A stretch of 56,310 nt of DNA from a virus. The translations under genes were made by a program, and so were the position numbers. The stretch is taken from the IMG/VR virus record IMGVR_UViG_3300022562_001240; one strand, written 5' to 3'. This document shows positions 1 through 56,310 of this stretch, piece after piece. Under the pieces are notes generated by a model. It saw nothing but the letters and a program-made list of their open reading frames with translations. It had not been told where the DNA came from and made no database searches. Position 1 is the stretch's first letter. Every line of letters begins with the position of its first letter.

Positions 1-604
1 TGTCTTCGACATGGGTGAAGTCACGGCGTTGTTCTCCCGTCCCAGTGACGGTGAGTGATCGACCCTCTCTCGCTTGTCGCTCGAAGATTCCAACGACTGT
101 AGCATAAGCCCCATCTTCAAGTTGGCGTGGGCCATAGACGTTGAAGAAACGAGCGATAGCAACTGGGACATTGTAGAGACGGTTGTAAAGTGTGCAATAC
201 TCTTCCGCCTTAAGCTTCGTGAAACTGTAAGGATTGGCGTACTGGTCATGGTAGACCGAACTTGAACCTGCGTAAATGACCCTTGACCCACAAAGCCGTG
301 CCATCTCCAGAATCTTCATGGTGCCAGTGACGTTTGACTCATGTGTCACATCGGGCTTCTCGAAGCTGGGTTGAATTCTGGCCTCACCAGCCAGATGAAA
401 GATGGCCTCATAGCCATCCTCTGCATGATACTTTGGATGGATGGATTCTACAGATATCTCATGAAAGCGAGCCTGTTCATGAACTTGCTCCCGCTTGCCA
501 GTCGTCAACGAATCCCAGACTACCACTTCATGGCCGTCCTTAATCAATCTGTCTGTCAGATGTGATCCAATGAAACCGGCTCCTCCTGTGACCAGATACC
601 GCAT
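1..604 (-). CDS. NAD-dependent epimerase/dehydratase (extended SDR family); N-terminal part only, the C-terminus runs off the window edge
   Basis: Reverse-complement of 541-604 reads MRYLVTGGAGFIGSHLTDRLIKDGHEVVVWD (Rossmann GxxGxxG). Further downstream it reads ...RFFNVYGPRQ, typical of GalE/RmlB-type enzymes. The ATG sits at 604-602. It is absent from the ORF track because it has no stop inside the window. Confidence 0.7.
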   Translation of the reverse strand, partial: MRYLVTGGAGFIGSHLTDRLIKDGHEVVVWDSLTTGKREQVHEQARFHEISVESIHPKYHAEDGYEAIFHLAGEARIQPSFEKPDVTHESNVTGTMKILEMARLCGSRVIYAGSSSVYHDQYANPYSFTKLKAEEYCTLYNRLYNVPVAIARFFNVYGPRQLEDGAYATVVGIFERQAREGRSLTVTGTGEQRRDFTHVED

Positions 605-606
605 GA

Positions 607-921
607 CTACCCCGGATTGTTTTGATTGAAAGTCTGAAACGACCATGTGGCTCGATCAGACGGGTTGACGTTCTCCATTGGGGTGCCGCCGACTGTGATC
701 GTGAATTGATCACTAGAGAATCGACCCATCATTGGATCGATGGCTGCGATCTCTGAAATTGATGGAGTTTTGTCCTCGGTGAGATAGGGTTGTATAAGAC
801 GCTCTGCTTCTTCGTCTTTCAGTTCCAAACAACCTCGCCACCCATTTTCATACGCTTGAACCAATAAACTTCTGAGATCGTCCAAATCAATTTGTATCAT
901 TCGTGTGGCTCCCAATAACAT
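607..921 (-). CDS. hypothetical protein (104 aa)
   Basis: ORF packed against its neighbours on the dominant strand; no recognisable motif. Confidence 0.35.
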   Translation of the reverse strand: MLLGATRMIQIDLDDLRSLLVQAYENGWRGCLELKDEEAERLIQPYLTEDKTPSISEIAAIDPMMGRFSSDQFTITVGGTPMENVNPSDRATWSFQTFNQNNPG

Positions 922-2015
922 ATAAAATAGTGGTCGCCGTCCTTTTCTCCCAGCAAGACGCCATCAGACTTGCGCCGCTGGCCGTCCGCAAAATCGGGCC
1001 GCAGAACACGATAATGATCAAACAAAGGCTTCCCGCCAATCTCTGGGCAGTTGTCCAAATGATCAACAACCTTGTTCATTGCTTCGGATGGATTCAGTTG
1101 GTAGATGGGATATGTTTTCGGCTTGTACTCAACCCGATTAAACAAGTTCCCTTGTGAACTTTCTTCGACATAGGCCATCCCTTCCGACTCTTCGATATAG
1201 GCCATCGCCTTCGTCATAGAATAAGGACGAACATCCACGGTGAACTTCACGCCGATCTGCTTGCCGAGAATGATCGATGCGGCTGTCAAAGAAATACGAT
1301 TGAAACCGCAACACTGCTCCAACAAATGCTTCTGTTGGATCTCCTCGATGTATCGTTCCACTTCGCTTGCCATGTCTGGCAGATTGAATTTCTTCAGATG
1401 AATGAGTCGATTTCTGGCTTCGTCGATATCACGCTGGTAAATGTTTTGATGTCGATAGAAGGTTGAGAAGTCCGCTGGGTGAGCGATCCAAAACGACTCT
1501 CCCTTCTTGTGCAGAACAGCGAGCCCCACTTCTTGTGAATCCTTGCGTTCTCGCATAAGCCGTCGCAAGCCACTGTCCTTAATGAAACGCACATTCATCA
1601 AGTGACTGTATGGCGAACCAATCCCGCCTGCAATCGTCTTGAACATCTCATGTTTGGCAAGTCCACGCTGAACAGATGCCAAGACCTCAGAAGAGAGACT
1701 AACAGATTTTCCGTATGAGACCAACTTGAGCACATCACAAGCATAACGGCTGAAGCTTCCTTCTTCACTCCCTACAAGCTGGCCGTCGAAAATCTCAAAC
1801 AGATCAGGGTGTGGGTTCTCCAGATCGATGCACTCGACAAACAGAGCGAGATTTACACCGAGTTCCTGTCCCAAGGCATCTGTGAGATCCTTGTCATAGT
1901 ACATCGGAACGTCTGTGAGAATACCCGAAAGGGGCGGCGTTTCTACAACGTCGCCCCTTTCAAATACTCGTTCCAAAATTTGGAGTTGTTGAGATTGAAC
2001 ATCCGTGTCAATCAT
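897..2015 (-). CDS. hypothetical protein (372 aa) with an internal MAYIEESEG / MAYVEESSQG tandem repeat
   Basis: Long ORF whose 3' end overlaps the upstream infC by 8 nt; no recognisable family. Confidence 0.5.
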   Translation of the reverse strand: MIDTDVQSQQLQILERVFERGDVVETPPLSGILTDVPMYYDKDLTDALGQELGVNLALFVECIDLENPHPDLFEIFDGQLVGSEEGSFSRYACDVLKLVSYGKSVSLSSEVLASVQRGLAKHEMFKTIAGGIGSPYSHLMNVRFIKDSGLRRLMRERKDSQEVGLAVLHKKGESFWIAHPADFSTFYRHQNIYQRDIDEARNRLIHLKKFNLPDMASEVERYIEEIQQKHLLEQCCGFNRISLTAASIILGKQIGVKFTVDVRPYSMTKAMAYIEESEGMAYVEESSQGNLFNRVEYKPKTYPIYQLNPSEAMNKVVDHLDNCPEIGGKPLFDHYRVLRPDFADGQRRKSDGVLLGEKDGDHYFICYWEPHE

Positions 2016-2544
2016 CCTTCGTCCTTTTTACTTCCACACGGGCCGTCACATTATGGCCCTCGAAACCCGGTGGCTTCTCCACCGTTGCGATATCTGAAAG
2101 CATCGCAATGACCTTGTTCAAGGCTTCGAAGCCCATGTCCTTATGGGCCTTCTCTCTGGCCTTGAATTTGACGACGAACTTCACACGGTGTCCCTTCTCT
2201 ATGAACTTCCGGGCTTGATTCGCCTTCGTCTCCAGATCGTGATCGCTGATCACATATCTGAAGGACAACTCTTTGTCCTTGTGGGACGCCGGTTGTTTCT
2301 TCTTCTTGCTCCTCTCGAACATGAACTTGCCGTAGTCCATGATCTGGCAGACTGGGGGCCGAGCTTGCGGAGCAACCTCGACGAGATCGAGACCAGCCTG
2401 TTTCGCTCGATAGAGAGCATCAGGCGTGGGCATGACCCCTAGATTCTGACCGTCCTGAATGACCCTGACTTCTTTGATGCGGATTCGCTCATTACAACGA
2501 ACGAAATCCTTCTTCTTTTCTGCCTTCTCGAATTTCTTTGGCAT
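2008..2544 (-). CDS. infC: translation initiation factor IF-3
   Basis: 178 aa, collinear with bacterial IF3 over its full length: ...IRIKEVRVIQDGQNLGVM...AGLDLVEVAPQARPPVCQIMDYGKFMFE... and C-domain ...KFVVKFKAREKAHKDMGFEALNKV.... Canonical ATG start at 2544-2542. Confidence 0.85.
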   Translation of the reverse strand: MPKKFEKAEKKKDFVRCNERIRIKEVRVIQDGQNLGVMPTPDALYRAKQAGLDLVEVAPQARPPVCQIMDYGKFMFERSKKKKQPASHKDKELSFRYVISDHDLETKANQARKFIEKGHRVKFVVKFKAREKAHKDMGFEALNKVIAMLSDIATVEKPPGFEGHNVTARVEVKRTKDD

Positions 2545-2557
2545 GTTTTGAGTCTCT

Positions 2558-4195
2558 CTAAACCTTCTTGGCTAGAGCAGTTGTCATCCTTTTAAGGCCC
2601 TCGGAAACATCTTTCCGTCCGACCTCTACATTTATCACAAAAAGCTTCTTGGAGTCAAGGGCTTCTTTAAGAACCTCATGCAACTGGGTTTCTGTAGAAA
2701 CCTCTCGGCCTTCCCCTCCACCAATCAGCTTTGTGACATCATGGTATTTCCAACGGGGAATATCGTTGAATTCACCGTCCAGCAAGAATCTCTCAGTCGT
2801 GTAACCGTCGTTGTTTAAGACAATCACGATGGGATTCAATTTGCGATTGACGATGGTGCCCAGTTCGGTCATGGACATCTGGAAAGCACCGTCTCCAACG
2901 ATCACGATAGGTCGCACGTCTGGCATAGCCGCCTGCACGCCCAAAGCTCCCGGAATGGCCGAACCCATGCTCGTATAGAAAGCGGGGCTCAGGAAGTGGT
3001 TCCGGTGGTGTACTGTAAGATTACCAGCACCAAACAGACTGTCGCCGATGTCGGAGACAATCGCCATGTTCTTGTCGAGAATTGAATCAATGGCCTCAAA
3101 CAGACGTTCTGTAGTTATCTTGGCTTCTGGTTTCGGCTCGAAAACCGGCTTCTTCTGTTTCACAGGCGGAAGTTCTGGAAGAGGCTTCTTGGTGAAGTCC
3201 ATCTTAAACAAAGAAGCACAGAAATCCTTGAACTGGATACCGGAGTAGTTGTGGTTTCTGACCTGCAACCCTTCAACGGTCGAAGAAATCACCTGACGCT
3301 TCTTAAACTTCGCTGGTTTGAAGCACAAAGTCATGTCGGTAAGCATTACACCGAACATCAGAAGGCAGTCAGAATCTTCCACCAGCTTGCGTGTCATCTC
3401 ATGGCTGCTATTGCCAGAGTAGATGCCAGCGAACAAACGATGTCGTTCATTGATGACCGACTTACTGAGCAATGTCGTTGCCACAGGAATGTCGGCACGT
3501 TCGGCGAAACGAATGAGTTGCTCGCCCAAATCGTAGCGGGCCAATTCCACACCGGCCAGAATGACAGGTTGCTTGGCTCCTTCGATCCACTCGGCCACTT
3601 CTTTGAGGGCTTCGCCGAGATTCTCTGTATCGGTAGCAGGAGCGACTGGCGTGCCCTGCTTGTACACATCATAGCTGATTGACTTCTTGGCGATGTCACG
3701 AGGCAACTCGATGTAAATCGGTCGCTTGTAGTGGTGCATTGCCTCGAAGGCCCTGTCAATCTCGTATCCGGCTGTGGCTGGATTGTCGAGGACGACGCTG
3801 GCGCAAGTGATGTTGTCGAACATCTTCTTCTGTGAATTGAAGCTGCCCACCATGTGATGCAGCAAGTAGCCCTCGTTTCGCTCATTCAGACCGGGGGCAC
3901 CGGAAATCACAACAAGAGGAGATCTTTCGGCATAAGCACATTGAACGGCGTTGATGACCTTGGCCGCTCCGACGTTGTATGTCACTACTACACAACCAAC
4001 ACCATTGACACGAGCATATGCGTCGGCAGCAAAGCCGGAATGATTTTCATCTGTGTTGTTGATGACTTCGATGTTCTCATAGTCCCAGAGTTCCTTATAG
4101 AAATCCAGAACGTAGTCGCCGGGTACGCCCATTACATGTCGAACCCCAGCGTTTTCCAATCGTTCAATGAGAAAACGGGAAACTAACATAGCCAC
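2558..4195 (-). CDS. thiamine-pyrophosphate-dependent 2-keto-acid decarboxylase (PDC/IPDC-like)
   Basis: 545 aa. The N-terminal VPGDYVLDFY matches the GDYNL motif of pyruvate and indolepyruvate decarboxylases. The C-terminal TPP-binding motif GDGAFQMSMTELGTIVNRKLNPIVIVLNNDGY (GDG...NN) is present. Confidence 0.8.
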   Translation of the reverse strand: MAMLVSRFLIERLENAGVRHVMGVPGDYVLDFYKELWDYENIEVINNTDENHSGFAADAYARVNGVGCVVVTYNVGAAKVINAVQCAYAERSPLVVISGAPGLNERNEGYLLHHMVGSFNSQKKMFDNITCASVVLDNPATAGYEIDRAFEAMHHYKRPIYIELPRDIAKKSISYDVYKQGTPVAPATDTENLGEALKEVAEWIEGAKQPVILAGVELARYDLGEQLIRFAERADIPVATTLLSKSVINERHRLFAGIYSGNSSHEMTRKLVEDSDCLLMFGVMLTDMTLCFKPAKFKKRQVISSTVEGLQVRNHNYSGIQFKDFCASLFKMDFTKKPLPELPPVKQKKPVFEPKPEAKITTERLFEAIDSILDKNMAIVSDIGDSLFGAGNLTVHHRNHFLSPAFYTSMGSAIPGALGVQAAMPDVRPIVIVGDGAFQMSMTELGTIVNRKLNPIVIVLNNDGYTTERFLLDGEFNDIPRWKYHDVTKLIGGGEGREVSTETQLHEVLKEALDSKKLFVINVEVGRKDVSEGLKRMTTALAKKV

Positions 4196-4204
4196 ACCTC
4201 TTCC

Positions 4205-5293
4205 TTATATTTCGACCGTTGGAGAATCCTCGATCTTAATGAGGAAACCCTCCCCACCAATCGGGAACCTTCGCACCCATTCCACTCCTTCTCCCAGAAT
4301 ACATCCAAAGTAATATGGAGTCAATGATTCATCTGTGAAACTGGGGATGAGCGAAATGTCAACCAGACTGGCACTCCCCTGCTCATTATAAGAAACAGAA
4401 GATTCTGATGGAATACCAGTTTGATTTAAGACAACAGAACCATCGTTGTGTACGAGGCCAGTAAAGGTGCTGCCAGAGTACAAATGGGTCTCACCTGCCC
4501 ACGGTGTATCCGGGAGCAAGTATTTGTCTGCTATTTGATCATAGGAAAGACGCACAGAACTTTCTGTGTGAGTTGTGCCTGTGTAAAAGAAACCATCGGT
4601 ATGCGTGTGGACTTCGCCAATCCAGTTCCCTCCGGGGAGGTAATATACCACATCGATCATCTTGATTAACTTGAACTCGAACCAATAGCAACCGGGAAGA
4701 CAAGTATCTTCTGGTTGCCACTCATAAACCAAGTTCGCACTGACCAACACGTCTTTCGTAACGGTGCCGTCAACTTGTTGCTGATCTTCGAAGACTAATT
4801 CGGCTTCGGCGGGAGCATTCAACATGCGGAAAATCCGCATCTTGGTCCCCTTCTTCCAAGAGGAAGCAGTTGTGCCATGGTAGCCTCGCTGGACTCGCAC
4901 CAGACTATTTCCTTCATCAAATCCCAGCACCAACATTCTTTCGGGCAAACGCACTCGGTCCATGACAATGATGTCACCGACCATAATCTGCTCGAACCCC
5001 ACGTTGTCGGCCAATGGGAAATAGGTGTCGGTCTCTGTGATCTTGCACTTGAGTTTTGCCAAGGCCCACATGTTGGCCTCAACTACTAATCCCTGCACAT
5101 CCAGCGGACCTTCACAGTCTTCCACTGAGACTTTGAATGGAGGCTTGGTGTCGTGTCGTCTGATGACGAAATCTGGGCACACGTTCGAAGGACATCCGAA
5201 CTTGTCTGGGCACACGTTTTGTGAGCCGCACCCGCTACCTGATCGTAAACTGAATTGGACTGCCATACTCGTATATAGAGTTAGCAGGATCAA
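4205..5293 (-). CDS. hypothetical protein (362 aa); Cys-rich N-terminus (CPDKFGCPSNVCPDF)
   Basis: Long ORF on the dominant strand; no recognisable family. Confidence 0.45.
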   Translation of the reverse strand: MILLTLYTSMAVQFSLRSGSGCGSQNVCPDKFGCPSNVCPDFVIRRHDTKPPFKVSVEDCEGPLDVQGLVVEANMWALAKLKCKITETDTYFPLADNVGFEQIMVGDIIVMDRVRLPERMLVLGFDEGNSLVRVQRGYHGTTASSWKKGTKMRIFRMLNAPAEAELVFEDQQQVDGTVTKDVLVSANLVYEWQPEDTCLPGCYWFEFKLIKMIDVVYYLPGGNWIGEVHTHTDGFFYTGTTHTESSVRLSYDQIADKYLLPDTPWAGETHLYSGSTFTGLVHNDGSVVLNQTGIPSESSVSYNEQGSASLVDISLIPSFTDESLTPYYFGCILGEGVEWVRRFPIGGEGFLIKIEDSPTVEI

Positions 5294-5841
5294 ATGTCGT
5301 AAACGCCCAGTTGTCTCAGACGCTCAGACCAATCTGCGATCCACGCCACGCTGCCTTGGAATTTTTCCAAACGAATACCGGCCATGCGTGCCATCTCGAA
5401 AGTCTTGTCTCTCCAAGACCCATTTTGCAGAGAGGAATTGCGGTCGCCTTGAAAATCGAAGTAGACGATTCGGCCAATTCCTTCATCGATGATTTCCAAC
5501 ATGCACTTCGGACAGGGCAATGCTGTGACATAGAGCGTGGCATCGGTGAGATCTTCGCCCTTCGAATGTTTGATCGCATTTGACTCGGCGTGCTTGACGA
5601 GATCATAACGATTGATGCCTTCCTCATCTGGGGCGGGGCGATGCCAACTGAAAGAAGTGTCGTCAATCAGTCGAGGCGGTCCATTGTAACCTGAACCCAG
5701 CGGCTCGTTGTTCTGACTGATGATCTGAGCCCCAACTTGAGTGTTGGGGTCTTTGCTGAAGCCAGCGTGAATCCAAGCAAGACCCATGTATTTCAGATCT
5801 CGCTCTGGAACTTCCCGAGGTGGAGTGCGGTGTTGGTTCAT
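5290..5841 (-). CDS. dCMP / cytidine deaminase family (zinc-dependent CDA fold), copy 1
   Basis: HAESNAI ... TALPCPKC: the H-A-E and PCxxC zinc ligands of the deoxycytidylate deaminase family. Confidence 0.75.
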   Translation of the reverse strand: MNQHRTPPREVPERDLKYMGLAWIHAGFSKDPNTQVGAQIISQNNEPLGSGYNGPPRLIDDTSFSWHRPAPDEEGINRYDLVKHAESNAIKHSKGEDLTDATLYVTALPCPKCMLEIIDEGIGRIVYFDFQGDRNSSLQNGSWRDKTFEMARMAGIRLEKFQGSVAWIADWSERLRQLGVYDI

Positions 5842-5859
5842 TGAGAATCCCTTCTCGTG

Positions 5860-6357
5860 TTAGAAAACTTGAAGACTCTGCAAGTATTCAATCTTGTAAT
5901 CCTTGCGGTTCCACCGGGACTTCCAACAATTCAGCCGGTGCTTTTGTTCCTTTGTGAGATGCCGTTTGATTACAGATGTTGGCACAGGAATGTCCATCTG
6001 CCAACCATATGTCTCTTCCCCAAGTCGAATGGTGTAGTTGACTGGTATGGAGCCGACCTCTACCCAATCAACCCCTTCGACAACAAAGACATCCCGAACC
6101 GTGTCATAACATTCACGGCTCAACGGCTCACCGAATACAGGCACAGCCAAAAGGCGATTCTCGTCCTCGTTCTTTCGGACGGCCACCGCACAGATGTATG
6201 TGCCCTGCATCGATTGTTCGACTTGAACTGCTCGTTTGATCTCACGGCTATCTTTAAGATGATTCTTACGACACGCCTCCACCAACTCCTCATTGGTGGC
6301 GTCATAAAAAATCGACTCATCATAGCTGGAGAACCAGATGTCTTGTAAGCTAGGCAT
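5860..6357 (-). CDS. hypothetical protein (165 aa)
   Basis: ORF on the dominant strand with tight spacing to its neighbours. Confidence 0.4.
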   Translation of the reverse strand: MPSLQDIWFSSYDESIFYDATNEELVEACRKNHLKDSREIKRAVQVEQSMQGTYICAVAVRKNEDENRLLAVPVFGEPLSRECYDTVRDVFVVEGVDWVEVGSIPVNYTIRLGEETYGWQMDIPVPTSVIKRHLTKEQKHRLNCWKSRWNRKDYKIEYLQSLQVF

Positions 6358-6376
6358 AGCTCACATTCTCACAGAT

Positions 6377-7024
6377 TCACTCAAAAATTGCAAGCAGAAC
6401 TTGTGCCTCAAAGAGTTCCGCCTCGTCTTCAACAATTGAAGGCTTGGGTTCTCTAAGAACAGCACAGGCTACGGTCGCCCGGAAAAATTTGGTGAAATTC
6501 TGTCGGGAATGTCGGAACTCATGGGCCAAGATGCTTGCAATGCGACCATTATTCTCGCAGTACAGGATCTTGTTGATTGTTAAGTCTTTGTCCATGTAGT
6601 TGTACTTGGCGTAGCAACCACTGTACTCGACTTCCCAGATGAGGTGTCCGCTGGCATGGCGATCTCGGACCCAGTGTGCTGCCTCGGGGCAGACCTGATC
6701 CAAAATTTGCAACGGCTCTTGAAGGGCATCCCAAGCCTTGTCTTCATCCCACTTCAACACCAGATGTGTGTGAGGCGACTTGAATGCCAGTTGGCGTTCG
6801 GGGCTGAATCGCCCTAGCGTGCCAATCTGTGGTACATCATCACCAACGGTGATGTCATAAAGCGTCGTGATGCCGAGGGCAAAGATGATTGCGAGTCCCG
6901 TAATCAGCGAGTATTTCGCTGTGGCAACTACGACTTCTTTTCCGATTTCTCTGAGTCTTTTGAAGACTCCTTTTCTGTTTCTTTCTCCTGTCTCTCTTGA
7001 GCTATTTTCCTGAGACGCTGCCAT
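6377..7024 (-). CDS. membrane-anchored protein with an HExxH motif (possible zinc metallopeptidase)
   Basis: One predicted TM helix (LITGLAIIFALGITTLY). ILAHEFRH motif present. The ATG at 7024 is preceded by GGAGGA. Confidence 0.4.
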   Translation of the reverse strand: MAASQENSSRETGERNRKGVFKRLREIGKEVVVATAKYSLITGLAIIFALGITTLYDITVGDDVPQIGTLGRFSPERQLAFKSPHTHLVLKWDEDKAWDALQEPLQILDQVCPEAAHWVRDRHASGHLIWEVEYSGCYAKYNYMDKDLTINKILYCENNGRIASILAHEFRHSRQNFTKFFRATVACAVLREPKPSIVEDEAELFEAQVLLAIFE

Positions 7025-7290
7025 GCGTCCTCCGTTTCTTTATTCTTTGTTACGTCTGTCTCCTTTTCGTCGTCAGACGAGGGCTGGTCCTCAACCTTCT
7101 TCTGTTTGGCTTCTTCATCGTCAAGATCCTTTTCTTTACGCTTGGCATCGCCAACCATTGAACCGATACTACCGCCGAGATCCTGAGCCATCTTGACCCA
7201 GCGATCCAAAGAATAATCTGGGGCCTGATCCTCACTCAAGCGAGGACCAAATATCTCCCTCTGTTTCTTCCACTTCTGAAAAGACCCCAT
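6928..7290 (-). CDS. hypothetical K/E/D-rich low-complexity protein (120 aa)
   Basis: ORF with a GAGGAG ribosome-binding site. It overlaps both neighbours by 58 and 97 nt, so it may be spurious or frame-shifted. Confidence 0.3.
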   Translation of the reverse strand: MGSFQKWKKQREIFGPRLSEDQAPDYSLDRWVKMAQDLGGSIGSMVGDAKRKEKDLDDEEAKQKKVEDQPSSDDEKETDVTKNKETEDAWQRLRKIAQERQEKETEKESSKDSEKSEKKS

Positions 7291-7540
7291 ATTCCGTCAA
7301 CTCCTCGTAGATCTCGTTCAATCGACTACGGTATGTAGCAAGATCGTGGGTCATTCTTGTGACCGCTTCATCTACTTCGAGTTGCAAAGCGTCGGATGGG
7401 CCTTCATTCCAAGATGCCTTTTCAGCCCTCGCTTTTTGCTTAAAAAGAAGGCATCGCATCTTTACTTCGGCAATCATTCCCATGATTCCTGAAGCCTCGT
7501 CAAAAAGCTCCTGAACCTTATCTGCACTGTCCTTAAACAT
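7232..7540 (-). CDS. hypothetical protein (102 aa)
   Basis: ORF on the dominant strand. Confidence 0.4.
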   Translation of the reverse strand: MFKDSADKVQELFDEASGIMGMIAEVKMRCLLFKQKARAEKASWNEGPSDALQLEVDEAVTRMTHDLATYRSRLNEIYEELTEYGVFSEVEETEGDIWSSLE

Positions 7541-7583
7541 AGTTGCACCCTCCTTGGCGCAGCATCATCCCCACCGTCATTCT

Positions 7584-7904
7584 TTAAGAAAGCCGCTTTC
7601 CTGTCAAGCGATACTTCCCCGATTCCAACCGCTCAAGGAGATCCATGTTCTCCTCGGTCAGTTCGGATTTGGCCGCAGCGTGGGCCTCTGTCAATCGGCG
7701 GTATTTGCTCTGAAGTTTGTGAAGCATCCTCTCGCTGCAATAGTGGCCCGTATGGTCCACGAAGTTCCTGATCGTCCCGAAGACCAGATAGTAGCGAACA
7801 AATGCCACCTGAAGGTCTGTCTGGAAGTATTTCAGCAGATATTGCTTTTCCTTTGGGACTTCGATATCGAAGAACTCGCCCGAGATGAATTCAAGATCCT
7901 GCAT
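7584..7904 (-). CDS. hypothetical protein (106 aa)
   Basis: ORF on the dominant strand. Confidence 0.4.
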   Translation of the reverse strand: MQDLEFISGEFFDIEVPKEKQYLLKYFQTDLQVAFVRYYLVFGTIRNFVDHTGHYCSERMLHKLQSKYRRLTEAHAAAKSELTEENMDLLERLESGKYRLTGKRLS

Positions 7905-7910
7905 ACCCTA

Positions 7911-8327
7911 TCAAAGCAAGGGTGGGTCAATAATCTCGACGCCATAGCAGAATTTGAAGTACAAGAGGAGCAATCCGCCGAAGTAGTCCTTCGGCAAATG
8001 GAGAGCGGCCAATTCACGCAACAGCCCCAGCAAGCTGTGGACTTGCCATGTGACAGTGTTGTCGGAGTAGTTGGGATCGGCAGGAATGAGCGGCAAGCAA
8101 CGCTCATGGATGAAATCGAGGCAGCGATCATCAAGCTGGGTTCGCAGCAGAGTTTTGACGCTGTGCTCGGAAAGCAGGTCGTGCTTGGGGATGGGTCCGC
8201 CACAGTAAAAACTTTTGGACTTAAAGAACGTCTCGATGCTCTCGACGGCCAGCCGTCTTAAATCAACGGCATGGTCTCCTTTCTCAAAGGGATTGTCTCG
8301 GCAATCCCGGCGTGGCTTCCGTGGCAT
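7911..8327 (-). CDS. hypothetical protein (138 aa)
   Basis: Start moved to the internal ATG at 8327 (MPRKPRR...), which has a GGAGGAG ribosome-binding site 5 nt upstream. The longer track ORF has no ribosome-binding site. Confidence 0.45.
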   Translation of the reverse strand: MPRKPRRDCRDNPFEKGDHAVDLRRLAVESIETFFKSKSFYCGGPIPKHDLLSEHSVKTLLRTQLDDRCLDFIHERCLPLIPADPNYSDNTVTWQVHSLLGLLRELAALHLPKDYFGGLLLLYFKFCYGVEIIDPPLL

Positions 8328-8453
8328 ATCGTCTCCTCCGTGAGAGCATGTGGACCACTTTATTATTAGCTGACCGGGCGAGGAAATCAACCCCGAATTC
8401 CATTGATAGCCAATACATACTTTAAGAAGGTTGAGAATTCAAGGAGGTAGCCC

Positions 8454-8945
8454 ATGAAGAGAATGCTTCTAGCAATCGTTGCTGCACTCGCACTTGTCGC
8501 AATGCCCGGTTGCGGCAATCTTTCGCCACGCCAGCAGCAAGAGATCGACAACCAAGATGGGAGAATCGGGAATCTCGAAAACCTTGCCAACAGCATGAAA
8601 ATTGAGTTGGGCAAGGTGCAGTCGCAAAACGACATTCAAGACAGCCAGATCGGCCAAATGCAACAAGGTTTGGTCAACAATCAAAGCAACTATGAGAACA
8701 GCGGCGTACAGATCCTCTCTGGCCCCGGTGGACTCATTGTCTCGCTGATTGGCATCATGGCTGCCGTAGTGCTTGTGCTGCACTACAGACGTATCGCCAA
8801 GGTCCAAGAGAAGACAGCCGAGTTGATGGCACAGAGCATCGCTGAAATGCAAGACCCTGTGCTAGAGGATCACGTCTTCCGTGCCTGTATGCACACCGAG
8901 ACTGAGGAGAACGTCCTTAATCTGATGAGGAAGCACAAGAAGTAG
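8454..8945 (+). CDS. lipoprotein with a coiled-coil and a C-terminal TM segment
   Basis: Signal peptide with a lipobox-like cysteine (MKRMLLAIVAALALVAMPGC). AAGGAGG ribosome-binding site upstream. Gln-rich coiled-coil, then a TM helix (LIVSLIGIMAAVVLVL). Confidence 0.6.
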   Translation: MKRMLLAIVAALALVAMPGCGNLSPRQQQEIDNQDGRIGNLENLANSMKIELGKVQSQNDIQDSQIGQMQQGLVNNQSNYENSGVQILSGPGGLIVSLIGIMAAVVLVLHYRRIAKVQEKTAELMAQSIAEMQDPVLEDHVFRACMHTETEENVLNLMRKHKK

Positions 8946-9180
8946 GCACGCTCGAAACCGAAAGGCCCGTCACACCATCATTGCAAACCGTCAGGTGCAA
9001 CATGCCTGATGCACTGCCAGAAGCGATGTGACGGGTCATTTCCATGATGCCTTCATAGAAGTCCGCTCTATCCGCTTCTTTTGTAAGGTCGAATGGCCGA
9101 CCTTGGAACTTTGCTCTCCACTGATCGATAAGATCAGCCAAGTTTGGATCTTTCTGTCTTAAAATTTCGACATCGCTCAT
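8917..9180 (-). CDS. hypothetical protein (87 aa)
   Basis: ATG at 9180 preceded by an AGGAGA ribosome-binding site. Confidence 0.45.
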   Translation of the reverse strand: MSDVEILRQKDPNLADLIDQWRAKFQGRPFDLTKEADRADFYEGIMEMTRHIASGSASGMLHLTVCNDGVTGLSVSSVPTSCASSSD

Positions 9181-9189
9181 TTTGATCTC

Positions 9190-9483
9190 CTATGGCTTCT
9201 TGCCATCTACGTCGTAACCCTGTTGTTTCGTCGTCAGCTTAAGATACCCACTGCATCCATCGCCGAGCGGCACACCTTGTTTGCGTGGATCTTGCCCCTT
9301 CTTCTTCACATCTTTCAACCAGTCGGCCAACTCGATATCAATGATCTTGGCGTCTGGGGACTTCTTCTTACAAACATACACGATGTTGCCTTTGTCGTCC
9401 ATGTCTTCATCGAGGTAACGGCACTGTTGGTCGCCGCCCCAGATGTAACAGACATCTTTCAGATGTTTTTGAGTTAGGGCCAT
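9190..9483 (-). CDS. hypothetical protein (97 aa)
   Basis: ATG at 9483 (MALTQKHL...) lies 5 nt after the def stop codon. The longer track ORF begins at a TTG. Confidence 0.4.
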   Translation of the reverse strand: MALTQKHLKDVCYIWGGDQQCRYLDEDMDDKGNIVYVCKKKSPDAKIIDIELADWLKDVKKKGQDPRKQGVPLGDGCSGYLKLTTKQQGYDVDGKKP

Positions 9484-9487
9484 AGTT

Positions 9488-10003
9488 TCACCACACAAAT
9501 ACTTCTTTCCCAAAGTCAGAAATCAGGATTGATTTCTGGTGGTCGATTTCGTGTTGAAAGACGACGCCCTGTTGAATAAGTGACAGGGCGTCGTCGATCT
9601 CAACTATTTTCAAACCATTTTTCTCTTCAAGCATATAACCAAACAAATGAACTTTGCAAAAGCGTTTCACTTCGAAGAGTCGCAATTGACCCTCTGGGGA
9701 CCGAATTGACAGACACCCCTCGACAGAGACGACCTGTTCTTCGTTTTCTGTAAGTGGACTGTAATCGCAGTTGATAAAGTAACCGTACTTGTCTTTAGGA
9801 ACAAGAGGACATTTGCCGTCACCTCTCACAAGGAACAGTTTCCACGGTATCCCGACTTGGACGGCACTGATACCAATACCACGCTCCTTGTCGCAGACCT
9901 CTTGCATTTCTTGACAGACCTTGTAGACCTTGATCAAGTCGTCCAAAGGGACATCTACGATGTCGTCAAGTTTGGGGATTTGCCCCGTTTCCACAATCAT
10001 CAT
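9488..10003 (-). CDS. def: peptide deformylase
   Basis: All three PDF motifs are present: GIGISAVQVG (GxGxAAxQ), EGCLS, and QHEIDH (HExxH). Confidence 0.85.
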   Translation of the reverse strand: MMIVETGQIPKLDDIVDVPLDDLIKVYKVCQEMQEVCDKERGIGISAVQVGIPWKLFLVRGDGKCPLVPKDKYGYFINCDYSPLTENEEQVVSVEGCLSIRSPEGQLRLFEVKRFCKVHLFGYMLEEKNGLKIVEIDDALSLIQQGVVFQHEIDHQKSILISDFGKEVFVW

Positions 10004-10335
10004 ACGTCATTTGCCTTTGATTCATCACTTGCCGCTGGAGGAGTCGCCGTCAGCTTCTTATACAGGTTAGTTACCTGAACCGACAGCCATTTCTTCAGTT
10101 GCTCTGGGTCCGATCTCAGATGCACAGGGATCTTTAAGACCACAGCCTTGACTTCTTCATCAACTGGCGTGCCGATGACGATTGGATCATCATCAGGGTC
10201 CAGCTTGACAGCCTGTTCAATCAGATTGCCAACATACGAAGAAGCAGACAGCCCCTTTCGCTTGGAGAATTTCTTAAGCTCCTCATGTAGCTCTGGCCGG
10301 ATGGCGATGCTCATGACTTTCTTGTTTTTGCTCAT
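10000..10335 (-). CDS. ribbon-helix-helix (CopG/Arc-like) DNA-binding protein
   Basis: Start placed at MSKNKKVMSIAIRPELHEELKKFSKRKGLSASSYVGNLIEQ, which is a beta-strand-helix-helix pattern. This start is 5 nt downstream of the rpsU stop codon. Confidence 0.45.
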   Translation of the reverse strand: MSKNKKVMSIAIRPELHEELKKFSKRKGLSASSYVGNLIEQAVKLDPDDDPIVIGTPVDEEVKAVVLKIPVHLRSDPEQLKKWLSVQVTNLYKKLTATPPAASDESKANDV

Positions 10336-10342
10336 AACTACC

Positions 10343-10665
10343 TCACCTGTTTTTGTCTCTCCGCTTTTTCTTGCCCTTGCCTTGATTTGCCATGGCTTTC
10401 TTGATGAGTCCGGTCGGAGCCTTGACACGTTCGCCACGTTGAAGCTTTTCTTCCAGCAATTCCATCTGGAGCTTCTTCACTGCGGCCTTCCGCTTCTTAC
10501 GCTGCTTCTCAGACTTGCTTTCGTAGAACTGGTGTTCCTTGAAATCGTGCATGATGCCAGCGTTGCTCACTCTCCGCTTGAACTCAGTGAACATTTCCTT
10601 GAAGTTCTTGTGGGGATCGTTGTACTTCTTCTTGAGTTCAACTCTTACTCGTGTGGCATTAGCCA
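10343..10665 (-). CDS. rpsU: ribosomal protein bS21
   Basis: MANATRVRVELKKKYNDPHKNFKEMFTEFKRRVSNAGIMHDFKEHQFYESKSEKQRKKRKAAVKK matches the S21 pattern (FxxFKR...G...E...FYEKPS..R.RK). Start placed at the internal ATG at 10665, which has an AAGGAG ribosome-binding site 7 nt upstream. Confidence 0.75.
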
Positions 10666-10727
10666 TGGTCAGTCTCCTTACTTGTGATGCCTCATCATAG
10701 CGATTGGGCGAAGCCCATAGTAGATCG

Positions 10728-11858
10728 CTATTTGCTCTTAGACGAGTTGATGAAAGTGACGCCCAAGCGTCGAGCCTTCCGTTGCCGAACCGTATCATAT
10801 GATACCGTCTCATATGACTCGTTCGTCGATCCCCATTCCTGACCTGCAAGCGTTGGAGCGAACTCTTTCAACCTGACGATGATCCCGTCAATGATGCTGT
10901 TCTTCCAATCGCTCGGCTCGCCAGCCATGAGCATCGTCGAGAACGACCACAGGTATTGCTTCGGGCTTAGGCAACACAAGTCGTCAATCTCATACCCTTT
11001 GTGCTCCATGTATCTCTGTCGCTCGTCAACGACCAAGAATGGAGTCCTAGCCGCAATGGCTAAGTTGGATATCCCGGAATGCACATCCAGTACCAGCCCG
11101 ACATACCGCATCGCCGCCAAAACGTCTGTGACGTTGCGTGGCACCAAGTAGATGCAACGCTGGGCGAATTCTGTGGACATGTCATATGTGAACCAGTTCT
11201 GATATACCACCGGAACAAAGTCTGCCGCCAACAACTCCTCAATCAACGTCTCCCAAAACAGCTTGGGAACCGTAAGGTTCGTTGCCTTGCCTTTCTGCCA
11301 CGACCACATCCTTGTGGTAGGGTAGATGAAGACTTTGCGTCCACTCTTCCTCGACATCTCAGTCAAGAAGTTCTGTGAAAGCTTGTTGGCAGACGGTATC
11401 TCGGGCAAGTATCTTCTAATGTCCGGGAATGTTTCAAAGTATTTCGCAGTAAGCCCAAAGTCGTACAGTTCTTTAAGGTCACGCATCGTGACAATTCTTA
11501 CAGACTCCATGAGCCTGTGAGTCAGTTCTGTAGCCAAAGCACTCGTATTGTAAAAGTTATTAGCTTCTGATGCAAGTGTTTTTGCCACAGATTCGTCGTC
11601 TAAACACCAATACTCGTCCACATATGGGAAGAGCCCCTGAAGGCCCGGCCAAGAGCAAAGTATCAGATACTTGCCTGTAAGCTCCTTATATGGCCTCAGA
11701 AGTAGGGAGGAGAGGACGAAAGCCGATCTGAGATCTCCATAGAAGGGCATTGCGACGACGTTCGACGGGACCGAAGGCATGTTCTTTTCCTTATAGAACT
11801 CCCTTCGATAGCCGGTGCGTTCCGCTACCCTCTGAATGAAATCACTTGTTTGGCTCAT
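10728..11858 (-). CDS. GT9-like glycosyltransferase (heptosyltransferase family), paralog A
   Basis: 376 aa. The C-terminal DVHSGISNLAIAARTPFLVV resembles the GT9 D-SG-MHLAAA-G-P-V-L motif. Weak call. Confidence 0.4.
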   Translation of the reverse strand: MSQTSDFIQRVAERTGYRREFYKEKNMPSVPSNVVAMPFYGDLRSAFVLSSLLLRPYKELTGKYLILCSWPGLQGLFPYVDEYWCLDDESVAKTLASEANNFYNTSALATELTHRLMESVRIVTMRDLKELYDFGLTAKYFETFPDIRRYLPEIPSANKLSQNFLTEMSRKSGRKVFIYPTTRMWSWQKGKATNLTVPKLFWETLIEELLAADFVPVVYQNWFTYDMSTEFAQRCIYLVPRNVTDVLAAMRYVGLVLDVHSGISNLAIAARTPFLVVDERQRYMEHKGYEIDDLCCLSPKQYLWSFSTMLMAGEPSDWKNSIIDGIIVRLKEFAPTLAGQEWGSTNESYETVSYDTVRQRKARRLGVTFINSSKSK

Positions 11859-11997
11859 TTACACCTCTTGGTCGGACTTGGGATCGTGCCTCGATTGAGC
11901 CCTTGTGGAGCGAACCAAACCAGACCCTTATCCGCAATCTCCTTCAAGATCTTCTTTCTCTGCTCTTTCGTTCTTCGTTTTTCTAACCAATGATTCT

Positions 11998-13185
11998 TCA
12001 TGTCAACATCTCATAATGTTCAGATTGCAATTGCTTCGTGAACTCCTCATCTTTGACCATACCGACAATCTCGCCATAGTTGCCAGCCTGCATTTCTTCT
12101 ACAGCCTGCCGAACGAGATTGAGAGCGGTGTCATTGTCGTTTAAGACGCTACGGTAATGGGCGAGGACGACCTTCTTAGGACCGAAGGTAGCGAGTTCCA
12201 ACCGTTTGCCCTCTTGGGCTCCCATGATTCCAGAGTAGGAAACATAAATTTGCTCGGGGCTCTCAAACAACAGGAAGGGAACCCCCATCATGCCTGCTAA
12301 CCTAGTAGAAGCGGTCCAGAATTGGACGGTGAATTCAAGGTTGCAGATGATCGCCAAGGTTTTCTCAAGGTCTCTCGACTCTGGCATCTGAGAAAAGTCC
12401 AATACATCCTCCACAGGACATGGCAGGACGTTCTGTTTTTCTCCCAACCAGACAATGTTGTACCCCATTTCTTTAAGAATACCGATGAGTCTTACATAGA
12501 ACTCTGGCTGAAGATTTCTGCCGTAGGTTTTGCGGCCTCGGGCAAAGATGCCCACGCTTTTCGGCCTCATCAACCCCTTCGCCCATTCCAATTTTTGGAC
12601 TGACGGCCTTGGAATCGCCCTTGCCATCTTACGATTGTGTTCGATATCAGTGAAGATTGACCTGACCAGCATCGTGCTGTGACAATGAGGACAATCTTCA
12701 TACGCTCTTCGCCATTCATGCCAGAACTTGCCACAGGTTCGGCAGAAATTGCAGACGGCGTATTTGCCCAGTGCCGCTGAGGGAATTACGTCCCCGTACT
12801 TCGTGGCCGCTCGCTCCAGTCGTTCCAAATTGTTCGAGATGTGGTGGAAAGCCCGAGCATGATCTCGGAGCCACATATACTCCTCCTTCATTTCCCAGAA
12901 CTCATCAACCAGATGGCGGTAGATGTACTCTCGGCCATGCCAGCCCATTACGATAACGTAAGCTCCCGGAAACCGTCTCAACAGACGGGGGATACAATAC
13001 ATCGCCCCTAGCGTCTCACAACCGAATTCTGAGAAGCACGCAATGATCTTGATGCGATCCTTCTTCTTCGGTCTGGGACGATGGTTAAGCTTGTGGACAG
13101 TGAAAGAAATCTCATCGAGCGTCTGCTCTGAGATCTTGGATACAAAGGCATCCTTGTCCTTCGTCTTGAAGTAGGCCAACGCCAT
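11998..13185 (-). CDS. GT9-like glycosyltransferase, paralog B
   Basis: 395 aa. Same architecture as paralog A; C-terminal motif STRLAGMMGVPFLLF. Confidence 0.4.
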   Translation of the reverse strand: MALAYFKTKDKDAFVSKISEQTLDEISFTVHKLNHRPRPKKKDRIKIIACFSEFGCETLGAMYCIPRLLRRFPGAYVIVMGWHGREYIYRHLVDEFWEMKEEYMWLRDHARAFHHISNNLERLERAATKYGDVIPSAALGKYAVCNFCRTCGKFWHEWRRAYEDCPHCHSTMLVRSIFTDIEHNRKMARAIPRPSVQKLEWAKGLMRPKSVGIFARGRKTYGRNLQPEFYVRLIGILKEMGYNIVWLGEKQNVLPCPVEDVLDFSQMPESRDLEKTLAIICNLEFTVQFWTASTRLAGMMGVPFLLFESPEQIYVSYSGIMGAQEGKRLELATFGPKKVVLAHYRSVLNDNDTALNLVRQAVEEMQAGNYGEIVGMVKDEEFTKQLQSEHYEMLT

Positions 13186-13479
13186 TTACTTGTTCCCCTT
13201 GAGTCGTTTCATCTGCGAAGGCATACCACACTTCGGACACTTAAATCTTCGCCACTTGCCACAATTTGTACATCCGGGATCAATCTCATTGAGATCGGCG
13301 ATGTCAGCACTCAGCCCAGACGAAATCCGAGCCCAACGGCAACGAGGGCAGCGAATGAAGAAGTTCTTGGGTGCCCCGGTGTTGTCCGCTTCCGGCTCAT
13401 ATTCATCTTTGGGGTCTGCGATGTTTTCTGTCATATTGCCTCCGAAATAATATAGTGTGCCGTTAATAAGAAATTCCAA
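13186..13479 (-). CDS. zinc-ribbon protein (97 aa)
   Basis: Two CxxC pairs (CPRCRW ... CTNCGKWRRFKCPKCG). Confidence 0.45.
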   Translation of the reverse strand: MEFLINGTLYYFGGNMTENIADPKDEYEPEADNTGAPKNFFIRCPRCRWARISSGLSADIADLNEIDPGCTNCGKWRRFKCPKCGMPSQMKRLKGNK

Positions 13480-13487
13480 AAGAAAAA

Positions 13488-13515
13488 GCCCGGTAGTGGA
13501 ATTCCACTACCGGGC
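13488..13515 (-). terminator. rho-independent terminator after the 685-aa gene
   Basis: Perfect palindrome GCCCGGTAGTGG-AATT-CCACTACCGGGC. On the minus strand it is followed by CUUUUUCUUUUGG. Confidence 0.6.
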
Positions 13516-13549
13516 CATTCAATCAGGAGTAATGTCAGATCGTGAGACG

Positions 13550-15607
13550 CTACTCTGAAATCACCTCCTTCGGCGTCTTCTTCTGATCTGACCATGAGAC
13601 GGCGAGCGTCGAGAGAGTCTCTTGGAGAGACTTCAGCAACGCATCCCGCTCTTTCGTCAGGTTCGGAATGGTCTCCTTCTGGAGCTTCCGAGCCTCTGCC
13701 TTGGCGGCGTCAATCTCGGCGACCCAGCTTGTGAGCTTGTCACCCGACGCCACACTCTCAGCGGCCCGCAGGTCTTCTCGAACGCCTTCACGCTCTTGAT
13801 TGACTTCGGCAACCCGCTGTTGTGCTTCCTGAATCTGGCGATTCTTGTCGTCAATCTGCGACTGGATTTCAACACATTGCTTGACAGTCTTGTCGTTGGC
13901 AATTGACTTGCCAGACTCGATGACATTCTGTTGAACCCATCGGAAGTGATTGACGATGTTCACCTCTCGGCGATCCAGACGAGTCTCTGTCACTTTCAGA
14001 GTGGCAGACTGGTTGGCACCCACGGTGAAATAGGCACGCCATCCGTTCGACTGGGAGAGCTTCTCTTGTTCTTGAAGCTCGACGCCTTCGAAGTCCACCA
14101 TGACATTCTCTCCACCGAGAATGCTCAGGTGTTCCAGAGCCAACTTGAACGGCTCGTTCTTCTTGTTGGTCAGGGTGTATTCGGTCACGCCTGTAGAGAC
14201 GATCTCAGTCAACCCAACACCATCAGAAATCCGAACCGCAGTGAGGCGTGATTCGGTGGGAAGAGTCTTCTTCGACACCTTCATGCCATTTTCCAAGCAG
14301 TGCGGCAACATCCGATTGTCGCCCGGCTTGGTTGACTCCAGCACGCATTCGCCACTGAAGATACCTTCGTTGTAGATGACCGTCTTTCCCTTGCCCAAAC
14401 TGTAATCGGTCTCGTTCTTGAACTTGACGGCACGGTACGGTCTCGTAGCATGGTTCTCTTCTTTGTAGAGAAGAACCACGCCTGCGTGCTGCAATGGCAC
14501 AGAGAACATCGGCACCACCGCACTCTTGCGAGCGAGAATGGTGATTCGTTCCTTGCTGGTGAAGATGCAGAAGTCGCCGACTTCCTTGGAATCCACACCG
14601 GGCGATTGGGCCGCTGTCCCTGCATAACCGAGATCCTCGGCATCACAAGTCTCCAGCCCGAAGCTGGCATAATTAGAGACACTGGCCTTCACACCCAGAC
14701 CACGAGCGGCAGCCATCCGCATCTTGGCTTCGGGTGGAGCCGCCATCGCTTCGAAGCCACAGGCTACGGCTCCACCGCCATAAGCCTCCTCGACATCCAC
14801 ATTGCCCAGCGTGGTCTGTTCAACCAGATGGACGAAACGTCGCTTCGGAACAACCACGTTTGCAATGTCGGTGCTGAAGCTGATGGGATTTCCGGTAACA
14901 ACGCTCACACGGAAGTTGTCCCAATCCTCATCAGTGTTATTGTCGATGATTGCGGCCCCTTCGAGAGTGAAGTTGCCTTTGTCTTCTCGGATCGCATACC
15001 GCATTTTCCATGCGGCCACGGGAATCGTGTACTGCACCGAGAACTCTTCTGCCCCTTCCAACGACTCCAGCGTCAAATCCAACAGCGTGCTGTCGGGTTT
15101 GATCTTCTGGAAATTGGTCTTGAGGGCCTTTTCGATTTCCGTGCGAACAGCTTCGTCCTTGAACTCGATGTTCTGCACGTTGTTGAGTGGATACCGATAG
15201 ACGGAGCCGTCCTTCATGACGACGACGTAATCGGTATAGACTTCGTTCCCGTCGCACACCTTCGTCTCGGAGTCAAGACCGAGCAACTGATACTCATTCG
15301 AGCCGCTGCCCAGAGTGAGTTGCACTGTTGACCCCGACAGTTGACGGAGGAGGGACTTCATCGCCTCGTCTTGCTCAATCGCAAGAGATGTGGCATTCGA
15401 GTTGGCGGGAGTGAATGACGGCGGGGCCGTGAGCTTCACCTTGCCGAAGACTTGGAGAGATGCGGCGACATCGCCGATGCTGTCAGTCTTGAATGGAATT
15501 GAGATGGCTGCTTCGCCATCCTTCGGCGCATTGTAGACACGCCGGAAATGACCTATGCCGTTCGAAAAGAGTGTAACGTCATTGGTCTTAGAAGTTGGTG
15601 CTTGCAT
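13550..15607 (-). CDS. hypothetical large protein (685 aa) with a C-terminal coiled-coil
   Basis: Start set at the ATG at 15607, which has an AAGGAAGGA ribosome-binding site; the track ORF begins at a TTG. The C-terminal roughly 150 aa is heptad-rich (QIQEAQQRVAEVNQEREGVREDLRAAE...). Confidence 0.5.
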   Translation of the reverse strand: MQAPTSKTNDVTLFSNGIGHFRRVYNAPKDGEAAISIPFKTDSIGDVAASLQVFGKVKLTAPPSFTPANSNATSLAIEQDEAMKSLLRQLSGSTVQLTLGSGSNEYQLLGLDSETKVCDGNEVYTDYVVVMKDGSVYRYPLNNVQNIEFKDEAVRTEIEKALKTNFQKIKPDSTLLDLTLESLEGAEEFSVQYTIPVAAWKMRYAIREDKGNFTLEGAAIIDNNTDEDWDNFRVSVVTGNPISFSTDIANVVVPKRRFVHLVEQTTLGNVDVEEAYGGGAVACGFEAMAAPPEAKMRMAAARGLGVKASVSNYASFGLETCDAEDLGYAGTAAQSPGVDSKEVGDFCIFTSKERITILARKSAVVPMFSVPLQHAGVVLLYKEENHATRPYRAVKFKNETDYSLGKGKTVIYNEGIFSGECVLESTKPGDNRMLPHCLENGMKVSKKTLPTESRLTAVRISDGVGLTEIVSTGVTEYTLTNKKNEPFKLALEHLSILGGENVMVDFEGVELQEQEKLSQSNGWRAYFTVGANQSATLKVTETRLDRREVNIVNHFRWVQQNVIESGKSIANDKTVKQCVEIQSQIDDKNRQIQEAQQRVAEVNQEREGVREDLRAAESVASGDKLTSWVAEIDAAKAEARKLQKETIPNLTKERDALLKSLQETLSTLAVSWSDQKKTPKEVISE

Positions 15608-15637
15608 TTCGTCCTTCCTTGACAAGTTGCGGAGCAG

Positions 15638-16783
15638 TTATTTGTTGATGATTCGGTTGATCCTTTTGGCCTCACGTTTCTTGATTGACTCCCAAGCTTC
15701 TTGGGCGTCCTTCTCGTCCTCTTCATCATCAATGCTGAATCCGGCCAGCGACAACTGGTAAGCTCCCTTACCTTGTTTCCCGCCGCCAGACCCATGTTTG
15801 CCACCAAGTTTCTTACAGAAATCGGAGACTGATAGAGAGGCGTTGAGGCTTCTTACGGAACCTTCGATTCGATCACCGCCAACCACTCCAAAGGCTACAG
15901 CGGTTTCTACAGAAGCCCAAGAGACCATCTCCTCGGCCATATCTGCGATCAGATCCCTTTCTTTCTCAGGGATGAGGCCCAATCCTACCACAGCATACCC
16001 CTCTGAGTCAATCTCAGCTTCAGAGATAGCTTCTGCCTTTCTGTCTACCCAGAACTTGCGTCTCTTAAAGAAGACAATCTGGTTAAGATAGTTGGAGTTG
16101 CGGAACTCGAAGAGTTCGTTGAACGCTTGCCGTTCAAGCTCGGTGCAATCGTCGGCCAGCATGAAGTGCGTGTCCGTCATGATCCCGGCGATGAGGGCGG
16201 TGGCGAGCTTTGCGTCTGCATCTACGCCATCGTCAAACCATTTATCGGACGGAACCAACTCCTTCATCATCTCGAAGATGATGGCGGCACAACTGCCCGC
16301 TTTTCGATGGATCAGAATGCCATCGTAGTGTGTGGGTAGATCACGGTGATGATCGATCACGACATCAAAACGACCCCGGAGATCGCCTCGTTCGCCCACG
16401 CCCGCATAAGACGGAACCGTATCGACAAGAATGTGGAGACAGTGTTTGTCTGGCTCATAGTCCTCGATCTTAGTCAGATCGGGGCTGAGCAAATTCACCA
16501 TCGACCCATTCTGGGGATGTGAGACCTCCCCGTCATAAAACATGTGAGATTCGACCCCAAAGGCTTTGTCGAGCAGCCATGCCATTCCCATCATAGAAGA
16601 GATGGCATCGGGATCAGGACATCTGTGCGTGAAGATTGCCGCAGGACATCCTTGCTCTCGGCGTTGCTCTACCAGTTTCTTAAAGTCATCGAAGCATCTC
16701 TTCGACTTTCCTCTGGACGGTTTAGACTGGTCCTCTTCGTCCAAAGGCTCCTCGGTTTGAGGAGTGGTAGGTTCTTCGGCCAT
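15638..16783 (-). CDS. DHH-family phosphoesterase (NrnA-like nanoRNase / pAp phosphatase)
   Basis: DHH motifs I-IV are present: HRCPDPDAISS, ILVDT, VIDHHR, AGIMTDT. A DHHA1-like GGKHGSGGGK lies near the C-terminus. Confidence 0.75.
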   Translation of the reverse strand: MAEEPTTPQTEEPLDEEDQSKPSRGKSKRCFDDFKKLVEQRREQGCPAAIFTHRCPDPDAISSMMGMAWLLDKAFGVESHMFYDGEVSHPQNGSMVNLLSPDLTKIEDYEPDKHCLHILVDTVPSYAGVGERGDLRGRFDVVIDHHRDLPTHYDGILIHRKAGSCAAIIFEMMKELVPSDKWFDDGVDADAKLATALIAGIMTDTHFMLADDCTELERQAFNELFEFRNSNYLNQIVFFKRRKFWVDRKAEAISEAEIDSEGYAVVGLGLIPEKERDLIADMAEEMVSWASVETAVAFGVVGGDRIEGSVRSLNASLSVSDFCKKLGGKHGSGGGKQGKGAYQLSLAGFSIDDEEDEKDAQEAWESIKKREAKRINRIINK

Positions 16784-16786
16784 GAT

Positions 16787-17233
16787 TTACCTATCCAACA
16801 GGAGTTCCTTTGATCTAAGTAAGCTCGTCATGCTCACACGTTTTCCTTCGTGGGTCAATTCAAGCTCGACGATCCAGTAGTCTCCTACCTTTCTGAGTAA
16901 TGTGACAGTTGGCGGGGGCGGGGTTGCCGCATTGAGCCATTCGATAACCAAAGGAATTGCTTCTTCCTTCGTGGCTACTGGGAGATGAGCCGCAATCCAC
17001 TTGTCACCTTCAAGATACAAACCAAATTTGTAACCATCAACAACTTTGCAGGCCAAAACATCCAGCGTAACTCCCGGTTCCAATTCAATGTTCTTGGGGC
17101 GACGTTGGAATTCGACTGTGGCAATCGTTGACGGTCCTTCGGACTGTTGATTCTCGTGTAAATAATACACGACATAGAAAATCGGTGCAATGGCTACCGC
17201 CGCTAACACCAGTGCGACTATCCAGCTTCTCAA
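16787..17233 (-). CDS. membrane protein (N-terminal TM helix)
   Basis: IVALVLAAVAIAPIFYVVYYL hydrophobic segment. TTG start preceded by GGAGGTAGGA. Confidence 0.4.
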   Translation of the reverse strand: MRSWIVALVLAAVAIAPIFYVVYYLHENQQSEGPSTIATVEFQRRPKNIELEPGVTLDVLACKVVDGYKFGLYLEGDKWIAAHLPVATKEEAIPLVIEWLNAATPPPPTVTLLRKVGDYWIVELELTHEGKRVSMTSLLRSKELLLDR

Positions 17234-17248
17234 TCCTACCTCCAGCGA

Positions 17249-17743
17249 TCAGTTTTCCTTGACCACCCAAGGCGACGGTTCGTGCTCGACGCCGAGACTA
17301 CTGCTCACCTTCTCGATCCTTTTTCTTATGGATTCAATTTCGGACATCAGCTTGCCTTCTTCGCCCTTGCGAGCCTTTTGTTCAAGCTTGTCCCCTGCTC
17401 CCATTTTTGCCATTTTGTTTTCGACCTTAAAGAGTTGATTCTTGAGTGATTCAATTTCTTTAAGCAGGTCTTCACTGACCCACACAGGAGGCGTAGTCTT
17501 GTGATCTGGACCGGCACTGTCTGGATAGACAGGGTTTGGAGTCTTGTGCTCCTCTTGAAGAAGCTGATCCTCGGAGTCCATGAAATCCCAATACGCATCC
17601 TGAGCGTCGTCGCCTAAAACGGAAGCGGCGAACTCAGAAGGTTGAGGCGGTTCGGGTGCTGGGTGGACATTATCTTGTTGGGCTTGATCCCACATGTCCG
17701 CCCACATCTCGATCTCTGATCTATAATCATTGTACTCAGACAT
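17249..17743 (-). CDS. hypothetical acidic protein (164 aa)
   Basis: ORF on the dominant strand. Confidence 0.4.
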   Translation of the reverse strand: MSEYNDYRSEIEMWADMWDQAQQDNVHPAPEPPQPSEFAASVLGDDAQDAYWDFMDSEDQLLQEEHKTPNPVYPDSAGPDHKTTPPVWVSEDLLKEIESLKNQLFKVENKMAKMGAGDKLEQKARKGEEGKLMSEIESIRKRIEKVSSSLGVEHEPSPWVVKEN

Positions 17744-17775
17744 AGTAATGTATGTAGCGTCTGAGAACTGAAATT

Positions 17776-18207
17776 TCAGATTTCAATGGTGGACTTGAAG
17801 GTGTTTGTTTCGGGATCAAATTTGAGAGTTGTGATCAATTCCCAGTGCGGGTCGGCCTTCGGGACGTACTCTTTTTGTGTGTAGAACATGGCTTCTATGA
17901 CGAATTCGTACTCTTTTGCCGCCACTTCGTCATCTGACATGCCCGCCAGAAGATCCTCGCACATCTCCCGACAAATCCGGTAGCAATCCGGCATCCGGGC
18001 GCAATGGATCTTGTTCATAACCATCGAAGCCTGAAACGCCTTGTCAATCTTCAGCAGATTGATGATGTCTCGCTTCTCAGGGCCATCGCCGAAAATAGCG
18101 ACGGCAGAGAACTTCGCCATCACCTGCCCAGCTTTCGGGCCGTGCTTGCGGGTGTCGAAGAAATAGTCGTGAAAATTGCTGTCGTCGATGATGACTTCTT
18201 CTGTCAC
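17776..18207 (-). CDS. hypothetical protein (143 aa)
   Basis: Its start overlaps the dnaE fragment stop by 4 nt. Confidence 0.45.
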   Translation of the reverse strand: MTEEVIIDDSNFHDYFFDTRKHGPKAGQVMAKFSAVAIFGDGPEKRDIINLLKIDKAFQASMVMNKIHCARMPDCYRICREMCEDLLAGMSDDEVAAKEYEFVIEAMFYTQKEYVPKADPHWELITTLKFDPETNTFKSTIEI

Positions 18208-21086
18208 AGATCCTCCAGAATGTCGAAGCCTTCTTCGAAGGTCAGGTCCGTCAGGATCGACTCATCGGGCTTCTCAGGCTTGGGTATCGTCTTCATTACT
18301 CTGATGCGATAATCCTCATCTTTCGGCGGCAGTGTGTTCCGCTTATGCTTCGGAACGCTGTCGAAGGTGAAAGTGTTATATCCACCAGATGGGGGCCTCA
18401 TGCGAACTTTCAGCAGAGCACCCTTCTTCAATTCGTCCTGCCATCTGGTGTAGTCGTCTGACCAGATATTCATCTTGGCCTGCCGACTATTCGCATCCTC
18501 AAATTCAACAGAGTAAAAAACGACACCATTCTTGCTGGTTCTTTTCCGAACCGACAAGATCTTCACTTCGATGGGCGCAGGGGCGTCACCATCTTTGTCG
18601 CATTCTTCAAGGAAGTAGTCGATGGTGCGACCAGTGAAATCTGGACTCGATTCCAATTCATGATTCCATTGGAAACCATAGTATTGAGACTCGGCCATCG
18701 GATATGTCCGCTGGTCAAAGACCATCATGTAGTCATTCAGCACGGCTACTTCTTCTTCGTCCAACTTCACCGACGCCGCATTGAACCCATCCATCGTGAT
18801 CGGATTCTCATCATCGTCCTTCTCATTCTCCTCGAATCGACGCACGCTGGTTGCTCGTTTGTTCGACAAATCGCTGAGCATCTTCGCCACAGAAACCTGT
18901 CGCACTCGATCCTCACCCTTGTACTTGTAGGGCACGTCACGGACGATATGTTCAAAGCGTTCTTCCCAGAGCTTCTCAGCCTCTTCAGTGAAGCGAGCCA
19001 TCTTATCGAAGTCGGGATCGCTCTCAGTGATCTCAGTGAGAAGCAACTCACGCAATTCTTCATCCTTCTTGACCATCGAGCCTTCGAAGCGTTGTTGACG
19101 CTGCCGACGCTTGGTGATTTTGTCTTTGAAGAACTCATGGAACTTCCGCAAATGTTCTCTGTCATAGTGCGGCTCCAGTTCGTCGAACACGCCCAGAGCG
19201 ATGAGGGCTTTGAGCGGCGCACCATCCGTTCCAAATTTTGTAAGGAAGTCCGGGAAGTCCTTGTACGGCTGATTCTCCACGATGCGATCAGCCACCGCTT
19301 CCCCGATGCCCTTGATGTTCTTGAATCCGAAGTAGACCTTCCCATCAGCGATGTTGAAGTTCATCTTCGACTTGTTGATGTTCACCGGACAAACCTCAAT
19401 GCTATGTTTCTTGGCATCCAGTTTGTACTCACGGAACTTCTCGTGATCCTTCTCACACATCAGCGTGGCTGCATAGAACTCCAGAGGATAATGCGCCTTC
19501 AAATACAGCAGTCGTGACGAGATGTAGGTGTAAGCACAAGCATGGGACCGGTTGAACCCGTATTCGGCGAATGACTCAATTTGATCCCAGAGATCACTGA
19601 CGAACTCCAGATTCGCCCCGAGGTTCTTCTGGCCGTTCGTCAAGAACATCTCTTTGTACTTGGCGAACTGAGACACCTTCTTCTTTGAGATGGCTTTACG
19701 CACTTTCTCAGTGTGCATGTCAGGAATGTTCCCGACGATACGCAAGATGTCCATGACTTGTTCTTGGTACACAAGAACGCCGTAGGTCTTGCCGAGACTT
19801 TGTTCCATGATCGGATGGATGTTATATGGCTCGCCGCCCTCACGGTCGCCATCACGCCACTTCTTGCGTTTGCAGTAGCGGGCGTCCATCCCCATGTTCA
19901 ACGGGCCGGGACGATAGAGAGCCGAATAGGCCACCAGATCTTCGAAGCTGGTCACACCACCACGCTTCACCAGCTTGCGAATACCTTCGCCGTCAAACTG
20001 GAAGATACATCGCAGGTCGGCTTTGTTAGCCATCTCAATCGCAGCAGGATCATTGAGATAAGAGATGTCAGACCAATCGGTGTCCCCCTCTCTGGCACAG
20101 ATGGATGTAAGACCATATCGCTTCTTCACGAGTTCTGCCGCCAGAGCGATCTGCATGAGGTTGTTGATGACCAGAAGGTCGAACTTGATCAAGCCCACCG
20201 GCCCAAGGTCTTGATGGGCGAGGCCCTCAGACCATGCCGAGCAGATTACACCGTTGGGATGCTGCTTGTTGACCTTCCGCACTTCGAGCGGCACGAAACC
20301 ATCGATTCGCTTACTGGAGATAATCAGACCTCCAGCATGGACGCCAGAGTGAGTGTTGCGGCCCTGAAAGAGTTTTGCCGCTTCGGCGATCTCTGGGTTC
20401 TCTTCGCAGTAGAGGGCAAACTTCACATATGCGGTGTCGGCAGGGACGCTGCCTTTGGCTTTCCGAAGTTCAGAGAACTTCTGAACCCAATCCACATCGC
20501 CGGTCTCCAACTCCTTCTTAATCTCATCCTGCTCTTCTTTGGTGGCGATCTGGAAGGTGGCGATTTCAAAGATCTTGTCCCACTCCAGCGGCTTGCCGTC
20601 GTCATCCTTATCTTCAAGCATCGACGTGATGCCTTGAATCTCATGAATGTCAGCCCCATGCACACGGGCCATATCCAAGATGGATGACTTGATGCCCGCC
20701 GTTCCGTAGGTGCCGATCTCACAAACCTTCTCTTGGCCGTAGGCTTGAGCCGCCCACTGCTCTTTGAGGTAGTCTCGCACCGGCTTCAAGAAGTCGATGT
20801 CGATATCGGGGAACTCGCCCTGAATCCAAGTGTTGGGCCGCTCGATGTCGAACTGTCCTGTGAGATCCAACAGGTAGTCGATGAGGTTGTTGTGTTCGTT
20901 CTCTGGGAAGATTAAGTTTTCCGCCCGAAACTTATCGTGAAGGCCAAGAAGGTACTCATGCTCAGCCTGAGCATCGATTTCCTTAAGCTCTGACTTCAGC
21001 CGTTCCTTGTACCTGACATCCTGCATCAAGCCTCGCTTCTCCATAGATGCAAGGCACAAGCGGATTAGCTTGTCTCGTTCCTTCAT
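18204..21086 (-). CDS. dnaE: DNA polymerase III alpha subunit (DnaE-type), C-terminal fragment: palm catalytic site, fingers, beta-binding and OB regions
   Basis: 960 aa. Contains FPDIDIDF (catalytic Asp pair), GRNTHSGVHAGGLIIS, IKFDLLVIN (FDFLGL-like) and YGFNRSHACAYTYIS (FNKSHAAAY-like), all in the DnaE order. Confidence 0.85.
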   Translation of the reverse strand: MKERDKLIRLCLASMEKRGLMQDVRYKERLKSELKEIDAQAEHEYLLGLHDKFRAENLIFPENEHNNLIDYLLDLTGQFDIERPNTWIQGEFPDIDIDFLKPVRDYLKEQWAAQAYGQEKVCEIGTYGTAGIKSSILDMARVHGADIHEIQGITSMLEDKDDDGKPLEWDKIFEIATFQIATKEEQDEIKKELETGDVDWVQKFSELRKAKGSVPADTAYVKFALYCEENPEIAEAAKLFQGRNTHSGVHAGGLIISSKRIDGFVPLEVRKVNKQHPNGVICSAWSEGLAHQDLGPVGLIKFDLLVINNLMQIALAAELVKKRYGLTSICAREGDTDWSDISYLNDPAAIEMANKADLRCIFQFDGEGIRKLVKRGGVTSFEDLVAYSALYRPGPLNMGMDARYCKRKKWRDGDREGGEPYNIHPIMEQSLGKTYGVLVYQEQVMDILRIVGNIPDMHTEKVRKAISKKKVSQFAKYKEMFLTNGQKNLGANLEFVSDLWDQIESFAEYGFNRSHACAYTYISSRLLYLKAHYPLEFYAATLMCEKDHEKFREYKLDAKKHSIEVCPVNINKSKMNFNIADGKVYFGFKNIKGIGEAVADRIVENQPYKDFPDFLTKFGTDGAPLKALIALGVFDELEPHYDREHLRKFHEFFKDKITKRRQRQQRFEGSMVKKDEELRELLLTEITESDPDFDKMARFTEEAEKLWEERFEHIVRDVPYKYKGEDRVRQVSVAKMLSDLSNKRATSVRRFEENEKDDDENPITMDGFNAASVKLDEEEVAVLNDYMMVFDQRTYPMAESQYYGFQWNHELESSPDFTGRTIDYFLEECDKDGDAPAPIEVKILSVRKRTSKNGVVFYSVEFEDANSRQAKMNIWSDDYTRWQDELKKGALLKVRMRPPSGGYNTFTFDSVPKHKRNTLPPKDEDYRIRVMKTIPKPEKPDESILTDLTFEEGFDILEDL

Positions 21087-21099
21087 GGTTCGACCTTCC

Positions 21100-22128
21100 C
21101 TAGTCGTAATAGTCTGGCGGTACTTCTGGTTTACCGAAGCCTATGTTCCCTTCAAAGTCTTTGTCTTGGACGGGTTCCTTCATTTTCTGAAGGGTCTTGA
21201 TGGCTTCATCGTATTCGTCGCCAATGATCACCACTGCCACAAAGAGTTCTTTAAGGTGGGCCAGCGACATCTCGTCAGTATCCTTTACCCACTGATTTAA
21301 GTCAATGTCGAGTTTGGAGATGTTCTCTTCGCCAATGAGGTGCTTAAAGTAAATCTCTCGTGATTCCGCAGTTGGGAAGCCGATGCGGAATCGTTTGTCG
21401 AATCGACTGGGCCGATTCATGATGCGAGGTTGAAGAGCGTGCGGATAGTTGGTGGTCGCCAAGAATATCGTTTTGTCAACTTCGTTGGCTCCATCAAGGA
21501 GATTTAAGATCTCCGATTCATTGTGCATTTCAAGAAGAGCGTCCAAGTCTTCCATCACAACAACGACTGGCGTGTCTGACTGGATTTGCTTCAGTTTGCG
21601 ATAGCCCTCAACAAAGAGATATGGCTCTTGGAATTCAAGGACCACGCCGCCACGCTTCACCACATCTTGCATGATGAACTGAACGGTGCTGCTCTTGCCG
21701 CTCCCCGGAGGCCCATGAAGAATGATGCCTCTCTTGTAGGTGATGCCATATTCCCTGAAGACATTTTCTCTGTCCCAGAACTTCTGTACTTCGCTGATCA
21801 CACGATCCGACTTTGTGTCAGGAAACCTTAAGAGACCCTCTGTTTTTACAGGAATCTTTTCGAAGAAGATGCCCACGTTGGGGGCACTCTTAATCTCATA
21901 GACTCCCGGCACCAGCCTGTCCACAGTGCGACTGGATGGGACAAAGATGCGATTGTCCGAAGTGGACCATTGACAGTATGTTTGTTCGATATCTTTTTCT
22001 TCTTCATCAACAGAGCAGTTTCCGTAAGCTGGCATAGCATTCCTCCTTGATTTGGCACGGGGAGCCTTCCCCATCTTGTCTAGGGTTCTCAGAGCCTTCC
22101 TGAATCTCTCATCCAAACTTTTAGACAC
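21100..22128 (-). CDS. AAA+ ATPase (classic AAA family)
   Basis: Walker A ILHGPPGSGKSS, Walker B VVVMEDLD, and a sensor-2-like NRPSRFDKR. Confidence 0.8.
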   Translation of the reverse strand: MSKSLDERFRKALRTLDKMGKAPRAKSRRNAMPAYGNCSVDEEEKDIEQTYCQWSTSDNRIFVPSSRTVDRLVPGVYEIKSAPNVGIFFEKIPVKTEGLLRFPDTKSDRVISEVQKFWDRENVFREYGITYKRGIILHGPPGSGKSSTVQFIMQDVVKRGGVVLEFQEPYLFVEGYRKLKQIQSDTPVVVVMEDLDALLEMHNESEILNLLDGANEVDKTIFLATTNYPHALQPRIMNRPSRFDKRFRIGFPTAESREIYFKHLIGEENISKLDIDLNQWVKDTDEMSLAHLKELFVAVVIIGDEYDEAIKTLQKMKEPVQDKDFEGNIGFGKPEVPPDYYD

Positions 22129-22191
22129 ACCTGCCTCCGTGCATAGATACCGTAGTATAAGAAACTACGGATTATCCGGCAAGGAGAATAT

Positions 22192-22569
22192 ATGGCCCTA
22201 GAATACAAGCTGGAATTCAACACACCAAGCGGTGCTGCTGATGATTCCGTGTACATCCATCTGAGAGTTGACCCTGTTTATCGCACCAGAATTGGCAAAG
22301 AAGCCTATTCGCTGCTCGACGCCGCAGACAAACAACCCCTGATTACAGAGCTTTTTGACATCGCTGGCGTCGTGGAAATCTCCACCAAGGCTCACCGAGT
22401 CTGGCTGATGAAGTCGCCTATCTTTTCTTGGCAAGAAGTGTTGCAGCCGGTACTCTTCTTGTTAAGAGACCGATTTGGAGAAACATCGATCTCGCCACTG
22501 CCGGGATCTGCTGAAATCGATGGCTCTGGATTGCGACTAGACTCGGACACGAATCGGAGAACAATATGA
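22192..22569 (+). CDS. hypothetical protein (125 aa)
   Basis: AAGGAGA ribosome-binding site upstream. Its end overlaps the next ORF by 4 nt (translational coupling). Confidence 0.45.
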   Translation: MALEYKLEFNTPSGAADDSVYIHLRVDPVYRTRIGKEAYSLLDAADKQPLITELFDIAGVVEISTKAHRVWLMKSPIFSWQEVLQPVLFLLRDRFGETSISPLPGSAEIDGSGLRLDSDTNRRTI

Positions 22570-23126
22570 CAGAACTGCTCCCCGGACCTTGGGTTGGACA
22601 CGAACAGGATTTCGACAGAATACGACCCCAGATCCCAGAACAGGGAGATATCATCGAGTTTGGTGTCTTCCAAGGCGGCACCACTCGACAACTGGCAACT
22701 TGGGGTCGCCGTGTCTGGGCACTGGATACCTATGGCGGAATGCCAAGTGAAGACTTCAGTGCCGAACATGGCGATCACGATTTGCCGGGCAAGTTCAACC
22801 CGTCAGAAGGCCCATGGGGCGAAATGAGCGTTTGGAGAATGTTCAAGGATTTCCCAAACATCTGTCCGCTCAAGGGTCGATTTGTAGAGACCCTACCTAT
22901 CATTCCACCAAGTATCCAGATTGCCTTTGCTTATATGGATTGTGATCTGTACGAATCATACCATCAGGCTTTCTCGTGGCTGGAGAAGCATCTAATGCCG
23001 AAAGCCCACGTTTTGATCGATGATTACGGGGCCTGTGCTGGCTGCCGCAAAGCTGTTGACGAATGGTCGGCAGATAAGCCTATCGAATGGATCATCGCCT
23101 GCAAGCACTTCATTTGGAAACAATAA
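22566..23126 (+). CDS. TylF/MycF-family SAM-dependent O-methyltransferase
   Basis: Motif I IIEFGVFQGGTT and the family-typical DCDLYES. Confidence 0.6.
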   Translation: MTELLPGPWVGHEQDFDRIRPQIPEQGDIIEFGVFQGGTTRQLATWGRRVWALDTYGGMPSEDFSAEHGDHDLPGKFNPSEGPWGEMSVWRMFKDFPNICPLKGRFVETLPIIPPSIQIAFAYMDCDLYESYHQAFSWLEKHLMPKAHVLIDDYGACAGCRKAVDEWSADKPIEWIIACKHFIWKQ

Positions 23127-23898
23127 CTTGACGAGGCACCTTTCCCTCATCCCACAACGACTGAATGGGAGAGATGATTGATGGCAAAGATGGATCTCCA
23201 TAGACCCTGAATACTGTTGGGAAATGCTGAAGATACAACGCCGAGTATTCATCCAGATAGTCCTCGATGGTACAATCTGTCATCAAAAACCCCTCTGAGA
23301 ACATCCGTTGTCCATTATCTTGATGGTGAAGCAGTTCGCCAAAGCGTTTCTTGACTTTCTCTAGCGACCTATAATGGCATATGCCATTGGAAACAGCCGC
23401 CCCTTTCGTTTGGACAACAATAGTCTGCCTTTTCTTTCCACGCATAATTTTTTTGGAGAAATACATCGGCCCACAAACACTACACAAGTAATCACACCTT
23501 TTGTTCTCCAACATCCTAATCAATTCTGCATCAAATCCATTCAGAGTCGGGATGTAGTCGTCCTCCATCAAGATGTAGTAGTCAAACTGAGAGCCGTACT
23601 GATCAAAGATGCGGGAGTATTGGCCGTATGAGTAGCCCTTGTTTGGAGTGCGGACAACATGAATAGGGACACCTGACTTCAGTTGAGACAGGCTATTCAT
23701 GAATGAAGTGTATCTCCCGCTCTCCTTTGGATTCTCGGGCCAACCCACTGTGATTTGATCCAGATTGTGTTGAATCGAATCTAAGCGGGCCAGATGTTCT
23801 TCGATGTAGCAACGCCTTTCATCGAAACCGCATCTGACTCGCTTGCCGCTCCATGTGGCAATCATGTAGTTTGTACGCATATCGTATGTACGATACAA
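23110..23898 (-). CDS. hypothetical protein (262 aa), possibly a glycosyltransferase
   Basis: Contains an EDD acidic motif (ILMEDDYIP); no firm family assignment. Confidence 0.4.
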   Translation of the reverse strand: MYRTYDMRTNYMIATWSGKRVRCGFDERRCYIEEHLARLDSIQHNLDQITVGWPENPKESGRYTSFMNSLSQLKSGVPIHVVRTPNKGYSYGQYSRIFDQYGSQFDYYILMEDDYIPTLNGFDAELIRMLENKRCDYLCSVCGPMYFSKKIMRGKKRQTIVVQTKGAAVSNGICHYRSLEKVKKRFGELLHHQDNGQRMFSEGFLMTDCTIEDYLDEYSALYLQHFPTVFRVYGDPSLPSIISPIQSLWDEGKVPRQVIVSK

Positions 23899-23914
23899 AT
23901 TTTGGACTGGCGCA

Positions 23915-23955
23915 CGAAAAAACCCGCTTCCCCTTTGCTGTTGGGGAAGCGGGTT
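23915..23955 (-). terminator. rho-independent terminator downstream of the tmRNA-like gene
   Basis: 13-bp stem AACCCGCTTCCCC / GGGGAAGCGGGTT with a 9-nt loop, followed by UUUUUU on the minus strand. Confidence 0.65.
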
Positions 23956-23968
23956 CTTCTAACTTGAG

Positions 23969-24348
23969 TGGACCGGACGGGATTCGAACCCGTGTCTTGC
24001 TCTGCCGTCAAAGCGGCGTCTACGATCATGTCTCTCGATTTGAGTTGTCGGCCAGCCGGTCGCTCATGAGAGCACAGCTACCATGCCAGCTTAGTCGATT
24101 TGAGTTTCGCCCATCTCTCCTACGACTCGGAGATTCAGGACTATCCTGATGGCGGTACGTCGCAGACCTATCAGGCATCGGTCATTGACGCTTCGGACGG
24201 GCCTAGCCCGTCACTGCTTACGCAGCCATGCGAAGAGGAGTCGAAGTTTCGACAATTATGGTTTTGAATGACTTTTAACGTGGCCCGTCATTCAACCACG
24301 GATCGCAGCCATCTTCTCAGAACAGCCAATCGATTCCAATTCCAGCCC
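23969..24348 (-). ncRNA. ssrA: tmRNA-like gene (transfer-messenger RNA)
   Basis: The 3' end is GGGUUCGAAUCCC (T-arm), then CCGGUCC and a discriminator A. The 5' end GGGCUGG pairs with that strand using two G-U wobbles. It is followed by GAAUUGGAAUCGAUUGG, which resembles the tmRNA 5' consensus GAUUCUGGAUUCGACGGG. An internal frame GAA ACU UCG ACU CCU CUU CGC AUG GCU GCG UAA would encode the tag ETSTPLRMAA, ending Ala-Ala-stop. No 5' acceptor partner for a normal tRNA lies within 90 nt. Confidence 0.5.
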
Positions 24349-24670
24349 AAGTTTTCAAAGATCAAGCCACCAGCCTGCCTTACCTGCACGTTGCCATCGT
24401 GTGCTATAGTCAGGGAGCCCCTGCCGTCATCGCAGTTCTCCCTCCAAGCCGAGGCGACCGGCTTTTCAGGTATGCAGACACCTTCACAGCCTTGCGGCTC
24501 CAGCGGGTGACTAAATCCAGTTTTGCCTCGGAGAGCACTGCCGAAGGACGGAAACTGGAAACATCCCTTCGATCACGGCTCTTTCCCCGAGGGGCCTGTA
24601 CGCTAGGCTCTCCCCTTTCGGGGTCGCTTCGGTCAGGTACTCTACATAGTATGGCACGGCCCGATTTCAG

Positions 24671-24898
24671 TCAAGCCGCTTCCCACATTTTCCTGCACTT
24701 GTCGAGCAGTGCGGGGTCTTTCGGAATTGCCTTGCGGATCTTCCCTTCTGTCTTGGCCTTCTCCATCGGGCAAGGATCGGTGTCCTTGTGGCGTCGGGGA
24801 TTCCGGCACTCGCAATGGCATCGAAACTTGCACCGAGGCGGCTCCTCAAAGAGTTGCCAATCGACCACGAAGACAGGTAGCATTTTGCATGTCAACAT
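24671..24898 (-). CDS. small Cys-rich protein (75 aa)
   Basis: GGAGGTG ribosome-binding site 5 nt upstream of the ATG at 24898. Contains CKFRCHCECRNP...CPMEK...CRK. Confidence 0.4.
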   Translation of the reverse strand: MLTCKMLPVFVVDWQLFEEPPRCKFRCHCECRNPRRHKDTDPCPMEKAKTEGKIRKAIPKDPALLDKCRKMWEAA

Positions 24899-24961
24899 GA
24901 TGCACCTCCGTTTGTGCGAGTTTCTTAATCATCTGTAATATAGCACAAACGAAAGAAAAAG

Positions 24962-25276
24962 TCAGTCCCACTTGGCAACCATCTCTTCTAAGGTTTCCGG
25001 CTTCAAAAAGCGGTCGCCCATACGGTCACGAAGACGAGGAGATGCAGAAGAGTCCTCTGCACTGATCATGAAGTTGAGCGGCACCAGCGAGAAATCGTCT
25101 GGCGTGAGTTTGCGGCCCAAACGATTCTCCAGACAGCCAATGCACAAGAAGTGTGCGAAACCGGCGTGCATGGCGGAAACCCATACATGGTGTTCGACCA
25201 TGTACCATTCGCCAATGCCACCATCACGAGAACATGTTTCTACCCGACAATCGTGACATCGTGAATCAGGATACAT
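24962..25276 (-). CDS. hypothetical Cys/His-rich protein (104 aa)
   Basis: ORF on the dominant strand. Confidence 0.4.
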   Translation of the reverse strand: MYPDSRCHDCRVETCSRDGGIGEWYMVEHHVWVSAMHAGFAHFLCIGCLENRLGRKLTPDDFSLVPLNFMISAEDSSASPRLRDRMGDRFLKPETLEEMVAKWD

Positions 25277-25344
25277 GACGCATCCTTACTACGAGCAGGA
25301 AACAAAGCCAAGCGATCCCTGCCAGCGAATGCGGGTATCCAACA

Positions 25345-25593
25345 TTAGCCAAAACGATTCCGGGAGTCACGAGAGCCATGGCGATAAAAAATCTCATCGG
25401 CTCCTGAGTCCTGTCGTAACTTCTGTTCAGCTTCGAGAACACGGGGATCATCCTCATCAACGAGCAGGTGCCATCCCACCCACAATGCAAAACATACAAC
25501 TCCGCTAATGATCAACCAAGCAATCGTCAGGGGTAGAAACGAAGCGTTTCCCAACATGACCAAGCACACCATGACGGCCTCCGAGCCCACCAA
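25345..25593 (-). CDS. putative holin-like protein (two TM helices, charged C-terminus)
   Basis: AVMVCLVMLGNASFLPLTIAWLIISGVVCFALWVGW is followed by a charged tail. It overlaps the 3' end of the upstream peptidase gene. An alternative frame (25266-25499) exists, so the call is uncertain. Confidence 0.3.
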   Translation of the reverse strand: MVGSEAVMVCLVMLGNASFLPLTIAWLIISGVVCFALWVGWHLLVDEDDPRVLEAEQKLRQDSGADEIFYRHGSRDSRNRFG

Positions 25594-26198
25594 GCGGCGG
25601 ATCTTTCACACCAGCTTTTCTTCTCCGAATCTCTAAGAACCACATGGTATTGTTTGCCTAGCTGGTGATGGCAAACCCTGAGCAAACCATGCAGGTCTCC
25701 CGGCGAGATGGTACGGTTTGGGGCCGAAAAATCTCTTCGCCCTGTCGCTTCAATAGCAGCGGCGCACATCTCAGAGCAATGTGTACCATTTGTCTGCACA
25801 TTCCGCAAGTAGCCCCGGACGGAGTACCGGCGTCCCACTTGAGTCTCCAGAAACTCTTTCATTTTGGAGACTTCTGCATCCGAATATGGCCTGTTCGGCG
25901 TGACCACTGTGACCAAAGCTGGGCTCTGTGGATGTGACGTGTTGTAGTCACCCATGGCCGTCAGCCATTCCTCAATGGTGTATCTCTTCACAACAGGCGG
26001 CTCGGCTTCATAGACCCATGTTTTGTCACCATATTTGACGACGACAGCAACATGGCTGAATGACGACTTCGTGTAACACTCGACGAGGTTGTGGCTGTTC
26101 TGGACGAACAGCATGTCGCCGCTGTGCAGGTTGTCTGAAAAGGCATGAACAGGTGCAGCGAAAAGAAGAATCGCTGCGATGACTTGTAGGAATCGCAT
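25527..26198 (-). CDS. secreted permuted papain-fold peptidase (YiiX/DUF830-like, NlpC/P60 superfamily)
   Basis: Signal peptide MRFLQVIAAILLFAAPVHA. GDMLFVQNSHNLVE...SHVAVVV ... HCSEMCAAAIEATG reproduces the YiiX-type order with the catalytic Cys near the C-terminus. Confidence 0.55.
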   Translation of the reverse strand: MRFLQVIAAILLFAAPVHAFSDNLHSGDMLFVQNSHNLVECYTKSSFSHVAVVVKYGDKTWVYEAEPPVVKRYTIEEWLTAMGDYNTSHPQSPALVTVVTPNRPYSDAEVSKMKEFLETQVGRRYSVRGYLRNVQTNGTHCSEMCAAAIEATGRRDFSAPNRTISPGDLHGLLRVCHHQLGKQYHVVLRDSEKKSWCERSAAWWARRPSWCAWSCWETLRFYP

Positions 26199-26262
26199 CG
26201 CTACCTCCGTGAATAAGTATGCACGAAACGATTATTGCAAAATTTGGAACAGAAACCAAGAG

Positions 26263-26922
26263 TCATTTCTGAATGACTGCCTCGATACTGTACTCCCCGA
26301 CAGGATGTTGATCGGGGGCCACGAGATGATTGTAGCCCTCATCAATCACTCGAAAGTCCACGATGTTCGCATTGGGGATCGCTTCCAAAATAACTCTTTT
26401 GAGACTCTTGGTGCATGGCGGCTCATCTGTCTCGGGCAGCCAGAAATACTTGTGATCTGGGTTCCATTGGCTCGGGAGCATCTTTCGCTTCTCATATAGG
26501 TCTCTATGGGGGATCGAAATAATCAGGTGCCCACCCGGCTTGACCAACTCAAACCAACGTGCCAACGCCTTCTCTGGGAACTTCATGTGTTCCAAAACGT
26601 GACTGGCATAAACTGTCCAGTATGTGTCGTTTGGAAAATCATACATGAATTGTGCGTCACCGTCACCAAATGCCATATCGAAACGACGAAATGTCTTGTT
26701 CACCGGATCTTGCGAGCAACCAATGTCCAACCCGAGCTTGTCTTCGGGACAATACTTCTCATACCAACCTTCTCTCAAACGTCTCTCCCGAGCACGACTG
26801 GTTTCTCCGTTAAAAAAATTTGCCATATAATCTCCTATCGCTGGCGAAAACTTGTGTTCCCATTCTTCCAAATTCTCGTCATCTGGGATGTGCCCTCCCA
26901 TGTGAACGGCTTTGAATGTCAT
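26263..26922 (-). CDS. class I SAM-dependent methyltransferase
   Basis: LDIGCS (motif I) and SHVLEH. Start moved to the ATG at 26922 (MTFKAVHM), which has an AAGGAGG ribosome-binding site 5 nt upstream. Confidence 0.6.
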   Translation of the reverse strand: MTFKAVHMGGHIPDDENLEEWEHKFSPAIGDYMANFFNGETSRARERRLREGWYEKYCPEDKLGLDIGCSQDPVNKTFRRFDMAFGDGDAQFMYDFPNDTYWTVYASHVLEHMKFPEKALARWFELVKPGGHLIISIPHRDLYEKRKMLPSQWNPDHKYFWLPETDEPPCTKSLKRVILEAIPNANIVDFRVIDEGYNHLVAPDQHPVGEYSIEAVIQK

Positions 26923-26998
26923 GACGCCTCCTTTCTTTAATAACAGAGTCTCGCCGCCAAATTTCCCTTCCAAAGTCTAAATATGGTGGAGGTGTGAT

Positions 26999-27172
26999 AT
27001 GCCACTACAACGAGATCACGAAAACAAAATGATTCTTGGCGTCTGTGCAGGACTTGCCAAAGAAATGAACATCGATCCCACAGTCATGCGGTTGATTTTC
27101 GCCGTTGCAACTTTGATGGGTTTTGGATTGCCGATTTTGATCTACATCATTCTGGCAATCGTCATGAAATAA
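26999..27172 (+). CDS. PspC-domain small membrane protein (57 aa)
   Basis: MPLQRDHENKMILGVCAGLAKEMNIDPTVMRLIFAVATLMGFGLPILIYIILAIVMK is a PspC N-domain followed by a TM helix. GGTGGAGG ribosome-binding site upstream. It is below the 60-aa cut-off of the ORF track. Confidence 0.6.
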   Translation: MPLQRDHENKMILGVCAGLAKEMNIDPTVMRLIFAVATLMGFGLPILIYIILAIVMK

Positions 27173-27181
27173 GGAGAAACC

Positions 27182-27928
27182 ATGGGACTATTCCAAGAAT
27201 ACATGGATGCCAAAGGACAGGTGAAGAAGCCTGTCGTTGACATTCATGGAGGCAAACCGACGCCAGCAACACCGCCGACCAAACCGCCCAAAGAACACGG
27301 AAACGCTCCGTACATCGCCAAAGGCGAAAAAGGCGGAAAGAAAGGGTTCGGCGATCTCGGCGACACAAAGTGTAAGTGTGATGGCAAGGAACCCGCTCCA
27401 GCCAAGATTCCAACAGCCGAACATGCCGAAATTGCAGCGTTGGTTACAGACGTGATGCTGAAAGATGGTGCTCTGGTCGAACAACTGGTCTACCAGTTGA
27501 AGAACAAGGGCCTACTGGGCGTTGTGGTCGCAGAGATGTTGACCTACAAGGAGACGTACCAGCATCTCACAGAAATCATGGCTCACGAATCATATGGTCC
27601 CAAGGTTTGCGGCAAGCTCATTCGTGCCATGAACGAAGAAGTTGCCCCACCACTCAGTGCCAGCCTTGAAGGCGAAGACATTGAGGATGACGCAGACGAA
27701 GCCGAGGAAGGCGATGAATTCGACAATGAATTCTCGGGCGACATGGAAGGCATCGATGATGAAGACATTGACATGCAAGACGCCGACTTCGAGATGGACC
27801 CAGCCCAAGCGGCTGATCCCTTGATGATGGACCCGACCATGCAACAACAAGCTCCGGGCCAAGCTCCAATGGCCCCGCCACACGGTCAAGCAATGATGCA
27901 CCTTCAACGTGCAATGATGAGACGCTAA
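27182..27928 (+). CDS. member of the N-terminal-motif family (MGLFQEYMDA...); acidic centre and Met/Pro/Gln-rich tail
   Basis: AAGGAGAAACC ribosome-binding site. N-terminus MGLFQEYMDAKG. C-terminus ...DPTMQQQAPGQAPMAPPHGQAMMHLQRAMMRR. Confidence 0.5.
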   Translation: MGLFQEYMDAKGQVKKPVVDIHGGKPTPATPPTKPPKEHGNAPYIAKGEKGGKKGFGDLGDTKCKCDGKEPAPAKIPTAEHAEIAALVTDVMLKDGALVEQLVYQLKNKGLLGVVVAEMLTYKETYQHLTEIMAHESYGPKVCGKLIRAMNEEVAPPLSASLEGEDIEDDADEAEEGDEFDNEFSGDMEGIDDEDIDMQDADFEMDPAQAADPLMMDPTMQQQAPGQAPMAPPHGQAMMHLQRAMMRR

Positions 27929-28149
27929 TGAATTTCAAACAATGGTTCGAAGAGACTGAAGCAGAAGAACATGCAAAGCGTAAGATGCTTGGCGCAAAGC
28001 GTTATGCTGCCAATAGTCGTTCGGATCATCTGGGACGCCCCAAAGGTGCGACTGTGGGAGGGAACCCACGGTACAGGGGAGGCAAAGGTTGGTGGACCAA
28101 CGTAGGCCCAACCAGAACACAGGACAAACGAGATGAACGAGAAGAGTGA
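27928..28149 (+). CDS. member of the N-terminal-motif family (MNFKQWFEETE...); small basic protein
   Basis: Start overlaps the previous stop in TAATG. N-terminus MNFKQWFEETEAEE. Confidence 0.45.
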   Translation: MNFKQWFEETEAEEHAKRKMLGAKRYAANSRSDHLGRPKGATVGGNPRYRGGKGWWTNVGPTRTQDKRDEREE

Positions 28150-28360
28150 CGCACGCCCAGCCACAAAAGATCTTCTCGACAGTATTCGTGGCGTCTTCAA
28201 ACACTATAGCAAATCAGCGAGAAGAAAATCGTGGGACGCCCTGATGTCACCGGGTGGCAAGTCCGTCGTCAACAAGTTGATCACCGACCCGAGGGCACCA
28301 GTTGTTGGCATCCCACGATTGCTCCGTTTCAAAGAATGGATCGAATCACTCGATCAGTGA
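28133..28360 (+). CDS. hypothetical protein (75 aa)
   Basis: ORF following the + strand block. Confidence 0.35.
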   Translation: MNEKSDARPATKDLLDSIRGVFKHYSKSARRKSWDALMSPGGKSVVNKLITDPRAPVVGIPRLLRFKEWIESLDQ

Positions 28361-28761
28361 ATCAATCTTCTTCAGATCCTCTTCTGTGAAGTACATCTTG
28401 GCACCTAACTTCTTGGTTGGTCCCGGCAGAAATCCTTCGATGACGTACTTCCTCAAATCGTCATATCTGACATTCAACCAGCGAGCGGCTTCGGCCAGAC
28501 TGTAAAGCTTGTCTCGCAAAATGATTCGTCGAGGGACTGGCTTCAATCTCTTTCGGATGGCACACTCTTTACATCTGAAACCACGACTGAAAGCATTCCA
28601 ACAAGTCATGTTGGTTTTTCCGCAACCTTTGCAACGATACTTCAACCGTTGCTTGCAACCTCGATACTCTTCTGACAGAAGTTCGCAGTTGGCCTTACGG
28701 AAACCCTCTCGGATATCGTCAATCGTAAGCTTCGGTCTTCTAACTCTCTTCTCCTTGGGCA
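28346..28761 (-). CDS. DNA-binding regulator: zinc ribbon plus a C-terminal excisionase/MerR-like helix-turn-helix
   Basis: CKGCGKT...CKEC zinc ribbon. YSLAEAARWLNVRYDDLRKYV helix-turn-helix. Start placed at the ATG at 28761 (MPKEKRV...) with AAGGACAG upstream. Confidence 0.45.
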
Positions 28762-29087
28762 TGTGATCTGTCCTTGTCAAACACGCCATCTGGATACCGG
28801 GCACTCAGCTTCTCGACATTTGCATCGATCACCTCTTGAAGTGAACTGCCAATGGTTCGGGCAGCAAATGCCAGATACCACATGCAATCACCCAGTTCCT
28901 TGACAGCGACTTCCTTTTTCAGTTCTTGACCGTGAAACACGACCTTCTTCATATGGTCGGCAAATTCCCCGGCCTCTCCAGCCAAGCCCAGCCCTCCGAG
29001 ACACAATTGCATTTTCGGTGTCTCTGTCGATTGAGGTGAGGCCAGTTTCAGCACGAATTCTTCGTATTCGGGTAGTGTCTTCGACAT
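28740..29087 (-). CDS. mazG: MazG-like nucleoside triphosphate pyrophosphohydrolase
   Basis: LGLAGEAGEFADHMKKVVFHG...ELGDCMWYLAFAARTIG...ANVEKLSARY matches the MazG/NTP-PPase EExxE helix pattern. Confidence 0.65.
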   Translation of the reverse strand: MSKTLPEYEEFVLKLASPQSTETPKMQLCLGGLGLAGEAGEFADHMKKVVFHGQELKKEVAVKELGDCMWYLAFAARTIGSSLQEVIDANVEKLSARYPDGVFDKDRSHAQGEES

Positions 29088-29098
29088 CCTTGTCTCCT

Positions 29099-29365
29099 TC
29101 AGTACAAAAGTTGTAACGCATCAATGAAAACACGCAGAGCGAGGCACAGTATTCCTGTAGCAGCCACCACGACCATCCAGTCAATGATGGTCCACTGATG
29201 CCACCTCAAAGATGCTCGCAGCCCGGTGGCTTCGGCATCGGAGGCGGCGGCAACCGTTTCTCGATCTCTTCCAGTTTTTGAAGTATCTTGATTTGGTTCT
29301 TCAAAATCTGGCTGATTTGATCGGCGATCAATGTGGGGAAATTCATGGTTGGAACCATTTTCCAT
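29099..29365 (-). CDS. membrane protein (88 aa; C-terminal TM helix)
   Basis: IIDWMVVVAATGILCLAL hydrophobic segment. Confidence 0.4.
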   Translation of the reverse strand: MENGSNHEFPHIDRRSNQPDFEEPNQDTSKTGRDRETVAAASDAEATGLRASLRWHQWTIIDWMVVVAATGILCLALRVFIDALQLLY

Positions 29366-29822
29366 TGAACAAAATCTTGGGGCCTCCCAAGTCTCCTTCG
29401 AGCCAGACAGTTTCTACTCCTGACTCAGCAAGCATCGTGAATGCGTGTTCGATGGATTCCTTCCAGTGATCCGGCGTTCCATCGAGCATCTTCTTGTGTC
29501 CAACCACCTGCCGGATGCCAACACTGATGATGGCCCGAGCACAATCCGAACAAGCGAACCACGGAACATACATGGTCGAACCCGGAAGTGGCAGTTGAAG
29601 CTTGGCAGCCTTGAAGATGGCGTTGCGTTCGGCGTGCTCAATGAAGTTGTACTTCAATGGCCGCTGCAAACGATCATCTGTGACTTTCACTCGATCTGGG
29701 AAGCGATTACAGTCTTCTGCTGTTCCCGCCGAAGTGACAACCACGGCTCCGTTCTGGGTTGATGGGTCAGGGCTTTTCGTAGCAGCCTTGTACGCCATCA
29801 ACATGTATTGCTGAGGTGTCAT
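29343..29822 (-). CDS. CMP/dCMP deaminase family, copy 2
   Basis: HAERNAI ... FACSDCARAI zinc-ligand motifs. Confidence 0.7.
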   Translation of the reverse strand: MTPQQYMLMAYKAATKSPDPSTQNGAVVVTSAGTAEDCNRFPDRVKVTDDRLQRPLKYNFIEHAERNAIFKAAKLQLPLPGSTMYVPWFACSDCARAIISVGIRQVVGHKKMLDGTPDHWKESIEHAFTMLAESGVETVWLEGDLGGPKILFNGKWFQP

Positions 29823-29839
29823 CCTTGACTCCTGATGGG

Positions 29840-31249
29840 TTAAGCTGCATCCGCATGTGGGATCGGCTGCAAGCTGTGTCGAATCTTCATCTGCTTACCG
29901 CCACGAGCCGGGCTCAAGAAACGACTGAATCTCAAGTCGTTGATGATTGGCTCCACATCATGCAATCGCAGGCAGTAAGCCACCAGTGAACCGCAAGCCG
30001 AACCACGGCCCGGACCCACGGCTTCTGAGCCATCGCCGAACCCAACAATGCTGGGGCCGACATGGCGAGCTTCATCTGTCATCTGTTTCTGAATCAGGAA
30101 GTAGCTGGAGAAGCCCTTCTCACAGATCAGGTCGTACTCTTCCCGGATGCGGGATGAGTATTCCTTGGTGGCTGGACAACCTCGGGCCTTGAAGCCTCGC
30201 AGGGTCTCTTGCCATAGAAGGTCATCGGCATCTGGAATCTTCGGGAGCTTGATGTCCCTGTCGATCTCAACGCCCTTTGCTTTCTCACAGATGGCGATGG
30301 TGTTTGCTTTGGCTTGTTTGAAGATCTCGTAGTCGATGATGTCTTTGTACTTCAACTCCCACATGGCGTTGAGTTCGTCTTCTGACTTCAGCCACAGATT
30401 GGTGTCCTGAAGCTCAAAGAGATCATCGGCTTGACCGGAATCGATCATGGCCTGCACTTCTTGAATCGTGCGTTTGTTTTGCTGCATCAGCATGAGTCGC
30501 TGATTGTGACTGTGCTCTTTCTTGATCATCGGGAGACCGTACTTCTCGTGTGCCCGAATGAGGAAGGCGTTGTACGGCCCCTGCATCTTCCAGTCGAGCA
30601 TCATCATTTCAAGGTAGAAGTTGTCTCGACCGAGCATGTCGATGTAGTATTCCAACATTTGGAATCCCGCCTCATCGCCGCCCTCAAAGAAGGCTGTGGC
30701 TATTTCGCTGATGCCACAACCACTGGTGAAAATGATGCCTTCCTTGTGTTCTCGGAGAGCATCATGGTTGATTCGAGGGCGATAGTAGTATCCGTGAATC
30801 CACGCCCACGACGACAACCGAACGAGGTTTTGGTAGCCGATGTTGTTATAGGCAATAGCGAGCAGATGACATGATTTGCGGAAGATCTTCTGCTCTGGTG
30901 TTTGGGCTTTCGTCTCGGCATTGGGATCGCCAAGACTCTTGTAGAACTCAGCCGTATCAGAACGAGTGTTGGATTTGGGCTGCATCCGATTGACATACAA
31001 CTCGCAACCGAACAGCGGGTACAAGTTGTGCTTCTCTGCTTGTTCGATCTGCTGGGGAACTGCGCCCATAACCCCGTGATCGGTAATGCAGAGATACTTC
31101 TGGTTGATCTCCTTCATCCGCTGGGCATACTCCCACACCATGGCAAAGCCATCGAGAAGAGAGAAATCCGAGTGTCGGTGAAGATGCTCAAAGCCCATAA
31201 TCGGATGGTGCATTACTCGTCGCCTTCCTTGGTTCCGTTTTGTTGCCAC
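29840..31249 (-). CDS. dnaE: DNA polymerase III alpha subunit (DnaE-type), N-terminal fragment: PHP domain, thumb and start of the palm
   Basis: 469 aa. FEHLHRHSDFSLLDG and ITDHGVM (PHP motifs), then GPGRGSACGSLVAYCL. It ends at ...DLRFSRFLSPARGG, the position just before the catalytic PDxDxDF that opens the second fragment. Confidence 0.85.
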   Translation of the reverse strand: MATKRNQGRRRVMHHPIMGFEHLHRHSDFSLLDGFAMVWEYAQRMKEINQKYLCITDHGVMGAVPQQIEQAEKHNLYPLFGCELYVNRMQPKSNTRSDTAEFYKSLGDPNAETKAQTPEQKIFRKSCHLLAIAYNNIGYQNLVRLSSWAWIHGYYYRPRINHDALREHKEGIIFTSGCGISEIATAFFEGGDEAGFQMLEYYIDMLGRDNFYLEMMMLDWKMQGPYNAFLIRAHEKYGLPMIKKEHSHNQRLMLMQQNKRTIQEVQAMIDSGQADDLFELQDTNLWLKSEDELNAMWELKYKDIIDYEIFKQAKANTIAICEKAKGVEIDRDIKLPKIPDADDLLWQETLRGFKARGCPATKEYSSRIREEYDLICEKGFSSYFLIQKQMTDEARHVGPSIVGFGDGSEAVGPGRGSACGSLVAYCLRLHDVEPIINDLRFSRFLSPARGGKQMKIRHSLQPIPHADAA

Positions 31250-31428
31250 TGTTCAAAGTCGGCCAGCAACGCTGCTGCCTCTTGATCGATCTCTTTGACG
31301 GCGGCTTTGTGTTGTTCATAGAGCTTGCGGAATTCTGCTTGCATCTCTTTCTTCCGCTCATGGAGAGCGGTGATCTTCCCAGAGAAGTTGGCGAATTCGT
31401 CACTCAGCAGGTGTGCCGTTTGCATCAT
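31213..31428 (-). CDS. hypothetical coiled-coil protein (71 aa)
   Basis: ORF on the dominant strand. Confidence 0.35.
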   Translation of the reverse strand: MMQTAHLLSDEFANFSGKITALHERKKEMQAEFRKLYEQHKAAVKEIDQEAAALLADFEQWQQNGTKEGDE

Positions 31429-31939
31429 TCATCCTTTCCCAGATGTCGCCCTTCTTCAGCCAGATCCCTTCCGTGGGATCGACGGCGAAGTAGTAGCCTC
31501 CCTGTGGCTCATACTTGGTTATCTTCCATTTCGGGCCACCGGCATCTTCGATGGCCTGATTCATCACTGCCCGTTCAACCATGAACGCATAAGTTTCATC
31601 ATCGCTGATGACGAGGTGAACGTGGGCGTCACATTTGGCTTTTCGATAAGGAATGTCCACTGTGTCCCAGCGGAACGGATAACCATTCTTCTCGATCCAA
31701 TGATCGGCATAGTAGCCCTTTTCATTGACCTTGATCTCTGGCTCGACTTTCCACTCTTCCCCGCTGGGAAGAATGAAGAGTTGGTCCCAAACCCCAAGTT
31801 CGTATCCTTTGCCCTCTGTCGTGTTCTCTGTAACCAGTTCGGCCTCAAAGACATCACGCATGATTTCGATGGCAACTCTCTTTCCGTGCGGATCGAATTT
31901 GTCACATAGTGTTTTGCTGAATTGTTTGTTGATACCCAT
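31400..31939 (-). CDS. hypothetical protein (179 aa)
   Basis: ORF on the dominant strand. Confidence 0.45.
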   Translation of the reverse strand: MGINKQFSKTLCDKFDPHGKRVAIEIMRDVFEAELVTENTTEGKGYELGVWDQLFILPSGEEWKVEPEIKVNEKGYYADHWIEKNGYPFRWDTVDIPYRKAKCDAHVHLVISDDETYAFMVERAVMNQAIEDAGGPKWKITKYEPQGGYYFAVDPTEGIWLKKGDIWERMNDANGTPAE

Positions 31940-31975
31940 TTACGAAAGAACTTCCTTGTTCATAGACGCTGGATT

Positions 31976-32659
31976 CTACTCGGTGCTCCTTAAAGAATCA
32001 AGGTCAGGATAATCGCTGCTTCCCAGAATCCCATCTGCCAAACCATAAAAAACGGCTTCTTCGGCTGACATGTACCAATCGACCTCATCTTTAAGTTTGC
32101 GGTCAAAAAATTTGTATGCCGTATCGTAAGTGGCCGTCTTCTTCCTCTTAAAGAATTCTGCTGTTTCTGAGGAAATGGCTTTTTCGGCAAAGATCTGCAA
32201 CATACGCTTGCAGGCCCGCTCTTGGAACTCGGCTTCGTTTTTCAGAGCGTAGGGATGCACCATTGAGCCTCCCGAGTATCCGTGGTGCATCAAGAAGTGG
32301 CAGTCTGGCATCATGATTCTGAGGTCTGCCGCTTGGAAGATGATGCCGCTCATAGAAGATGTCTGGGAGTATCCCAACATTGTGATCTGGCTGACTGCAT
32401 ACTCGATAGAATTGAAAACCGCCATGCCATTGTCCCAGCACCCACCGGCAGAGTGGAGATGGACCAAAATGGGTTTGTTGGGCGACTGATCGAGCAAATG
32501 CAAATTCTTAATAAAAGTCGTGGCTTGCCGGTAATCGACTCCCGGTTCTGACTCGTCGTCCTTGACATAGTAGCTGTGAAGGTAGATTTCCCTTCGATTG
32601 AGATTCACCTGATGATTGTGGATGTCATAAAGAACTTGATCCTTGGACTGACGGGCCAT
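31976..32659 (-). CDS. ClpP-family serine protease (possible prohead / maturation protease)
   Basis: ILVHLHSAGGCWDNGMAVFNSI (cf. ClpP INSPGGSVTAGMAIYD), catalytic Ser in GYSQTSSMSG, His in FLMHHG, and C-terminal AEEAVFYGLADGIL (cf. EAVEYGLVD). Confidence 0.65.
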   Translation of the reverse strand: MARQSKDQVLYDIHNHQVNLNRREIYLHSYYVKDDESEPGVDYRQATTFIKNLHLLDQSPNKPILVHLHSAGGCWDNGMAVFNSIEYAVSQITMLGYSQTSSMSGIIFQAADLRIMMPDCHFLMHHGYSGGSMVHPYALKNEAEFQERACKRMLQIFAEKAISSETAEFFKRKKTATYDTAYKFFDRKLKDEVDWYMSAEEAVFYGLADGILGSSDYPDLDSLRSTE

Positions 32660-32738
32660 TTTTCAGCCTCCTCTTGAGTATTCACTAGGCGGACGACGTA
32701 TTATAAGAAATTCGTCGCCAAACCTACATACTTATGAT

Positions 32739-33212
32739 ATGAACTTCAAGACTTGGATTGAGAACGAAGCCAGTTTAGGCTCTGGAACCCCAGAAATGGG
32801 TGCGATGCCCATGGTTAATAGGGGGAGCGAAACCCCTGCGTCCGATGCGGTTAAGCAAACTGGCCTCCAACCGCAAGTTGATGCCAAAGAGCTTAAGACA
32901 AAATCTCATAAAGAACAAGATGCAATGCTCGCCATTGACTCAGAAATCGAGCACATGGACATGCAAATCCCTGCCGGGGACGATTCTGAGACTCCCAAAC
33001 TGAACCAGTTCAAACAGCTTTGGGACGCTCTGAAAACAGCTTGGGAAGACATCAAGATGAGCGACAATACGCCCGGCGCAGAAGAGGGTGGTCTCGGCAC
33101 CAACATGGGCGACCCGAAGTATCTGGCGATGATGCAGCAGCACCCGAATATGGTCCCCGCAAGCGGCCAAGGTCAGGGACCACATGGTCCGGGCACTTTC
33201 GGTCAGCAGTGA
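32739..33212 (+). CDS. member of the N-terminal-motif family (MNFKTWIENEASLG...); Gly/Gln/Pro/Met-rich tail
   Basis: N-terminus MNFKTWIENE. C-terminus ...YLAMMQQHPNMVPASGQGQGPHGPGTFGQQ. Confidence 0.5.
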   Translation: MNFKTWIENEASLGSGTPEMGAMPMVNRGSETPASDAVKQTGLQPQVDAKELKTKSHKEQDAMLAIDSEIEHMDMQIPAGDDSETPKLNQFKQLWDALKTAWEDIKMSDNTPGAEEGGLGTNMGDPKYLAMMQQHPNMVPASGQGQGPHGPGTFGQQ

Positions 33213-33538
33213 ACTTCTGGGAGAATCTGATCCAGATCCCACTTGCCGTTGACTTTCAATTTACGGAAGTCGAAAGTCACAGAAACAACATGGTCAGTGA
33301 TGATCATGTGATGTTGTTCCTGTTGCCAGATAATCGAGCCGTTTCTGTCAAGAATCATGCCGCCGCAAACTCTGGCGTTTAGGCCCTCCACATCCCATGT
33401 GACGGTTGGGGCCAGAGGCTTCTCGGTGTTTGGGATCAATACCCAAAGACCTTCGGAGTCTTGATCGAACAAAGCCACCTTGCATCCCTGCAACAGCTTC
33501 TTCGCCGCTTTGAAATCCTTCAGCCAAGGATTGATCAT
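33203..33538 (-). CDS. hypothetical protein (111 aa)
   Basis: ORF on the dominant strand. Confidence 0.4.
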   Translation of the reverse strand: MINPWLKDFKAAKKLLQGCKVALFDQDSEGLWVLIPNTEKPLAPTVTWDVEGLNARVCGGMILDRNGSIIWQQEQHHMIITDHVVSVTFDFRKLKVNGKWDLDQILPEVHC

Positions 33539-33540
33539 CC

Positions 33541-33861
33541 TTAGTCTCCCATGATCAGCGATCCGAGATCATCGTCGATGCCAGCAGGCTTGACGTATCC
33601 GGTCGCTTCGAGTTTCTTTTGTGTTCGATAGGCATTCCGAAGACTCATACAACAATCTTCGGCACGATCCCATCCTGCCGTCTTCCAGACATCTTTGAGT
33701 GGGCCGACGTTCTGCCAGCCCTTCTCTGTGAGGTATTCAGCCATCACTTTCTCTTCGGCCTGACGAGCCTCTCGCTTCTTTTCCTTTTGCTTCTCTCGAC
33801 GGCGGGTCTTAGAAGCAGGTTCGTTGGCTCGCTTGGCACGTTGCTTTTTGGTTAGTGTCAT
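33541..33861 (-). CDS. hypothetical protein with a basic N-terminus (106 aa)
   Basis: Lys/Arg-rich N-terminus; overlaps the spoVR stop by 4 nt. Confidence 0.4.
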   Translation of the reverse strand: MTLTKKQRAKRANEPASKTRRREKQKEKKREARQAEEKVMAEYLTEKGWQNVGPLKDVWKTAGWDRAEDCCMSLRNAYRTQKKLEATGYVKPAGIDDDLGSLIMGD

Positions 33862-35459
33862 TTCAGGAAATCCTTCTCATATTGTTCTCTGGACATGATG
33901 TGGACATCACTATCCATGTTCGGACCATCGCAGACCAAGACGTATTCTTCCCCGTCAAGGTTCTGAGATCCCAGAACAACCACATTCTGCCAGATCATGT
34001 GAATTGAAGTGAGAACCTCTGTGGCGTACTTGTGGTACAGCGGTCGTCCATCAGCGTAGTGCTGCATGAAGAACCAGCCTTTGCCCAAGTGGTTCGGGTC
34101 GGTCAACCTGATGTCAGGCAAACCGCCATTACAGTAGCGTTGGAGCATCTGTTTCTTGACTTCCTTGAAATCACGAGACGTGATCTTCCACTCGCCCGTT
34201 GACATGCGGCGGTAGGTGTAATACTGCATCTTCTCGGCGAACTCTGGAGTGAAGAATTCGTTGATCAAGGTGTAGTCGTTGTAATACTTCCTGACTTCGA
34301 AGACCTTCTCCATGCCGAGCCCAAGTTTCTTATCCCACTTGGCCTTCTCCCGCATGTTGGTGCATTCTTCCCATTCCTTGCCGAACTTGCCCTTGTTCCA
34401 TCGATCTTCGATGTCCAAGAGAAGCTCGAAGCCCAGCTTGTATGGGTTCTGACTCCACTGACCTCCCAAGACTCGCATCTTGTGTTCGGCATAGTGCCAG
34501 ATACCAGCCGCTTCATCGTCCTGTCCGAGTGAGGCAAGGCCCTCCCGACAGAGTAGGTGGTAATCGACGAAACTGGCCCAACCTTCATTGATCATCTTCG
34601 TTTGTCGCTGAGGTTGGAAGTACATGGACTCATCATAGAGCATCGAGATGATGTCTTGCTGCCACGGCTTGAGTGGAGCATTATTCTTCAAGAATCCCAT
34701 GATGTCTCGATCAGCACGACCGAACAGGCCAAGGAATTCCGAAGCTTCTTTCTTCTCAATTCTCTCGTGTTCCTTCTCGATGTACGAGTCGGGGTTGACC
34801 CATTCGTCCATGTAGTCATGAGTGGATTTCAAACGTCTGGGAAAATGGTATTTTCTTTCATCCCTGACATTCTTGTTTTCAATCTTCTTTCGCTTCCATG
34901 CCTTCTGAGGATCAATGAGCGTTTCGATTCGCATCACATGGTCGATGAACTCTGTGACACGCTCGCCGCCCCAACGCTTCATGTACTGACGAATTCGAGT
35001 GCTGTGATTCGCCAGCTTGTTCATCATGTTTTCGTCAGTCGGCCCAAAGAAAATGTTGTTCTTGAAGAAGTCGTTGTGGCCGATGGCGTGACAGATAACG
35101 TCCACGTTGTCTACCAACGTGTTCGAGTCCATGCAGTAGATGTAACATGGATTGGTGTTGATCACCATTTCCGAGATACGGTACTGGTTGTATTCGTAAC
35201 CACGACTCATTTCCTCATATTCCATTCCCCACTTCCAGTGTGGGTATCGGACAGGGAAACCGCCGTAGCTGGCAAGCTCAGCCATTTCGTCGTAGCGGAC
35301 AAATTCAACGATGATGGGATAGTAGTCCAACCCCATATCCCTGCAAGCCTTCTCCATCTGAGGAAGCAGTTCCTCCACTTCCTTGTGGATCTTCAGACCG
35401 GGAATGTTGTTGTCACCAACCAGAATTGGTGTCCCGCTCATCATGTTAGATTTTGACAT
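33858..35459 (-). CDS. spoVR: SpoVR-family protein (YcgB-like)
   Basis: 533 aa. ...YPHWKWGMEYEE...NTNPCYIYCMDSNTLVDNVDVICHAIGHNDFFKNN... matches the SpoVR core. Confidence 0.8.
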   Translation of the reverse strand: MSKSNMMSGTPILVGDNNIPGLKIHKEVEELLPQMEKACRDMGLDYYPIIVEFVRYDEMAELASYGGFPVRYPHWKWGMEYEEMSRGYEYNQYRISEMVINTNPCYIYCMDSNTLVDNVDVICHAIGHNDFFKNNIFFGPTDENMMNKLANHSTRIRQYMKRWGGERVTEFIDHVMRIETLIDPQKAWKRKKIENKNVRDERKYHFPRRLKSTHDYMDEWVNPDSYIEKEHERIEKKEASEFLGLFGRADRDIMGFLKNNAPLKPWQQDIISMLYDESMYFQPQRQTKMINEGWASFVDYHLLCREGLASLGQDDEAAGIWHYAEHKMRVLGGQWSQNPYKLGFELLLDIEDRWNKGKFGKEWEECTNMREKAKWDKKLGLGMEKVFEVRKYYNDYTLINEFFTPEFAEKMQYYTYRRMSTGEWKITSRDFKEVKKQMLQRYCNGGLPDIRLTDPNHLGKGWFFMQHYADGRPLYHKYATEVLTSIHMIWQNVVVLGSQNLDGEEYVLVCDGPNMDSDVHIMSREQYEKDFLK

Positions 35460-36454
35460 TACTCGGTTCTCCTCCAGATATCATCCACATCATACGAGAT
35501 ATCTGTAATTAACTCAAGCTCTTCCCGCACTCTTCTTATAGGTTCCGACCAATCTCCTTCGGTCGATTGCCAGAAGAGTTTAACCGTGTCGTACCACATG
35601 GTTGTTTTAGAACGATCCCACAAAGGATTATCGTCGGATTTCATCAATCCAAAAGTTGGTTTGTTCATGGTGCCTGCCAAATGAAGGACAGATGAGTCTG
35701 TCGCAATGACCGCATCCATGGCGTCGATCAAAATTGCCACGTCGTTGAAATCGTATGTTGATGGCATCAACATTGATTCGGTGTTGGGCAAGGTGTAAAT
35801 GTTCCATCCCGATTCTTTAAGGACGGCCATTTGTTCCTCGGGGATTTGTTTGACGTGCAAACCACAAGCGGGCCGATTGGGCTGTATTGCCGCCTCGCCG
35901 TGAGGCAGAATCTCTGGCTGCCAAGGAACTTTGGTCTTCAGAATGACCGATCTGTCGGCGGGATAGTAGTGATCCAACTTGAGGCCACTCAACAGAGCCG
36001 GGATGCACATGATGTTGGTGTGGTAATCGCAAAGGACATGCTGATTGGTGAACTCATCCACGAACCAAACATCTTCCATCAATTTCTTTAAGGCTTCGTA
36101 GGCCGAGTAGCAATTCAGCACGATGCGACATTCCCATTCCCGCTTCAAAGCGGCGAGATATCTAAAGAAATTGATGGTGTTGCCGATGTTGAAGTCCGTG
36201 AACACTTCAATGGACGATCCACGCAGGGACTCCCCCCGCCAGTTGCGGCCAAAGTGTTTGGAAAGGTCTGGACGTGATGCGCCCAGTGTGTCTGAAACAA
36301 TCAGGCTGTAGAGTTCGCCGATGAGTTCGTGACTGGGATCTAATTTGCGGATAACTTCCAACAACTTGACGGCTTTATCGGGCAAGCCGATCCAGTAGTA
36401 GTTGTTGACAGTCGCCAGACCTTGATCAAGATACTGTTTGGAGTCCCGTGCCAT
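35459..36454 (-). CDS. GT9-like glycosyltransferase (heptosyltransferase family), paralog C
   Basis: VIATDSSVLHLAGTMNKPTFGL matches the GT9 D-SG-MHLA-A-G-P motif better than paralogs A and B do. Confidence 0.5.
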   Translation of the reverse strand: MARDSKQYLDQGLATVNNYYWIGLPDKAVKLLEVIRKLDPSHELIGELYSLIVSDTLGASRPDLSKHFGRNWRGESLRGSSIEVFTDFNIGNTINFFRYLAALKREWECRIVLNCYSAYEALKKLMEDVWFVDEFTNQHVLCDYHTNIMCIPALLSGLKLDHYYPADRSVILKTKVPWQPEILPHGEAAIQPNRPACGLHVKQIPEEQMAVLKESGWNIYTLPNTESMLMPSTYDFNDVAILIDAMDAVIATDSSVLHLAGTMNKPTFGLMKSDDNPLWDRSKTTMWYDTVKLFWQSTEGDWSEPIRRVREELELITDISYDVDDIWRRTE

Positions 36455-37289
36455 GAATGCTGTCCCTCAACTCTCGAATTTCCTGATGCGTCGGATCGTC
36501 GCTTTCATCGAGATTGACAAGGAACTCGTCGGACACTTCTGGCCTTCCGCCCTTGGGATAGCAGAAAATGTTCAACGAATTGCCTGCATTCAAGACATCC
36601 ACCTTGTGATACTTGAAGTTGTCTGGATTGTAGACAGGAGTTTCATGCAACTCCCAGTCATAACCCACATGCTCCACGAATCTCAAAATGTCTTCCCTGT
36701 TGTCGGCAAAGTTCACATACAACAGAGGGGTGGACCTATCGATGGTGCGACGGCAACCATTCAGTACAGAAAGCTCCATGCCCTGCACTGACACCTTAAT
36801 CAACTTGGGCTTCGCCAAGTTGACATCATCGATGGCAATTGATGCTACCGGATTATCACATTTACGTCCATCTCGGTCCTTGGCATTCAACAATGTCGCC
36901 AAGCTGATTTGTGATAGATCGACTTCACCATTGATGTCAACCGATGGGAAGTAACAGACGCCTTTGCTGGAATCTGTCACCGAACGGTTGAATGCTTGGA
37001 TGTTGGTGATCTGGTTGAGAGCGATGTTGCCGCACAACATGAAGTACAGGAACGTGTGAGCCTCAATTGCCAAGACGTAACCCTCTGAGGTAACGTGCTT
37101 CGCCAAAGGAATCGTGATCGATCCAATGTTGGCCCCAACATCAACGACCACATCACCCTTGTCAGTCAGCTTCTTCAAGAATTCTACCTTGAAAGAATTG
37201 ACTTCTCCGTAGGTGTCCAGAGAACGACCTACCAATTGATCGTTCTCTAAGAACATCATGTCTCCATACTTCGTGCTGCTGACTTTCAT
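36426..37289 (-). CDS. FkbM-family methyltransferase, copy 1
   Basis: VVDVGANIGSITIPLA plus the family-typical downstream architecture. Paralog of 52872-53705. Confidence 0.65.
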   Translation of the reverse strand: MKVSSTKYGDMMFLENDQLVGRSLDTYGEVNSFKVEFLKKLTDKGDVVVDVGANIGSITIPLAKHVTSEGYVLAIEAHTFLYFMLCGNIALNQITNIQAFNRSVTDSSKGVCYFPSVDINGEVDLSQISLATLLNAKDRDGRKCDNPVASIAIDDVNLAKPKLIKVSVQGMELSVLNGCRRTIDRSTPLLYVNFADNREDILRFVEHVGYDWELHETPVYNPDNFKYHKVDVLNAGNSLNIFCYPKGGRPEVSDEFLVNLDESDDPTHQEIRELRDSIHGTGLQTVS

Positions 37290-38530
37290 GCTGCTGCCTC
37301 TCTCTTATCGTTTTCTTTGCCCAAGATCTTACGGATGGCTTCGATGATCTGCTCGTTGCGATCTTCTTCGCTGAGATTGGGGGCATAACCCCAGTTCCCG
37401 AATCCGAAGTTCCCATCATCGTTATCCGATTCATCGGGGCCGACATTGGCCGTCTCGATATAAGAAGAGTCCAACTTTCCGCCTTTTAGGGCGTTGTCGA
37501 GGTGTTGTTTCACACTATCTTCGTATCTCCAAGAACAAACCTGCGTCATGCCCAACAGATTAACCTTGCTGGGACCGAGTTCTTCTTTGATGATCTTGAT
37601 CATCCGGCTGTTGTCGTCGCCCCAGTTGTCACCATCTGAGAAGTAGAAGATGTAGACGTTGTACTTCTCTGGCGGATATCTGTTTTCCAACTGATCCGCA
37701 ATGGCCCGGAACGCCGACGAACACATTGTTCCACCACCATAACGATAGGTGTAGAACGCCTCTTCGTTGACTTCCTGTGCTCTGGTGTCGTGGACAAAGT
37801 AGCAACGATCCACCTTGTCATAGAATTTTCTGATCCAGCAGTCGATCCACCAACTCATGTCGCTGACAATATCGCAGCGATAGTCGTCCATCGACGCCGA
37901 GCAGTCTCGGGCGAAGAAGATGACAGCATTCGAGGAAGGAATCTTGATCTGTTTGTACTGTCGATATCTGAAGTCGTTGTTGATGGGCGTCAGCAATCGA
38001 ACTGGCACCTTGCAGCCCGGCACCCACTGGAGGTTCTCCAGTTCGCCGGTCATCGACAATCGCTTCAGTGCTTCCTTCATCGTTCGACGAGGATGGCGCA
38101 ACGCTTGCAAACCGACCCGAGAGATATCGTTGTACTTGATCTTGATCTCTTCGTAGGTTTCATTGGGCTTGGGCCTCATGCGAGGCAACTTCAGTTCGTC
38201 CTGCATGAACCGCAGAACGTCATCCATATCGATAGTGATCTGGATGCCTTCACCGGGATCTTCCCCAGCTTTGTTGCCACCCTTGCCCGGTTGTGGGTCT
38301 CGCCCAACAACGTCGCCTTCTTTTCCCGGCCCACGACCGACACCTTCCCCGTTGCTTCCAAACACGAAGCGAGGAATCTCGATCTGCGGGATAGAGATCG
38401 TCATCTTGCCGCCCTTGGGCCGCTGACGAACGATGGACCCCGACTTGATCAGTCTTTTCAATTCACGTCGGGTGCGTCCAGAGATCACATCTCTGAACTT
38501 CTTATGATCTTCTTGGATTCTCTTTGGCAT
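37286..38530 (-). CDS. yhbH: YhbH/YeaH-family protein (DUF444, vWA-like)
   Basis: N-terminal FRDVISGRTRRELKRLIKSG...ISIPQIEIPRFVFG, then a Gly-rich segment, then DCSASMDD and FSDGDNWGDD. Confidence 0.75.
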   Translation of the reverse strand: MPKRIQEDHKKFRDVISGRTRRELKRLIKSGSIVRQRPKGGKMTISIPQIEIPRFVFGSNGEGVGRGPGKEGDVVGRDPQPGKGGNKAGEDPGEGIQITIDMDDVLRFMQDELKLPRMRPKPNETYEEIKIKYNDISRVGLQALRHPRRTMKEALKRLSMTGELENLQWVPGCKVPVRLLTPINNDFRYRQYKQIKIPSSNAVIFFARDCSASMDDYRCDIVSDMSWWIDCWIRKFYDKVDRCYFVHDTRAQEVNEEAFYTYRYGGGTMCSSAFRAIADQLENRYPPEKYNVYIFYFSDGDNWGDDNSRMIKIIKEELGPSKVNLLGMTQVCSWRYEDSVKQHLDNALKGGKLDSSYIETANVGPDESDNDDGNFGFGNWGYAPNLSEEDRNEQIIEAIRKILGKENDKREAAA

Positions 38531-38610
38531 GATGCTCCCCTTGTGTAAGAAAAGAGGGCGATAGCGGTAGAGTAACGATCAACCACCACTACCGCCCCCA
38601 ACGTCCGTCA

Positions 38611-40695
38611 TTACTCGGAGACATCGCCTCTGGCAAAGATGCTGCTCACATAATCGAGCACATCAGTAGCCGACTGCTGGTTGTATCCGCACTGCTTAAT
38701 CAATCGAGTCTTGATGGCATCGATCTTTTCTTGCAGATCGGGGTCCAACTCGGCAGCTTCTTTTGTCAAAGCCGACAACTTGATCGTGTCTTTGACATCT
38801 TCAAAGACCTTGGCTTCAAGAGCCCGCTTCAACTCAGGATTGCTGTCCCAGCGGAACTTTTTGTCCCGAGAAGCCAGCGTGCCGATAAAGGCGGCGAGCG
38901 AACGTCGGAAGTCGTCACAACCCTGTTCGGGGATGCCGTTCTTCTCTTCAATGCTACGCATCAGTCGCTCGTCGGGGTCCATGAGGTTGCCCGTAATCGG
39001 GTTCTCCATCTTCTCGTCATTGACGTAGGCGATCACGTTGTCAACGTATTTGTTGCACAGTCGTTCAATGGCCTTCTCATCGGCGACGAGAGCACGTTGG
39101 ACCTCGTTTTTCAGGATTTCGTCGAGTTCCTTGATTGCCAATTCGACACAGAACTCATACTTCTTCCTGTCCTCCACCTTGGTAATCAGCGACGAGTGAC
39201 CCAAACCTTCCTTGATTTCGCTGAGCACATGGAACACGTTCACATAATGCTTGCGGCGAGCCAATTGGTTCGAGATCTTGTCCTGCACATATCGTGCAGA
39301 CACGCCACCGATCATACCTTCATCTGGGAACTTGTCCCGAAGCTCCTTCACGGTATCTTCGGTCCAGCCCGGAAGCTGACGGCCATCATAAAGTTTGGCC
39401 TTGTCCCGCAGATCGAGTTTCCCCTCACCGTCATCGTGTAAACGAGTCAGAATGGCGAAGAAAGCAGCGATCTCCAAAGTATGTGGCATGATGTGTTGCT
39501 TGACTTTTCCGGGACCATACAGGTGTTCCAGAATCTTCTGCTCATCCGACCAGCGAAGCAGGTACGGCACATCCACCTTGACGGTTCGGTCACGAAGAGC
39601 TTCCATGAACTGGTTGTTCTTGAGCTTTTCGTACTCGGGGTTGTTCGTGTGAGCAATGATCAACTCATCGATCACAATCTGAGGGAACTTCTTCGGCTTG
39701 ATCTGGTGCTCTTGAGACGCTCCCAGAAGATCGTAGAGAAATGCGTTGTCGAGCTTCAACATTTCGATGAATTCACAGATGCCTCGGTTGGCAACTTGGA
39801 ATTCGCCGTCGAAGTCGAAAGCACGAGGATCTGAGTCGGCCCCGAAGTGGCCGATCTTGCGATAGTTCATATCGCCGGTGAGTTCCGTGCTGTCCTGATT
39901 CTTCTCGTCCTTGGGCTGGAATGTTCCGATGCCCACACGATCCGTTTCAGAGTGACATCTGCGGACCACCACGATGTGGTTGTCGATGACCTTCTGCCAA
40001 TCCCCATCATAGGTCTTGAGCAGGTGGTTCAAGAACAGCTTGCAGCGGGGATTGATCTCTCCCTCACAGATCAGCTTGTAGAGACTGTCCTTGTCGTCAT
40101 CACTCGCCATGTCTGTGAACGTGGCGTTGAGATCCTTCAAGAACTCCTGCCGCATGGGAATCGGCATCAGCTTCAAAGGATTTTCGTTGAGAGCCGCATC
40201 GCAGGTGTCATTCAGGTAGATCGCATTCTGCCCTTCGAAGGGAAGATTGACCCACTTGTAAGTGTACCATGCACCAGCATTGGTGCGGCTGTAGCGTTCC
40301 AGACCTCTCTTCAAGAGGCGGCAGATGGTGGATTTCGACGAACCCACCGGACCATGCAGCAAGAGCACACGCTTCTCGGTTCCATAAGAACCGGCTGCAC
40401 CGTGAATGAAATCGACAAGACCCTGAAGAGTCTTCTCTTCCAATCCGAAGATCGGAAGGGTGTCGTCGTCGAAGAAGTGGTATCTGGTGTGTGTCTTTCG
40501 ATAACGCTCGAAAGTGCTGGTGCCCTTTTCCATGATCATGTCATAGACATATTGGAAAGCGTTACGGGCCAGCGTTGGCCGCTTCATGACCAAGTTCAGG
40601 TAGTCGCCATACGACATTTCTTCGTTCAAGGCGAGAAACTGTTCTCGATCATAAAGTTCAGCGTACTTGCTTAAGAAAGTAGTTGTGTTCTCCAT
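38611..40695 (-). CDS. prkA: PrkA-family serine protein kinase (YeaG-like, AAA-type N-domain)
   Basis: 694 aa. Walker A LLLHGPVGSSKSTI and PrkA-like organisation throughout. Confidence 0.8.
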   Translation of the reverse strand: MENTTTFLSKYAELYDREQFLALNEEMSYGDYLNLVMKRPTLARNAFQYVYDMIMEKGTSTFERYRKTHTRYHFFDDDTLPIFGLEEKTLQGLVDFIHGAAGSYGTEKRVLLLHGPVGSSKSTICRLLKRGLERYSRTNAGAWYTYKWVNLPFEGQNAIYLNDTCDAALNENPLKLMPIPMRQEFLKDLNATFTDMASDDDKDSLYKLICEGEINPRCKLFLNHLLKTYDGDWQKVIDNHIVVVRRCHSETDRVGIGTFQPKDEKNQDSTELTGDMNYRKIGHFGADSDPRAFDFDGEFQVANRGICEFIEMLKLDNAFLYDLLGASQEHQIKPKKFPQIVIDELIIAHTNNPEYEKLKNNQFMEALRDRTVKVDVPYLLRWSDEQKILEHLYGPGKVKQHIMPHTLEIAAFFAILTRLHDDGEGKLDLRDKAKLYDGRQLPGWTEDTVKELRDKFPDEGMIGGVSARYVQDKISNQLARRKHYVNVFHVLSEIKEGLGHSSLITKVEDRKKYEFCVELAIKELDEILKNEVQRALVADEKAIERLCNKYVDNVIAYVNDEKMENPITGNLMDPDERLMRSIEEKNGIPEQGCDDFRRSLAAFIGTLASRDKKFRWDSNPELKRALEAKVFEDVKDTIKLSALTKEAAELDPDLQEKIDAIKTRLIKQCGYNQQSATDVLDYVSSIFARGDVSE

Positions 40696-40802
40696 GAAAA
40701 ACCCCTTATATCATGTGACCGATGCAAGGAGTCTATCAGATGGTTGCAGTTGTTACAAGAGGTCTTCTGCGAAAATCTTTAAGATGGAGAGAAAATCGAT
40801 AT

Positions 40803-41060
40803 TTAAGAAATCGACTTCAAAACAGAAGGCACAGTCATTGGTCTGTTGGGTCCGAGGCCCGGACCAGCAGGACGTGCGGGCTTCGTTGCTTTTGGCCCAG
40901 CTTTCATCATGTTTCTGATGGCATCGCCTCGACCCATACCAAATGGTGGTTTCACATCTTTGATCATCAGCTTGAAGATGTTCTTTTCGCCACCAGCTTT
41001 TCCGACTGGGCCGTAGAGACCATGAAGTTCTTCGTTCTGTAAGAATTCCTTAAACCTCAT
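40803..41060 (-). CDS. member of the N-terminal-motif family (MRFKEFLQNEELHG...); Pro/Gly/Lys-rich tail
   Basis: GAGGATGA ribosome-binding site. Start overlaps the previous stop in ATGA. Confidence 0.45.
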   Translation of the reverse strand: MRFKEFLQNEELHGLYGPVGKAGGEKNIFKLMIKDVKPPFGMGRGDAIRNMMKAGPKATKPARPAGPGLGPNRPMTVPSVLKSIS

Positions 41061-41428
41061 GACTTTTTCATCCTCTTCAACATCATCTTCTTCATGCCGA
41101 ACATCTTCGGTTTCGGAATCTTCAAACCTTGAATGGGGGAATCGAGAGACATCTTGAAAGCGACGTTGCCAGCATTGGTCGCACCACCAATCTTCGGCGG
41201 AACAATCTTATCCATGCCCCAGCCCACATCCTTCAAGAATGTTTTGTTCAATGAAGATGGGTTCCCAGAAAGATCCATCCAGTTTGTTTGACGGTCGGAG
41301 AACTTGGGTGACTGTTGAAGAAATTGCGAAGACTTCTCCGTCGCCTGACTCGTTTGAGTGGCTTGATTATCACGGGTTCCGTCAGAACCCACTTCGATCT
41401 CATTGTACAGCCATGCCTTAAATCTCAT
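41057..41428 (-). CDS. member of the N-terminal-motif family (MRFKAWLYNEIEVG...); Met/Lys-rich tail
   Basis: Start placed at the ATG at 41428 by analogy with the other family members. The longer track ORF begins at a GTG at 41491. Confidence 0.4.
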   Translation of the reverse strand: MRFKAWLYNEIEVGSDGTRDNQATQTSQATEKSSQFLQQSPKFSDRQTNWMDLSGNPSSLNKTFLKDVGWGMDKIVPPKIGGATNAGNVAFKMSLDSPIQGLKIPKPKMFGMKKMMLKRMKKS

Positions 41429-41445
41429 GCAATTATCTATGAGAC

Positions 41446-41724
41446 CTACTCCCACTTCTCCACACCGTCTTCCCAATAGTGCAAAATCCACTTTCCGCTA
41501 GTGGAGAAGTATTTCCGGTCGATCACGATCTGCCCATCATGAACTCTTCGATGGCAATTAGAACATGTGACTACAGTGTTGTAGTCTGTATATTCGCCGC
41601 CCTCTTCGCCCGGAACAATGCGGTGGCAATCCAACAAGGCGTAGTCGTCAATATCGCAGAAGTAGCACTTTCCTTCGAGACGCTTCTTAGACTTCTTATC
41701 AATAAGTTTTTTCGGCCTTGCCAT
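41446..41724 (-). CDS. HNH endonuclease
   Basis: CYFCD...LDCHRIVPGEEGGEY...NTVVTCSNCHRRVH is an HNH / zinc-finger nuclease motif. Confidence 0.6.
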   Translation of the reverse strand: MARPKKLIDKKSKKRLEGKCYFCDIDDYALLDCHRIVPGEEGGEYTDYNTVVTCSNCHRRVHDGQIVIDRKYFSTSGKWILHYWEDGVEKWE

Positions 41725-41768
41725 ATAACCTCCTCTTGCATAGATATGGTAACGAAAAGGAGGTTTCT

Positions 41769-41945
41769 ATGCGAGCACTATCTGCTTTGCTCCTCGGCCT
41801 CGCCCTGTGTTTCTCAGTGGGCTGCTCTTCTTCTGACAAGTGTTGCGACGATGGTTGCCACTGCCAAAAGGACGGTAAGTGTTGCTGTGAGAACGGCGAA
41901 TGCAAAGAGGGCTGCGATTGCGTCAACTGCGATTGCAAGAAATAA
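41769..41945 (+). CDS. metallothionein-like Cys-rich lipoprotein (58 aa)
   Basis: AAAGGAGG ribosome-binding site 7 nt upstream of the ATG at 41769. Signal/lipobox MRALSALLLGLALCFSVGC, then CCDDGCHCQKDGKCCCENGECKEGCDCVNCDCKK (14 Cys in 35 residues). Confidence 0.55.
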   Translation: MRALSALLLGLALCFSVGCSSSDKCCDDGCHCQKDGKCCCENGECKEGCDCVNCDCKK

Positions 41946-41952
41946 CCACGAA

Positions 41953-41984
41953 GAAAAGCCGCCAGAAATGGCGGCTTTTTTCAT
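41953..41984. terminator. bidirectional rho-independent terminator between convergent genes
   Basis: AAAAGCCGCC-AGAAAT-GGCGGCTTTTTT: a GC stem with U/A tracts on both sides. Confidence 0.6.
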
Positions 41985-43351
41985 TACTTAAGGAACCCAG
42001 TTGTGCTCAACCCATCCATCAAAGGAGCACACAAAACCTCCGGGACAATATCCGCCCCGACGATATCCGACTTCTTGTAGTCCGCTCCCTTTACCAGCAC
42101 GTCTGGCCGGATCTCCTTAATAATCTCCAAAGGTGTGTCCTCGTCGAAAGATACGACGAAATCGACCATCTCCAGAGCCGCCATGACCTTCATTCGTTGG
42201 TCCAATGGCTTCAGAGGCCGCTCAGGGCCTTTCAGACGCTTCACAGAATCGTCCGAGTTCAATGCCACGACCAGCTTGTCTCCTTGGCTCTTAGCGAACC
42301 TGAGCGTCTCCAGATGGCCTTCGTGGAGGATGTCGAAGCAACCGTTGGTAAAGACCAGCTTGAAATCTCGGCTGGCGAGATCAAGCCCGTTTTCGACCAA
42401 GCCCCGGTGGGCCATCTCGGCTGGGACAATGGGCCGGTTCATCTTGTTCTGGACGTAGACGGCTCCAGCCGTCCATGCGATCTCTGCCGCCTCTGGGACC
42501 GAGAATCCGTGCCCAATCGCCATCGCAAAAGTTGCACAGAAACAATCGCCAGCCCCAATCACACTCTCTACCTCCACGGTTCGAGTGGGGTTAAAGCAGA
42601 AGAACTCGTCGTGCCAGACTCCCGCCACCTTCTCGCCGCCGAACGTAATCACAACGCCTTCACACTCGGTTTCGTTCTGCAAATGTTTGGCCTGTTCTCG
42701 CCATGTGCTGCGACCAGTCAGATCTGCGGCCTCTTTGGCGTTTGGCTTCAAAATCGTGCAACCTCGCCATTTGCTCAATGGCCCATTCTTTGGATCAACG
42801 ATGGTTGTGACATCATGATAGAAATCGAGGATGCTGTGTTCCTCGCTGGCGAAGAAACCTTTGTTATAGTCTGACAGAATGGCGACATCTGGCTTGGACG
42901 ACTTAGCGATCACGCTCTCAAGATGTTCTGTGACAAAATCAAGCAGATATTCGTCGAGGCCACAGTTGGGTGATTCGATATCGTGTCGCACGACTTGGAC
43001 GCCGCCATCGAGGAAACGTCGTTTGATTGGGAGGCTTGCTTCGATACCACTGAAAGGGGCACAGGTCCATGACAAGCCATGTTCATCAAAAACCCTTGCT
43101 GCTTTGTCATCATAGAAACAAAACAGCAAGGGATCGACATTGAAGTGTTTGAATTGGTAAGCGACATTCGCTGCGCCGCCCGGCTTCCGCACACGCTGGG
43201 AATGCGGGGACCACATGATCGGCATGGGAAACTCGGGACTGATGCGATTGACCTTCACTTCATAGTATTCGTCGATCATTGCATCGCCGAGCACATGAAT
43301 CTTAAGATTCTGGCTCCTGTTCTTTTGTAGAAAGGTCTGGATGTGACTCAT
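41984..43351 (-). CDS. hldE: bifunctional D-glycero-beta-D-manno-heptose-7-phosphate kinase / heptose-1-phosphate adenylyltransferase
   Basis: 455 aa. N-terminal pfkB kinase (KPGGAANVA, GAGDCFCA). C-terminal cytidylyltransferase (TNGCFDILHEGH, DYKKSDIVG). Collinear with E. coli HldE. Confidence 0.85.
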   Translation of the reverse strand: MSHIQTFLQKNRSQNLKIHVLGDAMIDEYYEVKVNRISPEFPMPIMWSPHSQRVRKPGGAANVAYQFKHFNVDPLLFCFYDDKAARVFDEHGLSWTCAPFSGIEASLPIKRRFLDGGVQVVRHDIESPNCGLDEYLLDFVTEHLESVIAKSSKPDVAILSDYNKGFFASEEHSILDFYHDVTTIVDPKNGPLSKWRGCTILKPNAKEAADLTGRSTWREQAKHLQNETECEGVVITFGGEKVAGVWHDEFFCFNPTRTVEVESVIGAGDCFCATFAMAIGHGFSVPEAAEIAWTAGAVYVQNKMNRPIVPAEMAHRGLVENGLDLASRDFKLVFTNGCFDILHEGHLETLRFAKSQGDKLVVALNSDDSVKRLKGPERPLKPLDQRMKVMAALEMVDFVVSFDEDTPLEIIKEIRPDVLVKGADYKKSDIVGADIVPEVLCAPLMDGLSTTGFLK

Positions 43352-43568
43352 TCTCCTCCTTCGAGCCCTTCCACCAATTCCATACCGGGATGAATAGCTG
43401 AACGGCTACCCAGCCGATAACACCTTGTAGAGCAGCTTTGAATGCGAACCATCCGAATGCACCAACGGCGGCGGTGGTCACAGGATCAAGGAGATCCTTC
43501 TGCTCATGGTTTTGGGCAGAGACTTGTACGTTTTGGTCTGCTGCGGGTTTGTTAAGCTTTCTTGCCAT
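43302..43568 (-). CDS. membrane protein (88 aa; one TM helix and a Trp-rich segment)
   Basis: AVGAFGWFAFKAALQGVIGWVAVQLFIPVWNWW hydrophobic segment. Confidence 0.4.
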   Translation of the reverse strand: MARKLNKPAADQNVQVSAQNHEQKDLLDPVTTAAVGAFGWFAFKAALQGVIGWVAVQLFIPVWNWWKGSKEENESHPDLSTKEQEPES

Positions 43569-43635
43569 AGAACACCTCCGCAGTATTTATGGCTGATAAC
43601 CCGCAGTATCCTATGAGAGTGCCAAAACGAAAAAA

Positions 43636-43660
43636 CCGCCGTGCAAAACTGCACGGCGGC
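43636..43660 (-). terminator. rho-independent terminator
   Basis: CCGCCGTGCA-AAAC-TGCACGGCGG, a 10-bp stem followed on the minus strand by UUUUUUCGUUUUGG. Confidence 0.6.
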
Positions 43661-43767
43661 GACTAGGAGATCACATGTTCGCCTTTTCAGAAAATGACGT
43701 TCATGGAATTATGACTGGCAGATTTCCTTGTTCCTGCTGATTTCTGCAATCACAAATTAAGAGAGTG

Positions 43768-44502
43768 TCACTTGATGTATTTTTCGGCGACCCAATTCCA
43801 AGAAATTTCATACATCTTGCGGAGGGCAGCCTGCCCTCTTGAGGAGATCTGAACCGTCTCCAATGATTCAAAGAGATGGGGAGGGAGATAGAAGTTGTAC
43901 TTGGTGTAGTTTTGCTCTGACTTCTGGTGTCTTACTTGAGCACCATCTCCACGAGACCACGCCTCGAACAAAGGAACTGGTTTTCTGGCCCAGTCCTGAT
44001 CCAACTTTTGGACTTCGTTCCAAAAGTCAGACGACTTGATTCGATGGATCTTTGTGAAGCCCCCGTGCTCCCAGATCGCTGCGTAGTTGTACTCAGTCGT
44101 ATGTGCCTGCAAACCGAGATAGTCTCTGCCGTCTGATGTCTGGCTGGAATTGAAGCCATGAAACGGCTGAAGTCGAACACAGGGAAAGTCTGGATAACTC
44201 TTGTTCCTGATCTTGTATTGAATGGGAACATTCCCATTCACAAAAGCGTCCTGCCTCAACTCTCTGTCTTCTTCTGCCGTCGCCAACCTGTCGATTTGAA
44301 TTCTTGACAGGGCTTGCTCTTCATAGATCAGCAGGCAGAGTGTCCAGATAGAGGAAATCAAGGTTCGGATTCCAAATGGTTCTCCCTTGACGGCTTCACC
44401 GTATGTGAAGAACCTGTTTCCGATTCGTATCCTCGTGAAGTCGGCGTTATAGCGAGCCAAACTCCACTCGTACAACTCCTTGAATCTCTCAATTGGCTTC
44501 AT
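43768..44502 (-). CDS. hypothetical protein (244 aa)
   Basis: ORF on the dominant strand. Confidence 0.45.
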   Translation of the reverse strand: MKPIERFKELYEWSLARYNADFTRIRIGNRFFTYGEAVKGEPFGIRTLISSIWTLCLLIYEEQALSRIQIDRLATAEEDRELRQDAFVNGNVPIQYKIRNKSYPDFPCVRLQPFHGFNSSQTSDGRDYLGLQAHTTEYNYAAIWEHGGFTKIHRIKSSDFWNEVQKLDQDWARKPVPLFEAWSRGDGAQVRHQKSEQNYTKYNFYLPPHLFESLETVQISSRGQAALRKMYEISWNWVAEKYIK

Positions 44503-45007
44503 CAGAATCCCTTCGATATCTCACAACGTCAAAACCATTGTACGATTTGACGGTTTCTCCAGTCCAGCCCACAAGCTCGGGGAAGAAGGTGTCTCCTTCA
44601 AAATCCCCACTGACTTCCGATGCCCAAATTTCCGTAATGAGATTGGCGTCGAGAGCCTGCTGGTAGATTTCGCCGCCGCCAATGATCCAGACGGTAGCAC
44701 CCGGAACCGTCAAATCAATGAGTTCCAGTGCTCTGTTTATCGACGAAACATACTGCGGAGCTTTAGGGTCGAAGAAAAGTTCGTTGGTTTTCTGGGTACG
44801 AGACACCACCAGATTCATACGATTCGGCAGCGGGCGGAACTTCTCTGGAATCGAATCATAGGTCTTCCGGCCCATGATGACAGGATCGAATCCCGTGGTC
44901 TCCTTGAAGTGCTTCATGTCCTCTGGCAAATGCCAAGGCAGTTTGCCACCTTTGCCGATGACACGATTGTTCTTCGCATACGCCACAATGATTCTGGCAT
45001 CAATCAT
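44489..45007 (-). CDS. folA: dihydrofolate reductase
   Basis: MIDARIIVAYAKNNRVIGKGGKLPWHLPEDMKHFKETTGFDPVIMGRKTYDSIP is collinear with bacterial and T4 DHFR. Confidence 0.8.
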   Translation of the reverse strand: MIDARIIVAYAKNNRVIGKGGKLPWHLPEDMKHFKETTGFDPVIMGRKTYDSIPEKFRPLPNRMNLVVSRTQKTNELFFDPKAPQYVSSINRALELIDLTVPGATVWIIGGGEIYQQALDANLITEIWASEVSGDFEGDTFFPELVGWTGETVKSYNGFDVVRYRRDSDEAN

Positions 45008-45225
45008 CAGTCAGTTCCTCTTCTGAAGATCAAGCTTGCCACCCATCCCAGAATCATGCCAACCAGCAATGACAGAGGCGCAGCAAGATACAACCACACA
45101 ACAACATATGCCCCGCCAATTGACGGGTCTTGTTCTGCGGCAGCCCCGCCAGCATTTTGCAGCCATATCCAAGAGCCAAGCAGGCCCAACAGACCACCGC
45201 AAACAACAAACAGAAACTCTCTCAT
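45007..45225 (-). CDS. small membrane protein (2 TM helices)
   Basis: Two hydrophobic helices. Sits between folA and thyA, overlapping each by 1-4 nt. Confidence 0.4.
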   Translation of the reverse strand: MREFLFVVCGGLLGLLGSWIWLQNAGGAAAEQDPSIGGAYVVVWLYLAAPLSLLVGMILGWVASLIFRRGTD

Positions 45226-46088
45226 ACAGCCACCGGAATTTCCAGCTTCGGCCCACTCTCGAATTCTGAGATCACGAACGAGTCAGGCGTGTAGCTGTAG
45301 ATGTCTGCCGCCTTCTCGATCTCCAACTTAGGAGACGGAATCTCTGGCAGAGTGAGATACTCGGCGACAGCATCCATCTGATCTTCATAGATGTGGCTGT
45401 CGTGGGTTTCGTGGACGAACTCATAAGGAATACAGTCCGTCTGCTGGGCCAACATCACAGTCAATGCACTGTAGAATTGGATGTTGGCCGGGACGCCGAT
45501 TGGGAAGTCACAGGATCGCTGCGTCATGATCCCGGTCAGGCGTCGGTCATCGTCGATGAGAACCTGATAGCCGTAGTGACACGGCGGGAGCCGCATCTCT
45601 GCGACATCGTTCGGGTTCCACAGTGACCATAAAGTTCGGCGGCAGCTTGGATCTTCCTTGATCCTATTCACGACCCAATCAAGTTGGTCGAATCCACCTC
45701 GACCGTAGGCCGCATTTTCAATTCCTTTGTTGTAGCTGCCGCCGAAATGTCTCAACTGAAAACCATAGACTGGACCGAACGAGTTCTTCTCAAACCCGTG
45801 CTTCTTCTCGAAGTTTTCATCCACCCACGGAGTCCAAAAATTGCAACCGAGAGCCTTGAGTGTTTCGTTGTTGGTACTGCCGCTGATGAACCAGAGAAGT
45901 TCTGAGAAGACAGACTTCGGCCACACCTTTCGCTTGGTGAGGATGGGAAAGCGATCTGTGTCCAGACGGTATCGCTTCAGCATCCCAAAGACTGACTTGG
46001 TGCGAATGCCCGTTCGCTTGTTTGTTCTCCAAACACCTTGCTCCATGATTTCTTTAAGAGCGTCATCGTAGGGCTGCATCAAGTACAT
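45222..46088 (-). CDS. thyA: thymidylate synthase (ThyA type)
   Basis: ...RTGIRTKSVFG...FPILTKRKV...ELLWFISGSTN... and the remainder of the ThyA fold. Confidence 0.85.
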   Translation of the reverse strand: MYLMQPYDDALKEIMEQGVWRTNKRTGIRTKSVFGMLKRYRLDTDRFPILTKRKVWPKSVFSELLWFISGSTNNETLKALGCNFWTPWVDENFEKKHGFEKNSFGPVYGFQLRHFGGSYNKGIENAAYGRGGFDQLDWVVNRIKEDPSCRRTLWSLWNPNDVAEMRLPPCHYGYQVLIDDDRRLTGIMTQRSCDFPIGVPANIQFYSALTVMLAQQTDCIPYEFVHETHDSHIYEDQMDAVAEYLTLPEIPSPKLEIEKAADIYSYTPDSFVISEFESGPKLEIPVAV

Positions 46089-46280
46089 GGAAGTCTCCTA
46101 AAATGAAAATATGGGGCTCATCGACACCGCTGACCCTCATACTCAACGCTGAAAAACAATCTTGAACCTTGGTCAACAATGCACGGTCGGTGCCCCATGA
46201 ACCGCCAGCGGGGTGCCACTGAGTTTATGGAAACAATTTACGTCACCAACGCAAGTTGCGTGACTTCCAAATGCTATTGG

Positions 46281-46320
46281 ATCTTAAGGAATGTGTCAAC
46301 CTCACTCTCTTAAGGAATGA
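46281..46320 (+). promoter_or_regulatory. two direct copies of CTTAAGGAATG in a divergent intergenic region
   Basis: Copies at 46283-46293 and 46309-46319. The second overlaps the ATG at 46317. Confidence 0.3.
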
Positions 46321-46979
46321 TCACAAAATTTGGAAAAGACCTTTCGGTGCTGATTGTTACAGAGCCCGGTCGAGATTGGGAAGCCTATGCCACATGGTAC
46401 TCGGTCTTCAAGAATCTCCCGGATGCTCGGACAGCCATCGTTTCTATAAGAAACGGCGAGACCCCGTTTCATCTGTTCCAATGGACCAAACGACTGAAAG
46501 TGCCGCTGGTGCATATCCAGCCCATCTGCGAGAAGCCAGAAGCCGCTCGCTGGCTAGATGCTGCCCGGCACGCCATCCAACGAAAGCTGGTGGGAGAAAA
46601 CGTCCTCGTCATCCCTCATCTGGTCATGGCCTTAGAAGTTTTGGACGCAAAGCTTCTTAATGAATTCGCCAACTCAGATGTCGCTTTCGGGCACAACGCA
46701 ATTTTCTTGAAGAATCCAAACGTAGACCAACTACTGAATGACATCCTGTTGGACGATAAAAAACCGGAGTTGCGGAATATCTGCCCTGAAGCAAAAGAAA
46801 CCCAGACACTCTCTTCTATGGTGAGTTACCGGAAAGGGTGTGGGAAATGGATACATAGATTGAAAGGATGTCCGTTTTCGAATGCGGCTGGTCTTGTCAC
46901 GAGTGACATGACCGTAAACGAGATTCGAATCATAGATCTATGGAAAAGGATGTGCCAACTTTATAGCGCAGTCTTGTGA
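46317..46979 (+). CDS. hypothetical protein (220 aa)
   Basis: First + strand ORF after a strand switch; no motif recognised. Confidence 0.4.
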   Translation: MITKFGKDLSVLIVTEPGRDWEAYATWYSVFKNLPDARTAIVSIRNGETPFHLFQWTKRLKVPLVHIQPICEKPEAARWLDAARHAIQRKLVGENVLVIPHLVMALEVLDAKLLNEFANSDVAFGHNAIFLKNPNVDQLLNDILLDDKKPELRNICPEAKETQTLSSMVSYRKGCGKWIHRLKGCPFSNAAGLVTSDMTVNEIRIIDLWKRMCQLYSAVL

Positions 46980-46989
46980 GGTAAAACAA

Positions 46990-47301
46990 ATGGAACGCTT
47001 TTTTGATAACGACCCAGAACGAGAGCACAAATTCTTCGAATCGCTTCATGATGAAGATGATTTGGAGATGGAGCTAGACGAAGATGCAATCGCCTACCTT
47101 GACCCAGAAGGCGTCATGCAAGTCATGAACATCGATCTGGCCCACAGCGAACTGAAGCATCACCTAATCAGCAAGGCTGTAGAGATCTGTGAGAAGAGCT
47201 TCTTGTGGAAGTTCAAAGGCATCAAAACAAAGATGCGAGAAATCCACGTCGTCTATGAATGGCTGAAGCTGATGACCGAAGACGACCCAAATGAGGAATA
47301 G
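46990..47301 (+). CDS. hypothetical acidic protein (103 aa)
   Basis: ORF in the same + strand block. Confidence 0.4.
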   Translation: MERFFDNDPEREHKFFESLHDEDDLEMELDEDAIAYLDPEGVMQVMNIDLAHSELKHHLISKAVEICEKSFLWKFKGIKTKMREIHVVYEWLKLMTEDDPNEE

Positions 47302-47303
47302 AA

Positions 47304-47666
47304 ATGCCAATCTACGAATTCGAATGTAATGAATGTCATGAAAAGTTTGACGACTTGGTAACTATGAGCAAAGCTGAAACGTGCCCAGACACCAAGTGTC
47401 CAAAATGCGAATCCAAAAATTGGACTAAGCTTGTAAGCTGCCCCAATTTCATGTTCACCAACCCGGTAGGCACTGACCGGTGGAACAGCAGTTCCTCCGG
47501 TCATGACTATCGCTTCAAACACAACATCCCAAAGGTGAAGGCCGAGCGTGAGATGGCCGAGCAACTGTCGCACATGGGTTCGAATCCCTATGGTGATACC
47601 TCGGACAAAGACATCCAGATGGACACCGGAATTCACGACGCCGACTCAAGGCCGGGCCTAAGCTGA
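47304..47666 (+). CDS. FmdB-family zinc-ribbon protein
   Basis: MPIYEFECNECHEKFD...CPKCES is the FmdB pattern YE(Y/F)xCxxC...CPxC. Confidence 0.5.
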   Translation: MPIYEFECNECHEKFDDLVTMSKAETCPDTKCPKCESKNWTKLVSCPNFMFTNPVGTDRWNSSSSGHDYRFKHNIPKVKAEREMAEQLSHMGSNPYGDTSDKDIQMDTGIHDADSRPGLS

Positions 47667-48077
47667 TGTGAGAGCCTGAAGCAAATCGTATTCCCGTCTG
47701 AACTGTGGGAATCGTGCGATATATGGCAAGATGTTTTCCCTGACCGTGGCTTCCATGTTCAGGACATAAGGATCGTCAGTTGAATTGTCGTTGCTCAGCA
47801 CGTCGATCAACTGACCCAGCCATTGTCGAACCATTGGCTCTTGAGCATTCCCGCTGACAATTTTCTGAGCGATTGAATCGATGTTCGCCAAGACGTTTTC
47901 CTGCACCTGCGGCTGCTTCTTGGGCTGCTTCTCTTTCTTGGGAGGATCTTCCTCAAACATCGTAGAAACCATGGGAGGCCACATGCGTCTCCACATGGGG
48001 ATGGAAATCCGCCTGAACCCAGCGATGTCGCCGGTCGAGGTTCCAACTTCCTTCAACAACCATTCTTTGAATCCCAT
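47658..48077 (-). CDS. member of the N-terminal-motif family (MGFKEWLLKEVGTS...)
   Basis: Start overlaps the upstream stop in ATGA. Confidence 0.45.
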   Translation of the reverse strand: MGFKEWLLKEVGTSTGDIAGFRRISIPMWRRMWPPMVSTMFEEDPPKKEKQPKKQPQVQENVLANIDSIAQKIVSGNAQEPMVRQWLGQLIDVLSNDNSTDDPYVLNMEATVRENILPYIARFPQFRREYDLLQALTSA

Positions 48078-48643
48078 TACATTCCTCCCATCGGTGGCCC
48101 GCCCATCGGTGGTGCGCCTCCCATTGGAGGACCACCCATCGGTGGCCCGCCCATACCCATACCGCCGCCGCCACCAGCAAGTGGCTCAACCCATGCGTCC
48201 ATCAACTGTTCCAAGTTCATTTGCTCTGTTTGATCTTCGACAGGGCCATCCCAGTAAAGCGGGTTCTGGTCACTGCTGTATCTGTGAATGAACAGTTTAG
48301 GGTTATCTTGGTACATCATTGCCAACGGAAACGTCACTTCGTAGGTCTCATCCCCTCGATCTTTGATCGAAACATTGATGTTTCCAGCAACTCTGAAAGG
48401 CCAACCAAAATCAGGAATCTTCGGGCCATAGAGCATCACGCTGTCAGATTCCAATGCAGCAGAAAAATCTTCGTCTCGAATCCCAAACTCACGACCAAGC
48501 ACTTCAGGATGGTGCTTATTAGTCGTTTTGTTTTGAGGATCAGACGGTGGTGCGGCATCAGCACCCATTGGTGGTGCTGCTTCATCTTCTCTCAACTTGC
48601 AGGAGAAGGAATGCTCTCTGATGAATTCACGAAATCTGGTCAT
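48077..48643 (-). CDS. member of the N-terminal-motif family (MTRFREFIREHSFS...) with a C-terminal (GGPPMGG)n tail
   Basis: Start placed at the ATG at 48643; the track ORF begins at a GTG 27 nt upstream. The tail is ...GGGGGMGMGGPPMGGPPMGGAPPMGGPPMGGM. Confidence 0.45.
   Translation of the reverse strand: MTRFREFIREHSFSCKLREDEAAPPMGADAAPPSDPQNKTTNKHHPEVLGREFGIRDEDFSAALESDSVMLYGPKIPDFGWPFRVAGNINVSIKDRGDETYEVTFPLAMMYQDNPKLFIHRYSSDQNPLYWDGPVEDQTEQMNLEQLMDAWVEPLAGGGGGMGMGGPPMGGPPMGGAPPMGGPPMGGM
48085..48155. repeat. imperfect tandem repeat of about 15 bp (CCCATCGGTGGcccg) within the CDS
   Basis: Repeat units at 48087, 48102 and 48135 encode the GGPPMGG units. Confidence 0.5.
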
Positions 48644-48688
48644 GTCAAAGGTATATATTAAGGCAGACACAGTTTGGCGAGGTGATAA

Positions 48689-49141
48689 GTGGCAACTTTT
48701 AAGACATGGCTATTTGAGGAAGAAGAGTTAGATGGGAAGATCAACTCCCTTCTCGACTCGGAAGGCTTCATCTTGTTCTTCAAGAAAGACGATGATTTCT
48801 TTGGTGTATCAGAGGACGGGCGAATTGTTTTCGCCAAGATGAAAAACCCCGAGGATGAAGATCTGCCGTCTGGATGGGAAGATGAAGCCAGCTTTTCTGC
48901 CCAGAATCTCACCAAGAAAATGAAGGGGGAACCCGCCACTCACCTCTTCAAGAAGGAAGACCTGAACTCGATCAAAGTCATGGATCGGGAGAAAATGTTC
49001 GCAGAACTGAAGAAGATCGCCGAAGGTCTCGGGGACGAAGCGTTCAAGAAAGACCCCGGATTCAGGGTCATCGACATCGCCAGCTTGTTCCAACGTGAGC
49101 CTGATGAGGCTCCCAATTTTGTCAGGGCAGACGAGGAGTAA
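48689..49141 (+). CDS. member of the N-terminal-motif family ((V)MATFKTWLFEEEELDG...)
   Basis: GTG start at 48689 with a GAGGTGA ribosome-binding site 4 nt upstream. Confidence 0.45.
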   Translation: MATFKTWLFEEEELDGKINSLLDSEGFILFFKKDDDFFGVSEDGRIVFAKMKNPEDEDLPSGWEDEASFSAQNLTKKMKGEPATHLFKKEDLNSIKVMDREKMFAELKKIAEGLGDEAFKKDPGFRVIDIASLFQREPDEAPNFVRADEE

Positions 49142-49144
49142 CAA

Positions 49145-49537
49145 ATGCCATCACTACTAGAACTTCAAGATCTGTACTACGAAGCATTGGTTCGTGAACT
49201 GATCGAAAAAACCAAATCCTGCGGCCTGACATGGATTCATCTGGGCGGCACGCAGTTTCAAGCAACAGAAGTCAATACAGCCGTTGACCCCAACGTCACA
49301 TGGGACTTCTTCCTGACCCAGACCACTATCGGCAACGCTACAGAGAAATTCACACTCGATGTGAAGAAAGATAGCGTGACCTACGTTTCCATGGAAGCTG
49401 GCCCTCTGCCAAACACGGGCCGCAGCAGTGTCGTCAAAGAGCTTTACGAGATCGTTGAGATCATCGTGCTCGAACTGGACGCCAAACTGAAGGAGACTGT
49501 CAACTTCGTACAGAGTCTCCAAGATTGTAGGAGCTAA
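49145..49537 (+). CDS. hypothetical protein (130 aa)
   Basis: ORF 3 nt after the previous stop. Confidence 0.4.
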   Translation: MPSLLELQDLYYEALVRELIEKTKSCGLTWIHLGGTQFQATEVNTAVDPNVTWDFFLTQTTIGNATEKFTLDVKKDSVTYVSMEAGPLPNTGRSSVVKELYEIVEIIVLELDAKLKETVNFVQSLQDCRS

Positions 49538-49539
49538 GA

Positions 49540-50235
49540 ATGAGTCGCAACTTCGAAGATGCAAGCGACCAAGGCAAAAGTATGCGAAAGTGGCAGTGCT
49601 TTGTCTGCGGTCAAAACTTCGACGAATATCCAGAATACAAAGAACACATTCTTGAGAACCACGAGGAAGGTCGTGAATACCTCAAGTGTCCTGCTTGTGA
49701 TGCGCCGGTACGAGACATGAAGGCACACTTCAAGTGCAAGCACCCACAACGTATCATGCCAAAAGGAATTCAACATCGAGTCTCCATCTGGCATGACTTC
49801 AAGCCCGGCAAGAACGGGAAGAAAAAGAACTCGGTGCGAAAACCAAAGTTCCGCACAGGAGAGTTTGAATCAAGAAAAAGCGGAACCCTGATCAAGTATC
49901 GATCAGGGATGGAAGAAGAGTTCTACAATCTGTTGGAACAAGACAATGACGTGATGTCATTTCATGCTGAGCCTTACAAGGTTCCCTATTATTGGCAAGG
50001 GGAGTGGCACGACTACATTCCAGATATCCGGGTCAACTTCATGGATGGCAGCGTAGAGATCTGGGAAGTAAAGCCTGCCAATCAGACCAGCTATGATCAG
50101 AACAAAGCCAAGTGGGCCTCAGCCCATACATGGGCACAGAATCACGGATGGGGATTCGTGGTTCAAACAGAAGTTGGTCTGGGCAAATTGAAGACCAAAG
50201 TGAGACGCCAGCGAGGCGATCTGCTTAACGAGTAG
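49540..50235 (+). CDS. C2H2-type zinc-finger protein with a C-terminal PD-(D/E)xK / TnsA-N-like nuclease-fold region
   Basis: CFVCGQNF...HILENH and CPACDA...HFKCKH fingers. The C-terminus has ...DIRVNFMDGSVEIWEVKP..., a D...E-x-K arrangement. Confidence 0.45.
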   Translation: MSRNFEDASDQGKSMRKWQCFVCGQNFDEYPEYKEHILENHEEGREYLKCPACDAPVRDMKAHFKCKHPQRIMPKGIQHRVSIWHDFKPGKNGKKKNSVRKPKFRTGEFESRKSGTLIKYRSGMEEEFYNLLEQDNDVMSFHAEPYKVPYYWQGEWHDYIPDIRVNFMDGSVEIWEVKPANQTSYDQNKAKWASAHTWAQNHGWGFVVQTEVGLGKLKTKVRRQRGDLLNE

Positions 50236-50520
50236 TCACTTCTTCAGCCGTCTTAACGTCAGAAGCAAGAAGATTCCGGTCCAAGACCCCATCATCATCG
50301 GAATCAAATACAAGAAATTGTTGACATAACAAAGCACGCCGAGTGCGATAAAGAAGTGCATCGTGCATCCGGCACACGCTGCATGGAAGGCCGACATCTC
50401 CACTACCTTGATCGTAAAATACGAATTGATGGCATCCAGAATGCAATAAATGCAAAAAAGGGCGGCAGCAATGCCGAAGTTAAATGTTGCGATGTCCATC
50501 GGTCCCCCTGCTTTTCTCAA
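50236..50520 (-). CDS. membrane protein (3 predicted TM helices)
   Basis: Hydrophobic segments FGIAAALFCIYCIL, FFIALGVLCYV and GSWTGIFLLL. Confidence 0.4.
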   Translation of the reverse strand: MRKAGGPMDIATFNFGIAAALFCIYCILDAINSYFTIKVVEMSAFHAACAGCTMHFFIALGVLCYVNNFLYLIPMMMGSWTGIFLLLTLRRLKK

Positions 50521-50737
50521 GAAGTTGTTTAAGGTGTTCTCTTATTTGATCTCTGGTTTTCTCCTCTAAGATCTCTGCGGCTCTTTTTTGATGCTCCTTG
50601 TACTCCTCAGCAGTAATGAGACCCTTCTCGTGCAGAACTGTCTTCAATGCCAAGTTCTCGACCAGCAAGAACTTGATCATATCTGCCTTCATAAAGAATG
50701 CTTCGGTCGCAACTCGTTCGATTTCTTGTCGATCCAT
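50480..50737 (-). CDS. hypothetical protein (85 aa)
   Basis: ORF on the dominant strand. Confidence 0.35.
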   Translation of the reverse strand: MDRQEIERVATEAFFMKADMIKFLLVENLALKTVLHEKGLITAEEYKEHQKRAAEILEEKTRDQIREHLKQLLEKSRGTDGHRNI

Positions 50738-50764
50738 TATCTATCCTCCTGACAACAGCTTAGA

Positions 50765-51844
50765 TTATCCTGACACGTTAATTGAATCACAGAATTGTTG
50801 AATAACGTCTTCCAACAAAAGACCCAATACTCCGTTAATTACAGTACCCGCTGTTGCATCTGTAATATCCGTGGCTTGATTCTTGGGTTGTTCTGGATCA
50901 GTATCACTGCCACCATCCAAGCCAAGACCAGCACTTCCGGGATTGAGGGCAATCACCTGAATGTTCGCAGCAGTCAATGCTGTAATGACCTCTCCCACTG
51001 TCGGATAATCATGGCCTTTCGCTCCAGCAGCCCAGCCCCAGATATCGCCTACCCATGCAATTGCTCGATTGGCAGTGGGGCGTCCCCCAAGAGTTGTTTC
51101 CCACTCCAAGGCGGCTTTCTGTAATGTAGCCAATTGCTGCTCCGGGCCATCTCCTCCACCACCGGCACTTAAATTACCCACAGCGAAAACCACTCCCTCA
51201 AAGTCATCGGTGAATCCTGTGTTGACTTTCCATCCGTTCGCATAATCGCCAACGTCTTCAAAGTCCCTGTATGTCACCAATCCAATACGACAGGTTGGGC
51301 TGTCCATAGCCACAATAACTTCAGACAACAAATCTCTGAAAGCCGCAATGGTGCTTCCCATAGAACCTGTCGTATCGACAACCAAAAGAATATCGGTGTT
51401 CGAACACACGCAGCCAGACAGATAATCTGGAATTAGCGATCCTCCCACAACAACACCTCCCGAGGTGGTAATGTTGTGGGTTCTAAGACAACGACAACTA
51501 TCTTGAAGAGCCTCAAGAAGCTCTTGCTCGTCATCAGGAAGAAACGAGAACTGTTCTTCTACAGTCTCAAAAATTGAGATGATCTCAGGGTGGACAGACG
51601 AGGAGAGCGTGACAAAAAGCTTGCCCTCCTTCAAGAATTCCAGATAGTAACCCGTGCTGGAGTTGTTGACAGACACACGGCCCACACGCACCACCCAATA
51701 CGTCCCATTGATGACGGGGGTGACTTCATAGAGCGTAGGGCCGATTTTATTCCAGACATAGGCGCAATTTTTGGTGCTCTCCTGAATGATGTCAATCAGG
51801 ATCAACTCTTCAATGCCAAAAAGTTCTTCAAGGTTCTCTGCCAT
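50765..51844 (-). CDS. von Willebrand factor A (vWA) domain protein
   Basis: MIDAS motif ILLVVDTTGSMGS, with downstream Thr/Asp positions consistent with vWA. Confidence 0.55.
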   Translation of the reverse strand: MAENLEELFGIEELILIDIIQESTKNCAYVWNKIGPTLYEVTPVINGTYWVVRVGRVSVNNSSTGYYLEFLKEGKLFVTLSSSVHPEIISIFETVEEQFSFLPDDEQELLEALQDSCRCLRTHNITTSGGVVVGGSLIPDYLSGCVCSNTDILLVVDTTGSMGSTIAAFRDLLSEVIVAMDSPTCRIGLVTYRDFEDVGDYANGWKVNTGFTDDFEGVVFAVGNLSAGGGGDGPEQQLATLQKAALEWETTLGGRPTANRAIAWVGDIWGWAAGAKGHDYPTVGEVITALTAANIQVIALNPGSAGLGLDGGSDTDPEQPKNQATDITDATAGTVINGVLGLLLEDVIQQFCDSINVSG

Positions 51845-51873
51845 ACTTGTATGTACGGCTCATGAGAACCTTT

Positions 51874-52875
51874 CTAGTTTCCGTGTTTCGTCGTTAACCA
51901 GCGAACAGTTCGACTTTCGGATCGCATTGCCACAGAGTTAGTAACAGGACCGTGTGAGGTGAATCGGACACCTTCCAAAAGCTGGCCGTTGGTGATTCCA
52001 GTGGCAGCGAACATGACCTCGCCCGCTGCCAAATCTTCAATTCCGAGCAACCGGTCGTTGGCGGGATTCCATGTTTCGGCAGTGCCATAGCTCATGTTAT
52101 GATCAACCTTCTCTTCGCCTTTCTCAAACTCCTGACATTGCATAAATCCACCCATGCACTTCATTGCCGCTGCGGCAATGACGGCCTCTGGTGCGCCACC
52201 AATACTCCAATACATGTCAATCCCCGAGTCGGGCACACATGTCGCAATACAAGCAGTCACATCACAATCTGTGATGAATTTGATTCGACAACCTATTTGC
52301 CGCAAATCCGCAATGAGATCTTTGTGCCGTGGACGATCCATCACACAGACAGTGACATGTTGAGGGGACTTACCGAGAGCGGCGGCGACCATTCCAACAT
52401 TTGCACTGGCCGGGTTCCTCAGATCGATCTGAGACTTGGACGCCACTTCTGGCCCTACGGCGATCTTGTCCATGTAGAACCAGTCGGTTTTGTAGAGCGA
52501 ATCTTTCTTGCCCATAGCGATCACAGACATCGCTTCATAGCCGCCCTTGGCTGTGGGGGTTGTGCCTTCGATGGGATCGACGGCGATAGCGTAGTCTGGG
52601 ATGTGCGTCTTTTGACCCCATTCCTCAACCGCTGTTGGATCTTTGCCAATTGACTCCAGCCCAACCCACTCGCCTTCATACAAACCGAAGGACTCGTCCT
52701 TTTTGCCTTCGCCGATGGCGATCTCTGCGAAAAAGTCGATGTCATTCAACCGACTCCGCATGGCATCTGTGGCTTCTTTGTCAGCAGCCTCTTTGTTGCC
52801 CCTTCCAACCCACTTGGCAGCCGAGATTGCCCCTGCCTCTGTGACTCGGATCAAATCCATGTGAAAGTTCTTCAT
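51874..52875 (-). CDS. glpX: class II fructose-1,6-/sedoheptulose-1,7-bisphosphatase (GlpX type)
   Basis: Collinear with E. coli GlpX: LIRVTEAGAISAAKWVGRGNKEAAD..., AIAVDPIEGTT, PDSGIDMYWSIGGAPE. Confidence 0.8.
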   Translation of the reverse strand: MKNFHMDLIRVTEAGAISAAKWVGRGNKEAADKEATDAMRSRLNDIDFFAEIAIGEGKKDESFGLYEGEWVGLESIGKDPTAVEEWGQKTHIPDYAIAVDPIEGTTPTAKGGYEAMSVIAMGKKDSLYKTDWFYMDKIAVGPEVASKSQIDLRNPASANVGMVAAALGKSPQHVTVCVMDRPRHKDLIADLRQIGCRIKFITDCDVTACIATCVPDSGIDMYWSIGGAPEAVIAAAAMKCMGGFMQCQEFEKGEEKVDHNMSYGTAETWNPANDRLLGIEDLAAGEVMFAATGITNGQLLEGVRFTSHGPVTNSVAMRSESRTVRWLTTKHGN

Positions 52876-53705
52876 CCTAATTCCTTAATTGCCTTAAAGA
52901 ATACCATGTCCAGTTCTCCCCTTCTGGACTCAGGGTAACACACCATGTCACTTGACATCATGGGTGTGTCGAGATCGTGCTGCTCTCGCAGTTCGTCTCT
53001 GTCGTACCCAGACCAATTGTCGGGATTGAAGTATCTCAATCGTACCGACTGGTGAACATAACCGATGCTCTTCAGGTAGTCGATGATCTTTGGAGCATCC
53101 CACGGCATTGACTCCAAGACCATGATTGGCTGATGCTTCTTGATCGTCTCTTGTGCCCCTCGCAGAGTTGCGATTTCGCAACCTTCAACGTCCAGTTTCA
53201 TGAAGTCGAGCTTGGGAAGAAACATTGAGTCAATAGTCATCGTCTTCAGCGGCACATCATCGTCGAATCGTTTCTCTGGCGTCAGATAGAGTCCGCCGTA
53301 ATGCTGACCTTGTTCGTCATAGAAGTACACACCATCGTCATTCTTCAGTTGCTTGTTGATGCAATAGAGCAGATGATCGTCAGAGTCGCTGAGCGGACGA
53401 TCATAGATGGTGACGTTGTAGAGACTGTTGAGAGCGACATTGCCGCACAGGACGTATCGAATGAACTCCTGTGGCTCGAAGGCGTGGACATGGCCTTCCT
53501 CGCCAACCATCATGGCGAGTGGAATCGTGATGGCACCCATATTGGCCCCACCATCGATCACCACGTCGCCGGGCTTGACGAAACGAGAGATAACTTGGAC
53601 TTCACTTTCGAGGGCCTCGCCGTAGAGTTCAAATGACCTACCAATCCATTTGTCGTTCGGCAGATACATCATCGTGCCATGACGACAGGCATTCAGTCCG
53701 ATCAT
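52872..53705 (-). CDS. FkbM-family methyltransferase, copy 2
   Basis: VIDGGANMGAITIPLA. Clearly paralogous to 36426-37289, sharing the CGN(V/I)ALN and EFV motifs. Confidence 0.65.
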   Translation of the reverse strand: MIGLNACRHGTMMYLPNDKWIGRSFELYGEALESEVQVISRFVKPGDVVIDGGANMGAITIPLAMMVGEEGHVHAFEPQEFIRYVLCGNVALNSLYNVTIYDRPLSDSDDHLLYCINKQLKNDDGVYFYDEQGQHYGGLYLTPEKRFDDDVPLKTMTIDSMFLPKLDFMKLDVEGCEIATLRGAQETIKKHQPIMVLESMPWDAPKIIDYLKSIGYVHQSVRLRYFNPDNWSGYDRDELREQHDLDTPMMSSDMVCYPESRRGELDMVFFKAIKELG

Positions 53706-54109
53706 CTCATAAACTCCATTGGGTCTGGCGAGTTGTCTCGCACCAAGTCTTCTGTTGTTCTGTAGCTGTCCTCATCAAAATGCTGTGTCGAAAACTCCAA
53801 GATCATTGTGTCTTCAGCGGCGTGCATCTGATGTCTGGTGCCGGGCGTCACATGAAATGCGTGACCGGCGTTCATCTCAACCGAGTTGACCCAGTTGAGA
53901 TCTTCTGGTTCTGCCCATGTCATCCAGATTCGACCAGACTCAATGAAAAGAACTTCGTCCTTGATTTCGTGGTGATGATAGGAGCAATACTTGCCCTGTC
54001 GAATGAACAGCTTCTTGCCGCAATACTTCTCGTTGTTACAAATCCAGACCTCGTAGCCCCATCGTTTGGGGACGTACACCATGTCTGTCGGTTGGATCAG
54101 TTCACTCAA
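53702..54109 (-). CDS. cupin-domain protein (possible sugar isomerase / epimerase)
   Basis: GYEVWICNNEKYCGKKLFIRQGKYCSYHHHEIKDEVLFIESG...HVTPGTRHQMHA carries two cupin His motifs. Confidence 0.5.
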   Translation of the reverse strand: MSELIQPTDMVYVPKRWGYEVWICNNEKYCGKKLFIRQGKYCSYHHHEIKDEVLFIESGRIWMTWAEPEDLNWVNSVEMNAGHAFHVTPGTRHQMHAAEDTMILEFSTQHFDEDSYRTTEDLVRDNSPDPMEFMR

Positions 54110-54117
54110 ACTTCCTC

Positions 54118-54324
54118 CTAAAAACCGTCTTGTTTCCAGTTTGTAAATTCTTCTTCGATGGGGACGTTCAGTTCTTCAACCCACTCACCATTTGGCATCT
54201 CGAAATAGTACCTTTGCCCCATCGACTTCTCGATGCTGATGCCACGCTCAGACAAGTACATAATGTCCCATGCTGTTGCGTTGTCAGGAGTCAGGGTTCT
54301 TTTGTTCGTCGTTGCAAATATCAT
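54118..54324 (-). CDS. hypothetical protein (68 aa)
   Basis: ORF on the dominant strand. Confidence 0.3.
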   Translation of the reverse strand: MIFATTNKRTLTPDNATAWDIMYLSERGISIEKSMGQRYYFEMPNGEWVEELNVPIEEEFTNWKQDGF

Positions 54325-54923
54325 TCAGGCTGTGCTTCCGGTACAACCAGTTTGCCGTCCTTCCACACATCGCCGTTTTCACGAATCTTCTCGTTCTCGT
54401 AGAGGCTCGTATTCCGACGATACTCTTCGATAAGAACGTGCTGAATGACACCACGAGCAATCAGATGGCGACGAAATGCCATCGTCATGTCACGTTGGTT
54501 GCCGACATTGACCGACTCAATTGAACTGTAGATCTTCTGCAAGATCCCAGTCAGGTAGGCTCTCATGCCGTACCGTGCATTGTCCACCCCTTGGGCTGCG
54601 CCCAAGAAACCCCAATACACAGATGAGATGGCATAGTTGAGATCGCCTGCTGATTCCAGCGGGTCACTTCGGTTCAACAGTGCTCCGATATGGTCCGCAC
54701 CACTTTGCAGGGTCCGCTTGTTGGCTTCGTTGAAGAACAGCGAATTGAAAGTGGTTTCGGCTGATACTGGATCATTAAGATAGTGTCGGACCAACCGATT
54801 GACGAAGTATCCGAAATACTCCCCACGAACATAAGGAGACTCGTTGCCTGCGGTCAGAACCGACAGGACTTGTTGAATGTGCGGCTTGAACTTGGACCGC
54901 TCGTCTAGCTTGATATAAGGCAT
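54321..54923 (-). CDS. hypothetical protein (200 aa)
   Basis: ORF on the dominant strand. Confidence 0.4.
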   Translation of the reverse strand: MPYIKLDERSKFKPHIQQVLSVLTAGNESPYVRGEYFGYFVNRLVRHYLNDPVSAETTFNSLFFNEANKRTLQSGADHIGALLNRSDPLESAGDLNYAISSVYWGFLGAAQGVDNARYGMRAYLTGILQKIYSSIESVNVGNQRDMTMAFRRHLIARGVIQHVLIEEYRRNTSLYENEKIRENGDVWKDGKLVVPEAQPE

Positions 54924-55591
54924 GGTTTCTCCTGAGTTCCCTTTTCGGGAAATTTGAATACGAACTTTTCGACGAACGGAACGAGTTGAGTGTCTACAAT
55001 CTCATACAACTCTTCCTTCGTGCCATCATTGCGAATGAAGATGTCGAACATGTGGAAGTTTTCCGGCCATCCGGTCACTCCATCGACAGCGAGGGCATCA
55101 GCAACCACCGTCATCTTGTCTGGGAAGTTATCCAATGCCCAAACACAGTACGGTTTGATGAGAGCTTCTGATCCGTTGGGATCGTCACTGAGTTTGTCTG
55201 GCCGACCAACGAGGATGTTTAAGCCGCCCTCGTGATGGACTCTGGCAAACTCATTGGGATACCGAACATCCGAAATGATCTTCGGGATAGAATCACGAAA
55301 CGCCAGATCGAGCCAGATGGTGCTCTTGATCTGGCGAAACCCATCGCCGATGAACTGGAGAGATTTCCGAACGGACATATCGAAACCGGGTGGAGCCTCA
55401 TCCTTGACTTTCCACTTCTCCACGAAAGCCCGATCCACCCCAAACGTGTCTTCATAGACCTTCTTGACATTGGAAGCAAAGGCCGCACGTTCCCATTCGG
55501 CCCCTCGTTCCTTCAGTTGCTCTTGTAGGCGATCAGCGAGGGTATCCTTACCCATCTGTGCCTGTGCTGCGACTCCAATCACAAATGCCAT
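54905..55591 (-). CDS. P-loop kinase, possibly a deoxynucleoside-monophosphate kinase (T4 gp1-like)
   Basis: Start placed at the ATG at 55591 (MAFVIGVAAQAQMGKDTLADRL = P-loop G-x4-GKD-T), which has a GGAGGA ribosome-binding site. Similar in length and start to T4 dNMP kinase. Confidence 0.45.
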   Translation of the reverse strand: MAFVIGVAAQAQMGKDTLADRLQEQLKERGAEWERAAFASNVKKVYEDTFGVDRAFVEKWKVKDEAPPGFDMSVRKSLQFIGDGFRQIKSTIWLDLAFRDSIPKIISDVRYPNEFARVHHEGGLNILVGRPDKLSDDPNGSEALIKPYCVWALDNFPDKMTVVADALAVDGVTGWPENFHMFDIFIRNDGTKEELYEIVDTQLVPFVEKFVFKFPEKGTQEKPCLISS

Positions 55592-55713
55592 GTTTGATCC
55601 TCCATGATCTTTAGCCTGACAAAACAGCCAACACAACAACGATAGAAAACCAGATGGCAATCATGCGTAAGATTCCCATGATTACCATCCTTTTCGTGAT
55701 GTTGAGGTTCTCG

Positions 55714-56016
55714 TTACTCATTGAGAACTTGATCGACCTTTCCTTGGATAACGTCCTTGGACTGCAAGCCCGTCGCTTCCCAGACAGAAGCTCCGTCCTT
55801 CAACAAAACAAGCTTCGGGATAGATGAAACACCGTGTTGGACGGCCAACTGTTGATTTTCATCGACGTTGACCTTCACGACCTTGACGTTTTCCAGTTGT
55901 TCAAGAACTGGTCCCAGCATCCGACACGGGCCGCACCATGGAGCCCAGAAGTCCACGAGGACAAGTCCGGTTGAAGTTTCTTCAGTGAATGTTTTTTCAT
56001 TGACATCGAGTGCCAT
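55714..56016 (-). CDS. trxA: thioredoxin
   Basis: LVDFWAPWCGPCRMLGP is the WCGPC active site; 100 aa. Confidence 0.85.
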   Translation of the reverse strand: MALDVNEKTFTEETSTGLVLVDFWAPWCGPCRMLGPVLEQLENVKVVKVNVDENQQLAVQHGVSSIPKLVLLKDGASVWEATGLQSKDVIQGKVDQVLNE

Positions 56017-56042
56017 TTTGGCCTCCTTGTTGTGTTAATAGT

Positions 56043-56142
56043 TTAAGGTAACATAACAAAAGAGTGTGGCGAGGGCAATAGTGAAGTGGCCTTTCGGCAT
56101 TATAGTATCGGCCCAACACCACTCTTTTATCTTAAGGTAACA
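56043..56142 (+). promoter_or_regulatory. two direct copies of TTAAGGTAACA in a divergent intergenic region
   Basis: Copies at 56043-56053 and 56132-56142, upstream of the ATG at 56158. An imperfect inverted repeat AAAAGAGTGTGG / CCACTCTTTT lies between them. Confidence 0.3.
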
Positions 56143-56157
56143 GAGGGTAAAAATCAA

Positions 56158-56310
56158 ATGTTTAAGAAGAAACGCCAACCGGTCGAACGTATCTGTAAAA
56201 ACTGCAAGCTGTTCAACGCTCAGGCAGGCCATTGTCAGATTGTCGTTCTTTATGAAGGCCGCAGAACTCACGTCCCGATGGACCCCGAGGACGAGTGCTT
56301 GTACGAAGAG
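56158..56310 (+). CDS. hypothetical protein, partial (the 3' end runs off the window); contains CxxC
   Basis: ATG at 56158 with GAGGGT 9 nt upstream. MFKKKRQPVERICKNCKLFNAQAGHCQIVVLYEGRRTH.... Confidence 0.3.
   Translation, partial: MFKKKRQPVERICKNCKLFNAQAGHCQIVVLYEGRRTHVPMDPEDECLYEE

Follow-up and report, generated by a model that had tools for sequence, protein, structure and literature searches.

The ClpP-like gene and its neighbourhood

The window, which is the whole 56,310-nt stretch of viral DNA analysed here (IMG/VR record IMGVR_UViG_3300022562_001240), carries on its minus strand a stand-alone gene for a ClpP-family (MEROPS S14) serine peptidase (31976..32659). The gene begins with an ATG, and a Shine-Dalgarno-like GGAGG can be read 7 nt upstream of it (32667..32671, minus strand). 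Its single-domain product of 227 aa matches the Pfam profile CLP_protease (PF00574) from position 25 to position 180 of 182 (E = 2.4e-19; 70.3 bits vs a cut-off of 20.2). The Ser-His arrangement of ClpP, which a first-pass annotation had recognised in the motifs TSSMSG and MHHG, is present as described: the second Ser of TSSMSG (Ser102; codon 32354..32356, minus strand) aligns with Ser97 of E. coli ClpP, and the first His of MHHG (His125; codon 32285..32287, minus strand) with His122. The third triad residue, Asp194 (codon 32078..32080, minus strand), was not named in that annotation. It is the Asp of EVDWYMSAEEA, aligns with E. coli Asp171 and lies within DWYMSAEEAVFYGL, which corresponds to the ClpP block ERDxFLSAxEAxEYGL. 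None of the three residues varies in alignment A1 (33 sequences) or among 66 distinct sequences drawn from the two genomic contexts. The gene is a real ClpP-type protease gene whose product has the ClpP fold and, judged by its sequence, is probably active as a protease.

Upstream and on the same strand as ClpP is a conserved block (33858..40695, minus strand) whose members were recognised by Pfam: PrkA, which contains an AAA domain (38611..40695; AAA_PrkA, E = 9e-74), DUF444/YeaH (37286..38530), an FkbM-type methyltransferase (36426..37289), a GT9-like protein (35459..36454) and SpoVR (33858..35459). Downstream, also on the minus strand, are a small conserved helical protein of 71 aa (31213..31428) and the N-terminal part of DNA polymerase III alpha (29840..31249), consisting of the PHP domain (Pfam PHP, E = 4e-38) and the beginning of the DnaE core (Pfam DNA_pol3_alpha). 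A split intein was considered behind the split DnaE, and no intein-like junction was seen. The first-pass annotation saw no other protease candidate in the window, and none was found among the larger ORFs scanned with Pfam or PHROGs. Neither structural genes nor a Clp ATPase or other phage unfoldase (ClpX, ClpA, ClpC) were recognised among the window ORFs scanned. Two ORFs of 376 and 395 aa beside bS21 were considered as head proteins and set aside, having no PHROG or PDB sequence match.

The one-strand order PrkA-DUF444-SpoVR-ClpP-(71-aa protein)-DnaE recurs in about 37 related loci, from a lineage of uncultivated huge phages that combines T4-like head genes with PrkA/YeaH/SpoVR, bS21, IF3 and DnaE. 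In over 25 divergent loci, where the ClpP is 43-51% identical to that of the window, it comes immediately after SpoVR on the same strand; the DnaE N-terminal gene comes after ClpP in 27 loci. The 71-aa protein, often found between ClpP and DnaE, has tblastn matches in 23 ClpP loci and also occurs without ClpP in two (L191 and L210). Presence of the protease itself is patchy, with ClpP in 30 of the 43 SpoVR-anchored loci and seven that run through to DnaE without it. Moreover, the 595-kb genome LR756511.1 has matches to 29 of the 86 window ORFs, nearly all colinear in one stretch of about 42 kb, and has no member of the ClpP family; its best tblastn match (E = 1.1) falls within an unrelated 949-aa ORF and is spurious. 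Because this genome and seven further loci lack the gene, ClpP is a dispensable accessory gene in the lineage. An AAA gene of the window (21100..22128) is kept in LR756511.1 as well.

On the plus strand, a divergent gene (32739..33212) encodes a 157-aa protein with the N-terminus MNFKTWIENE, which has no match in Pfam, PHROG or NCBIfam; it neighbours ClpP, and any functional link between the two is putative. The intergenic region (32660..32738) measures exactly 79 bp, as first annotated. Homologues of the 157-aa protein (35-67% identity) stand upstream of ClpP in L002-L007, and the divergent pairing is confined to the nearest relatives (L001-L007 plus a few others; about 7-10 in all). In L189 and L191, the motif gene is kept with no ClpP beside it. 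The palindrome noted earlier in the spacer, CGACG (32694..32698)-N14-CGTCG (32713..32717), does exist but is at chance level and not conserved: the spacer holds three five-bp inverted repeats, where shuffling predicts 1.7 and gives three or more in 27% of cases, at least one such repeat occurs in 82% of 79-bp tiles across the window, and five relatives (L002, L003, L005, L006 and L007) lack the palindrome in the corresponding spacer. A role as an operator was ruled out on these grounds. The spacer also contains TATAAT on the ClpP strand; a consensus scan called no sigma-70 promoter in it. The window has no T4-late-type TATAAATA box, nor is one conspicuous upstream of the LR756511.1 head genes.

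A phage-restricted ClpP subfamily

The protein has 203 close homologues, each of about 220-235 aa, and its family comprises 328 representative clusters at E <= 1e-30. An identical ClpP is encoded on a contig of 238,888 bp. Members of the best 150 of these 328 clusters are 145-261 aa long, and none is a fusion or carries a scaffold- or capsid-binding extension at its C-terminus. Members of the family are confined to phage-like contigs, with just four MAG contigs among 185,579 species genomes. These proteins form a phage-restricted subfamily that is well populated but unstudied. Residues invariant specifically in this family are His28, His67 and Trp75; His14 is invariant in alignment A1, and a few group B sequences (see below) have Asn there.

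An AF2 model of the protein (pLDDT 89.7) contains a long helix at residues 136-163 that corresponds to the ClpP handle helix. Its top 50 Foldseek matches are all ClpP (target-normalised TM 0.71-0.84), the highest being cellular ClpPs (about 0.75-0.84), which are also the best matches in a PDB sequence search. The first-pass annotation had proposed structure prediction as a way to tell a phage prohead protease from a host ClpP; the prediction established the ClpP fold, but the fold searches could not part "host-type" from "head-type" proteins. With cellular ClpP (E. coli, 1TYF; P. aeruginosa ClpP2, 7M1L/9NDJ), the phage protein has in common the fold (Foldseek E about 1e-12, target-normalised TM about 0.8), the triad positions, the handle helix, the Gly-rich strand region and the C-terminal xDxxLSAxEAxxYGL block, whereas identity is only 20-24%. 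None of the canonical ClpP models of NCBIfam reaches its cut-off (TIGR00493, 39.1 vs 308.6 bits; PRK00277, 53.2 vs 249; PRK12553, 61.2 vs 228).

The N-terminus of the phage protein is shorter than that of E. coli ClpP, lacks at the sequence level an axial loop or gate motif like ALVPMVIE, with which ClpP engages ClpX or ClpA, and varies in length and sequence across alignment A1. Insertions extra to cellular ClpP occupy residues 31-40 and about 165-185. In cellular ClpP, Arg170 immediately precedes the catalytic Asp and belongs to the Arg-Asp sensor between the rings of the stacked double heptamer; its position is held by Val193 in the window's protein and by Val, Ser or Gly elsewhere, and no family member has Arg there. 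Of the eight E. coli positions examined in the docking pocket for the IGF/LGF loops of the unfoldase, six are still hydrophobic (Leu65, Phe/Tyr87, Leu95, Val/Ile115, Met117 and Leu212), and two are changed, Tyr62 to the invariant His67 and Met92 to an invariant Tyr97. Docking of host ClpX or ClpA onto the phage protein is an assumption, since no unfoldase was found in the window, the gate motif and Arg170 are missing, and Tyr62 is replaced by His.

Phage proteins offer a second set of comparisons. The best PHROG matches, in a collection that has no cut-offs, are families labelled "head maturation protease" (E = 1e-15 to 2e-13), with "ATP-dependent protease" families scoring slightly worse. The NCBIfam model NF045542 (Clp_rel_HeadMat) matches at E = 1.4e-13 with 51.1 bits, below its cut-off of 120. 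With these phage head proteases (NF045542; PHROG 94, 133 and 2976), the protein shares an S14-type catalytic domain (E = 1e-13 to 1e-15). However, their genes are usually found between those for portal and capsid and often encode scaffold or capsid extensions (profile lengths 394-668), whereas members of the window's family are stand-alone proteins of 195-261 aa, and in the window's lineage the gene is more than 200 kb from a head module that has its own S77 protease.

The best match in a cultured phage is gp102 of the cluster E mycobacteriophages Cjw1 and Czyszczon1 (tblastn E = 1e-10, 96% coverage), likewise a stand-alone ClpP-like gene amid replication genes (SSB, DnaQ-like). These phages have a separate capsid maturation protease (gp12), encoded between portal and capsid protein. 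However, gp102 is only 25% identical to the window's ClpP, and its genome, of about 75 kb, belongs to a siphovirus whose head module is of the HK97 type, unlike the huge T4-core phages of the window's lineage. Jumbo phages such as Atu_ph07 and phage G (survey of Iyer et al. 2021) resemble the lineage in having their own ClpP besides a head protease, although they often add ClpX, ClpA or ClpS, none of which was seen in the window. Sequence kinship with jumbo-phage ClpP is low; no match in the phage collection to the window's ClpP exceeds 66 bits. When 24 kb of the window was compared by megablast with 50,697 phage records, no match resulted. ClpP was detected in phage G virions, and published readings of jumbo-phage ClpP are proteostasis or host-directed proteolysis, the latter in PMC7824862.

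Head proteins, the S77 protease and the N-terminal motif

The lineage encodes a dedicated head protease of the T4 gp21 type. In LR756511.1, the ORF at 525953..526621 matches Peptidase_S77 (E = 2.5e-27), and its neighbours are a portal-like and a scaffold-like ORF and the gene for a Gp23 capsid protein (E = 2.5e-86). In the lineage, Peptidase_S77 matches (E about 1e-25 to 1e-27) lie between portal and scaffold/gp23 genes. Both proteases occur on one contig in IMGVR_UViG_3300047160_036266 and in IMGVR_UViG_3300023179_000009; in the latter, a ClpP 66% identical to the window's is located at about 115 kb and the S77 protease at about 440 kb. ClpP and the S77/head module are more than 200 kb apart on these two contigs. 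From the relatives and from same-sample contigs with matching GC, we infer an S77 protease in the window's own phage as well. The ClpP-like protein is unrelated to this gp21-type protease in fold and sequence.

The N-terminal motif of the divergent gene belongs to a wider set with the consensus M-x-F-K-x-W-L-x-x-E, of which 11 ORFs are present in the ClpP-less LR756511.1. In an alignment with the capsid protein, Glu10 of the motif falls on the Glu of ...QRLMNE|AMTDTGDIAQFKRISIPLVRR, presumed to be the Glu at which the propeptide is cleaved. The capsid-targeting sequence (CTS) of T4 is MKTYQEFIAE. T4 gp21 cuts after Glu, the residue that closes the 10-residue N-terminal CTS (PMC9026906). The lineage tag resembles it in its 10 residues, its terminal Glu and its aromatics spaced i, i+3 followed by Ile/Leu, and the lineage likewise has an S77 protease beside gp23 and a scaffold-like ORF. 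The consensus of the lineage tag, F-K/R-x-W/F-L-x-x-E, is not that of the T4 CTS, and cleavage of the tag is putative. Overall, the motif looks like a T4-type capsid-targeting or propeptide tag. The first-pass annotation had read it as a proteolytic tag, citing ClpP in support. The tag itself gains independent support from the alignment of Glu10 with the capsid protein, but the link to ClpP is not supported: since Glu10 aligns with the capsid cleavage Glu and S77 proteases cut after Glu, this support points to S77. Nor does the position of ClpP back such a link, as motif proteins persist in the ClpP-less genome and the motif gene occurs without ClpP in L189 and L191. Most probably, a gp21/CTS-type system does what had been ascribed to ClpP.

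Head genes do adjoin ClpP in a second, unrelated set of phages. In this set, group B, the gene for the ClpP homologue (40-46% identical to the window's) immediately precedes TerL, one portal-like and one coiled-coil ORF and head proteins, and no other protease is recognisable at these head loci. In the window's lineage, ClpP lies between SpoVR and DnaE. Group B and the lineage have no head genes in common, only a GDP-mannose dehydratase and an HNH endonuclease, and no motif ORFs were found in the ClpP-bearing group B phages. In both group B and group C, ClpP occurs without PrkA or SpoVR nearby. The 504-aa ORF that follows the portal-like ORF in group B might be a hidden protease-scaffold fusion, as its N-terminal domain contains invariant His and Ser residues; however, profile searches of Pfam, PHROGs and PDB gave coiled-coil matches only.

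Possible roles of the phage ClpP

The reading that we hold with reasonable, if not high, confidence is that the protein is a phage-restricted, stand-alone ClpP-family peptidase, an accessory of huge phages that serves cytoplasmic proteostasis or host takeover and not capsid maturation. The protein would form rings like those of ClpP in the infected cell's cytoplasm and would degrade proteins or peptides there to maintain proteostasis, take over the host or recycle amino acids. A host Clp unfoldase may assist it, or it may act without one, the latter being possible because the canonical N-terminal gate motif is missing. Capsid maturation and removal of the M-x-F-K-x-W-L-x-x-E tags would not fall to this enzyme; the tags are best explained as T4 CTS-like propeptides that the S77 protease would cut after Glu.

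It is very unlikely that the window's ClpP is the capsid-maturation enzyme of its lineage, because the lineage has its own T4-type head protease. The broader proposal, in which ClpP matures the prohead or scaffold, or is a second head protease, and enters proheads to trim the motif tags, draws on its top PHROG matches and the Clp_rel_HeadMat E-value, on the group B loci with their adjoining head genes and lack of another recognisable protease, on the divergent pairing with the motif gene in the closest relatives, and on the ClpP found in phage G virions. We nevertheless judge it improbable. ClpP is outside the head module of the lineage, with an S77 protease on the same contigs; the colinear LR756511.1 keeps both motif proteins and head module without ClpP, as L189 and L191 keep the motif gene; the NCBIfam head-maturation score is far under its cut-off; the best 150 clusters show no scaffold- or capsid-binding extension; and the terminal Glu of the tag, with its alignment to the propeptide site of the capsid protein, fits gp21-type specificity. 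Cleavage after Glu is not known as a property of ClpP peptidases. With ClpP placed in a non-structural block, dispensable, and accompanied by a dedicated S77 protease on the same contigs, the prohead role first proposed for it is not supported.

Two further explanations concern how the protease might act in the cytoplasm. ClpP could be the proteolytic arm of a phage PrkA-YeaH-SpoVR module, a four-gene unit reprogramming host stress or starvation physiology, in which it would act, for example, on substrates that the AAA+ protein PrkA picks out or unfolds. The direct succession of SpoVR and ClpP in many divergent loci and the AAA domain of PrkA are consistent with this idea, to which we give little credence: the region is colinear throughout the lineage, so that the genes may adjoin through inherited synteny alone, PrkA-DUF444-SpoVR stands without ClpP in LR756511.1 and in at least seven loci, and in groups B and C the reverse holds. 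PrkA is not known to partner with ClpP. Alternatively, the enzyme might be a gate-less, unfoldase-independent ClpP, comparable to ADEP-deregulated ClpP, that would degrade nascent or unfolded host proteins for host shut-off and amino-acid recycling. The absent pore/gate motif, the variable N-terminus, the consistent lack of Arg170, the window ORFs scanned without a phage unfoldase and the confinement of the family to phage-like contigs all suit this possibility; it is still unlikely, as the hydrophobic docking pocket is largely kept (Leu65, Leu95, Tyr97, Met117 and Leu212) and is compatible with unfoldase docking. Taken together as a phage-specific, gate-less ClpP that has no Clp unfoldase and acts either as a deregulated cytoplasmic protease or as the proteolytic arm of the PrkA (AAA+)-YeaH-SpoVR module, the idea is one we rate as quite doubtful; if true, huge phages would have assembled four genes into a proteolytic and signalling unit, not recognised before, with which to take over host stress physiology.

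The preferred reading, that of an accessory peptidase, adds one more phage-encoded ClpP-like protease, from an unstudied subfamily found almost exclusively on phage contigs. It also indicates that, in huge phages with T4-like head genes, ClpP-like genes are accessory and separate from capsid maturation. For annotation, PHROG-style labels would wrongly name the window's ClpP a head maturation protease. The more useful by-product is the motif, for which a capsid-targeting or propeptide tag of the T4 CTS kind, cut by an S77 protease, is the better reading. If this reading of the tag were confirmed, the packaged or ejected proteins of uncultivated huge phages would be predictable from sequence alone.

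The ClpP-like gene and its surroundings

The minus-strand ORF 31976..32659, of 227 aa, begins with ATG behind an upstream GGAGG and matches Pfam CLP_protease far over threshold (E 2.4e-19). The ClpP Ser-His arrangement named in the first-pass annotation is present, with the nucleophile Ser102 within TSSMSG and His125 within MHHG; Asp194, within DWYMSAEEAVFYGL, the equivalent of the ClpP C-terminal block, completes the triad. In an alignment of the family to E. coli ClpP (the reference sequence, identical to PDB 1TYF), Ser97, His122 and Asp171 map to these three residues, which are invariant in 33 aligned sequences spanning 46-86% identity and equally so across 66 distinct sequences that represent two unrelated genomic settings. 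An AlphaFold model from the 33-sequence alignment is confident (pLDDT 89.7), and cellular ClpPs account for all of its best PDB matches. The protein is a conserved, single-domain ClpP-fold peptidase with intact catalytic residues.

Divergent from this gene, across a 79-bp spacer as previously described, lies the MNFKTWIENE gene, encoding 157 aa (32739..33212, plus strand). The palindrome reported in the shared intergenic region is uninformative, the one part of the first-pass description that is not confirmed. The spacer contains three 5-bp inverted repeats versus 1.7 expected, at least one such repeat is found in 82% of 79-bp tiles across the window, and the palindrome is absent from the equivalent spacers of five relatives.

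The gene content of the window is that of an uncultivated "huge phage." It includes PrkA, DUF444/YeaH and SpoVR, a triad tied to bacterial stress or sporulation and here phage-borne; the complete set (33858..40695, minus strand) is kept in every relative examined, and the window's clade additionally has genes for an FkbM-type methyltransferase and a GT9-like protein as insertions between those for DUF444 and SpoVR. Auxiliary metabolic genes, all on the minus strand, encode a TPP-dependent enzyme (2558..4195), an HldE-like sugar kinase/adenylyltransferase (41984..43351), thymidylate synthase (45222..46088), a vWA-domain protein (50765..51844) and GlpX-type fructose-1,6-bisphosphatase (51874..52875); dCMP deaminases and MazG are also present. 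The translation-related genes IF3 (2008..2544), ribosomal protein bS21 (9190..9513) and peptide deformylase (9488..10003) lie on the same strand. In contrast to the bS21 phages of PMC9723584, in which head genes flank bS21, the window has no recognisable head genes on either side of it, and neither PHROGs nor PDB sequences gave a match to the adjoining ORFs of 376 and 395 aa. DNA polymerase III alpha is divided between two minus-strand genes about 8.7 kb apart (29840..31249 and 18204..21086); the split falls within the DNA_pol3_alpha domain, with no obvious split-intein junction. In the related locus L002 an intein that includes a LAGLIDADG domain sits in the same DnaE region, and DnaE is a single ORF of 1,183 aa in the uncultured phage LR756511.1. 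A contig of 238,888 bp bears an identical ClpP, and no close DNA relative of the window was found among 50,697 phage records.

Distribution and dispensability of the family

A profile search of 1.84 billion representatives returned 328 clusters at E<=1e-30; because the best 150 of these are 145-261 aa in length, the family is stand-alone, without scaffold or capsid fusions. Family members occur in only four MAG contigs among 185,579 species genomes, and the family is therefore essentially phage-restricted. When 80 IMG/VR loci encoding ClpP relatives were fetched and their ORFs clustered, three contexts emerged. Group A (37 loci, ClpP 43-100% identical to that of the window) has the one-strand order PrkA - DUF444 - (glycosyltransferase) - SpoVR - ClpP - (71-aa protein) - DnaE-N. 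Its distant members have SpoVR followed directly by ClpP, and only its closest clade has the divergent motif gene beside ClpP. In group B (about 40 loci, L037 and L040-L082; ClpP 40-46% identical), an ERCC4 nuclease lies on one side of ClpP; on the other are TerL, a portal-like ORF, a protein of 500 aa with a coiled coil, and head proteins. Group C comprises 5 loci in a context without assigned function. At locus L018, an ORF about 1.1 kb downstream of ClpP (8410..9111) shows weak tblastn similarity (E 2e-6, 107 aa) to the capsid protein of the lineage.

Within its lineage, the ClpP-like gene is dispensable and encoded among non-structural genes. LR756511.1 (595,163 bp), reached via two unannotated window ORFs and compared over its entire genome, has homologues of 29 of the 86 window ORFs, almost all in a single colinear stretch (324.9-366.6 kb) containing PrkA, DUF444, SpoVR, DnaE, bS21 and IF3. 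The whole genome lacks the ClpP family, the best tblastn match (E = 1.1) falling within an unrelated 949-aa ORF. Among 43 SpoVR-anchored loci, ClpP is downstream in 30, and 7 extend to DnaE-N without it. Two close relatives, loci L189 and L191 (SpoVR 70-71% identical), keep the 157-aa motif gene and are missing ClpP; in L191 a different gene occupies the divergent position.

Head genes, the S77 protease and the N-terminal motif

The proposal that ClpP serves as the prohead or scaffold maturation protease is contradicted for this lineage by the colinear relative without ClpP, by the gene's patchy presence, by the lineage's own S77 protease and by contigs that carry both genes. A search with T4 gp23 as query (E 1e-30) located a gp23-type capsid protein in LR756511.1 (Pfam Gp23, E 2.5e-86). 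Its gene belongs to a T4-like head module, in which it is preceded by a portal-sized ORF, a 222-aa Peptidase_S77 ORF (T4 gp21-type, E 2.5e-27) and a scaffold-like ORF. An IMG/VR search with this S77 protein yielded 260 relatives, and two contigs, IMGVR_UViG_3300023179_000009 (458,813 bp) and IMGVR_UViG_3300047160_036266 (343,421 bp), bear S77 and ClpP together, each with the complete portal-S77-scaffold-gp23 order. On the former, ClpP (66% identical to the window's) lies at ~115 kb and S77 at ~440 kb. Head-module contigs from the window's sample (3300015263) have a GC content of 0.503 versus 0.500 for the window, a match that is no more than suggestive.

Six window ORFs, including two tandem pairs, begin with the decapeptide motif, here M-x-F-[KR]-x-[WF]-[LIF]-x-x-E: 27928..28149 and 32739..33212 on the plus strand, and 40803..41060, 41057..41428, 47658..48077 and 48077..48643 on the minus strand. 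Group A loci have 25 such ORFs and LR756511.1 has 11, whereas 615 kb of group B loci contain none; thus, the motif occurs without ClpP, and ClpP without the motif. Taken together, 43 distinct N-termini give the consensus M-x-F-[KR]-x-[WF]-[LFMIV]-x-x-E, and its codons vary synonymously. The motif is real and lineage-specific.

The 139-aa motif protein (47658..48077, minus strand) aligns as MGFKEWLLKE|VGTSTGDIAGFRRISIPMWRR with lineage capsid proteins as ...QRLMNE|AMTDTGDIAQFKRISIPLVRR, so that Glu10 of the tag corresponds to the Glu preceding the gp23 N-arm. This Glu is ~50 residues into the capsid precursor, where T4-type propeptide cleavage would be expected. The gp23-type N-arm, right after the presumed cleavage site, has its homologue in residues 11-38 (VGTSTGDIAGFRRISIPMWRRMWPPMV) of the motif protein, and this protein looks like a truncated capsid-protein paralogue bearing the tag. 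In T4 internal protein III, the capsid-targeting sequence is the first ten residues, of which 4 and 7 serve targeting and 8 and 10 processing, and gp21-type proteases cleave after Glu (PMC9026906). The motif is like this sequence in three respects: its length, the spacing of its aromatic residues and the Glu at its end. Two ORFs downstream of its capsid gene, LR756511.1 has a 1,076-aa ORF (516905..520135, minus strand; 16905..20135 in locus L095) that begins MEFREWFRSAE, as would fit a packaged head protein. The Glu10 alignment and the T4 parallel therefore make the proteolytic tag proposed in the first-pass annotation plausible, but the tag would most likely be cleaved by the S77 protease rather than by ClpP.

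Probable role of the ClpP-like protein

A morphogenetic role is conceivable in the unrelated group B phages (e.g., L048 9483..16255), where ClpP lies immediately upstream of TerL; a portal-sized ORF and then a ~500-aa ORF come next, with no other protease recognised there. PHROG labels for the window's protein lean to "head maturation protease," and virion mass spectrometry of phage G detected ClpP and ClpX. The ~500-aa protein of group B has a C-terminal coiled coil, and His101, His109, Ser172 and Ser231 are invariant in its N-terminal domain; homology, to proteases included, was not detectable for that domain, and the protein could itself be a protease-scaffold fusion. A precedent for a ClpP-like protease apart from the head genes comes from cluster E mycobacteriophages, whose "ClpP-like proteases" are the best matches to the window's protein in cultured phages. 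There the gene adjoins SSB and DnaQ-like genes, and the portal and capsid genes have a capsid maturation protease of their own between them.

The ClpP-like protein may use a host unfoldase or act without one. The putative docking pocket is mostly hydrophobic in the family, with an invariant His in place of Tyr62 of E. coli ClpP; the N-terminal gate motif of ClpP is missing, and the Arg170 equivalent is never Arg. The scanned window ORFs include no Clp ATPase, and the window's AAA gene (21100..22128) is kept also in the ClpP-less LR756511.1. In jumbo-phage surveys, ClpP is patchy and regarded as a host-directed protease (PMC7824862; PMC6102473). The gene is an accessory phage ClpP-like protease, of a kind already known, and its product would probably form ClpP-like rings in the infected cell and break down proteins or peptides there, serving proteostasis, host takeover or recycling.

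Follow-up and report, generated by a model that had tools for sequence, protein, structure and literature searches.

An intact PrkA-YhbH-SpoVR triad on a probable huge phage genome, interrupted by lineage-specific glycosyltransferase and methyltransferase genes

Does a viral stretch of DNA that carries prkA, yhbH and spoVR together with a glycosyltransferase and a methyltransferase gene encode one five-gene system, or a bacterial module with unrelated passengers, and what would a virus gain from it? The interest of the locus, in the 56,310-nt stretch analysed here (the window), is that a poorly understood bacterial stress module is found intact and clade-conserved on what is very probably a huge phage. 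The reading we favour, at a probability of roughly 0.55, is that the triad is a conserved auxiliary protein-remodelling module acting on host stress physiology, and that the two further genes are separate cargo.

All five open reading frames lie at the predicted positions on the minus strand, the three triad genes at full length (Table 1). The order PrkA-YhbH-SpoVR is as claimed, and is the same in an operon of the Thermomicrobium roseum megaplasmid and in phage RsoM2USA. The interruption between yhbH and spoVR by GT9-like and FkbM genes is real, and the overlaps, put at 1-29 nt in the original prediction, measure 4 nt (YhbH/FkbM), 29 nt (FkbM/GT9) and 1 nt (GT9/SpoVR); PrkA and YhbH are spaced by 80 nt and SpoVR overlaps the next small ORF by 4 nt. 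Scanning the stretch around the block for promoter- and terminator-like sites gave none beyond chance expectation. Overlaps, short gaps and this negative scan are consistent with the whole block being a single operon.

Table 1. Features of the triad locus and its surroundings, in window coordinates
Feature	Coordinates	Strand	Length	Assignment and context
HldE/RfaE-like bifunctional sugar kinase/nucleotidyltransferase	41984-43351	minus		Upstream of PrkA
PrkA-family AAA+ ATPase, long form	38611-40695	minus	694 aa	Pfam AAA_PrkA and PrkA_C
YhbH/YeaH (DUF444), vWA-type MIDAS motif	37286-38530	minus	414 aa	Pfam DUF444
FkbM-family SAM methyltransferase	36426-37289	minus	287 aa	TIGR01444 and Methyltransf_21; lineage-specific insertion
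GT9-fold heptosyltransferase-like enzyme	35459-36454	minus	331 aa	N-terminal helical domain; subclade-specific insertion
SpoVR/YcgB family	33858-35459	minus	533 aa	Pfam SpoVR
Two small ORFs	33203-33861	minus	106 aa, 111 aa	Adjoin SpoVR; 2-nt gap between them
ClpP-like serine protease	31976-32659	minus		Downstream of SpoVR; CLP_protease 2.4e-19 (Pfam)
FkbM paralogue	52872-53705			30% identity to the FkbM protein above

Profile searches support all three family assignments, with Pfam scores far over the gathering thresholds for AAA_PrkA (8.9e-74, 249 bits), PrkA_C (6.5e-71, 239 bits), DUF444 (3.3e-63, 215 bits) and SpoVR (6e-103, 345 bits). YhbH also matches the NCBIfam models NF003711 (3.6e-90) and TIGR02877 (5.5e-65), both under their equivalog cut-offs; the window proteins miss all NCBIfam equivalog cut-offs and are therefore not orthologues of the cellular proteins in the strict sense. 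PrkA keeps the Walker A lysine, the Walker B glutamates and the pore-loop aromatic: Walker A G115-S122, including K121, and E308/E311 are invariant, and K121, T273 and F284-G285 correspond to the experimentally probed K108, T217 and pore-loop Y228-G229 of the Bacillus protein. The MIDAS motif of YhbH, which is similar to the short spore_yhbH-like form, is likewise intact, with D209-x-S211-x-S213, T268 and D299 invariant relative to the E. coli, Thermus-phage and Ralstonia-phage copies. SpoVR has a zincin-like fold; it carries HAIGH (HAxGH), a putative non-canonical metal site without the catalytic Glu of HExxH. The nearest solved relative of PrkA is the 692-aa 'Serine protein kinase' of PDB entries 9xip, 9xiq and 9xir (E 1e-199, 52% identity), which shares the long form of the window protein and is placed outside the phage clade; a search of the PDB found no solved structure of YhbH or SpoVR. 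Other annotations also label the PrkA family 'serine protein kinase'.

The window triad is of the Bacillus/Thermomicrobium 'PrkA type' rather than the enterobacterial 'YeaG type'. Cellular PrkA of the former type is 42% identical to the window protein, which is ~60 aa longer by way of clade-specific insertions. The T. roseum megaplasmid has contiguous prkA-yhbH-spoVR of the same families, order and strand, while Bacillus links prkA to yhbH and has spoVR elsewhere; the window differs from both in being phage-borne and in the two extra genes between YhbH and SpoVR. E. coli encodes the same three Pfam families, split over two loci (yeaGH and ycgB), but its proteins are only 25-27% identical to those of the window, its YeaH has a long insertion absent from the phage YhbH, and the His-His spacing of its SpoVR-family protein, as in the proteobacterial form generally, differs from that of the window.

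The closest kin of the window triad form a clade made up of the deposited 595-kb phage LR756511 and IMG/VR and JGI contigs (L004-L023), whose triads are 52-62% identical to it, with metagenomic relatives reaching 90%. The PrkA tree recovers this clade as monophyletic. The arrangement HldE-like … PrkA-YhbH-SpoVR … ClpP is kept across 20 clade loci, and LR756511 and its relatives share the HldE-like, HNH, ClpP and split DnaE genes of the window's neighbourhood. The HldE-like gene (PfkB 1.8e-16, CTP_transf_like 8.2e-20; Pfam) lies upstream of PrkA in nearly all of these loci at 40-71% identity; the ClpP-like gene follows SpoVR in L005, L006, L011, L012, L014, L018 and L020, and L023 has a homologous-looking ORF there. 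Relative to the closest loci the triad (PrkA 77-79%, YhbH 66-77%, SpoVR 70-73%) is better conserved than anything around it, ahead of HldE and ClpP (56-71%) and of GT9 and the small neighbouring ORFs (31-55%). Phylogeny had been suggested as a check on joint acquisition, and the PrkA, YhbH and SpoVR distance matrices do co-diverge (Mantel r 0.92-0.97), as expected of genes inherited together. Judged from these comparisons, the triad has long been part of this phage clade, as an auxiliary module that is vertically inherited and strongly conserved. Some relatives carry inteins or different cargo at the triad junctions, and inteins also interrupt PrkA and SpoVR within invariant motifs.

That a virus carries the triad is not in itself new, since it is already present in phiYS40, RsoM2USA and four deposited phage genomes of 595-642 kb, and PHROGs holds families for each of the three proteins. 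In the cultured Ralstonia jumbo phage RsoM2USA, ORF30-ORF29-ORF28 are contiguous PrkA-DUF444-SpoVR genes in the window's order, but of the YeaG type, falling beside E. coli in the tree and 25-26% identical to the window proteins. The cultured Thermus phages phiYS40/TMA have all three families within genes 56-59 (annotated 'conserved bacterial protein', 'SpoVR' and 'serine kinase'), in the different order DUF444-SpoVR-hypothetical-PrkA, as shorter proteins 24-32% identical to those of the window and on a separate tree branch. The paper describing RsoM2USA gives SpoVR and PrkA separate entries in its replication and signal-transduction categories, leaving the triad unrecognised, and our literature search found no paper treating phage PrkA, YhbH and SpoVR as one unit. 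The triads of phiYS40, RsoM2USA and the Mahaphage genomes were independently acquired, and repeated acquisition argues for a selectable benefit.

What that benefit might be is suggested by the cellular triad, whose reported role is in nitrogen-starved or stressed bacteria. The genes yeaG, yeaH and ycgB show cofitness in six bacteria, evidence for joint action in cells; co-divergence of the phage genes does not by itself prove co-function, because it is expected of any co-inherited genes. The biochemistry of PrkA is contested, with reports of a kinase (YeaG) and of an ATP-dependent protease (B. subtilis), and with neither activity in pure B. anthracis PrkA; studies of cellular PrkA describe an AAA+ clade-III motor. 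We propose that PrkA, YhbH and SpoVR would work as a single ATP-driven machine that remodels or processes proteins, in which PrkA would supply the hexameric clade-III AAA+ motor, YhbH a vWA/MIDAS adaptor recruiting a partner or substrate, by analogy with other AAA+/vWA pairs, and SpoVR the effector or substrate-binding subunit with its zincin-like non-canonical metal site. The likeness to AAA+/vWA machines and to FtsH/YME1-type AAA+ zinc proteases is one of mechanism and not of sequence membership, HAIGH standing in SpoVR against the HExxH of the latter, and the triad complex is a prediction. Expressed by the phage, such a module may impose or override starvation and stress adaptation, so that a slow-growing host stays productive through a long infection. 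Manipulation of host starvation physiology, as originally predicted, stays a hypothesis. The alternative offered with it, a sporulation-like programme, is unlikely: many non-sporulating bacteria have the triad, and the phage encodes ADP-heptose and heptosyltransferase functions, which are typical of Gram-negative envelopes.

The strongest competitor, although we consider it unlikely, is that the triad serves phage morphogenesis or genome handling; phage proteins would then be the targets of an AAA+/vWA chaperone equipped with a processing subunit. Such pairs serve elsewhere as chaperones of assembly or maturation (MoxR-vWA, CbbQ/O, the I and D subunits of Mg-chelatase), a ClpP-like protease recurs as neighbour, and conservation as high as this is typical of core phage genes, not of accessory ones. 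In cells, however, the phenotypes of the triad concern starvation and stress, with no connection to particle assembly; the triad is set among genes of nucleotide metabolism, replication and translation, not structural genes; and independent acquisition by unrelated phages from different bacterial subfamilies better fits a host-directed auxiliary function.

Comparison with relatives shows that the glycosyltransferase and methyltransferase do not belong to the module. The Pfam match of the former to Glyco_transf_9 is confined to 45 residues (2.2e-6, 27.6 bits, cut-off 22), but its AlphaFold model (pLDDT 89) has only GT9 enzymes as top Foldseek matches in the PDB (TibC, WaaF, WaaC and 3tov; E 1e-5 to 1e-3), which strengthens the call. 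The latter matches TIGR01444 (3e-20, 73 bits against a cut-off of 37.7) and Pfam Methyltransf_21 (1.4e-8, 35.5 bits). A weak match of the FkbM protein to V. cholerae RfbT was also seen. GT9 occurs in 8 of 8 junction-covering loci with PrkA at 77-79% identity and in 0 of 11 deeper loci; in every locus where PrkA is 60-66% identical, only 1-288 nt separate YhbH from SpoVR and no gene lies between them, LR756511 and other deep members having an uninterrupted triad. FkbM was found only in L007, L010 and the window among the 20 clade loci compared. The distribution indicates that the pair is a later, lineage-specific insertion at the YhbH/SpoVR junction of one subclade, GT9 having entered that subclade and FkbM being present in only part of it.

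It is improbable, then, that GT9 and FkbM are coupled to the triad in a five-gene system, for example by heptosylating or methylating YhbH, SpoVR or their substrate. Stable retention of GT9 at the same position throughout the 77-79% subclade, with translational overlaps onto YhbH and SpoVR, leaves some room for such coupling, and its best structural match, TibC, is a protein-heptosylating enzyme. Against this, both genes are absent from all deeper clade members and from all other phage and cellular triads; unrelated cargo (a Dam-like methyltransferase, a Mom-like protein) occupies triad junctions in other relatives; FkbM has its paralogue elsewhere in the window; and GT9 copies among the eight loci share only 31-37% identity while their neighbours share 70-79%, a fast divergence typical of host-surface-directed cargo. 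As accessory cargo and no component of the triad machine, the two enzymes would most likely act on a host envelope glycan or a protein by heptosylation and O-methylation, the ADP-heptose being supplied, probably, by the phage's own HldE-like enzyme.

That the window is instead a piece of bacterial chromosome, from a small-genome or predatory organism, with the triad as the resident cellular copy, is very unlikely. The 56-kb window yielded no capsid, portal, terminase or other phage structural gene, which leaves relatives and gene content as the grounds for the phage assignment, and housekeeping-type genes are many (IF3, peptide deformylase, tmRNA, DnaE, ClpP, ThyA, GlpX, HldE). Huge phages, however, are reported to carry translation genes and tmRNAs; the DnaE here is divided between two genes far apart, and HNH genes or other homing endonucleases and inteins are frequent. 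The block is collinear with that of LR756511 (62/52/59% identity for PrkA/YhbH/SpoVR), where the nearby DnaE-C gene also finds its best match, so that synteny reaches past the triad; the same block is on 18 IMG/VR viral contigs, and related contigs cluster at 585-693 kb with none >1 Mb. Most neighbouring genes lack a Pfam match, with the share at about half among the scanned window ORFs and about three quarters among genes called around the L004 copy. A close copy occurs in 1 of 185,579 species genomes and is missing from the other 185,578; this single match, which favours a bacterial origin by its label, is a 546-kb contig of a Bacteriovoracaceae MAG and looks like a huge phage placed in the wrong bin. 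The original call of a phage-like genome thus holds up, and the window is very probably part of a huge phage genome of roughly the 0.6-0.7 Mb class.

A counter-defence or superinfection-exclusion device in place of a metabolic or stress modulator is just as doubtful: large phages accumulate such functions and ATP-dependent degradation of host factors fits known counter-defence logic, but the triad matches no PADLOC defence-system model, its neighbourhood is without defence-related genes, and the published studies consulted on the cellular triad report no role in phage immunity.

Downstream of SpoVR, the two small ORFs have no Pfam or PHROG match; the 106-aa one is weakly conserved among relatives (25-45% identity), and both are probably the tail of the SpoVR transcription unit.

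The ORF listing reproduces the five minus-strand ORFs of the original prediction (see table), and the overlaps between the inserted genes and their neighbours, which it had put at 1-29 nt, measure 4 nt (YhbH/FkbM), 29 nt (FkbM/GT9) and 1 nt (GT9/SpoVR), with a gap of 80 nt between PrkA and YhbH. The three triad families it had named also hold in Pfam profile searches, all above gathering scores: PrkA matches PF08298 (249.1 bits) and PF06798 (239.4 bits, cut-off 25 for both), YhbH matches PF04285 (214.6 bits, cut-off 27) and carries a vWA MIDAS motif, and SpoVR matches PF04293 (345.1 bits, cut-off 27), its SpoVR_C domain falling slightly under threshold (24.3 against 27.6). The methyltransferase belongs to the FkbM family by TIGR01444 (73.1 bits, cut-off 37.7) and PF05050 (35.5 bits, cut-off 22.7). 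The glycosyltransferase exceeds the PF01075 cut-off (27.6 against 22 bits) over 45 aa only, and this weak GT9 call was checked with an AlphaFold model built from 21 homologues (pLDDT 89), which has a GT9-like fold: its 28 best PDB matches in Foldseek are all GT9 enzymes (TM 0.4-0.5), among them the protein heptosyltransferase TibC, the LPS heptosyltransferases WaaF and WaaC, and a Veillonella GT9 enzyme.

Features of the window, followed by inserts at the PrkA-YhbH junction of three related loci (insert positions are those of the locus named)
Feature	Position	Strand	Details
IF3 (both domains)	2008-2544	-	1e-25 to 1e-30
Three-domain TPP enzyme, acetolactate-synthase-like	2558-4195	-	
dCMP deaminase	5290-5841	-	
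Peptide deformylase	9488-10003	-	1.6e-14
DHH/DHHA1 phosphoesterase	15638-16783	-	
DnaE (DNA polymerase III alpha), split, two ORFs	29840-31249 and 18204-21086	-	~8.7 kb apart
tmRNA	23966-24348	-	ARAGORN and Rfam RF00023, full length, 88.5 bits; predicted tag VETSTPLRMAA*
C92 permuted-papain amidase	25527-26198	-	
ClpP-like protease	31976-32659	-	present downstream of SpoVR in numerous loci of the clade, 36-68% identity
111-aa ORF			2 nt beyond the 106-aa ORF
106-aa ORF			overlaps SpoVR by 4 nt
SpoVR	33858-35459	-	533 aa; SpoVR 6.3e-103 (Pfam)
GT9-like	35459-36454	-	331 aa; Glyco_transf_9 2.2e-6, 45 residues only (Pfam)
FkbM	36426-37289	-	287 aa; Methyltransf_21 1.4e-8 (Pfam), TIGR01444 3e-20 (NCBIfam)
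YhbH	37286-38530	-	414 aa; DUF444 3.3e-63 (Pfam)
PrkA	38611-40695	-	694 aa; AAA_PrkA 8.9e-74, PrkA_C 6.5e-71 (Pfam)
HNH endonuclease	41446-41724	-	between HldE and PrkA; kept in most relatives, inverted in L006
Thymidylate synthase	45222-46088	-	
HNH endonuclease	49540-50235	+	matches 'head closure' and endonuclease PHROGs
Second FkbM-type methyltransferase neighbourhood	50765-53705	-	FkbM paralogue, then GlpX and vWA gene
vWA-domain protein	50765-51844	-	near second FkbM
GlpX fructose-1,6-bisphosphatase	51874-52875	-	5e-107
FkbM paralogue	52872-53705	-	30% identical to FkbM of the block
dNMP kinase	54905-55660	-	
L006 insert	12137-14392		Dam-type/D12-class N6-adenine DNA methyltransferase and two ORFs of no assigned family
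L007 insert	12166-13038		290-aa ORF of no assigned family
L023 (MAG contig) insert	12142-13800		552-aa protein, weak Mom-family match

The triad genes are all present on one strand in the order prkA, yhbH, spoVR, and are not contiguous in the window, where 1.83 kb containing FkbM and GT9 separates yhbH from spoVR. All three proteins miss the NCBIfam equivalog cut-offs, PrkA for enterobacterial YeaG (NF011999, 196.8 against 576 bits), YhbH for sporulation YhbH (TIGR02877, 219.9 against 467.95 bits) and also for the PRK05325 subfamilies (302.9 against 388 bits), and SpoVR for the E. coli type (NF008737, 165.8 against 679 bits), and we therefore treat them as divergent family members rather than strict orthologues. 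PrkA shares 25% identity with YeaG and groups in the tree with the Bacillus/Thermomicrobium type. The single operon originally proposed is plausible from the overlaps; a scan of 32600-43600 for sigma-70 promoters and intrinsic terminators gave counts at or below shuffled expectation; it is uninformative on operon boundaries, compatible with one transcription unit and no proof of it.

The window very probably derives from a huge phage (genome over 200 kb) of the LR756511-like clade, judged by its similarity, in collinear order, to one deposited phage genome and a set of viral contigs, in line with the phage-like genome first proposed. A DNA-level search with the block gave a single deposited match, LR756511 (an 'uncultured phage' of 595,163 bp), in which PrkA, YhbH and SpoVR are collinear and 62, 52 and 59% identical to those of the window, and the best phage match of the C-terminal DnaE piece lies ~5 kb from the SpoVR of the same genome. 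A scan of IMG/VR recovered the same block in 18 loci, and the matches of protein searches, at 56-100% identity, fall into well over a hundred clusters of 90% identity, on contigs that cluster at 585-693 kb; the layout is shared by a JGI contig of 686 kb (3300072492, Ga0642625_00006), about three quarters of whose local genes lack a Pfam match. That the window is instead a piece of bacterial origin has only a slim chance: among 185,579 bacterial and archaeal species, each represented by one genome, a single close copy was found. This copy (L023, CALFYV010000090.1, 546,147 bp) belongs to a MAG labelled 'uncultured Bacteriovoracaceae bacterium', has a phage-like layout, and carries PrkA, an insert, YhbH, SpoVR, ClpP and the DnaE N piece. 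Mis-binning of a huge phage into a bacterial MAG is the probable explanation; the MAG label could instead be a hint to the host.

No virion or packaging hallmark gene was found among the ~40 ORFs scanned in the window, which is part of a 238,888-bp JGI source contig, the sole 'head closure' PHROG match (the second HNH gene) overlapping endonuclease families, and about half of the larger ORFs have neither a Pfam nor a PHROG match. No tRNA was detected in the window. It does encode a tmRNA and IF3; tmRNAs and initiation factors have been documented in huge phages.

Alignment of the window proteins against all fetched loci by tblastn reveals a constant gene order, in which an HldE-like gene, often an HNH gene, and small ORFs precede PrkA, YhbH and SpoVR, followed by further small ORFs and often ClpP and the DnaE N piece. 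Identity to the closest loci is 77-79% for PrkA, 66-77% for YhbH and 70-73% for SpoVR, compared with 56-71% for HldE, 65-68% for ClpP, 52-76% for HNH and 25-67% for the small ORFs. The distance matrices of the three triad proteins across 20 clade loci are strongly correlated (r = 0.92-0.97, Mantel p ≤ 0.0005), and the clade is monophyletic in a neighbour-joining PrkA tree. Synteny, co-divergence and monophyly together indicate that the triad dates back to the clade ancestor and has since been passed down as one strongly constrained unit. The possibility that they are recent passenger DNA without function is rejected by clade-wide synteny, high conservation and intact motifs.

Inteins fall in the same conserved proteins. 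SpoVR of one related locus (L007, 16841-19768) is a single 975-aa ORF with LAGLIDADG and intein-splicing domains, with P0380 and P0386 being similar, and inteins are also found in many PrkAs of 1,000-1,120 aa (further intein-bearing proteins are P0082, P0100, P0122, P0123, P0125, P0126 and others); besides clade members, more distant PrkAs are affected. The SpoVR intein is inserted at N101|T102, within the invariant E-x-V-x-N-x-x-P motif, and the four PrkA sites (K265|N266, F299|Q300, K314|L315, H349|T350) are likewise at conserved positions, K314|L315 adjoining the Walker-B-like motif EFIEMLK and H349|T350 lying in an AHTN motif. Inteins typically occupy those positions of important proteins that are under the tightest constraint, and their location in invariant motifs thus fits the conservation data.

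The functional motifs of the triad proteins are retained. In PrkA the ATPase motifs are intact, with Walker A GPVGSSKS containing K121 and with E308 and E311 invariant; direct alignment with a Bacillus cereus-group PrkA equates K121 with Bacillus K108, T273 with the PrkC phosphosite T217, D275 with S219, and the pore-loop-1 pair F284-G285 with Y228-G229. The YhbH MIDAS is kept in full (D209-x-S211-x-S213, T268, D299, all invariant). Among the polar residues that stay invariant in SpoVR are H124, H128 and E292: one helix, placed after a small β-sheet, carries the invariant H124-x3-H128, and a later long helix carries the invariant N291-E292-G293, a layout that resembles the gluzincin arrangement. 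We regard this as a moderate-confidence lead, and as one of the new elements of this analysis, because the catalytic Glu of HExxH is absent from SpoVR (the motif reads H124-A-I-G-H128), the His spacing varies (proteobacterial forms have H-A-x-Y-G-H), and a Foldseek search with SpoVR returned no matches.

The placement of GT9 and FkbM between yhbH and spoVR stands as originally described, and comparison among loci gives it a polarity. YhbH and SpoVR are adjacent in all 11 loci whose PrkA is 60-66% identical to that of the window, including LR756511 and the MAG contig, while a GT9-like gene separates them in all 8 junction-covering loci at 77-79%, with FkbM added only in L007, L010 and the window. 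Read from these gene orders, the interruption is secondary and both genes are apparently separate cargo, unrelated to the triad and absent from the deeper loci. The PrkA-YhbH junction holds differing inserts in relatives (see table), indicating that triad junctions are permissive sites for accessory genes; they look like insertion hot spots. Orthologues of the GT9-like gene occur in L004-L010, L019 and L020. Its best metagenomic homologues share 36-48% identity with the gene, and the orthologues only 31-37% where PrkA is 77-79%; the gene diverges much faster than its neighbours, which suggests diversifying pressure of the kind seen in host-surface-directed genes. An HldE-like kinase/adenylyltransferase gene, conserved clade-wide, lies 5.5 kb upstream of GT9. 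ADP-heptose is the donor of GT9 enzymes, and the cis position of the HldE-like gene offers circumstantial grounds that its product would supply it. Based on the fast divergence and fold of GT9, a weak RfbT-like signal for FkbM in the Pfam search and the HldE-like gene in cis, we infer that GT9 and FkbM could act as a pair that adds heptose and O-methyl groups to a surface glycan of the host or to a protein, independently of the triad. Duplication of an FkbM-GT9 cassette was considered and rejected, as the FkbM paralogue adjoins GlpX and a vWA gene, with no GT9 paralogue beside it.

The PrkA/YeaG-YhbH/YeaH-SpoVR/YcgB module is widespread in bacteria, with starvation, stress and sporulation phenotypes and no agreed biochemistry, and AAA+/vWA pairs are known from MoxR-vWA, CbbQ/O and Mg-chelatase I/D. 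By analogy with these pairs, YhbH would be a vWA/MIDAS adaptor to PrkA, the putative AAA+ motor of a three-part machine, and a zincin-derived SpoVR would bind substrate or serve as the effector; in its phage setting, such a machine may act on host proteins and set how starved or stressed the cell is while a long infection runs. We place the descriptive part of this account at a probability of about 0.9, and hold its mechanistic part tentatively, at somewhat under even odds. Among cellular homologues, B. subtilis PrkA binds and hydrolyses ATP, reportedly degrades casein in an ATP-dependent manner, and requires K108 for ATPase activity and for sporulation; B. anthracis PrkA oligomerises with ATP, is placed by modelling among the clade-III AAA+ proteins, alongside YME1, and is needed both to sporulate and to tolerate osmotic stress. 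Reports of kinase and of ATP-dependent protease activity for PrkA conflict. Cofitness of yeaG, yeaH and ycgB is known in cells, where the phenotypes concern nitrogen and amino-acid use; acting together is known for cellular copies only, and the window clade shows co-divergence.

A stronger version, which we consider rather unlikely as a whole, would make the triad an 'anti-dormancy' machine, core to a worldwide clade of 0.6-0.7-Mb phages, maintained there by selection and captured independently by at least three other phage lineages. This split, FtsH-like device of three components, a clade-III AAA+ motor (PrkA), a vWA adaptor (YhbH) and a zincin-derived effector (SpoVR), would remodel or cleave specific host regulators such that starved hosts stay competent for long huge-phage replication. 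A role for the triad in phage assembly is improbable, and functional coupling of the triad with GT9 and FkbM very improbable given the uninterrupted YhbH-SpoVR pairs in the deeper loci. A counter-defence device is a highly improbable reading: PADLOC returned no match for PrkA, YhbH, SpoVR or GT9 and only a weak mad2 match for the methyltransferase, leaving a defence or anti-defence role without support.

Triads occur in other phages. The Ralstonia jumbo phage RsoM2USA has contiguous PrkA, DUF444 and SpoVR genes in the window order (Pfam 1e-132 to 1e-153), an order also found in Thermomicrobium, whereas in the Thermus phages phiYS40, TMA and YS40_Isch DUF444 and SpoVR come first and a hypothetical gene precedes PrkA; the annotations there read 'conserved bacterial protein', 'SpoVR' and 'serine kinase'. 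Distant triads (~25% identity) are present in phage genomes of 634, 636 and 642 kb, sizes that match Mahaphage genomes of Al-Shayeb et al. Partial sets consist of PrkA and a vWA protein in several Thermus phages and Enterobacter phage LAU1, and of a short YhbH-like vWA protein in Bacillus Bastille-like phages. All three proteins have families in PHROGs, which carry an unknown-function label. In the PrkA tree RsoM2USA groups with E. coli YeaG, phiYS40 lies near the base of the PrkA type, and the window clade is nearest to metagenomic proteins and to PDB entry 9xip; this separation implies at least three phage captures of the triad, and probably four. One nearest non-phage relative is in a MAG labelled Nanoarchaeia. 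Entries 9xip, 9xiq and 9xir ('Serine protein kinase', 692 aa, 30 chains) are 52% identical to the phage PrkA, and the best plasmid-borne relatives of 9xip are Thermomicrobium and Bacillus PrkA; no structure paper for 9xip was found in the searchable literature. In the same literature phage PrkA and SpoVR are mentioned in the RsoM2USA paper only, separately, with the phage triad as a unit appearing nowhere, and the main text of the huge-phage paper makes no mention of kinase or sporulation genes.

Since phage copies had been deposited earlier, the window triad is an unusually well-populated case of a known kind rather than a new kind, and the surprise originally attached to viral carriage was overstated. 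The proposed link to a sporulation-like programme is also unlikely: clade conservation with inteins, repeated capture and retained motifs indicate that the module gives a general, transferable benefit not tied to sporulation. New here are the clade-wide conservation of the triad, its several independent captures, the targeting by inteins, the polarity of the insertion and the SpoVR lead, with nothing categorically new. Labels such as 'sporulation protein' and 'serine kinase' on phage genes mask one three-gene unit, whose biochemistry has gone without explanation in bacteria for 30 years. RsoM2USA and phiYS40 are experimentally accessible carriers, and cultured phages could make this long-standing functional question testable, in the form of two hypotheses: that SpoVR is a zincin-derived subunit, and that PrkA, YhbH and SpoVR form an AAA+/vWA/effector machine. 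Were the 'anti-dormancy' reading true, cultured carriers and compact phage versions would be the first tractable route to the biochemistry of the module.

Downstream of the triad, motifs TSSMSG and LMHHG suggest that the ClpP-like product has retained its catalytic Ser and His; it may be a true ClpP, but also a prohead protease or a PrkA partner. The split DnaE is broken at position 98/100 of the Pfam DNA_pol3_alpha profile, the N piece holding the PHP domain and the C piece the remainder with the finger and HHH domains. By domain coordinates a split intein is unlikely, the N piece ending ~20 aa past its last Pfam match, which is too short. Relatives also carry a separate DnaE N piece of 459-473 aa, downstream of ClpP.

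Follow-up and report, generated by a model that had tools for sequence, protein, structure and literature searches.

Known systems and the window

According to two commentaries (PMC11461863, PMC11573728) on the work of Tang et al. (Science 2024), heptose enzymes of viral origin produce ADP-heptose in vitro, and the available text of Iyer, Anantharaman, Krishnan, Burroughs and Aravind (2021; PMC7824862) describes clusters of SDR, cupin, PfkB, nucleotidyltransferase and glycosyltransferase genes in jumbo phages. HldE-type enzymes of viruses and sugar clusters of jumbo phages have thus been published before. Here we analyse a stretch of 56,310 nucleotides of viral DNA (IMG/VR record IMGVR_UViG_3300022562_001240), hereafter the window. 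A first-pass annotation of the window held that no virus encoding HldE is well characterised; this is out of date, given the split HldE-type genes of cyanomyophages, the published viral ADP-heptose and the presence of at least 353 HldE relatives in IMG/VR. The open reading frames that it named all exist, at the positions and in the superfamilies that it gave (Table 1).

Compared with the known HldE/WaaC/WaaF-type heptose system, the window has the same fused kinase/adenylyltransferase, with equal domain order and motifs, and transferases of the GT9 fold. However, it lacks a SIS isomerase, a HAD phosphatase and a clear HldD, and has a cupin and GlpX attached instead; its genes lie dispersed across a phage genome, and its transferases lie far outside the WaaC/WaaF profile range. 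The heptose cassette of cyanomyophages (for example PSSM2_308-313 in P-SSM2 and SXBG_00216-221 in S-CAM1) consists of a carbamoyltransferase, a nucleotidyltransferase, a PfkB kinase, a small HAD protein, a cupin and an SDR. It shares with the window the cupin family (45-51% identity), an SDR partner, and an HldE-type kinase and nucleotidyltransferase (about 23-42% identity across both domains). In the cassette, the kinase and nucleotidyltransferase are separate and the genes, including the HAD phosphatase and carbamoyltransferase, lie tightly together among tail-fibre genes, whereas in the window the two domains are fused, the parts are dispersed, HAD is absent, and GlpX, FkbM and GT9-fold genes are added.

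The jumbo-phage clusters, for which surface glycan diversification has been proposed, resemble the window in their NAD-dependent epimerase/dehydratase, cupin sugar isomerase, PfkB kinase, HIGH nucleotidyltransferase, glycosyltransferases and O-methyltransferases, but the available text of that paper mentions no GlpX, PrkA, SpoVR or FkbM, and leaves its eight glycosyltransferase families unnamed. The phage UDP-arabinose pathways (Afh system; RB69, DLP3; PMC13326640) follow a similar isomerase-kinase-phosphatase-nucleotidyltransferase logic, near ThyA-family and nucleotide-metabolism genes. They differ in using a SIS isomerase and a MurU-like nucleotidyltransferase alongside a hydroxylase or hydroxymethylase that resembles ThyA; the window's own ThyA is canonical. 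Sugar kits of large phages are already known, and that of the window has some unusual parts.

Table 1. Sugar-related genes of the window
Feature	Position	Strand	Characteristics
Extended-SDR NAD-dependent sugar epimerase/dehydratase	1..604	-	N-terminal 201 residues, cut by window edge; PF01370 4.9e-49
Core huge-phage GT9-fold protein A	10728..11858	-	GT9 fold
Core huge-phage GT9-like protein B	11998..13185	-	Cys4 zinc-ribbon insert; remote paralogue of protein A
TylF-type O-methyltransferase	22566..23126	+	PF05711 1.8e-19, 70.4 bits; phrog_6608 methyltransferase
Accessory GT9-family glycosyltransferase	35459..36454	-	Helical N-terminal extension; PF01075 27.6 (cut-off 22)
FkbM-family SAM methyltransferase, copy 1	36426..37289	-	PF05050 1.4e-8; TIGR01444 73.1; beside accessory GT9
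HldE-like bifunctional enzyme	41984..43351	-	N-terminal PfkB-type heptose-7-P kinase and C-terminal heptose-1-P nucleotidyltransferase domains
GlpX class II fructose/sedoheptulose bisphosphatase	51874..52875	-	PF03320 5e-107; proposed sedoheptulose-7-P supplier
FkbM-family SAM methyltransferase, copy 2	52872..53705	-	PF05050 2.5e-16; TIGR01444 74.4; between cupin and GlpX
Cupin, small metal-type	53702..54109	-	Proposed sugar-phosphate aldose/ketose isomerase, candidate GmhA substitute (phrog_7851, PDB isomerases, neighbourhoods)

Genome context

The window is a fragment of a huge-phage genome, viral rather than chromosomal, as shown by its synteny with LR756511, an uncultured phage of 595 kb, and with huge-phage contigs of IMG/VR; the objection raised beforehand, that HldE might be a host gene on a chromosomal contig, does not apply. 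The sugar-related genes are dispersed over ~54 kb in no single cluster or operon, interleaved with replication, nucleotide-metabolism, PrkA/YeaH/SpoVR and mobile-endonuclease genes. LR756511 retains HldE and the core glycosyltransferase pair (proteins A and B) and lacks the cupin, GlpX and GmhA; the cupin and GlpX are therefore dispensable add-ons. Two blocks, cupin-FkbM-GlpX and FkbM-GT9, are lineage-specific insertions that LR756511 does not have, and HldE persists in relatives without them.

HldE

The HldE open reading frame, with PfkB and cytidylyltransferase domains in Pfam, matches NF008454 (HldE) over its full length with 285 bits (E 6.5e-85), below the cut-off of 521, and the next unrelated family reaches 58 bits; the clear bifunctional HldE of the first-pass annotation is borne out. 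The score against TIGR02199 is 166.9 (cut-off 181.5), and that of the kinase domain against TIGR02198 is 151, so far under the equivalog cut-off of 345 that the sugar could differ. PDB matches include HldC (5x9q, 2e-27) and HldA (4e84, 5e-19), and the motifs GAGD (266-269), HEGH (343-346) and LMDGLSTT (444-451) are invariant across nine phage homologues. The enzyme carries the hallmark (F/L)xxGxSTT motif and lacks the Arg that broadens NTP use (for both, see PMC11461863 and PMC11573728). It is 42-71% identical to proteins of many viral contigs and only 34% identical to Salmonella HldE (a bacterial contig inside the phage collection), which points to a long-resident phage lineage.

The family of protein B occurs on 60 IMG/VR contigs, 15 of which also encode HldE, always 20-35 kb distant, as in the window. 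The two co-occur in LR756511 as well, and many contigs with the glycosyltransferase pair showed no HldE among the matches listed.

GT9-like proteins

All three open reading frames previously called GT9-like are so, but unequally. Only the accessory protein passes PF01075; proteins A and B have no match in Pfam, NCBIfam or PHROGs, the outcome that had been named in advance as counting against the assignment. What stands for these two is the GT9 fold of protein A and the hhalign match of the protein B family to that of protein A (probability 96%, E 4e-9), as remote paralogues. The protein B family also aligns with the C-terminal donor domain of the accessory family (probability 73%, E 3e-5). Protein B has 1058 homologues with 60-85% identity, carried by contigs of up to 691 kb.

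In the structure model of the accessory GT9 (pLDDT 89), the top 28 Foldseek PDB matches are all GT9 proteins, including 3tov, WaaF and WaaC. The best of them is TibC (4rap, E 9e-6) of the TibC/Aah autotransporter heptosyltransferases, which carry out protein O-heptosylation; this type is also among the top five structural matches of protein A, and the Cys4 cluster of protein B presumably recalls the iron finger of TibC. However, the window proteins lack sequence-level membership of this group, and no autotransporter-like acceptor was identified.

The accessory protein deviates at 18 columns that are at least 90% conserved, as against 0-9 in 20 homologues. Among these deviations, Asn replaces the presumed catalytic Asp (D92N, codon 36179-36181), and 12 residues are deleted from the donor loop between codons 199 and 200 (about 35857/35858). 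The protein is thus probably catalytically impaired in this genome, and the only profile-positive GT9 looks inactive. Located inside the PrkA-YeaH-SpoVR operon, it is fast-evolving; in four of six relatives it lies between DUF444 and SpoVR, with 35-37% identity compared with 72-80% for its neighbours. The best candidate for an active heptosyltransferase is protein A, the catalytic-residue equivalences of proteins A and B being judged by eye.

Cupin and GlpX

The presence of a cupin is confirmed by phrog_7851 (3.9e-40), although its Cupin_2 score (24.7 bits) is slightly below the cut-off of 27.2. D-lyxose/D-mannose isomerases (2y0o, 7nzo) are its top PDB matches, with the HxH..E..H ligand positions aligned, and the L016 homologue also matches the mannose-6-P isomerase cupin profile. 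Homologues with 45-51% identity occur in 35 cyanophage and marine-virus records, within the nucleotidyltransferase-kinase-HAD-cupin-SDR cassette. SIS GmhA was not found in the cyanophages carrying these cassettes, whose 'phosphoheptose isomerase' is a small HAD-like protein (PDB 9iqw, 1xpj). At 19 of 27 IMG/VR cupin loci, HldE or a nucleotidyltransferase lies within 8 kb; these co-occurrences are non-independent, because most stem from one related phage backbone.

GlpX was likewise correctly named, scoring 271.9 against TIGR00330 (cut-off 259.3). No genuine isolated-phage record carries a GlpX, and it has no PHROG match. It adjoins the cupin in three related phages (the window, L010 and L011) around a variable slot, which holds FkbM in the window, nothing in L011 and a nucleoside-deoxyribosyltransferase-like gene in L010; in L009, a further weak GT9-like gene is located 3 kb from GlpX. 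We propose that the cupin catalyses the isomerisation, with its neighbour GlpX supplying the substrate.

Methyltransferases and SDR

The two FkbM copies, annotated earlier as paralogous, are true paralogues (30% identity, E 8e-43), both above the TIGR01444 cut-off of 37.7. Copy 1 weakly matches Vibrio cholerae RfbT and is found among the relatives in L002 only (45% identity); the start and stop codons of copy 2 overlap both of its neighbours. The TylF-type enzyme and the epimerase at the window edge were also rightly recognised, and both may possibly tailor sugars. No neighbourhood link of TylF to the other parts was found. The edge SDR shares 27% identity with its counterpart in the P-SSM2 cassette, and its NCBIfam scores are non-specific and all far under cut-offs (LegB 89, RmlB 89, GalE 82 and HldD 79 bits); it is not specifically an HldD.

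Proposed pathway

Heptose activation and transfer is the best reading of the gene set, in which comparative genomics ties HldE to the GT9-fold pair, the cupin to GlpX, and the cupin to HldE-type genes (in cyanophages and huge phages). The whole scheme, in which a huge phage carries a phage-lineage pathway making and using nucleotide-activated heptose, we hold to be about as probable as its negation. GlpX would remove the 1-phosphate of sedoheptulose-1,7-bisphosphate, as suggested by the activity range of its family and by gene adjacency. The cupin, as a metal-dependent lyxose/mannose-type isomerase replacing SIS-type GmhA, would convert the resulting sedoheptulose-7-P to D-glycero-D-manno-heptose-7-P; neighbourhoods in three phage kinds and the matching C2/C3 stereochemistry of known family substrates point to this step. 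Strong homology and intact motifs argue that the HldE kinase domain would then form heptose-1,7-bisphosphate. The 7-phosphate would be removed by host GmhB or an unrecognised enzyme: the window holds no candidate, since none of its scanned open reading frames has a SIS (GmhA) or HAD (GmhB) domain, in agreement with the first-pass annotation, and it contains no DxDGT-type motif fitting a phosphatase. The gene set is therefore not self-sufficient, contrary to the earlier view that it would suffice for heptose; it lacks the phosphatase, and has the isomerase step only if the cupin supplies it. The HldE nucleotidyltransferase domain would next yield ADP-heptose and GT9-fold enzymes would transfer the sugar, the core pair being the most likely users because it shares a conserved genome backbone with HldE. 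Tailoring of the sugar would fall to the FkbM methyltransferases, perhaps joined by TylF and the SDR.

Alternative explanations

The dispersal of the parts among unrelated genes, the lineage-specificity of the two blocks and the persistence of HldE without either would also suit unrelated auxiliary metabolic genes (AMGs) that merely share a large genome, an explanation that we consider unlikely though not negligible. GlpX would then boost gluconeogenesis or pentose-phosphate/Calvin flux, HldE would top up the host LPS-core precursor, and the GT9-like, FkbM, TylF and SDR proteins would act in separate glycan or small-molecule modifications. GlpX could indeed serve as a general carbon-metabolism gene, and glpX has been described among the carbon-fixation AMGs of soil viromes (PMC12615777). 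Against this, cupin-GlpX adjacency recurs in three phages despite the changing intervening gene, unrelated cyanophages link this cupin family to HldE-type genes, and the presence of GlpX and the cupin matches that of the accessory GT9 in all three assessable genomes, LR756511 lacking all of them.

We regard as improbable that the activated sugar serves DNA hypermodification, with the GT-B-fold core pair as DNA glycosyltransferases producing a glycosylated modified base, by analogy with T4 glucosylation and the UDP-arabinose pathways for arabinosyl-hydroxycytosine. DHFR and ThyA directly adjoin HldE in all six related phages; however, the ThyA scores above the TIGR03284 cut-off and retains residues equivalent to C146, N177, Y94, W80 and W83, DHFR beside it fits true thymidylate synthesis, and neither a hydroxymethylase nor a hydroxylase was seen in the window. 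A dNMP kinase (phrog_139) always precedes the cupin, L010 has its nucleoside-deoxyribosyltransferase-like gene, the window encodes two dCMP deaminases, the arabinosylation pathway shares the logic noted above, and the highly conserved core pair lies near DnaE and a DHH phosphoesterase, all of which would fit DNA modification; yet we know of no GT9 enzyme that acts on DNA.

We consider it very improbable that the HldE-like enzyme and the cupin use a hexose instead of a heptose. In such a route GlpX would yield fructose-6-P, which the cupin, as a phosphomannose isomerase, would turn into mannose-6-P, and the kinase and transferase would form an NDP-mannose-type donor. In its favour, the kinase domain scores well under the equivalog cut-offs for HldE, E. 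coli GlpX is, by family name, a fructose-1,6-bisphosphatase, and cupin relatives match the mannose-6-P isomerase cupin profile. Against it, no other family matches either domain nearly as well as HldE, the enzyme carries the hallmark motif of heptose nucleotidyltransferases, the resemblance of the transferases is specifically to heptosyltransferases and, to our knowledge, mannose is not activated in any pathway by way of a 1,6-bisphosphate and a PfkB kinase.

For the heptose pathway, the most likely candidate acceptors would be a host envelope glycan or phage or host proteins, the latter through TibC/Aah-type O-heptosylation. If a host envelope glycan is the acceptor, the cell surface would be altered during infection.

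Phage origin and gene content

The 56-kb window has a G+C content of about 50% and carries most of its genes on the minus strand. No relative at the DNA level was found among 50,697 phage records, and the sole close relative at the protein level in these records was LR756511.1, a 595-kb uncultured phage whose gene order is that of the window over at least 40 kb. A ThyA-DHFR-HldE-PrkA-DUF444-SpoVR block is also common to four IMG/VR viral contigs, at 55–80% identity. This synteny with LR756511 and the IMG/VR phage contigs indicates that the window is a fragment of a huge-phage genome. The first-pass annotation, made from the sequence alone, had allowed that the contig might be chromosomal and HldE a host gene; phage synteny, together with the viral nature of the closest relatives, rules out both a chromosomal origin and a recent host capture of HldE. 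An identical HldE is on record solely on an 11-kb Logan contig, and a 238,888-bp JGI/Logan contig carries proteins identical to the glycosyltransferase (GT) proteins of the window. The ORFs named in the first-pass annotation all exist and all lie within the superfamilies proposed for them.

The DnaE-type polymerase is split into an N-terminal part, corresponding to positions 34-439 of phrog_405, and a C-terminal part, corresponding to positions 436-1054. The two halves are about 8.7 kb apart, with some twelve genes between them, including the tmRNA gene; in LR756511 they adjoin. This tmRNA gene, with the tag peptide VETSTPLRMAA (ARAGORN), is the only tRNA-like gene of the window. A thiamine-diphosphate enzyme of 545 residues, 53% identical to its LR756511 counterpart, has its best match in the indolepyruvate/phenylpyruvate decarboxylase model TIGR03394 (356 bits, below the cut-off), and its gene is flanked by two conserved ORFs without a family match. 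A plus-strand block, with ThyA on one side and the GlpX island on the other, has comparable blocks in the related loci L002–L005; it ends with a TnsA-like/endonuclease I-like protein bearing a zinc finger, and its small ORFs are partly duplicated in relatives, one of them being present twice in L004.

Features of the window and of related phage loci
Feature	Sequence	Coordinates	Strand	Remark
Conserved ORF	window	897-2015		no family match
Thiamine-diphosphate enzyme	window	2558-4195	-	
Conserved ORF	window	4205-5293		no family match
GT9-like ORF 10728 (core pair)	window	10728-11858		
GT9-like ORF 11998 (core pair)	window	11998-13185		
DnaE-type polymerase, two ORFs	window	18204-21086; 29840-31249	-	
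tmRNA gene	window	23968-24348	-	
DHH phosphoesterase	window			
PrkA-DUF444(YeaH)-SpoVR set	window	33858-40695	-	
SpoVR/YcgB	window	33858-35459	-	
Accessory GT9	window	35459-36454		
DUF444/YeaH	window	37286-38530	-	
PrkA	window	38611-40695	-	
HldE	window	41984-43351		
Plus-strand block	window	46317-50235	+	
Small ORF of the plus-strand block	window	49145-49537		homologue twice in L004
TnsA-like/endonuclease I-like protein	window	49540-50235		end of plus-strand block
von Willebrand factor A-domain protein	window	50765-51844	-	
AAA ATPase, IF3, peptide deformylase, ClpP	window			
Two dCMP deaminases, DHFR, ThyA, dNMP kinase	window			
Adjoining DnaE halves	L001 (LR756511)	about 10869-14390		
Interrupted SpoVR	L002 (IMGVR_UViG_3300020195_001430)	19377-21359		
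Cassette small HAD-like gene	L006 (P-SSM2 PSSM2_311)	11312-11656		
Cassette small HAD-like gene	L007 (S-CAM1 SXBG_00218)	11159-11482		
Gene in cupin-GlpX slot	L010	7533-7985		

HldE

The bifunctional HldE recognised in the first pass does combine an N-terminal PfkB kinase domain (PF00294) with a C-terminal cytidylyltransferase-like nucleotidyltransferase (NTase) domain (PF01467), and residues 14-452 of its 455 align to NF008454. It falls short of all the HldE equivalog cut-offs, clearly so in the kinase half: 285.5 bits with NF008454 (cut-off 521; next unrelated family 58), 151 with TIGR02198 (cut-off 345) and 166.9 with TIGR02199, a near miss (cut-off 181.5). Among solved structures, the protein matches those of HldC and HldA, and its motifs GAGD (266-269, PfkB), HEGH (343-346, the HxGH of the NTase) and LMDGLSTT (444-451) are invariant in nine phage HldE homologues. 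LMDGLSTT follows the pattern (F/L)xxGxSTT, which a pair of commentaries on the work of Tang et al. (2024), PMC11461863 and PMC11573728, report as the heptose-NTase hallmark; the definition of the pattern is that of PMC11573728. The fifth residue of the motif is Leu, not Arg, so HldE is not of the promiscuous 'STTR5' type.

No well-characterised virus encoding HldE had come to mind in the first pass. However, HldE-type genes are a long-established annotation in cyanomyophages, for example in P-SSM2, and IMG/VR contains at least 353 relatives, giant-virus bins among them. According to PMC7824862, HldE-type parts also belong to jumbo-phage sugar clusters, alongside cupin isomerases, PfkB kinases, HIGH nucleotidyltransferases and GTs; PMC11461863 and PMC11573728, the commentaries on Tang et al., report that viral HldE-type enzymes make ADP-heptose in vitro. 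Giant-virus metagenome bins (IMG/VR GVMAG contigs L157, L159, L161 and L174) likewise encode HldE-like proteins of full length, which share about 30% identity with the window protein.

GlpX, methyltransferases and the edge SDR

GlpX, by family a class II fructose-1,6-bisphosphatase, exceeds the cut-off of TIGR00330 (271.9 vs 259.3) and matches PF03320 over its full length (5e-107). The role proposed for it would need sedoheptulose-1,7-bisphosphatase activity, which certain class II enzymes (cyanobacterial F/SBPase, Bacillus methanolicus GlpX) are known to possess. The two FkbM genes, which are paralogues of each other, pass both TIGR01444 (73.1 and 74.4 vs 37.7) and PF05050 (35.5 and 60.7 vs 22.7), and TylF passes Pfam; the first-pass assignments of GlpX, of the FkbM pair and of TylF are thus borne out. 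The next gene downstream of GlpX, on the same strand, encodes a von Willebrand factor A-domain protein of 359 residues, and a weak homologue of it follows GlpX in the related locus L011. The SDR at the edge, cut at 201 residues by the window end, scores 79 with the HldD model TIGR02197 (cut-off 274.6), no better than with the LegB, RmlB and GalE models. The match is thus non-specific, and the protein is assigned as a generic extended SDR rather than as HldD in particular.

The cupin as a candidate isomerase

The cupin scores below the cut-offs of Cupin_2 (24.7 vs 27.2) and Lyx_isomer (16 vs 20.8). Its best solved relatives are D-lyxose/D-mannose isomerases (PDB 2y0o, E 4.6e-4), with metal-ligand positions aligned, and the HxH..E..H ligands are present as H45, H47, E52 and H93. 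Lyxose/mannose isomerases interconvert a 2-ketose and an aldose with the manno configuration at C2/C3, and we infer that this is the chemistry needed to turn sedoheptulose-7-P into D-glycero-D-manno-heptose-7-P. The cupin is a member of phrog_7851, which is annotated 'cysteine dioxygenase'; the cyanophage cupin bears the same annotation, which looks doubtful there.

Homologues 45–51% identical to the cupin occur in 35 cyanophage/marine-virus records. The cyanophage cassette around it comprises a carbamoyltransferase, an HldE-type NTase, a PfkB kinase, a 'phosphoheptose isomerase', the cupin and an SDR. The 'phosphoheptose isomerase' has 107–114 residues and an N-terminal DxDGT, and its structural matches are two small HAD-like proteins, 9iqw (E 1e-10) and 1xpj; it is probably of small HAD type, not SIS, and its public annotation wrong. 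The 1xpj fold is that of the sugar-bisphosphate phosphatase of phage arabinose pathways (PMC13326640). A search of the phage collection with an approximate E. coli GmhA query found no SIS GmhA in the cassette cyanophages. Because the HAD-like protein covers the phosphatase step and SIS GmhA is lacking, the cupin is the only isomerase candidate of the cassette.

Scanning of the window ORFs revealed no SIS domain, no HAD domain or plausible DxDGT motif, and no homologue of the cyanophage small HAD protein, in agreement with the first-pass statement that neither GmhA nor GmhB could be recognised. This lack of a phosphatase fits the statement in PMC11461863 that the phosphatase is missing from viral sets. 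The cupin is a candidate for a non-SIS isomerase; its fold differs from that of GmhA, and it is proposed to be GmhA-like in function, not GmhA itself.

Linkage among the parts

That the parts are unrelated auxiliary genes is unlikely, and the linkages among them bear on the question from both sides. HldE or a stand-alone NTase lies within 8 kb of the cupin in 19 of the 27 IMG/VR cupin loci, and in one further locus HldE is 12 kb off on the same contig. In most of these loci the phage backbone is one and the same, with a dNMP kinase, an optional DUF6899 and the cupin followed by ThyA-DHFR-HldE, so that they amount to a single evolutionary observation. Independent contexts are provided by the cyanophage cassette, by a cassette of cyanophage-like make-up (locus L015) and by an overlapping NTase-cupin pair (loci L016 and L017). 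Whether the dNMP-kinase-like gene upstream of the cupin could supply an enzyme lacking from the pathway was also considered, but the gene is of the T4 gp1 dNMP kinase type (phrog_139), so its adjacency to the cupin is probably backbone synteny.

The cupin and GlpX are neighbours in three related phages, which also carry the accessory GT9, and the gene between them varies: FkbM in the window, a nucleoside-deoxyribosyltransferase-like gene in L010 and none in L011. LR756511 lacks the accessory GT9, cupin, GlpX and GmhA. The 11998 family is found on 60 IMG/VR contigs, at least 15 of which also have an HldE relative; on the shared contigs listed the two are always 20–35 kb apart (29 kb in the window), and likewise in LR756511. 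The gene in the slot of L010, a close relative, is nucleoside 2-deoxyribosyltransferase-like (PF15891, 4e-19); it is unexpected beside enzymes of sugar phosphates and may point to nucleotide/DNA chemistry.

GT9-like proteins

Of the three GT9-like ORFs proposed in the first pass, the accessory one passes Pfam GT9 (PF01075, 27.6 vs gathering 22), on the C-terminal donor motif only, whereas 10728 and 11998 have no match in Pfam, NCBIfam, PHROGs or PDB sequences. Nor does either have a BLASTP paralogue within the window: as 'three GT9 paralogues' the ORFs are undetectable at the BLASTP level and are linked by profile-profile and fold comparison only.

The model of the accessory GT9 (pLDDT 89) has a GT-B fold nearest to GT9 structures, which make up all of its top 28 Foldseek PDB matches, the first being TibC, a protein heptosyltransferase. 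The family is small (23 proteins). In relatives it lies between DUF444 and SpoVR with 35–37% identity, compared with 72–80% for its neighbours, and in two relatives it is absent; the gene is thus a fast-evolving accessory one. The window copy is the most deviant of 21 members, with 18 changes at columns at least 90% conserved (0–9 in the others). It has N92 where 20 of 20 homologues have the D of 'GMGDT', and a deletion immediately ahead of the invariant Lys has removed 12 residues from its 'aW.SN..N.LS' loop. From motif comparison with E. coli WaaC, the N92 site presumably corresponds to the catalytic base D13, and the deleted loop to the T187/T188 donor-phosphate loop before K192. Given these two losses, the window copy is probably catalytically impaired and apparently decayed.

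The GT-B fold of 10728 is closest to GT9 structures, and hhalign gives its family a probability of 0.1% against the profile-positive 35459 family. Its invariant residues include D42, immediately following strand 34-38, and D258/S264 within 'LDVHSGIS', and strand 174-178 is followed by a 'PTTR' segment; these features resemble WaaC motifs by eye only. The 11998 family aligns with the 10728 family at 96% hhalign probability and with the donor (C-) domain of the 35459 family at 73%; by eye, the Asp position of its C-domain is seemingly replaced. On profile comparison, the 10728 and 11998 families are remote paralogues. The 11998 family has 1058 relatives and the 10728 family 394, mostly 55–85% identical and situated on contigs of up to about 690 kb, and both genes belong to the core set of a large clade of huge phages.

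The PrkA-YeaH-SpoVR module

A complete PrkA-YeaH-SpoVR module of stress/sporulation type is kept in six of six relatives, at 52–80% identity. PrkA and SpoVR also occur in jumbo phage RsoM2USA (PMC8504454). In this genome, YeaH and SpoVR are separated by the inserted FkbM and GT9 genes. A functional tie of the accessory GT9, as a gene inside the operon, to PrkA/YeaH/SpoVR was considered but is doubtful: two relatives have no gene in the slot and the content varies in the others, so that it looks like an insertion hot spot. About 1.3 kb interrupts SpoVR of L002, the break lying in the alignment between residues 101 and 101-223, and L002 and L003 have insertions of 1.6–2.4 kb between PrkA and DUF444; these suggest mobile elements (intron, intein or homing endonuclease).

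Proposed pathway and alternatives

GlpX would provide sedoheptulose-7-P, which the cupin would convert to D-glycero-D-manno-heptose-7-P. The kinase domain of HldE would then form the 1,7-bisphosphate, the 7-phosphate would be removed by host GmhB or an unrecognised enzyme, and the NTase domain would yield ADP-heptose, whose sugar the GT9-fold enzymes would transfer and FkbM would methylate. The analysis shows the family assignments, motifs, folds and gene neighbourhoods; every substrate, the order of the steps and the core pair as users are inferred. The scheme as a whole has, in our judgment, an even chance of being right; our confidence in the HldE step alone is higher.

A broader reading is that self-supplied heptosylation is a core function of the huge-phage clade (hundreds of contigs, to ~690 kb). 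Here the phage-lineage HldE would feed the conserved, heterologous and hitherto unannotated GT9-fold pair, one member of which would have a Cys4 metal site, and the targets of heptosylation by this pair would be proteins or DNA of the phage itself, not host LPS. Within a subclade, the cupin would take the place of the universal SIS GmhA and, together with GlpX, would draw directly on sedoheptulose-1,7-bisphosphate. We hold this reading to be doubtful. Use of the sugar for DNA glycosylation, as the nucleotide-metabolism neighbours might suggest, is improbable: ThyA is canonical, its canonical residues and ThyA equivalog match rule it out as a hydroxymethylase, and no hydroxymethylase is visible in the window. 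That the substrate is a hexose instead of a heptose is most improbable.

Implications

Nucleotide-activated heptoses, which are potent innate-immune agonists, were long thought to be a speciality of bacterial LPS. Recent work has shown that the enzymes are encoded by viruses too, and PMC11573728 describes the use that viruses make of them as an open question. Four aspects of the present locus appear to be new: the presence of a fused HldE among the conserved backbone genes of a clade of huge phages, the module of cupin and GlpX, the GT9 fold in two unannotated core proteins (for 11998 a probable one, from profile comparison) and the apparently decayed accessory GT9. A long-standing misannotation of the cyanophage 'phosphoheptose isomerase' has likely been exposed as well.

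The candidate cupin isomerase would explain the GmhA-free cassettes of cyanophages and huge phages, with GlpX as a possible entry point from sedoheptulose-1,7-bisphosphate, and the unannotated GT9-fold pair, which accompanies HldE in huge phages, may represent the transferases that are missing. Self-supplied heptosylation, if true, would make this the first viral system for heptosylating proteins or DNA, and the first committed step in the synthesis of heptose would be catalysed by a new class of enzyme. The locus thus offers concrete, testable handles on viral heptose use.
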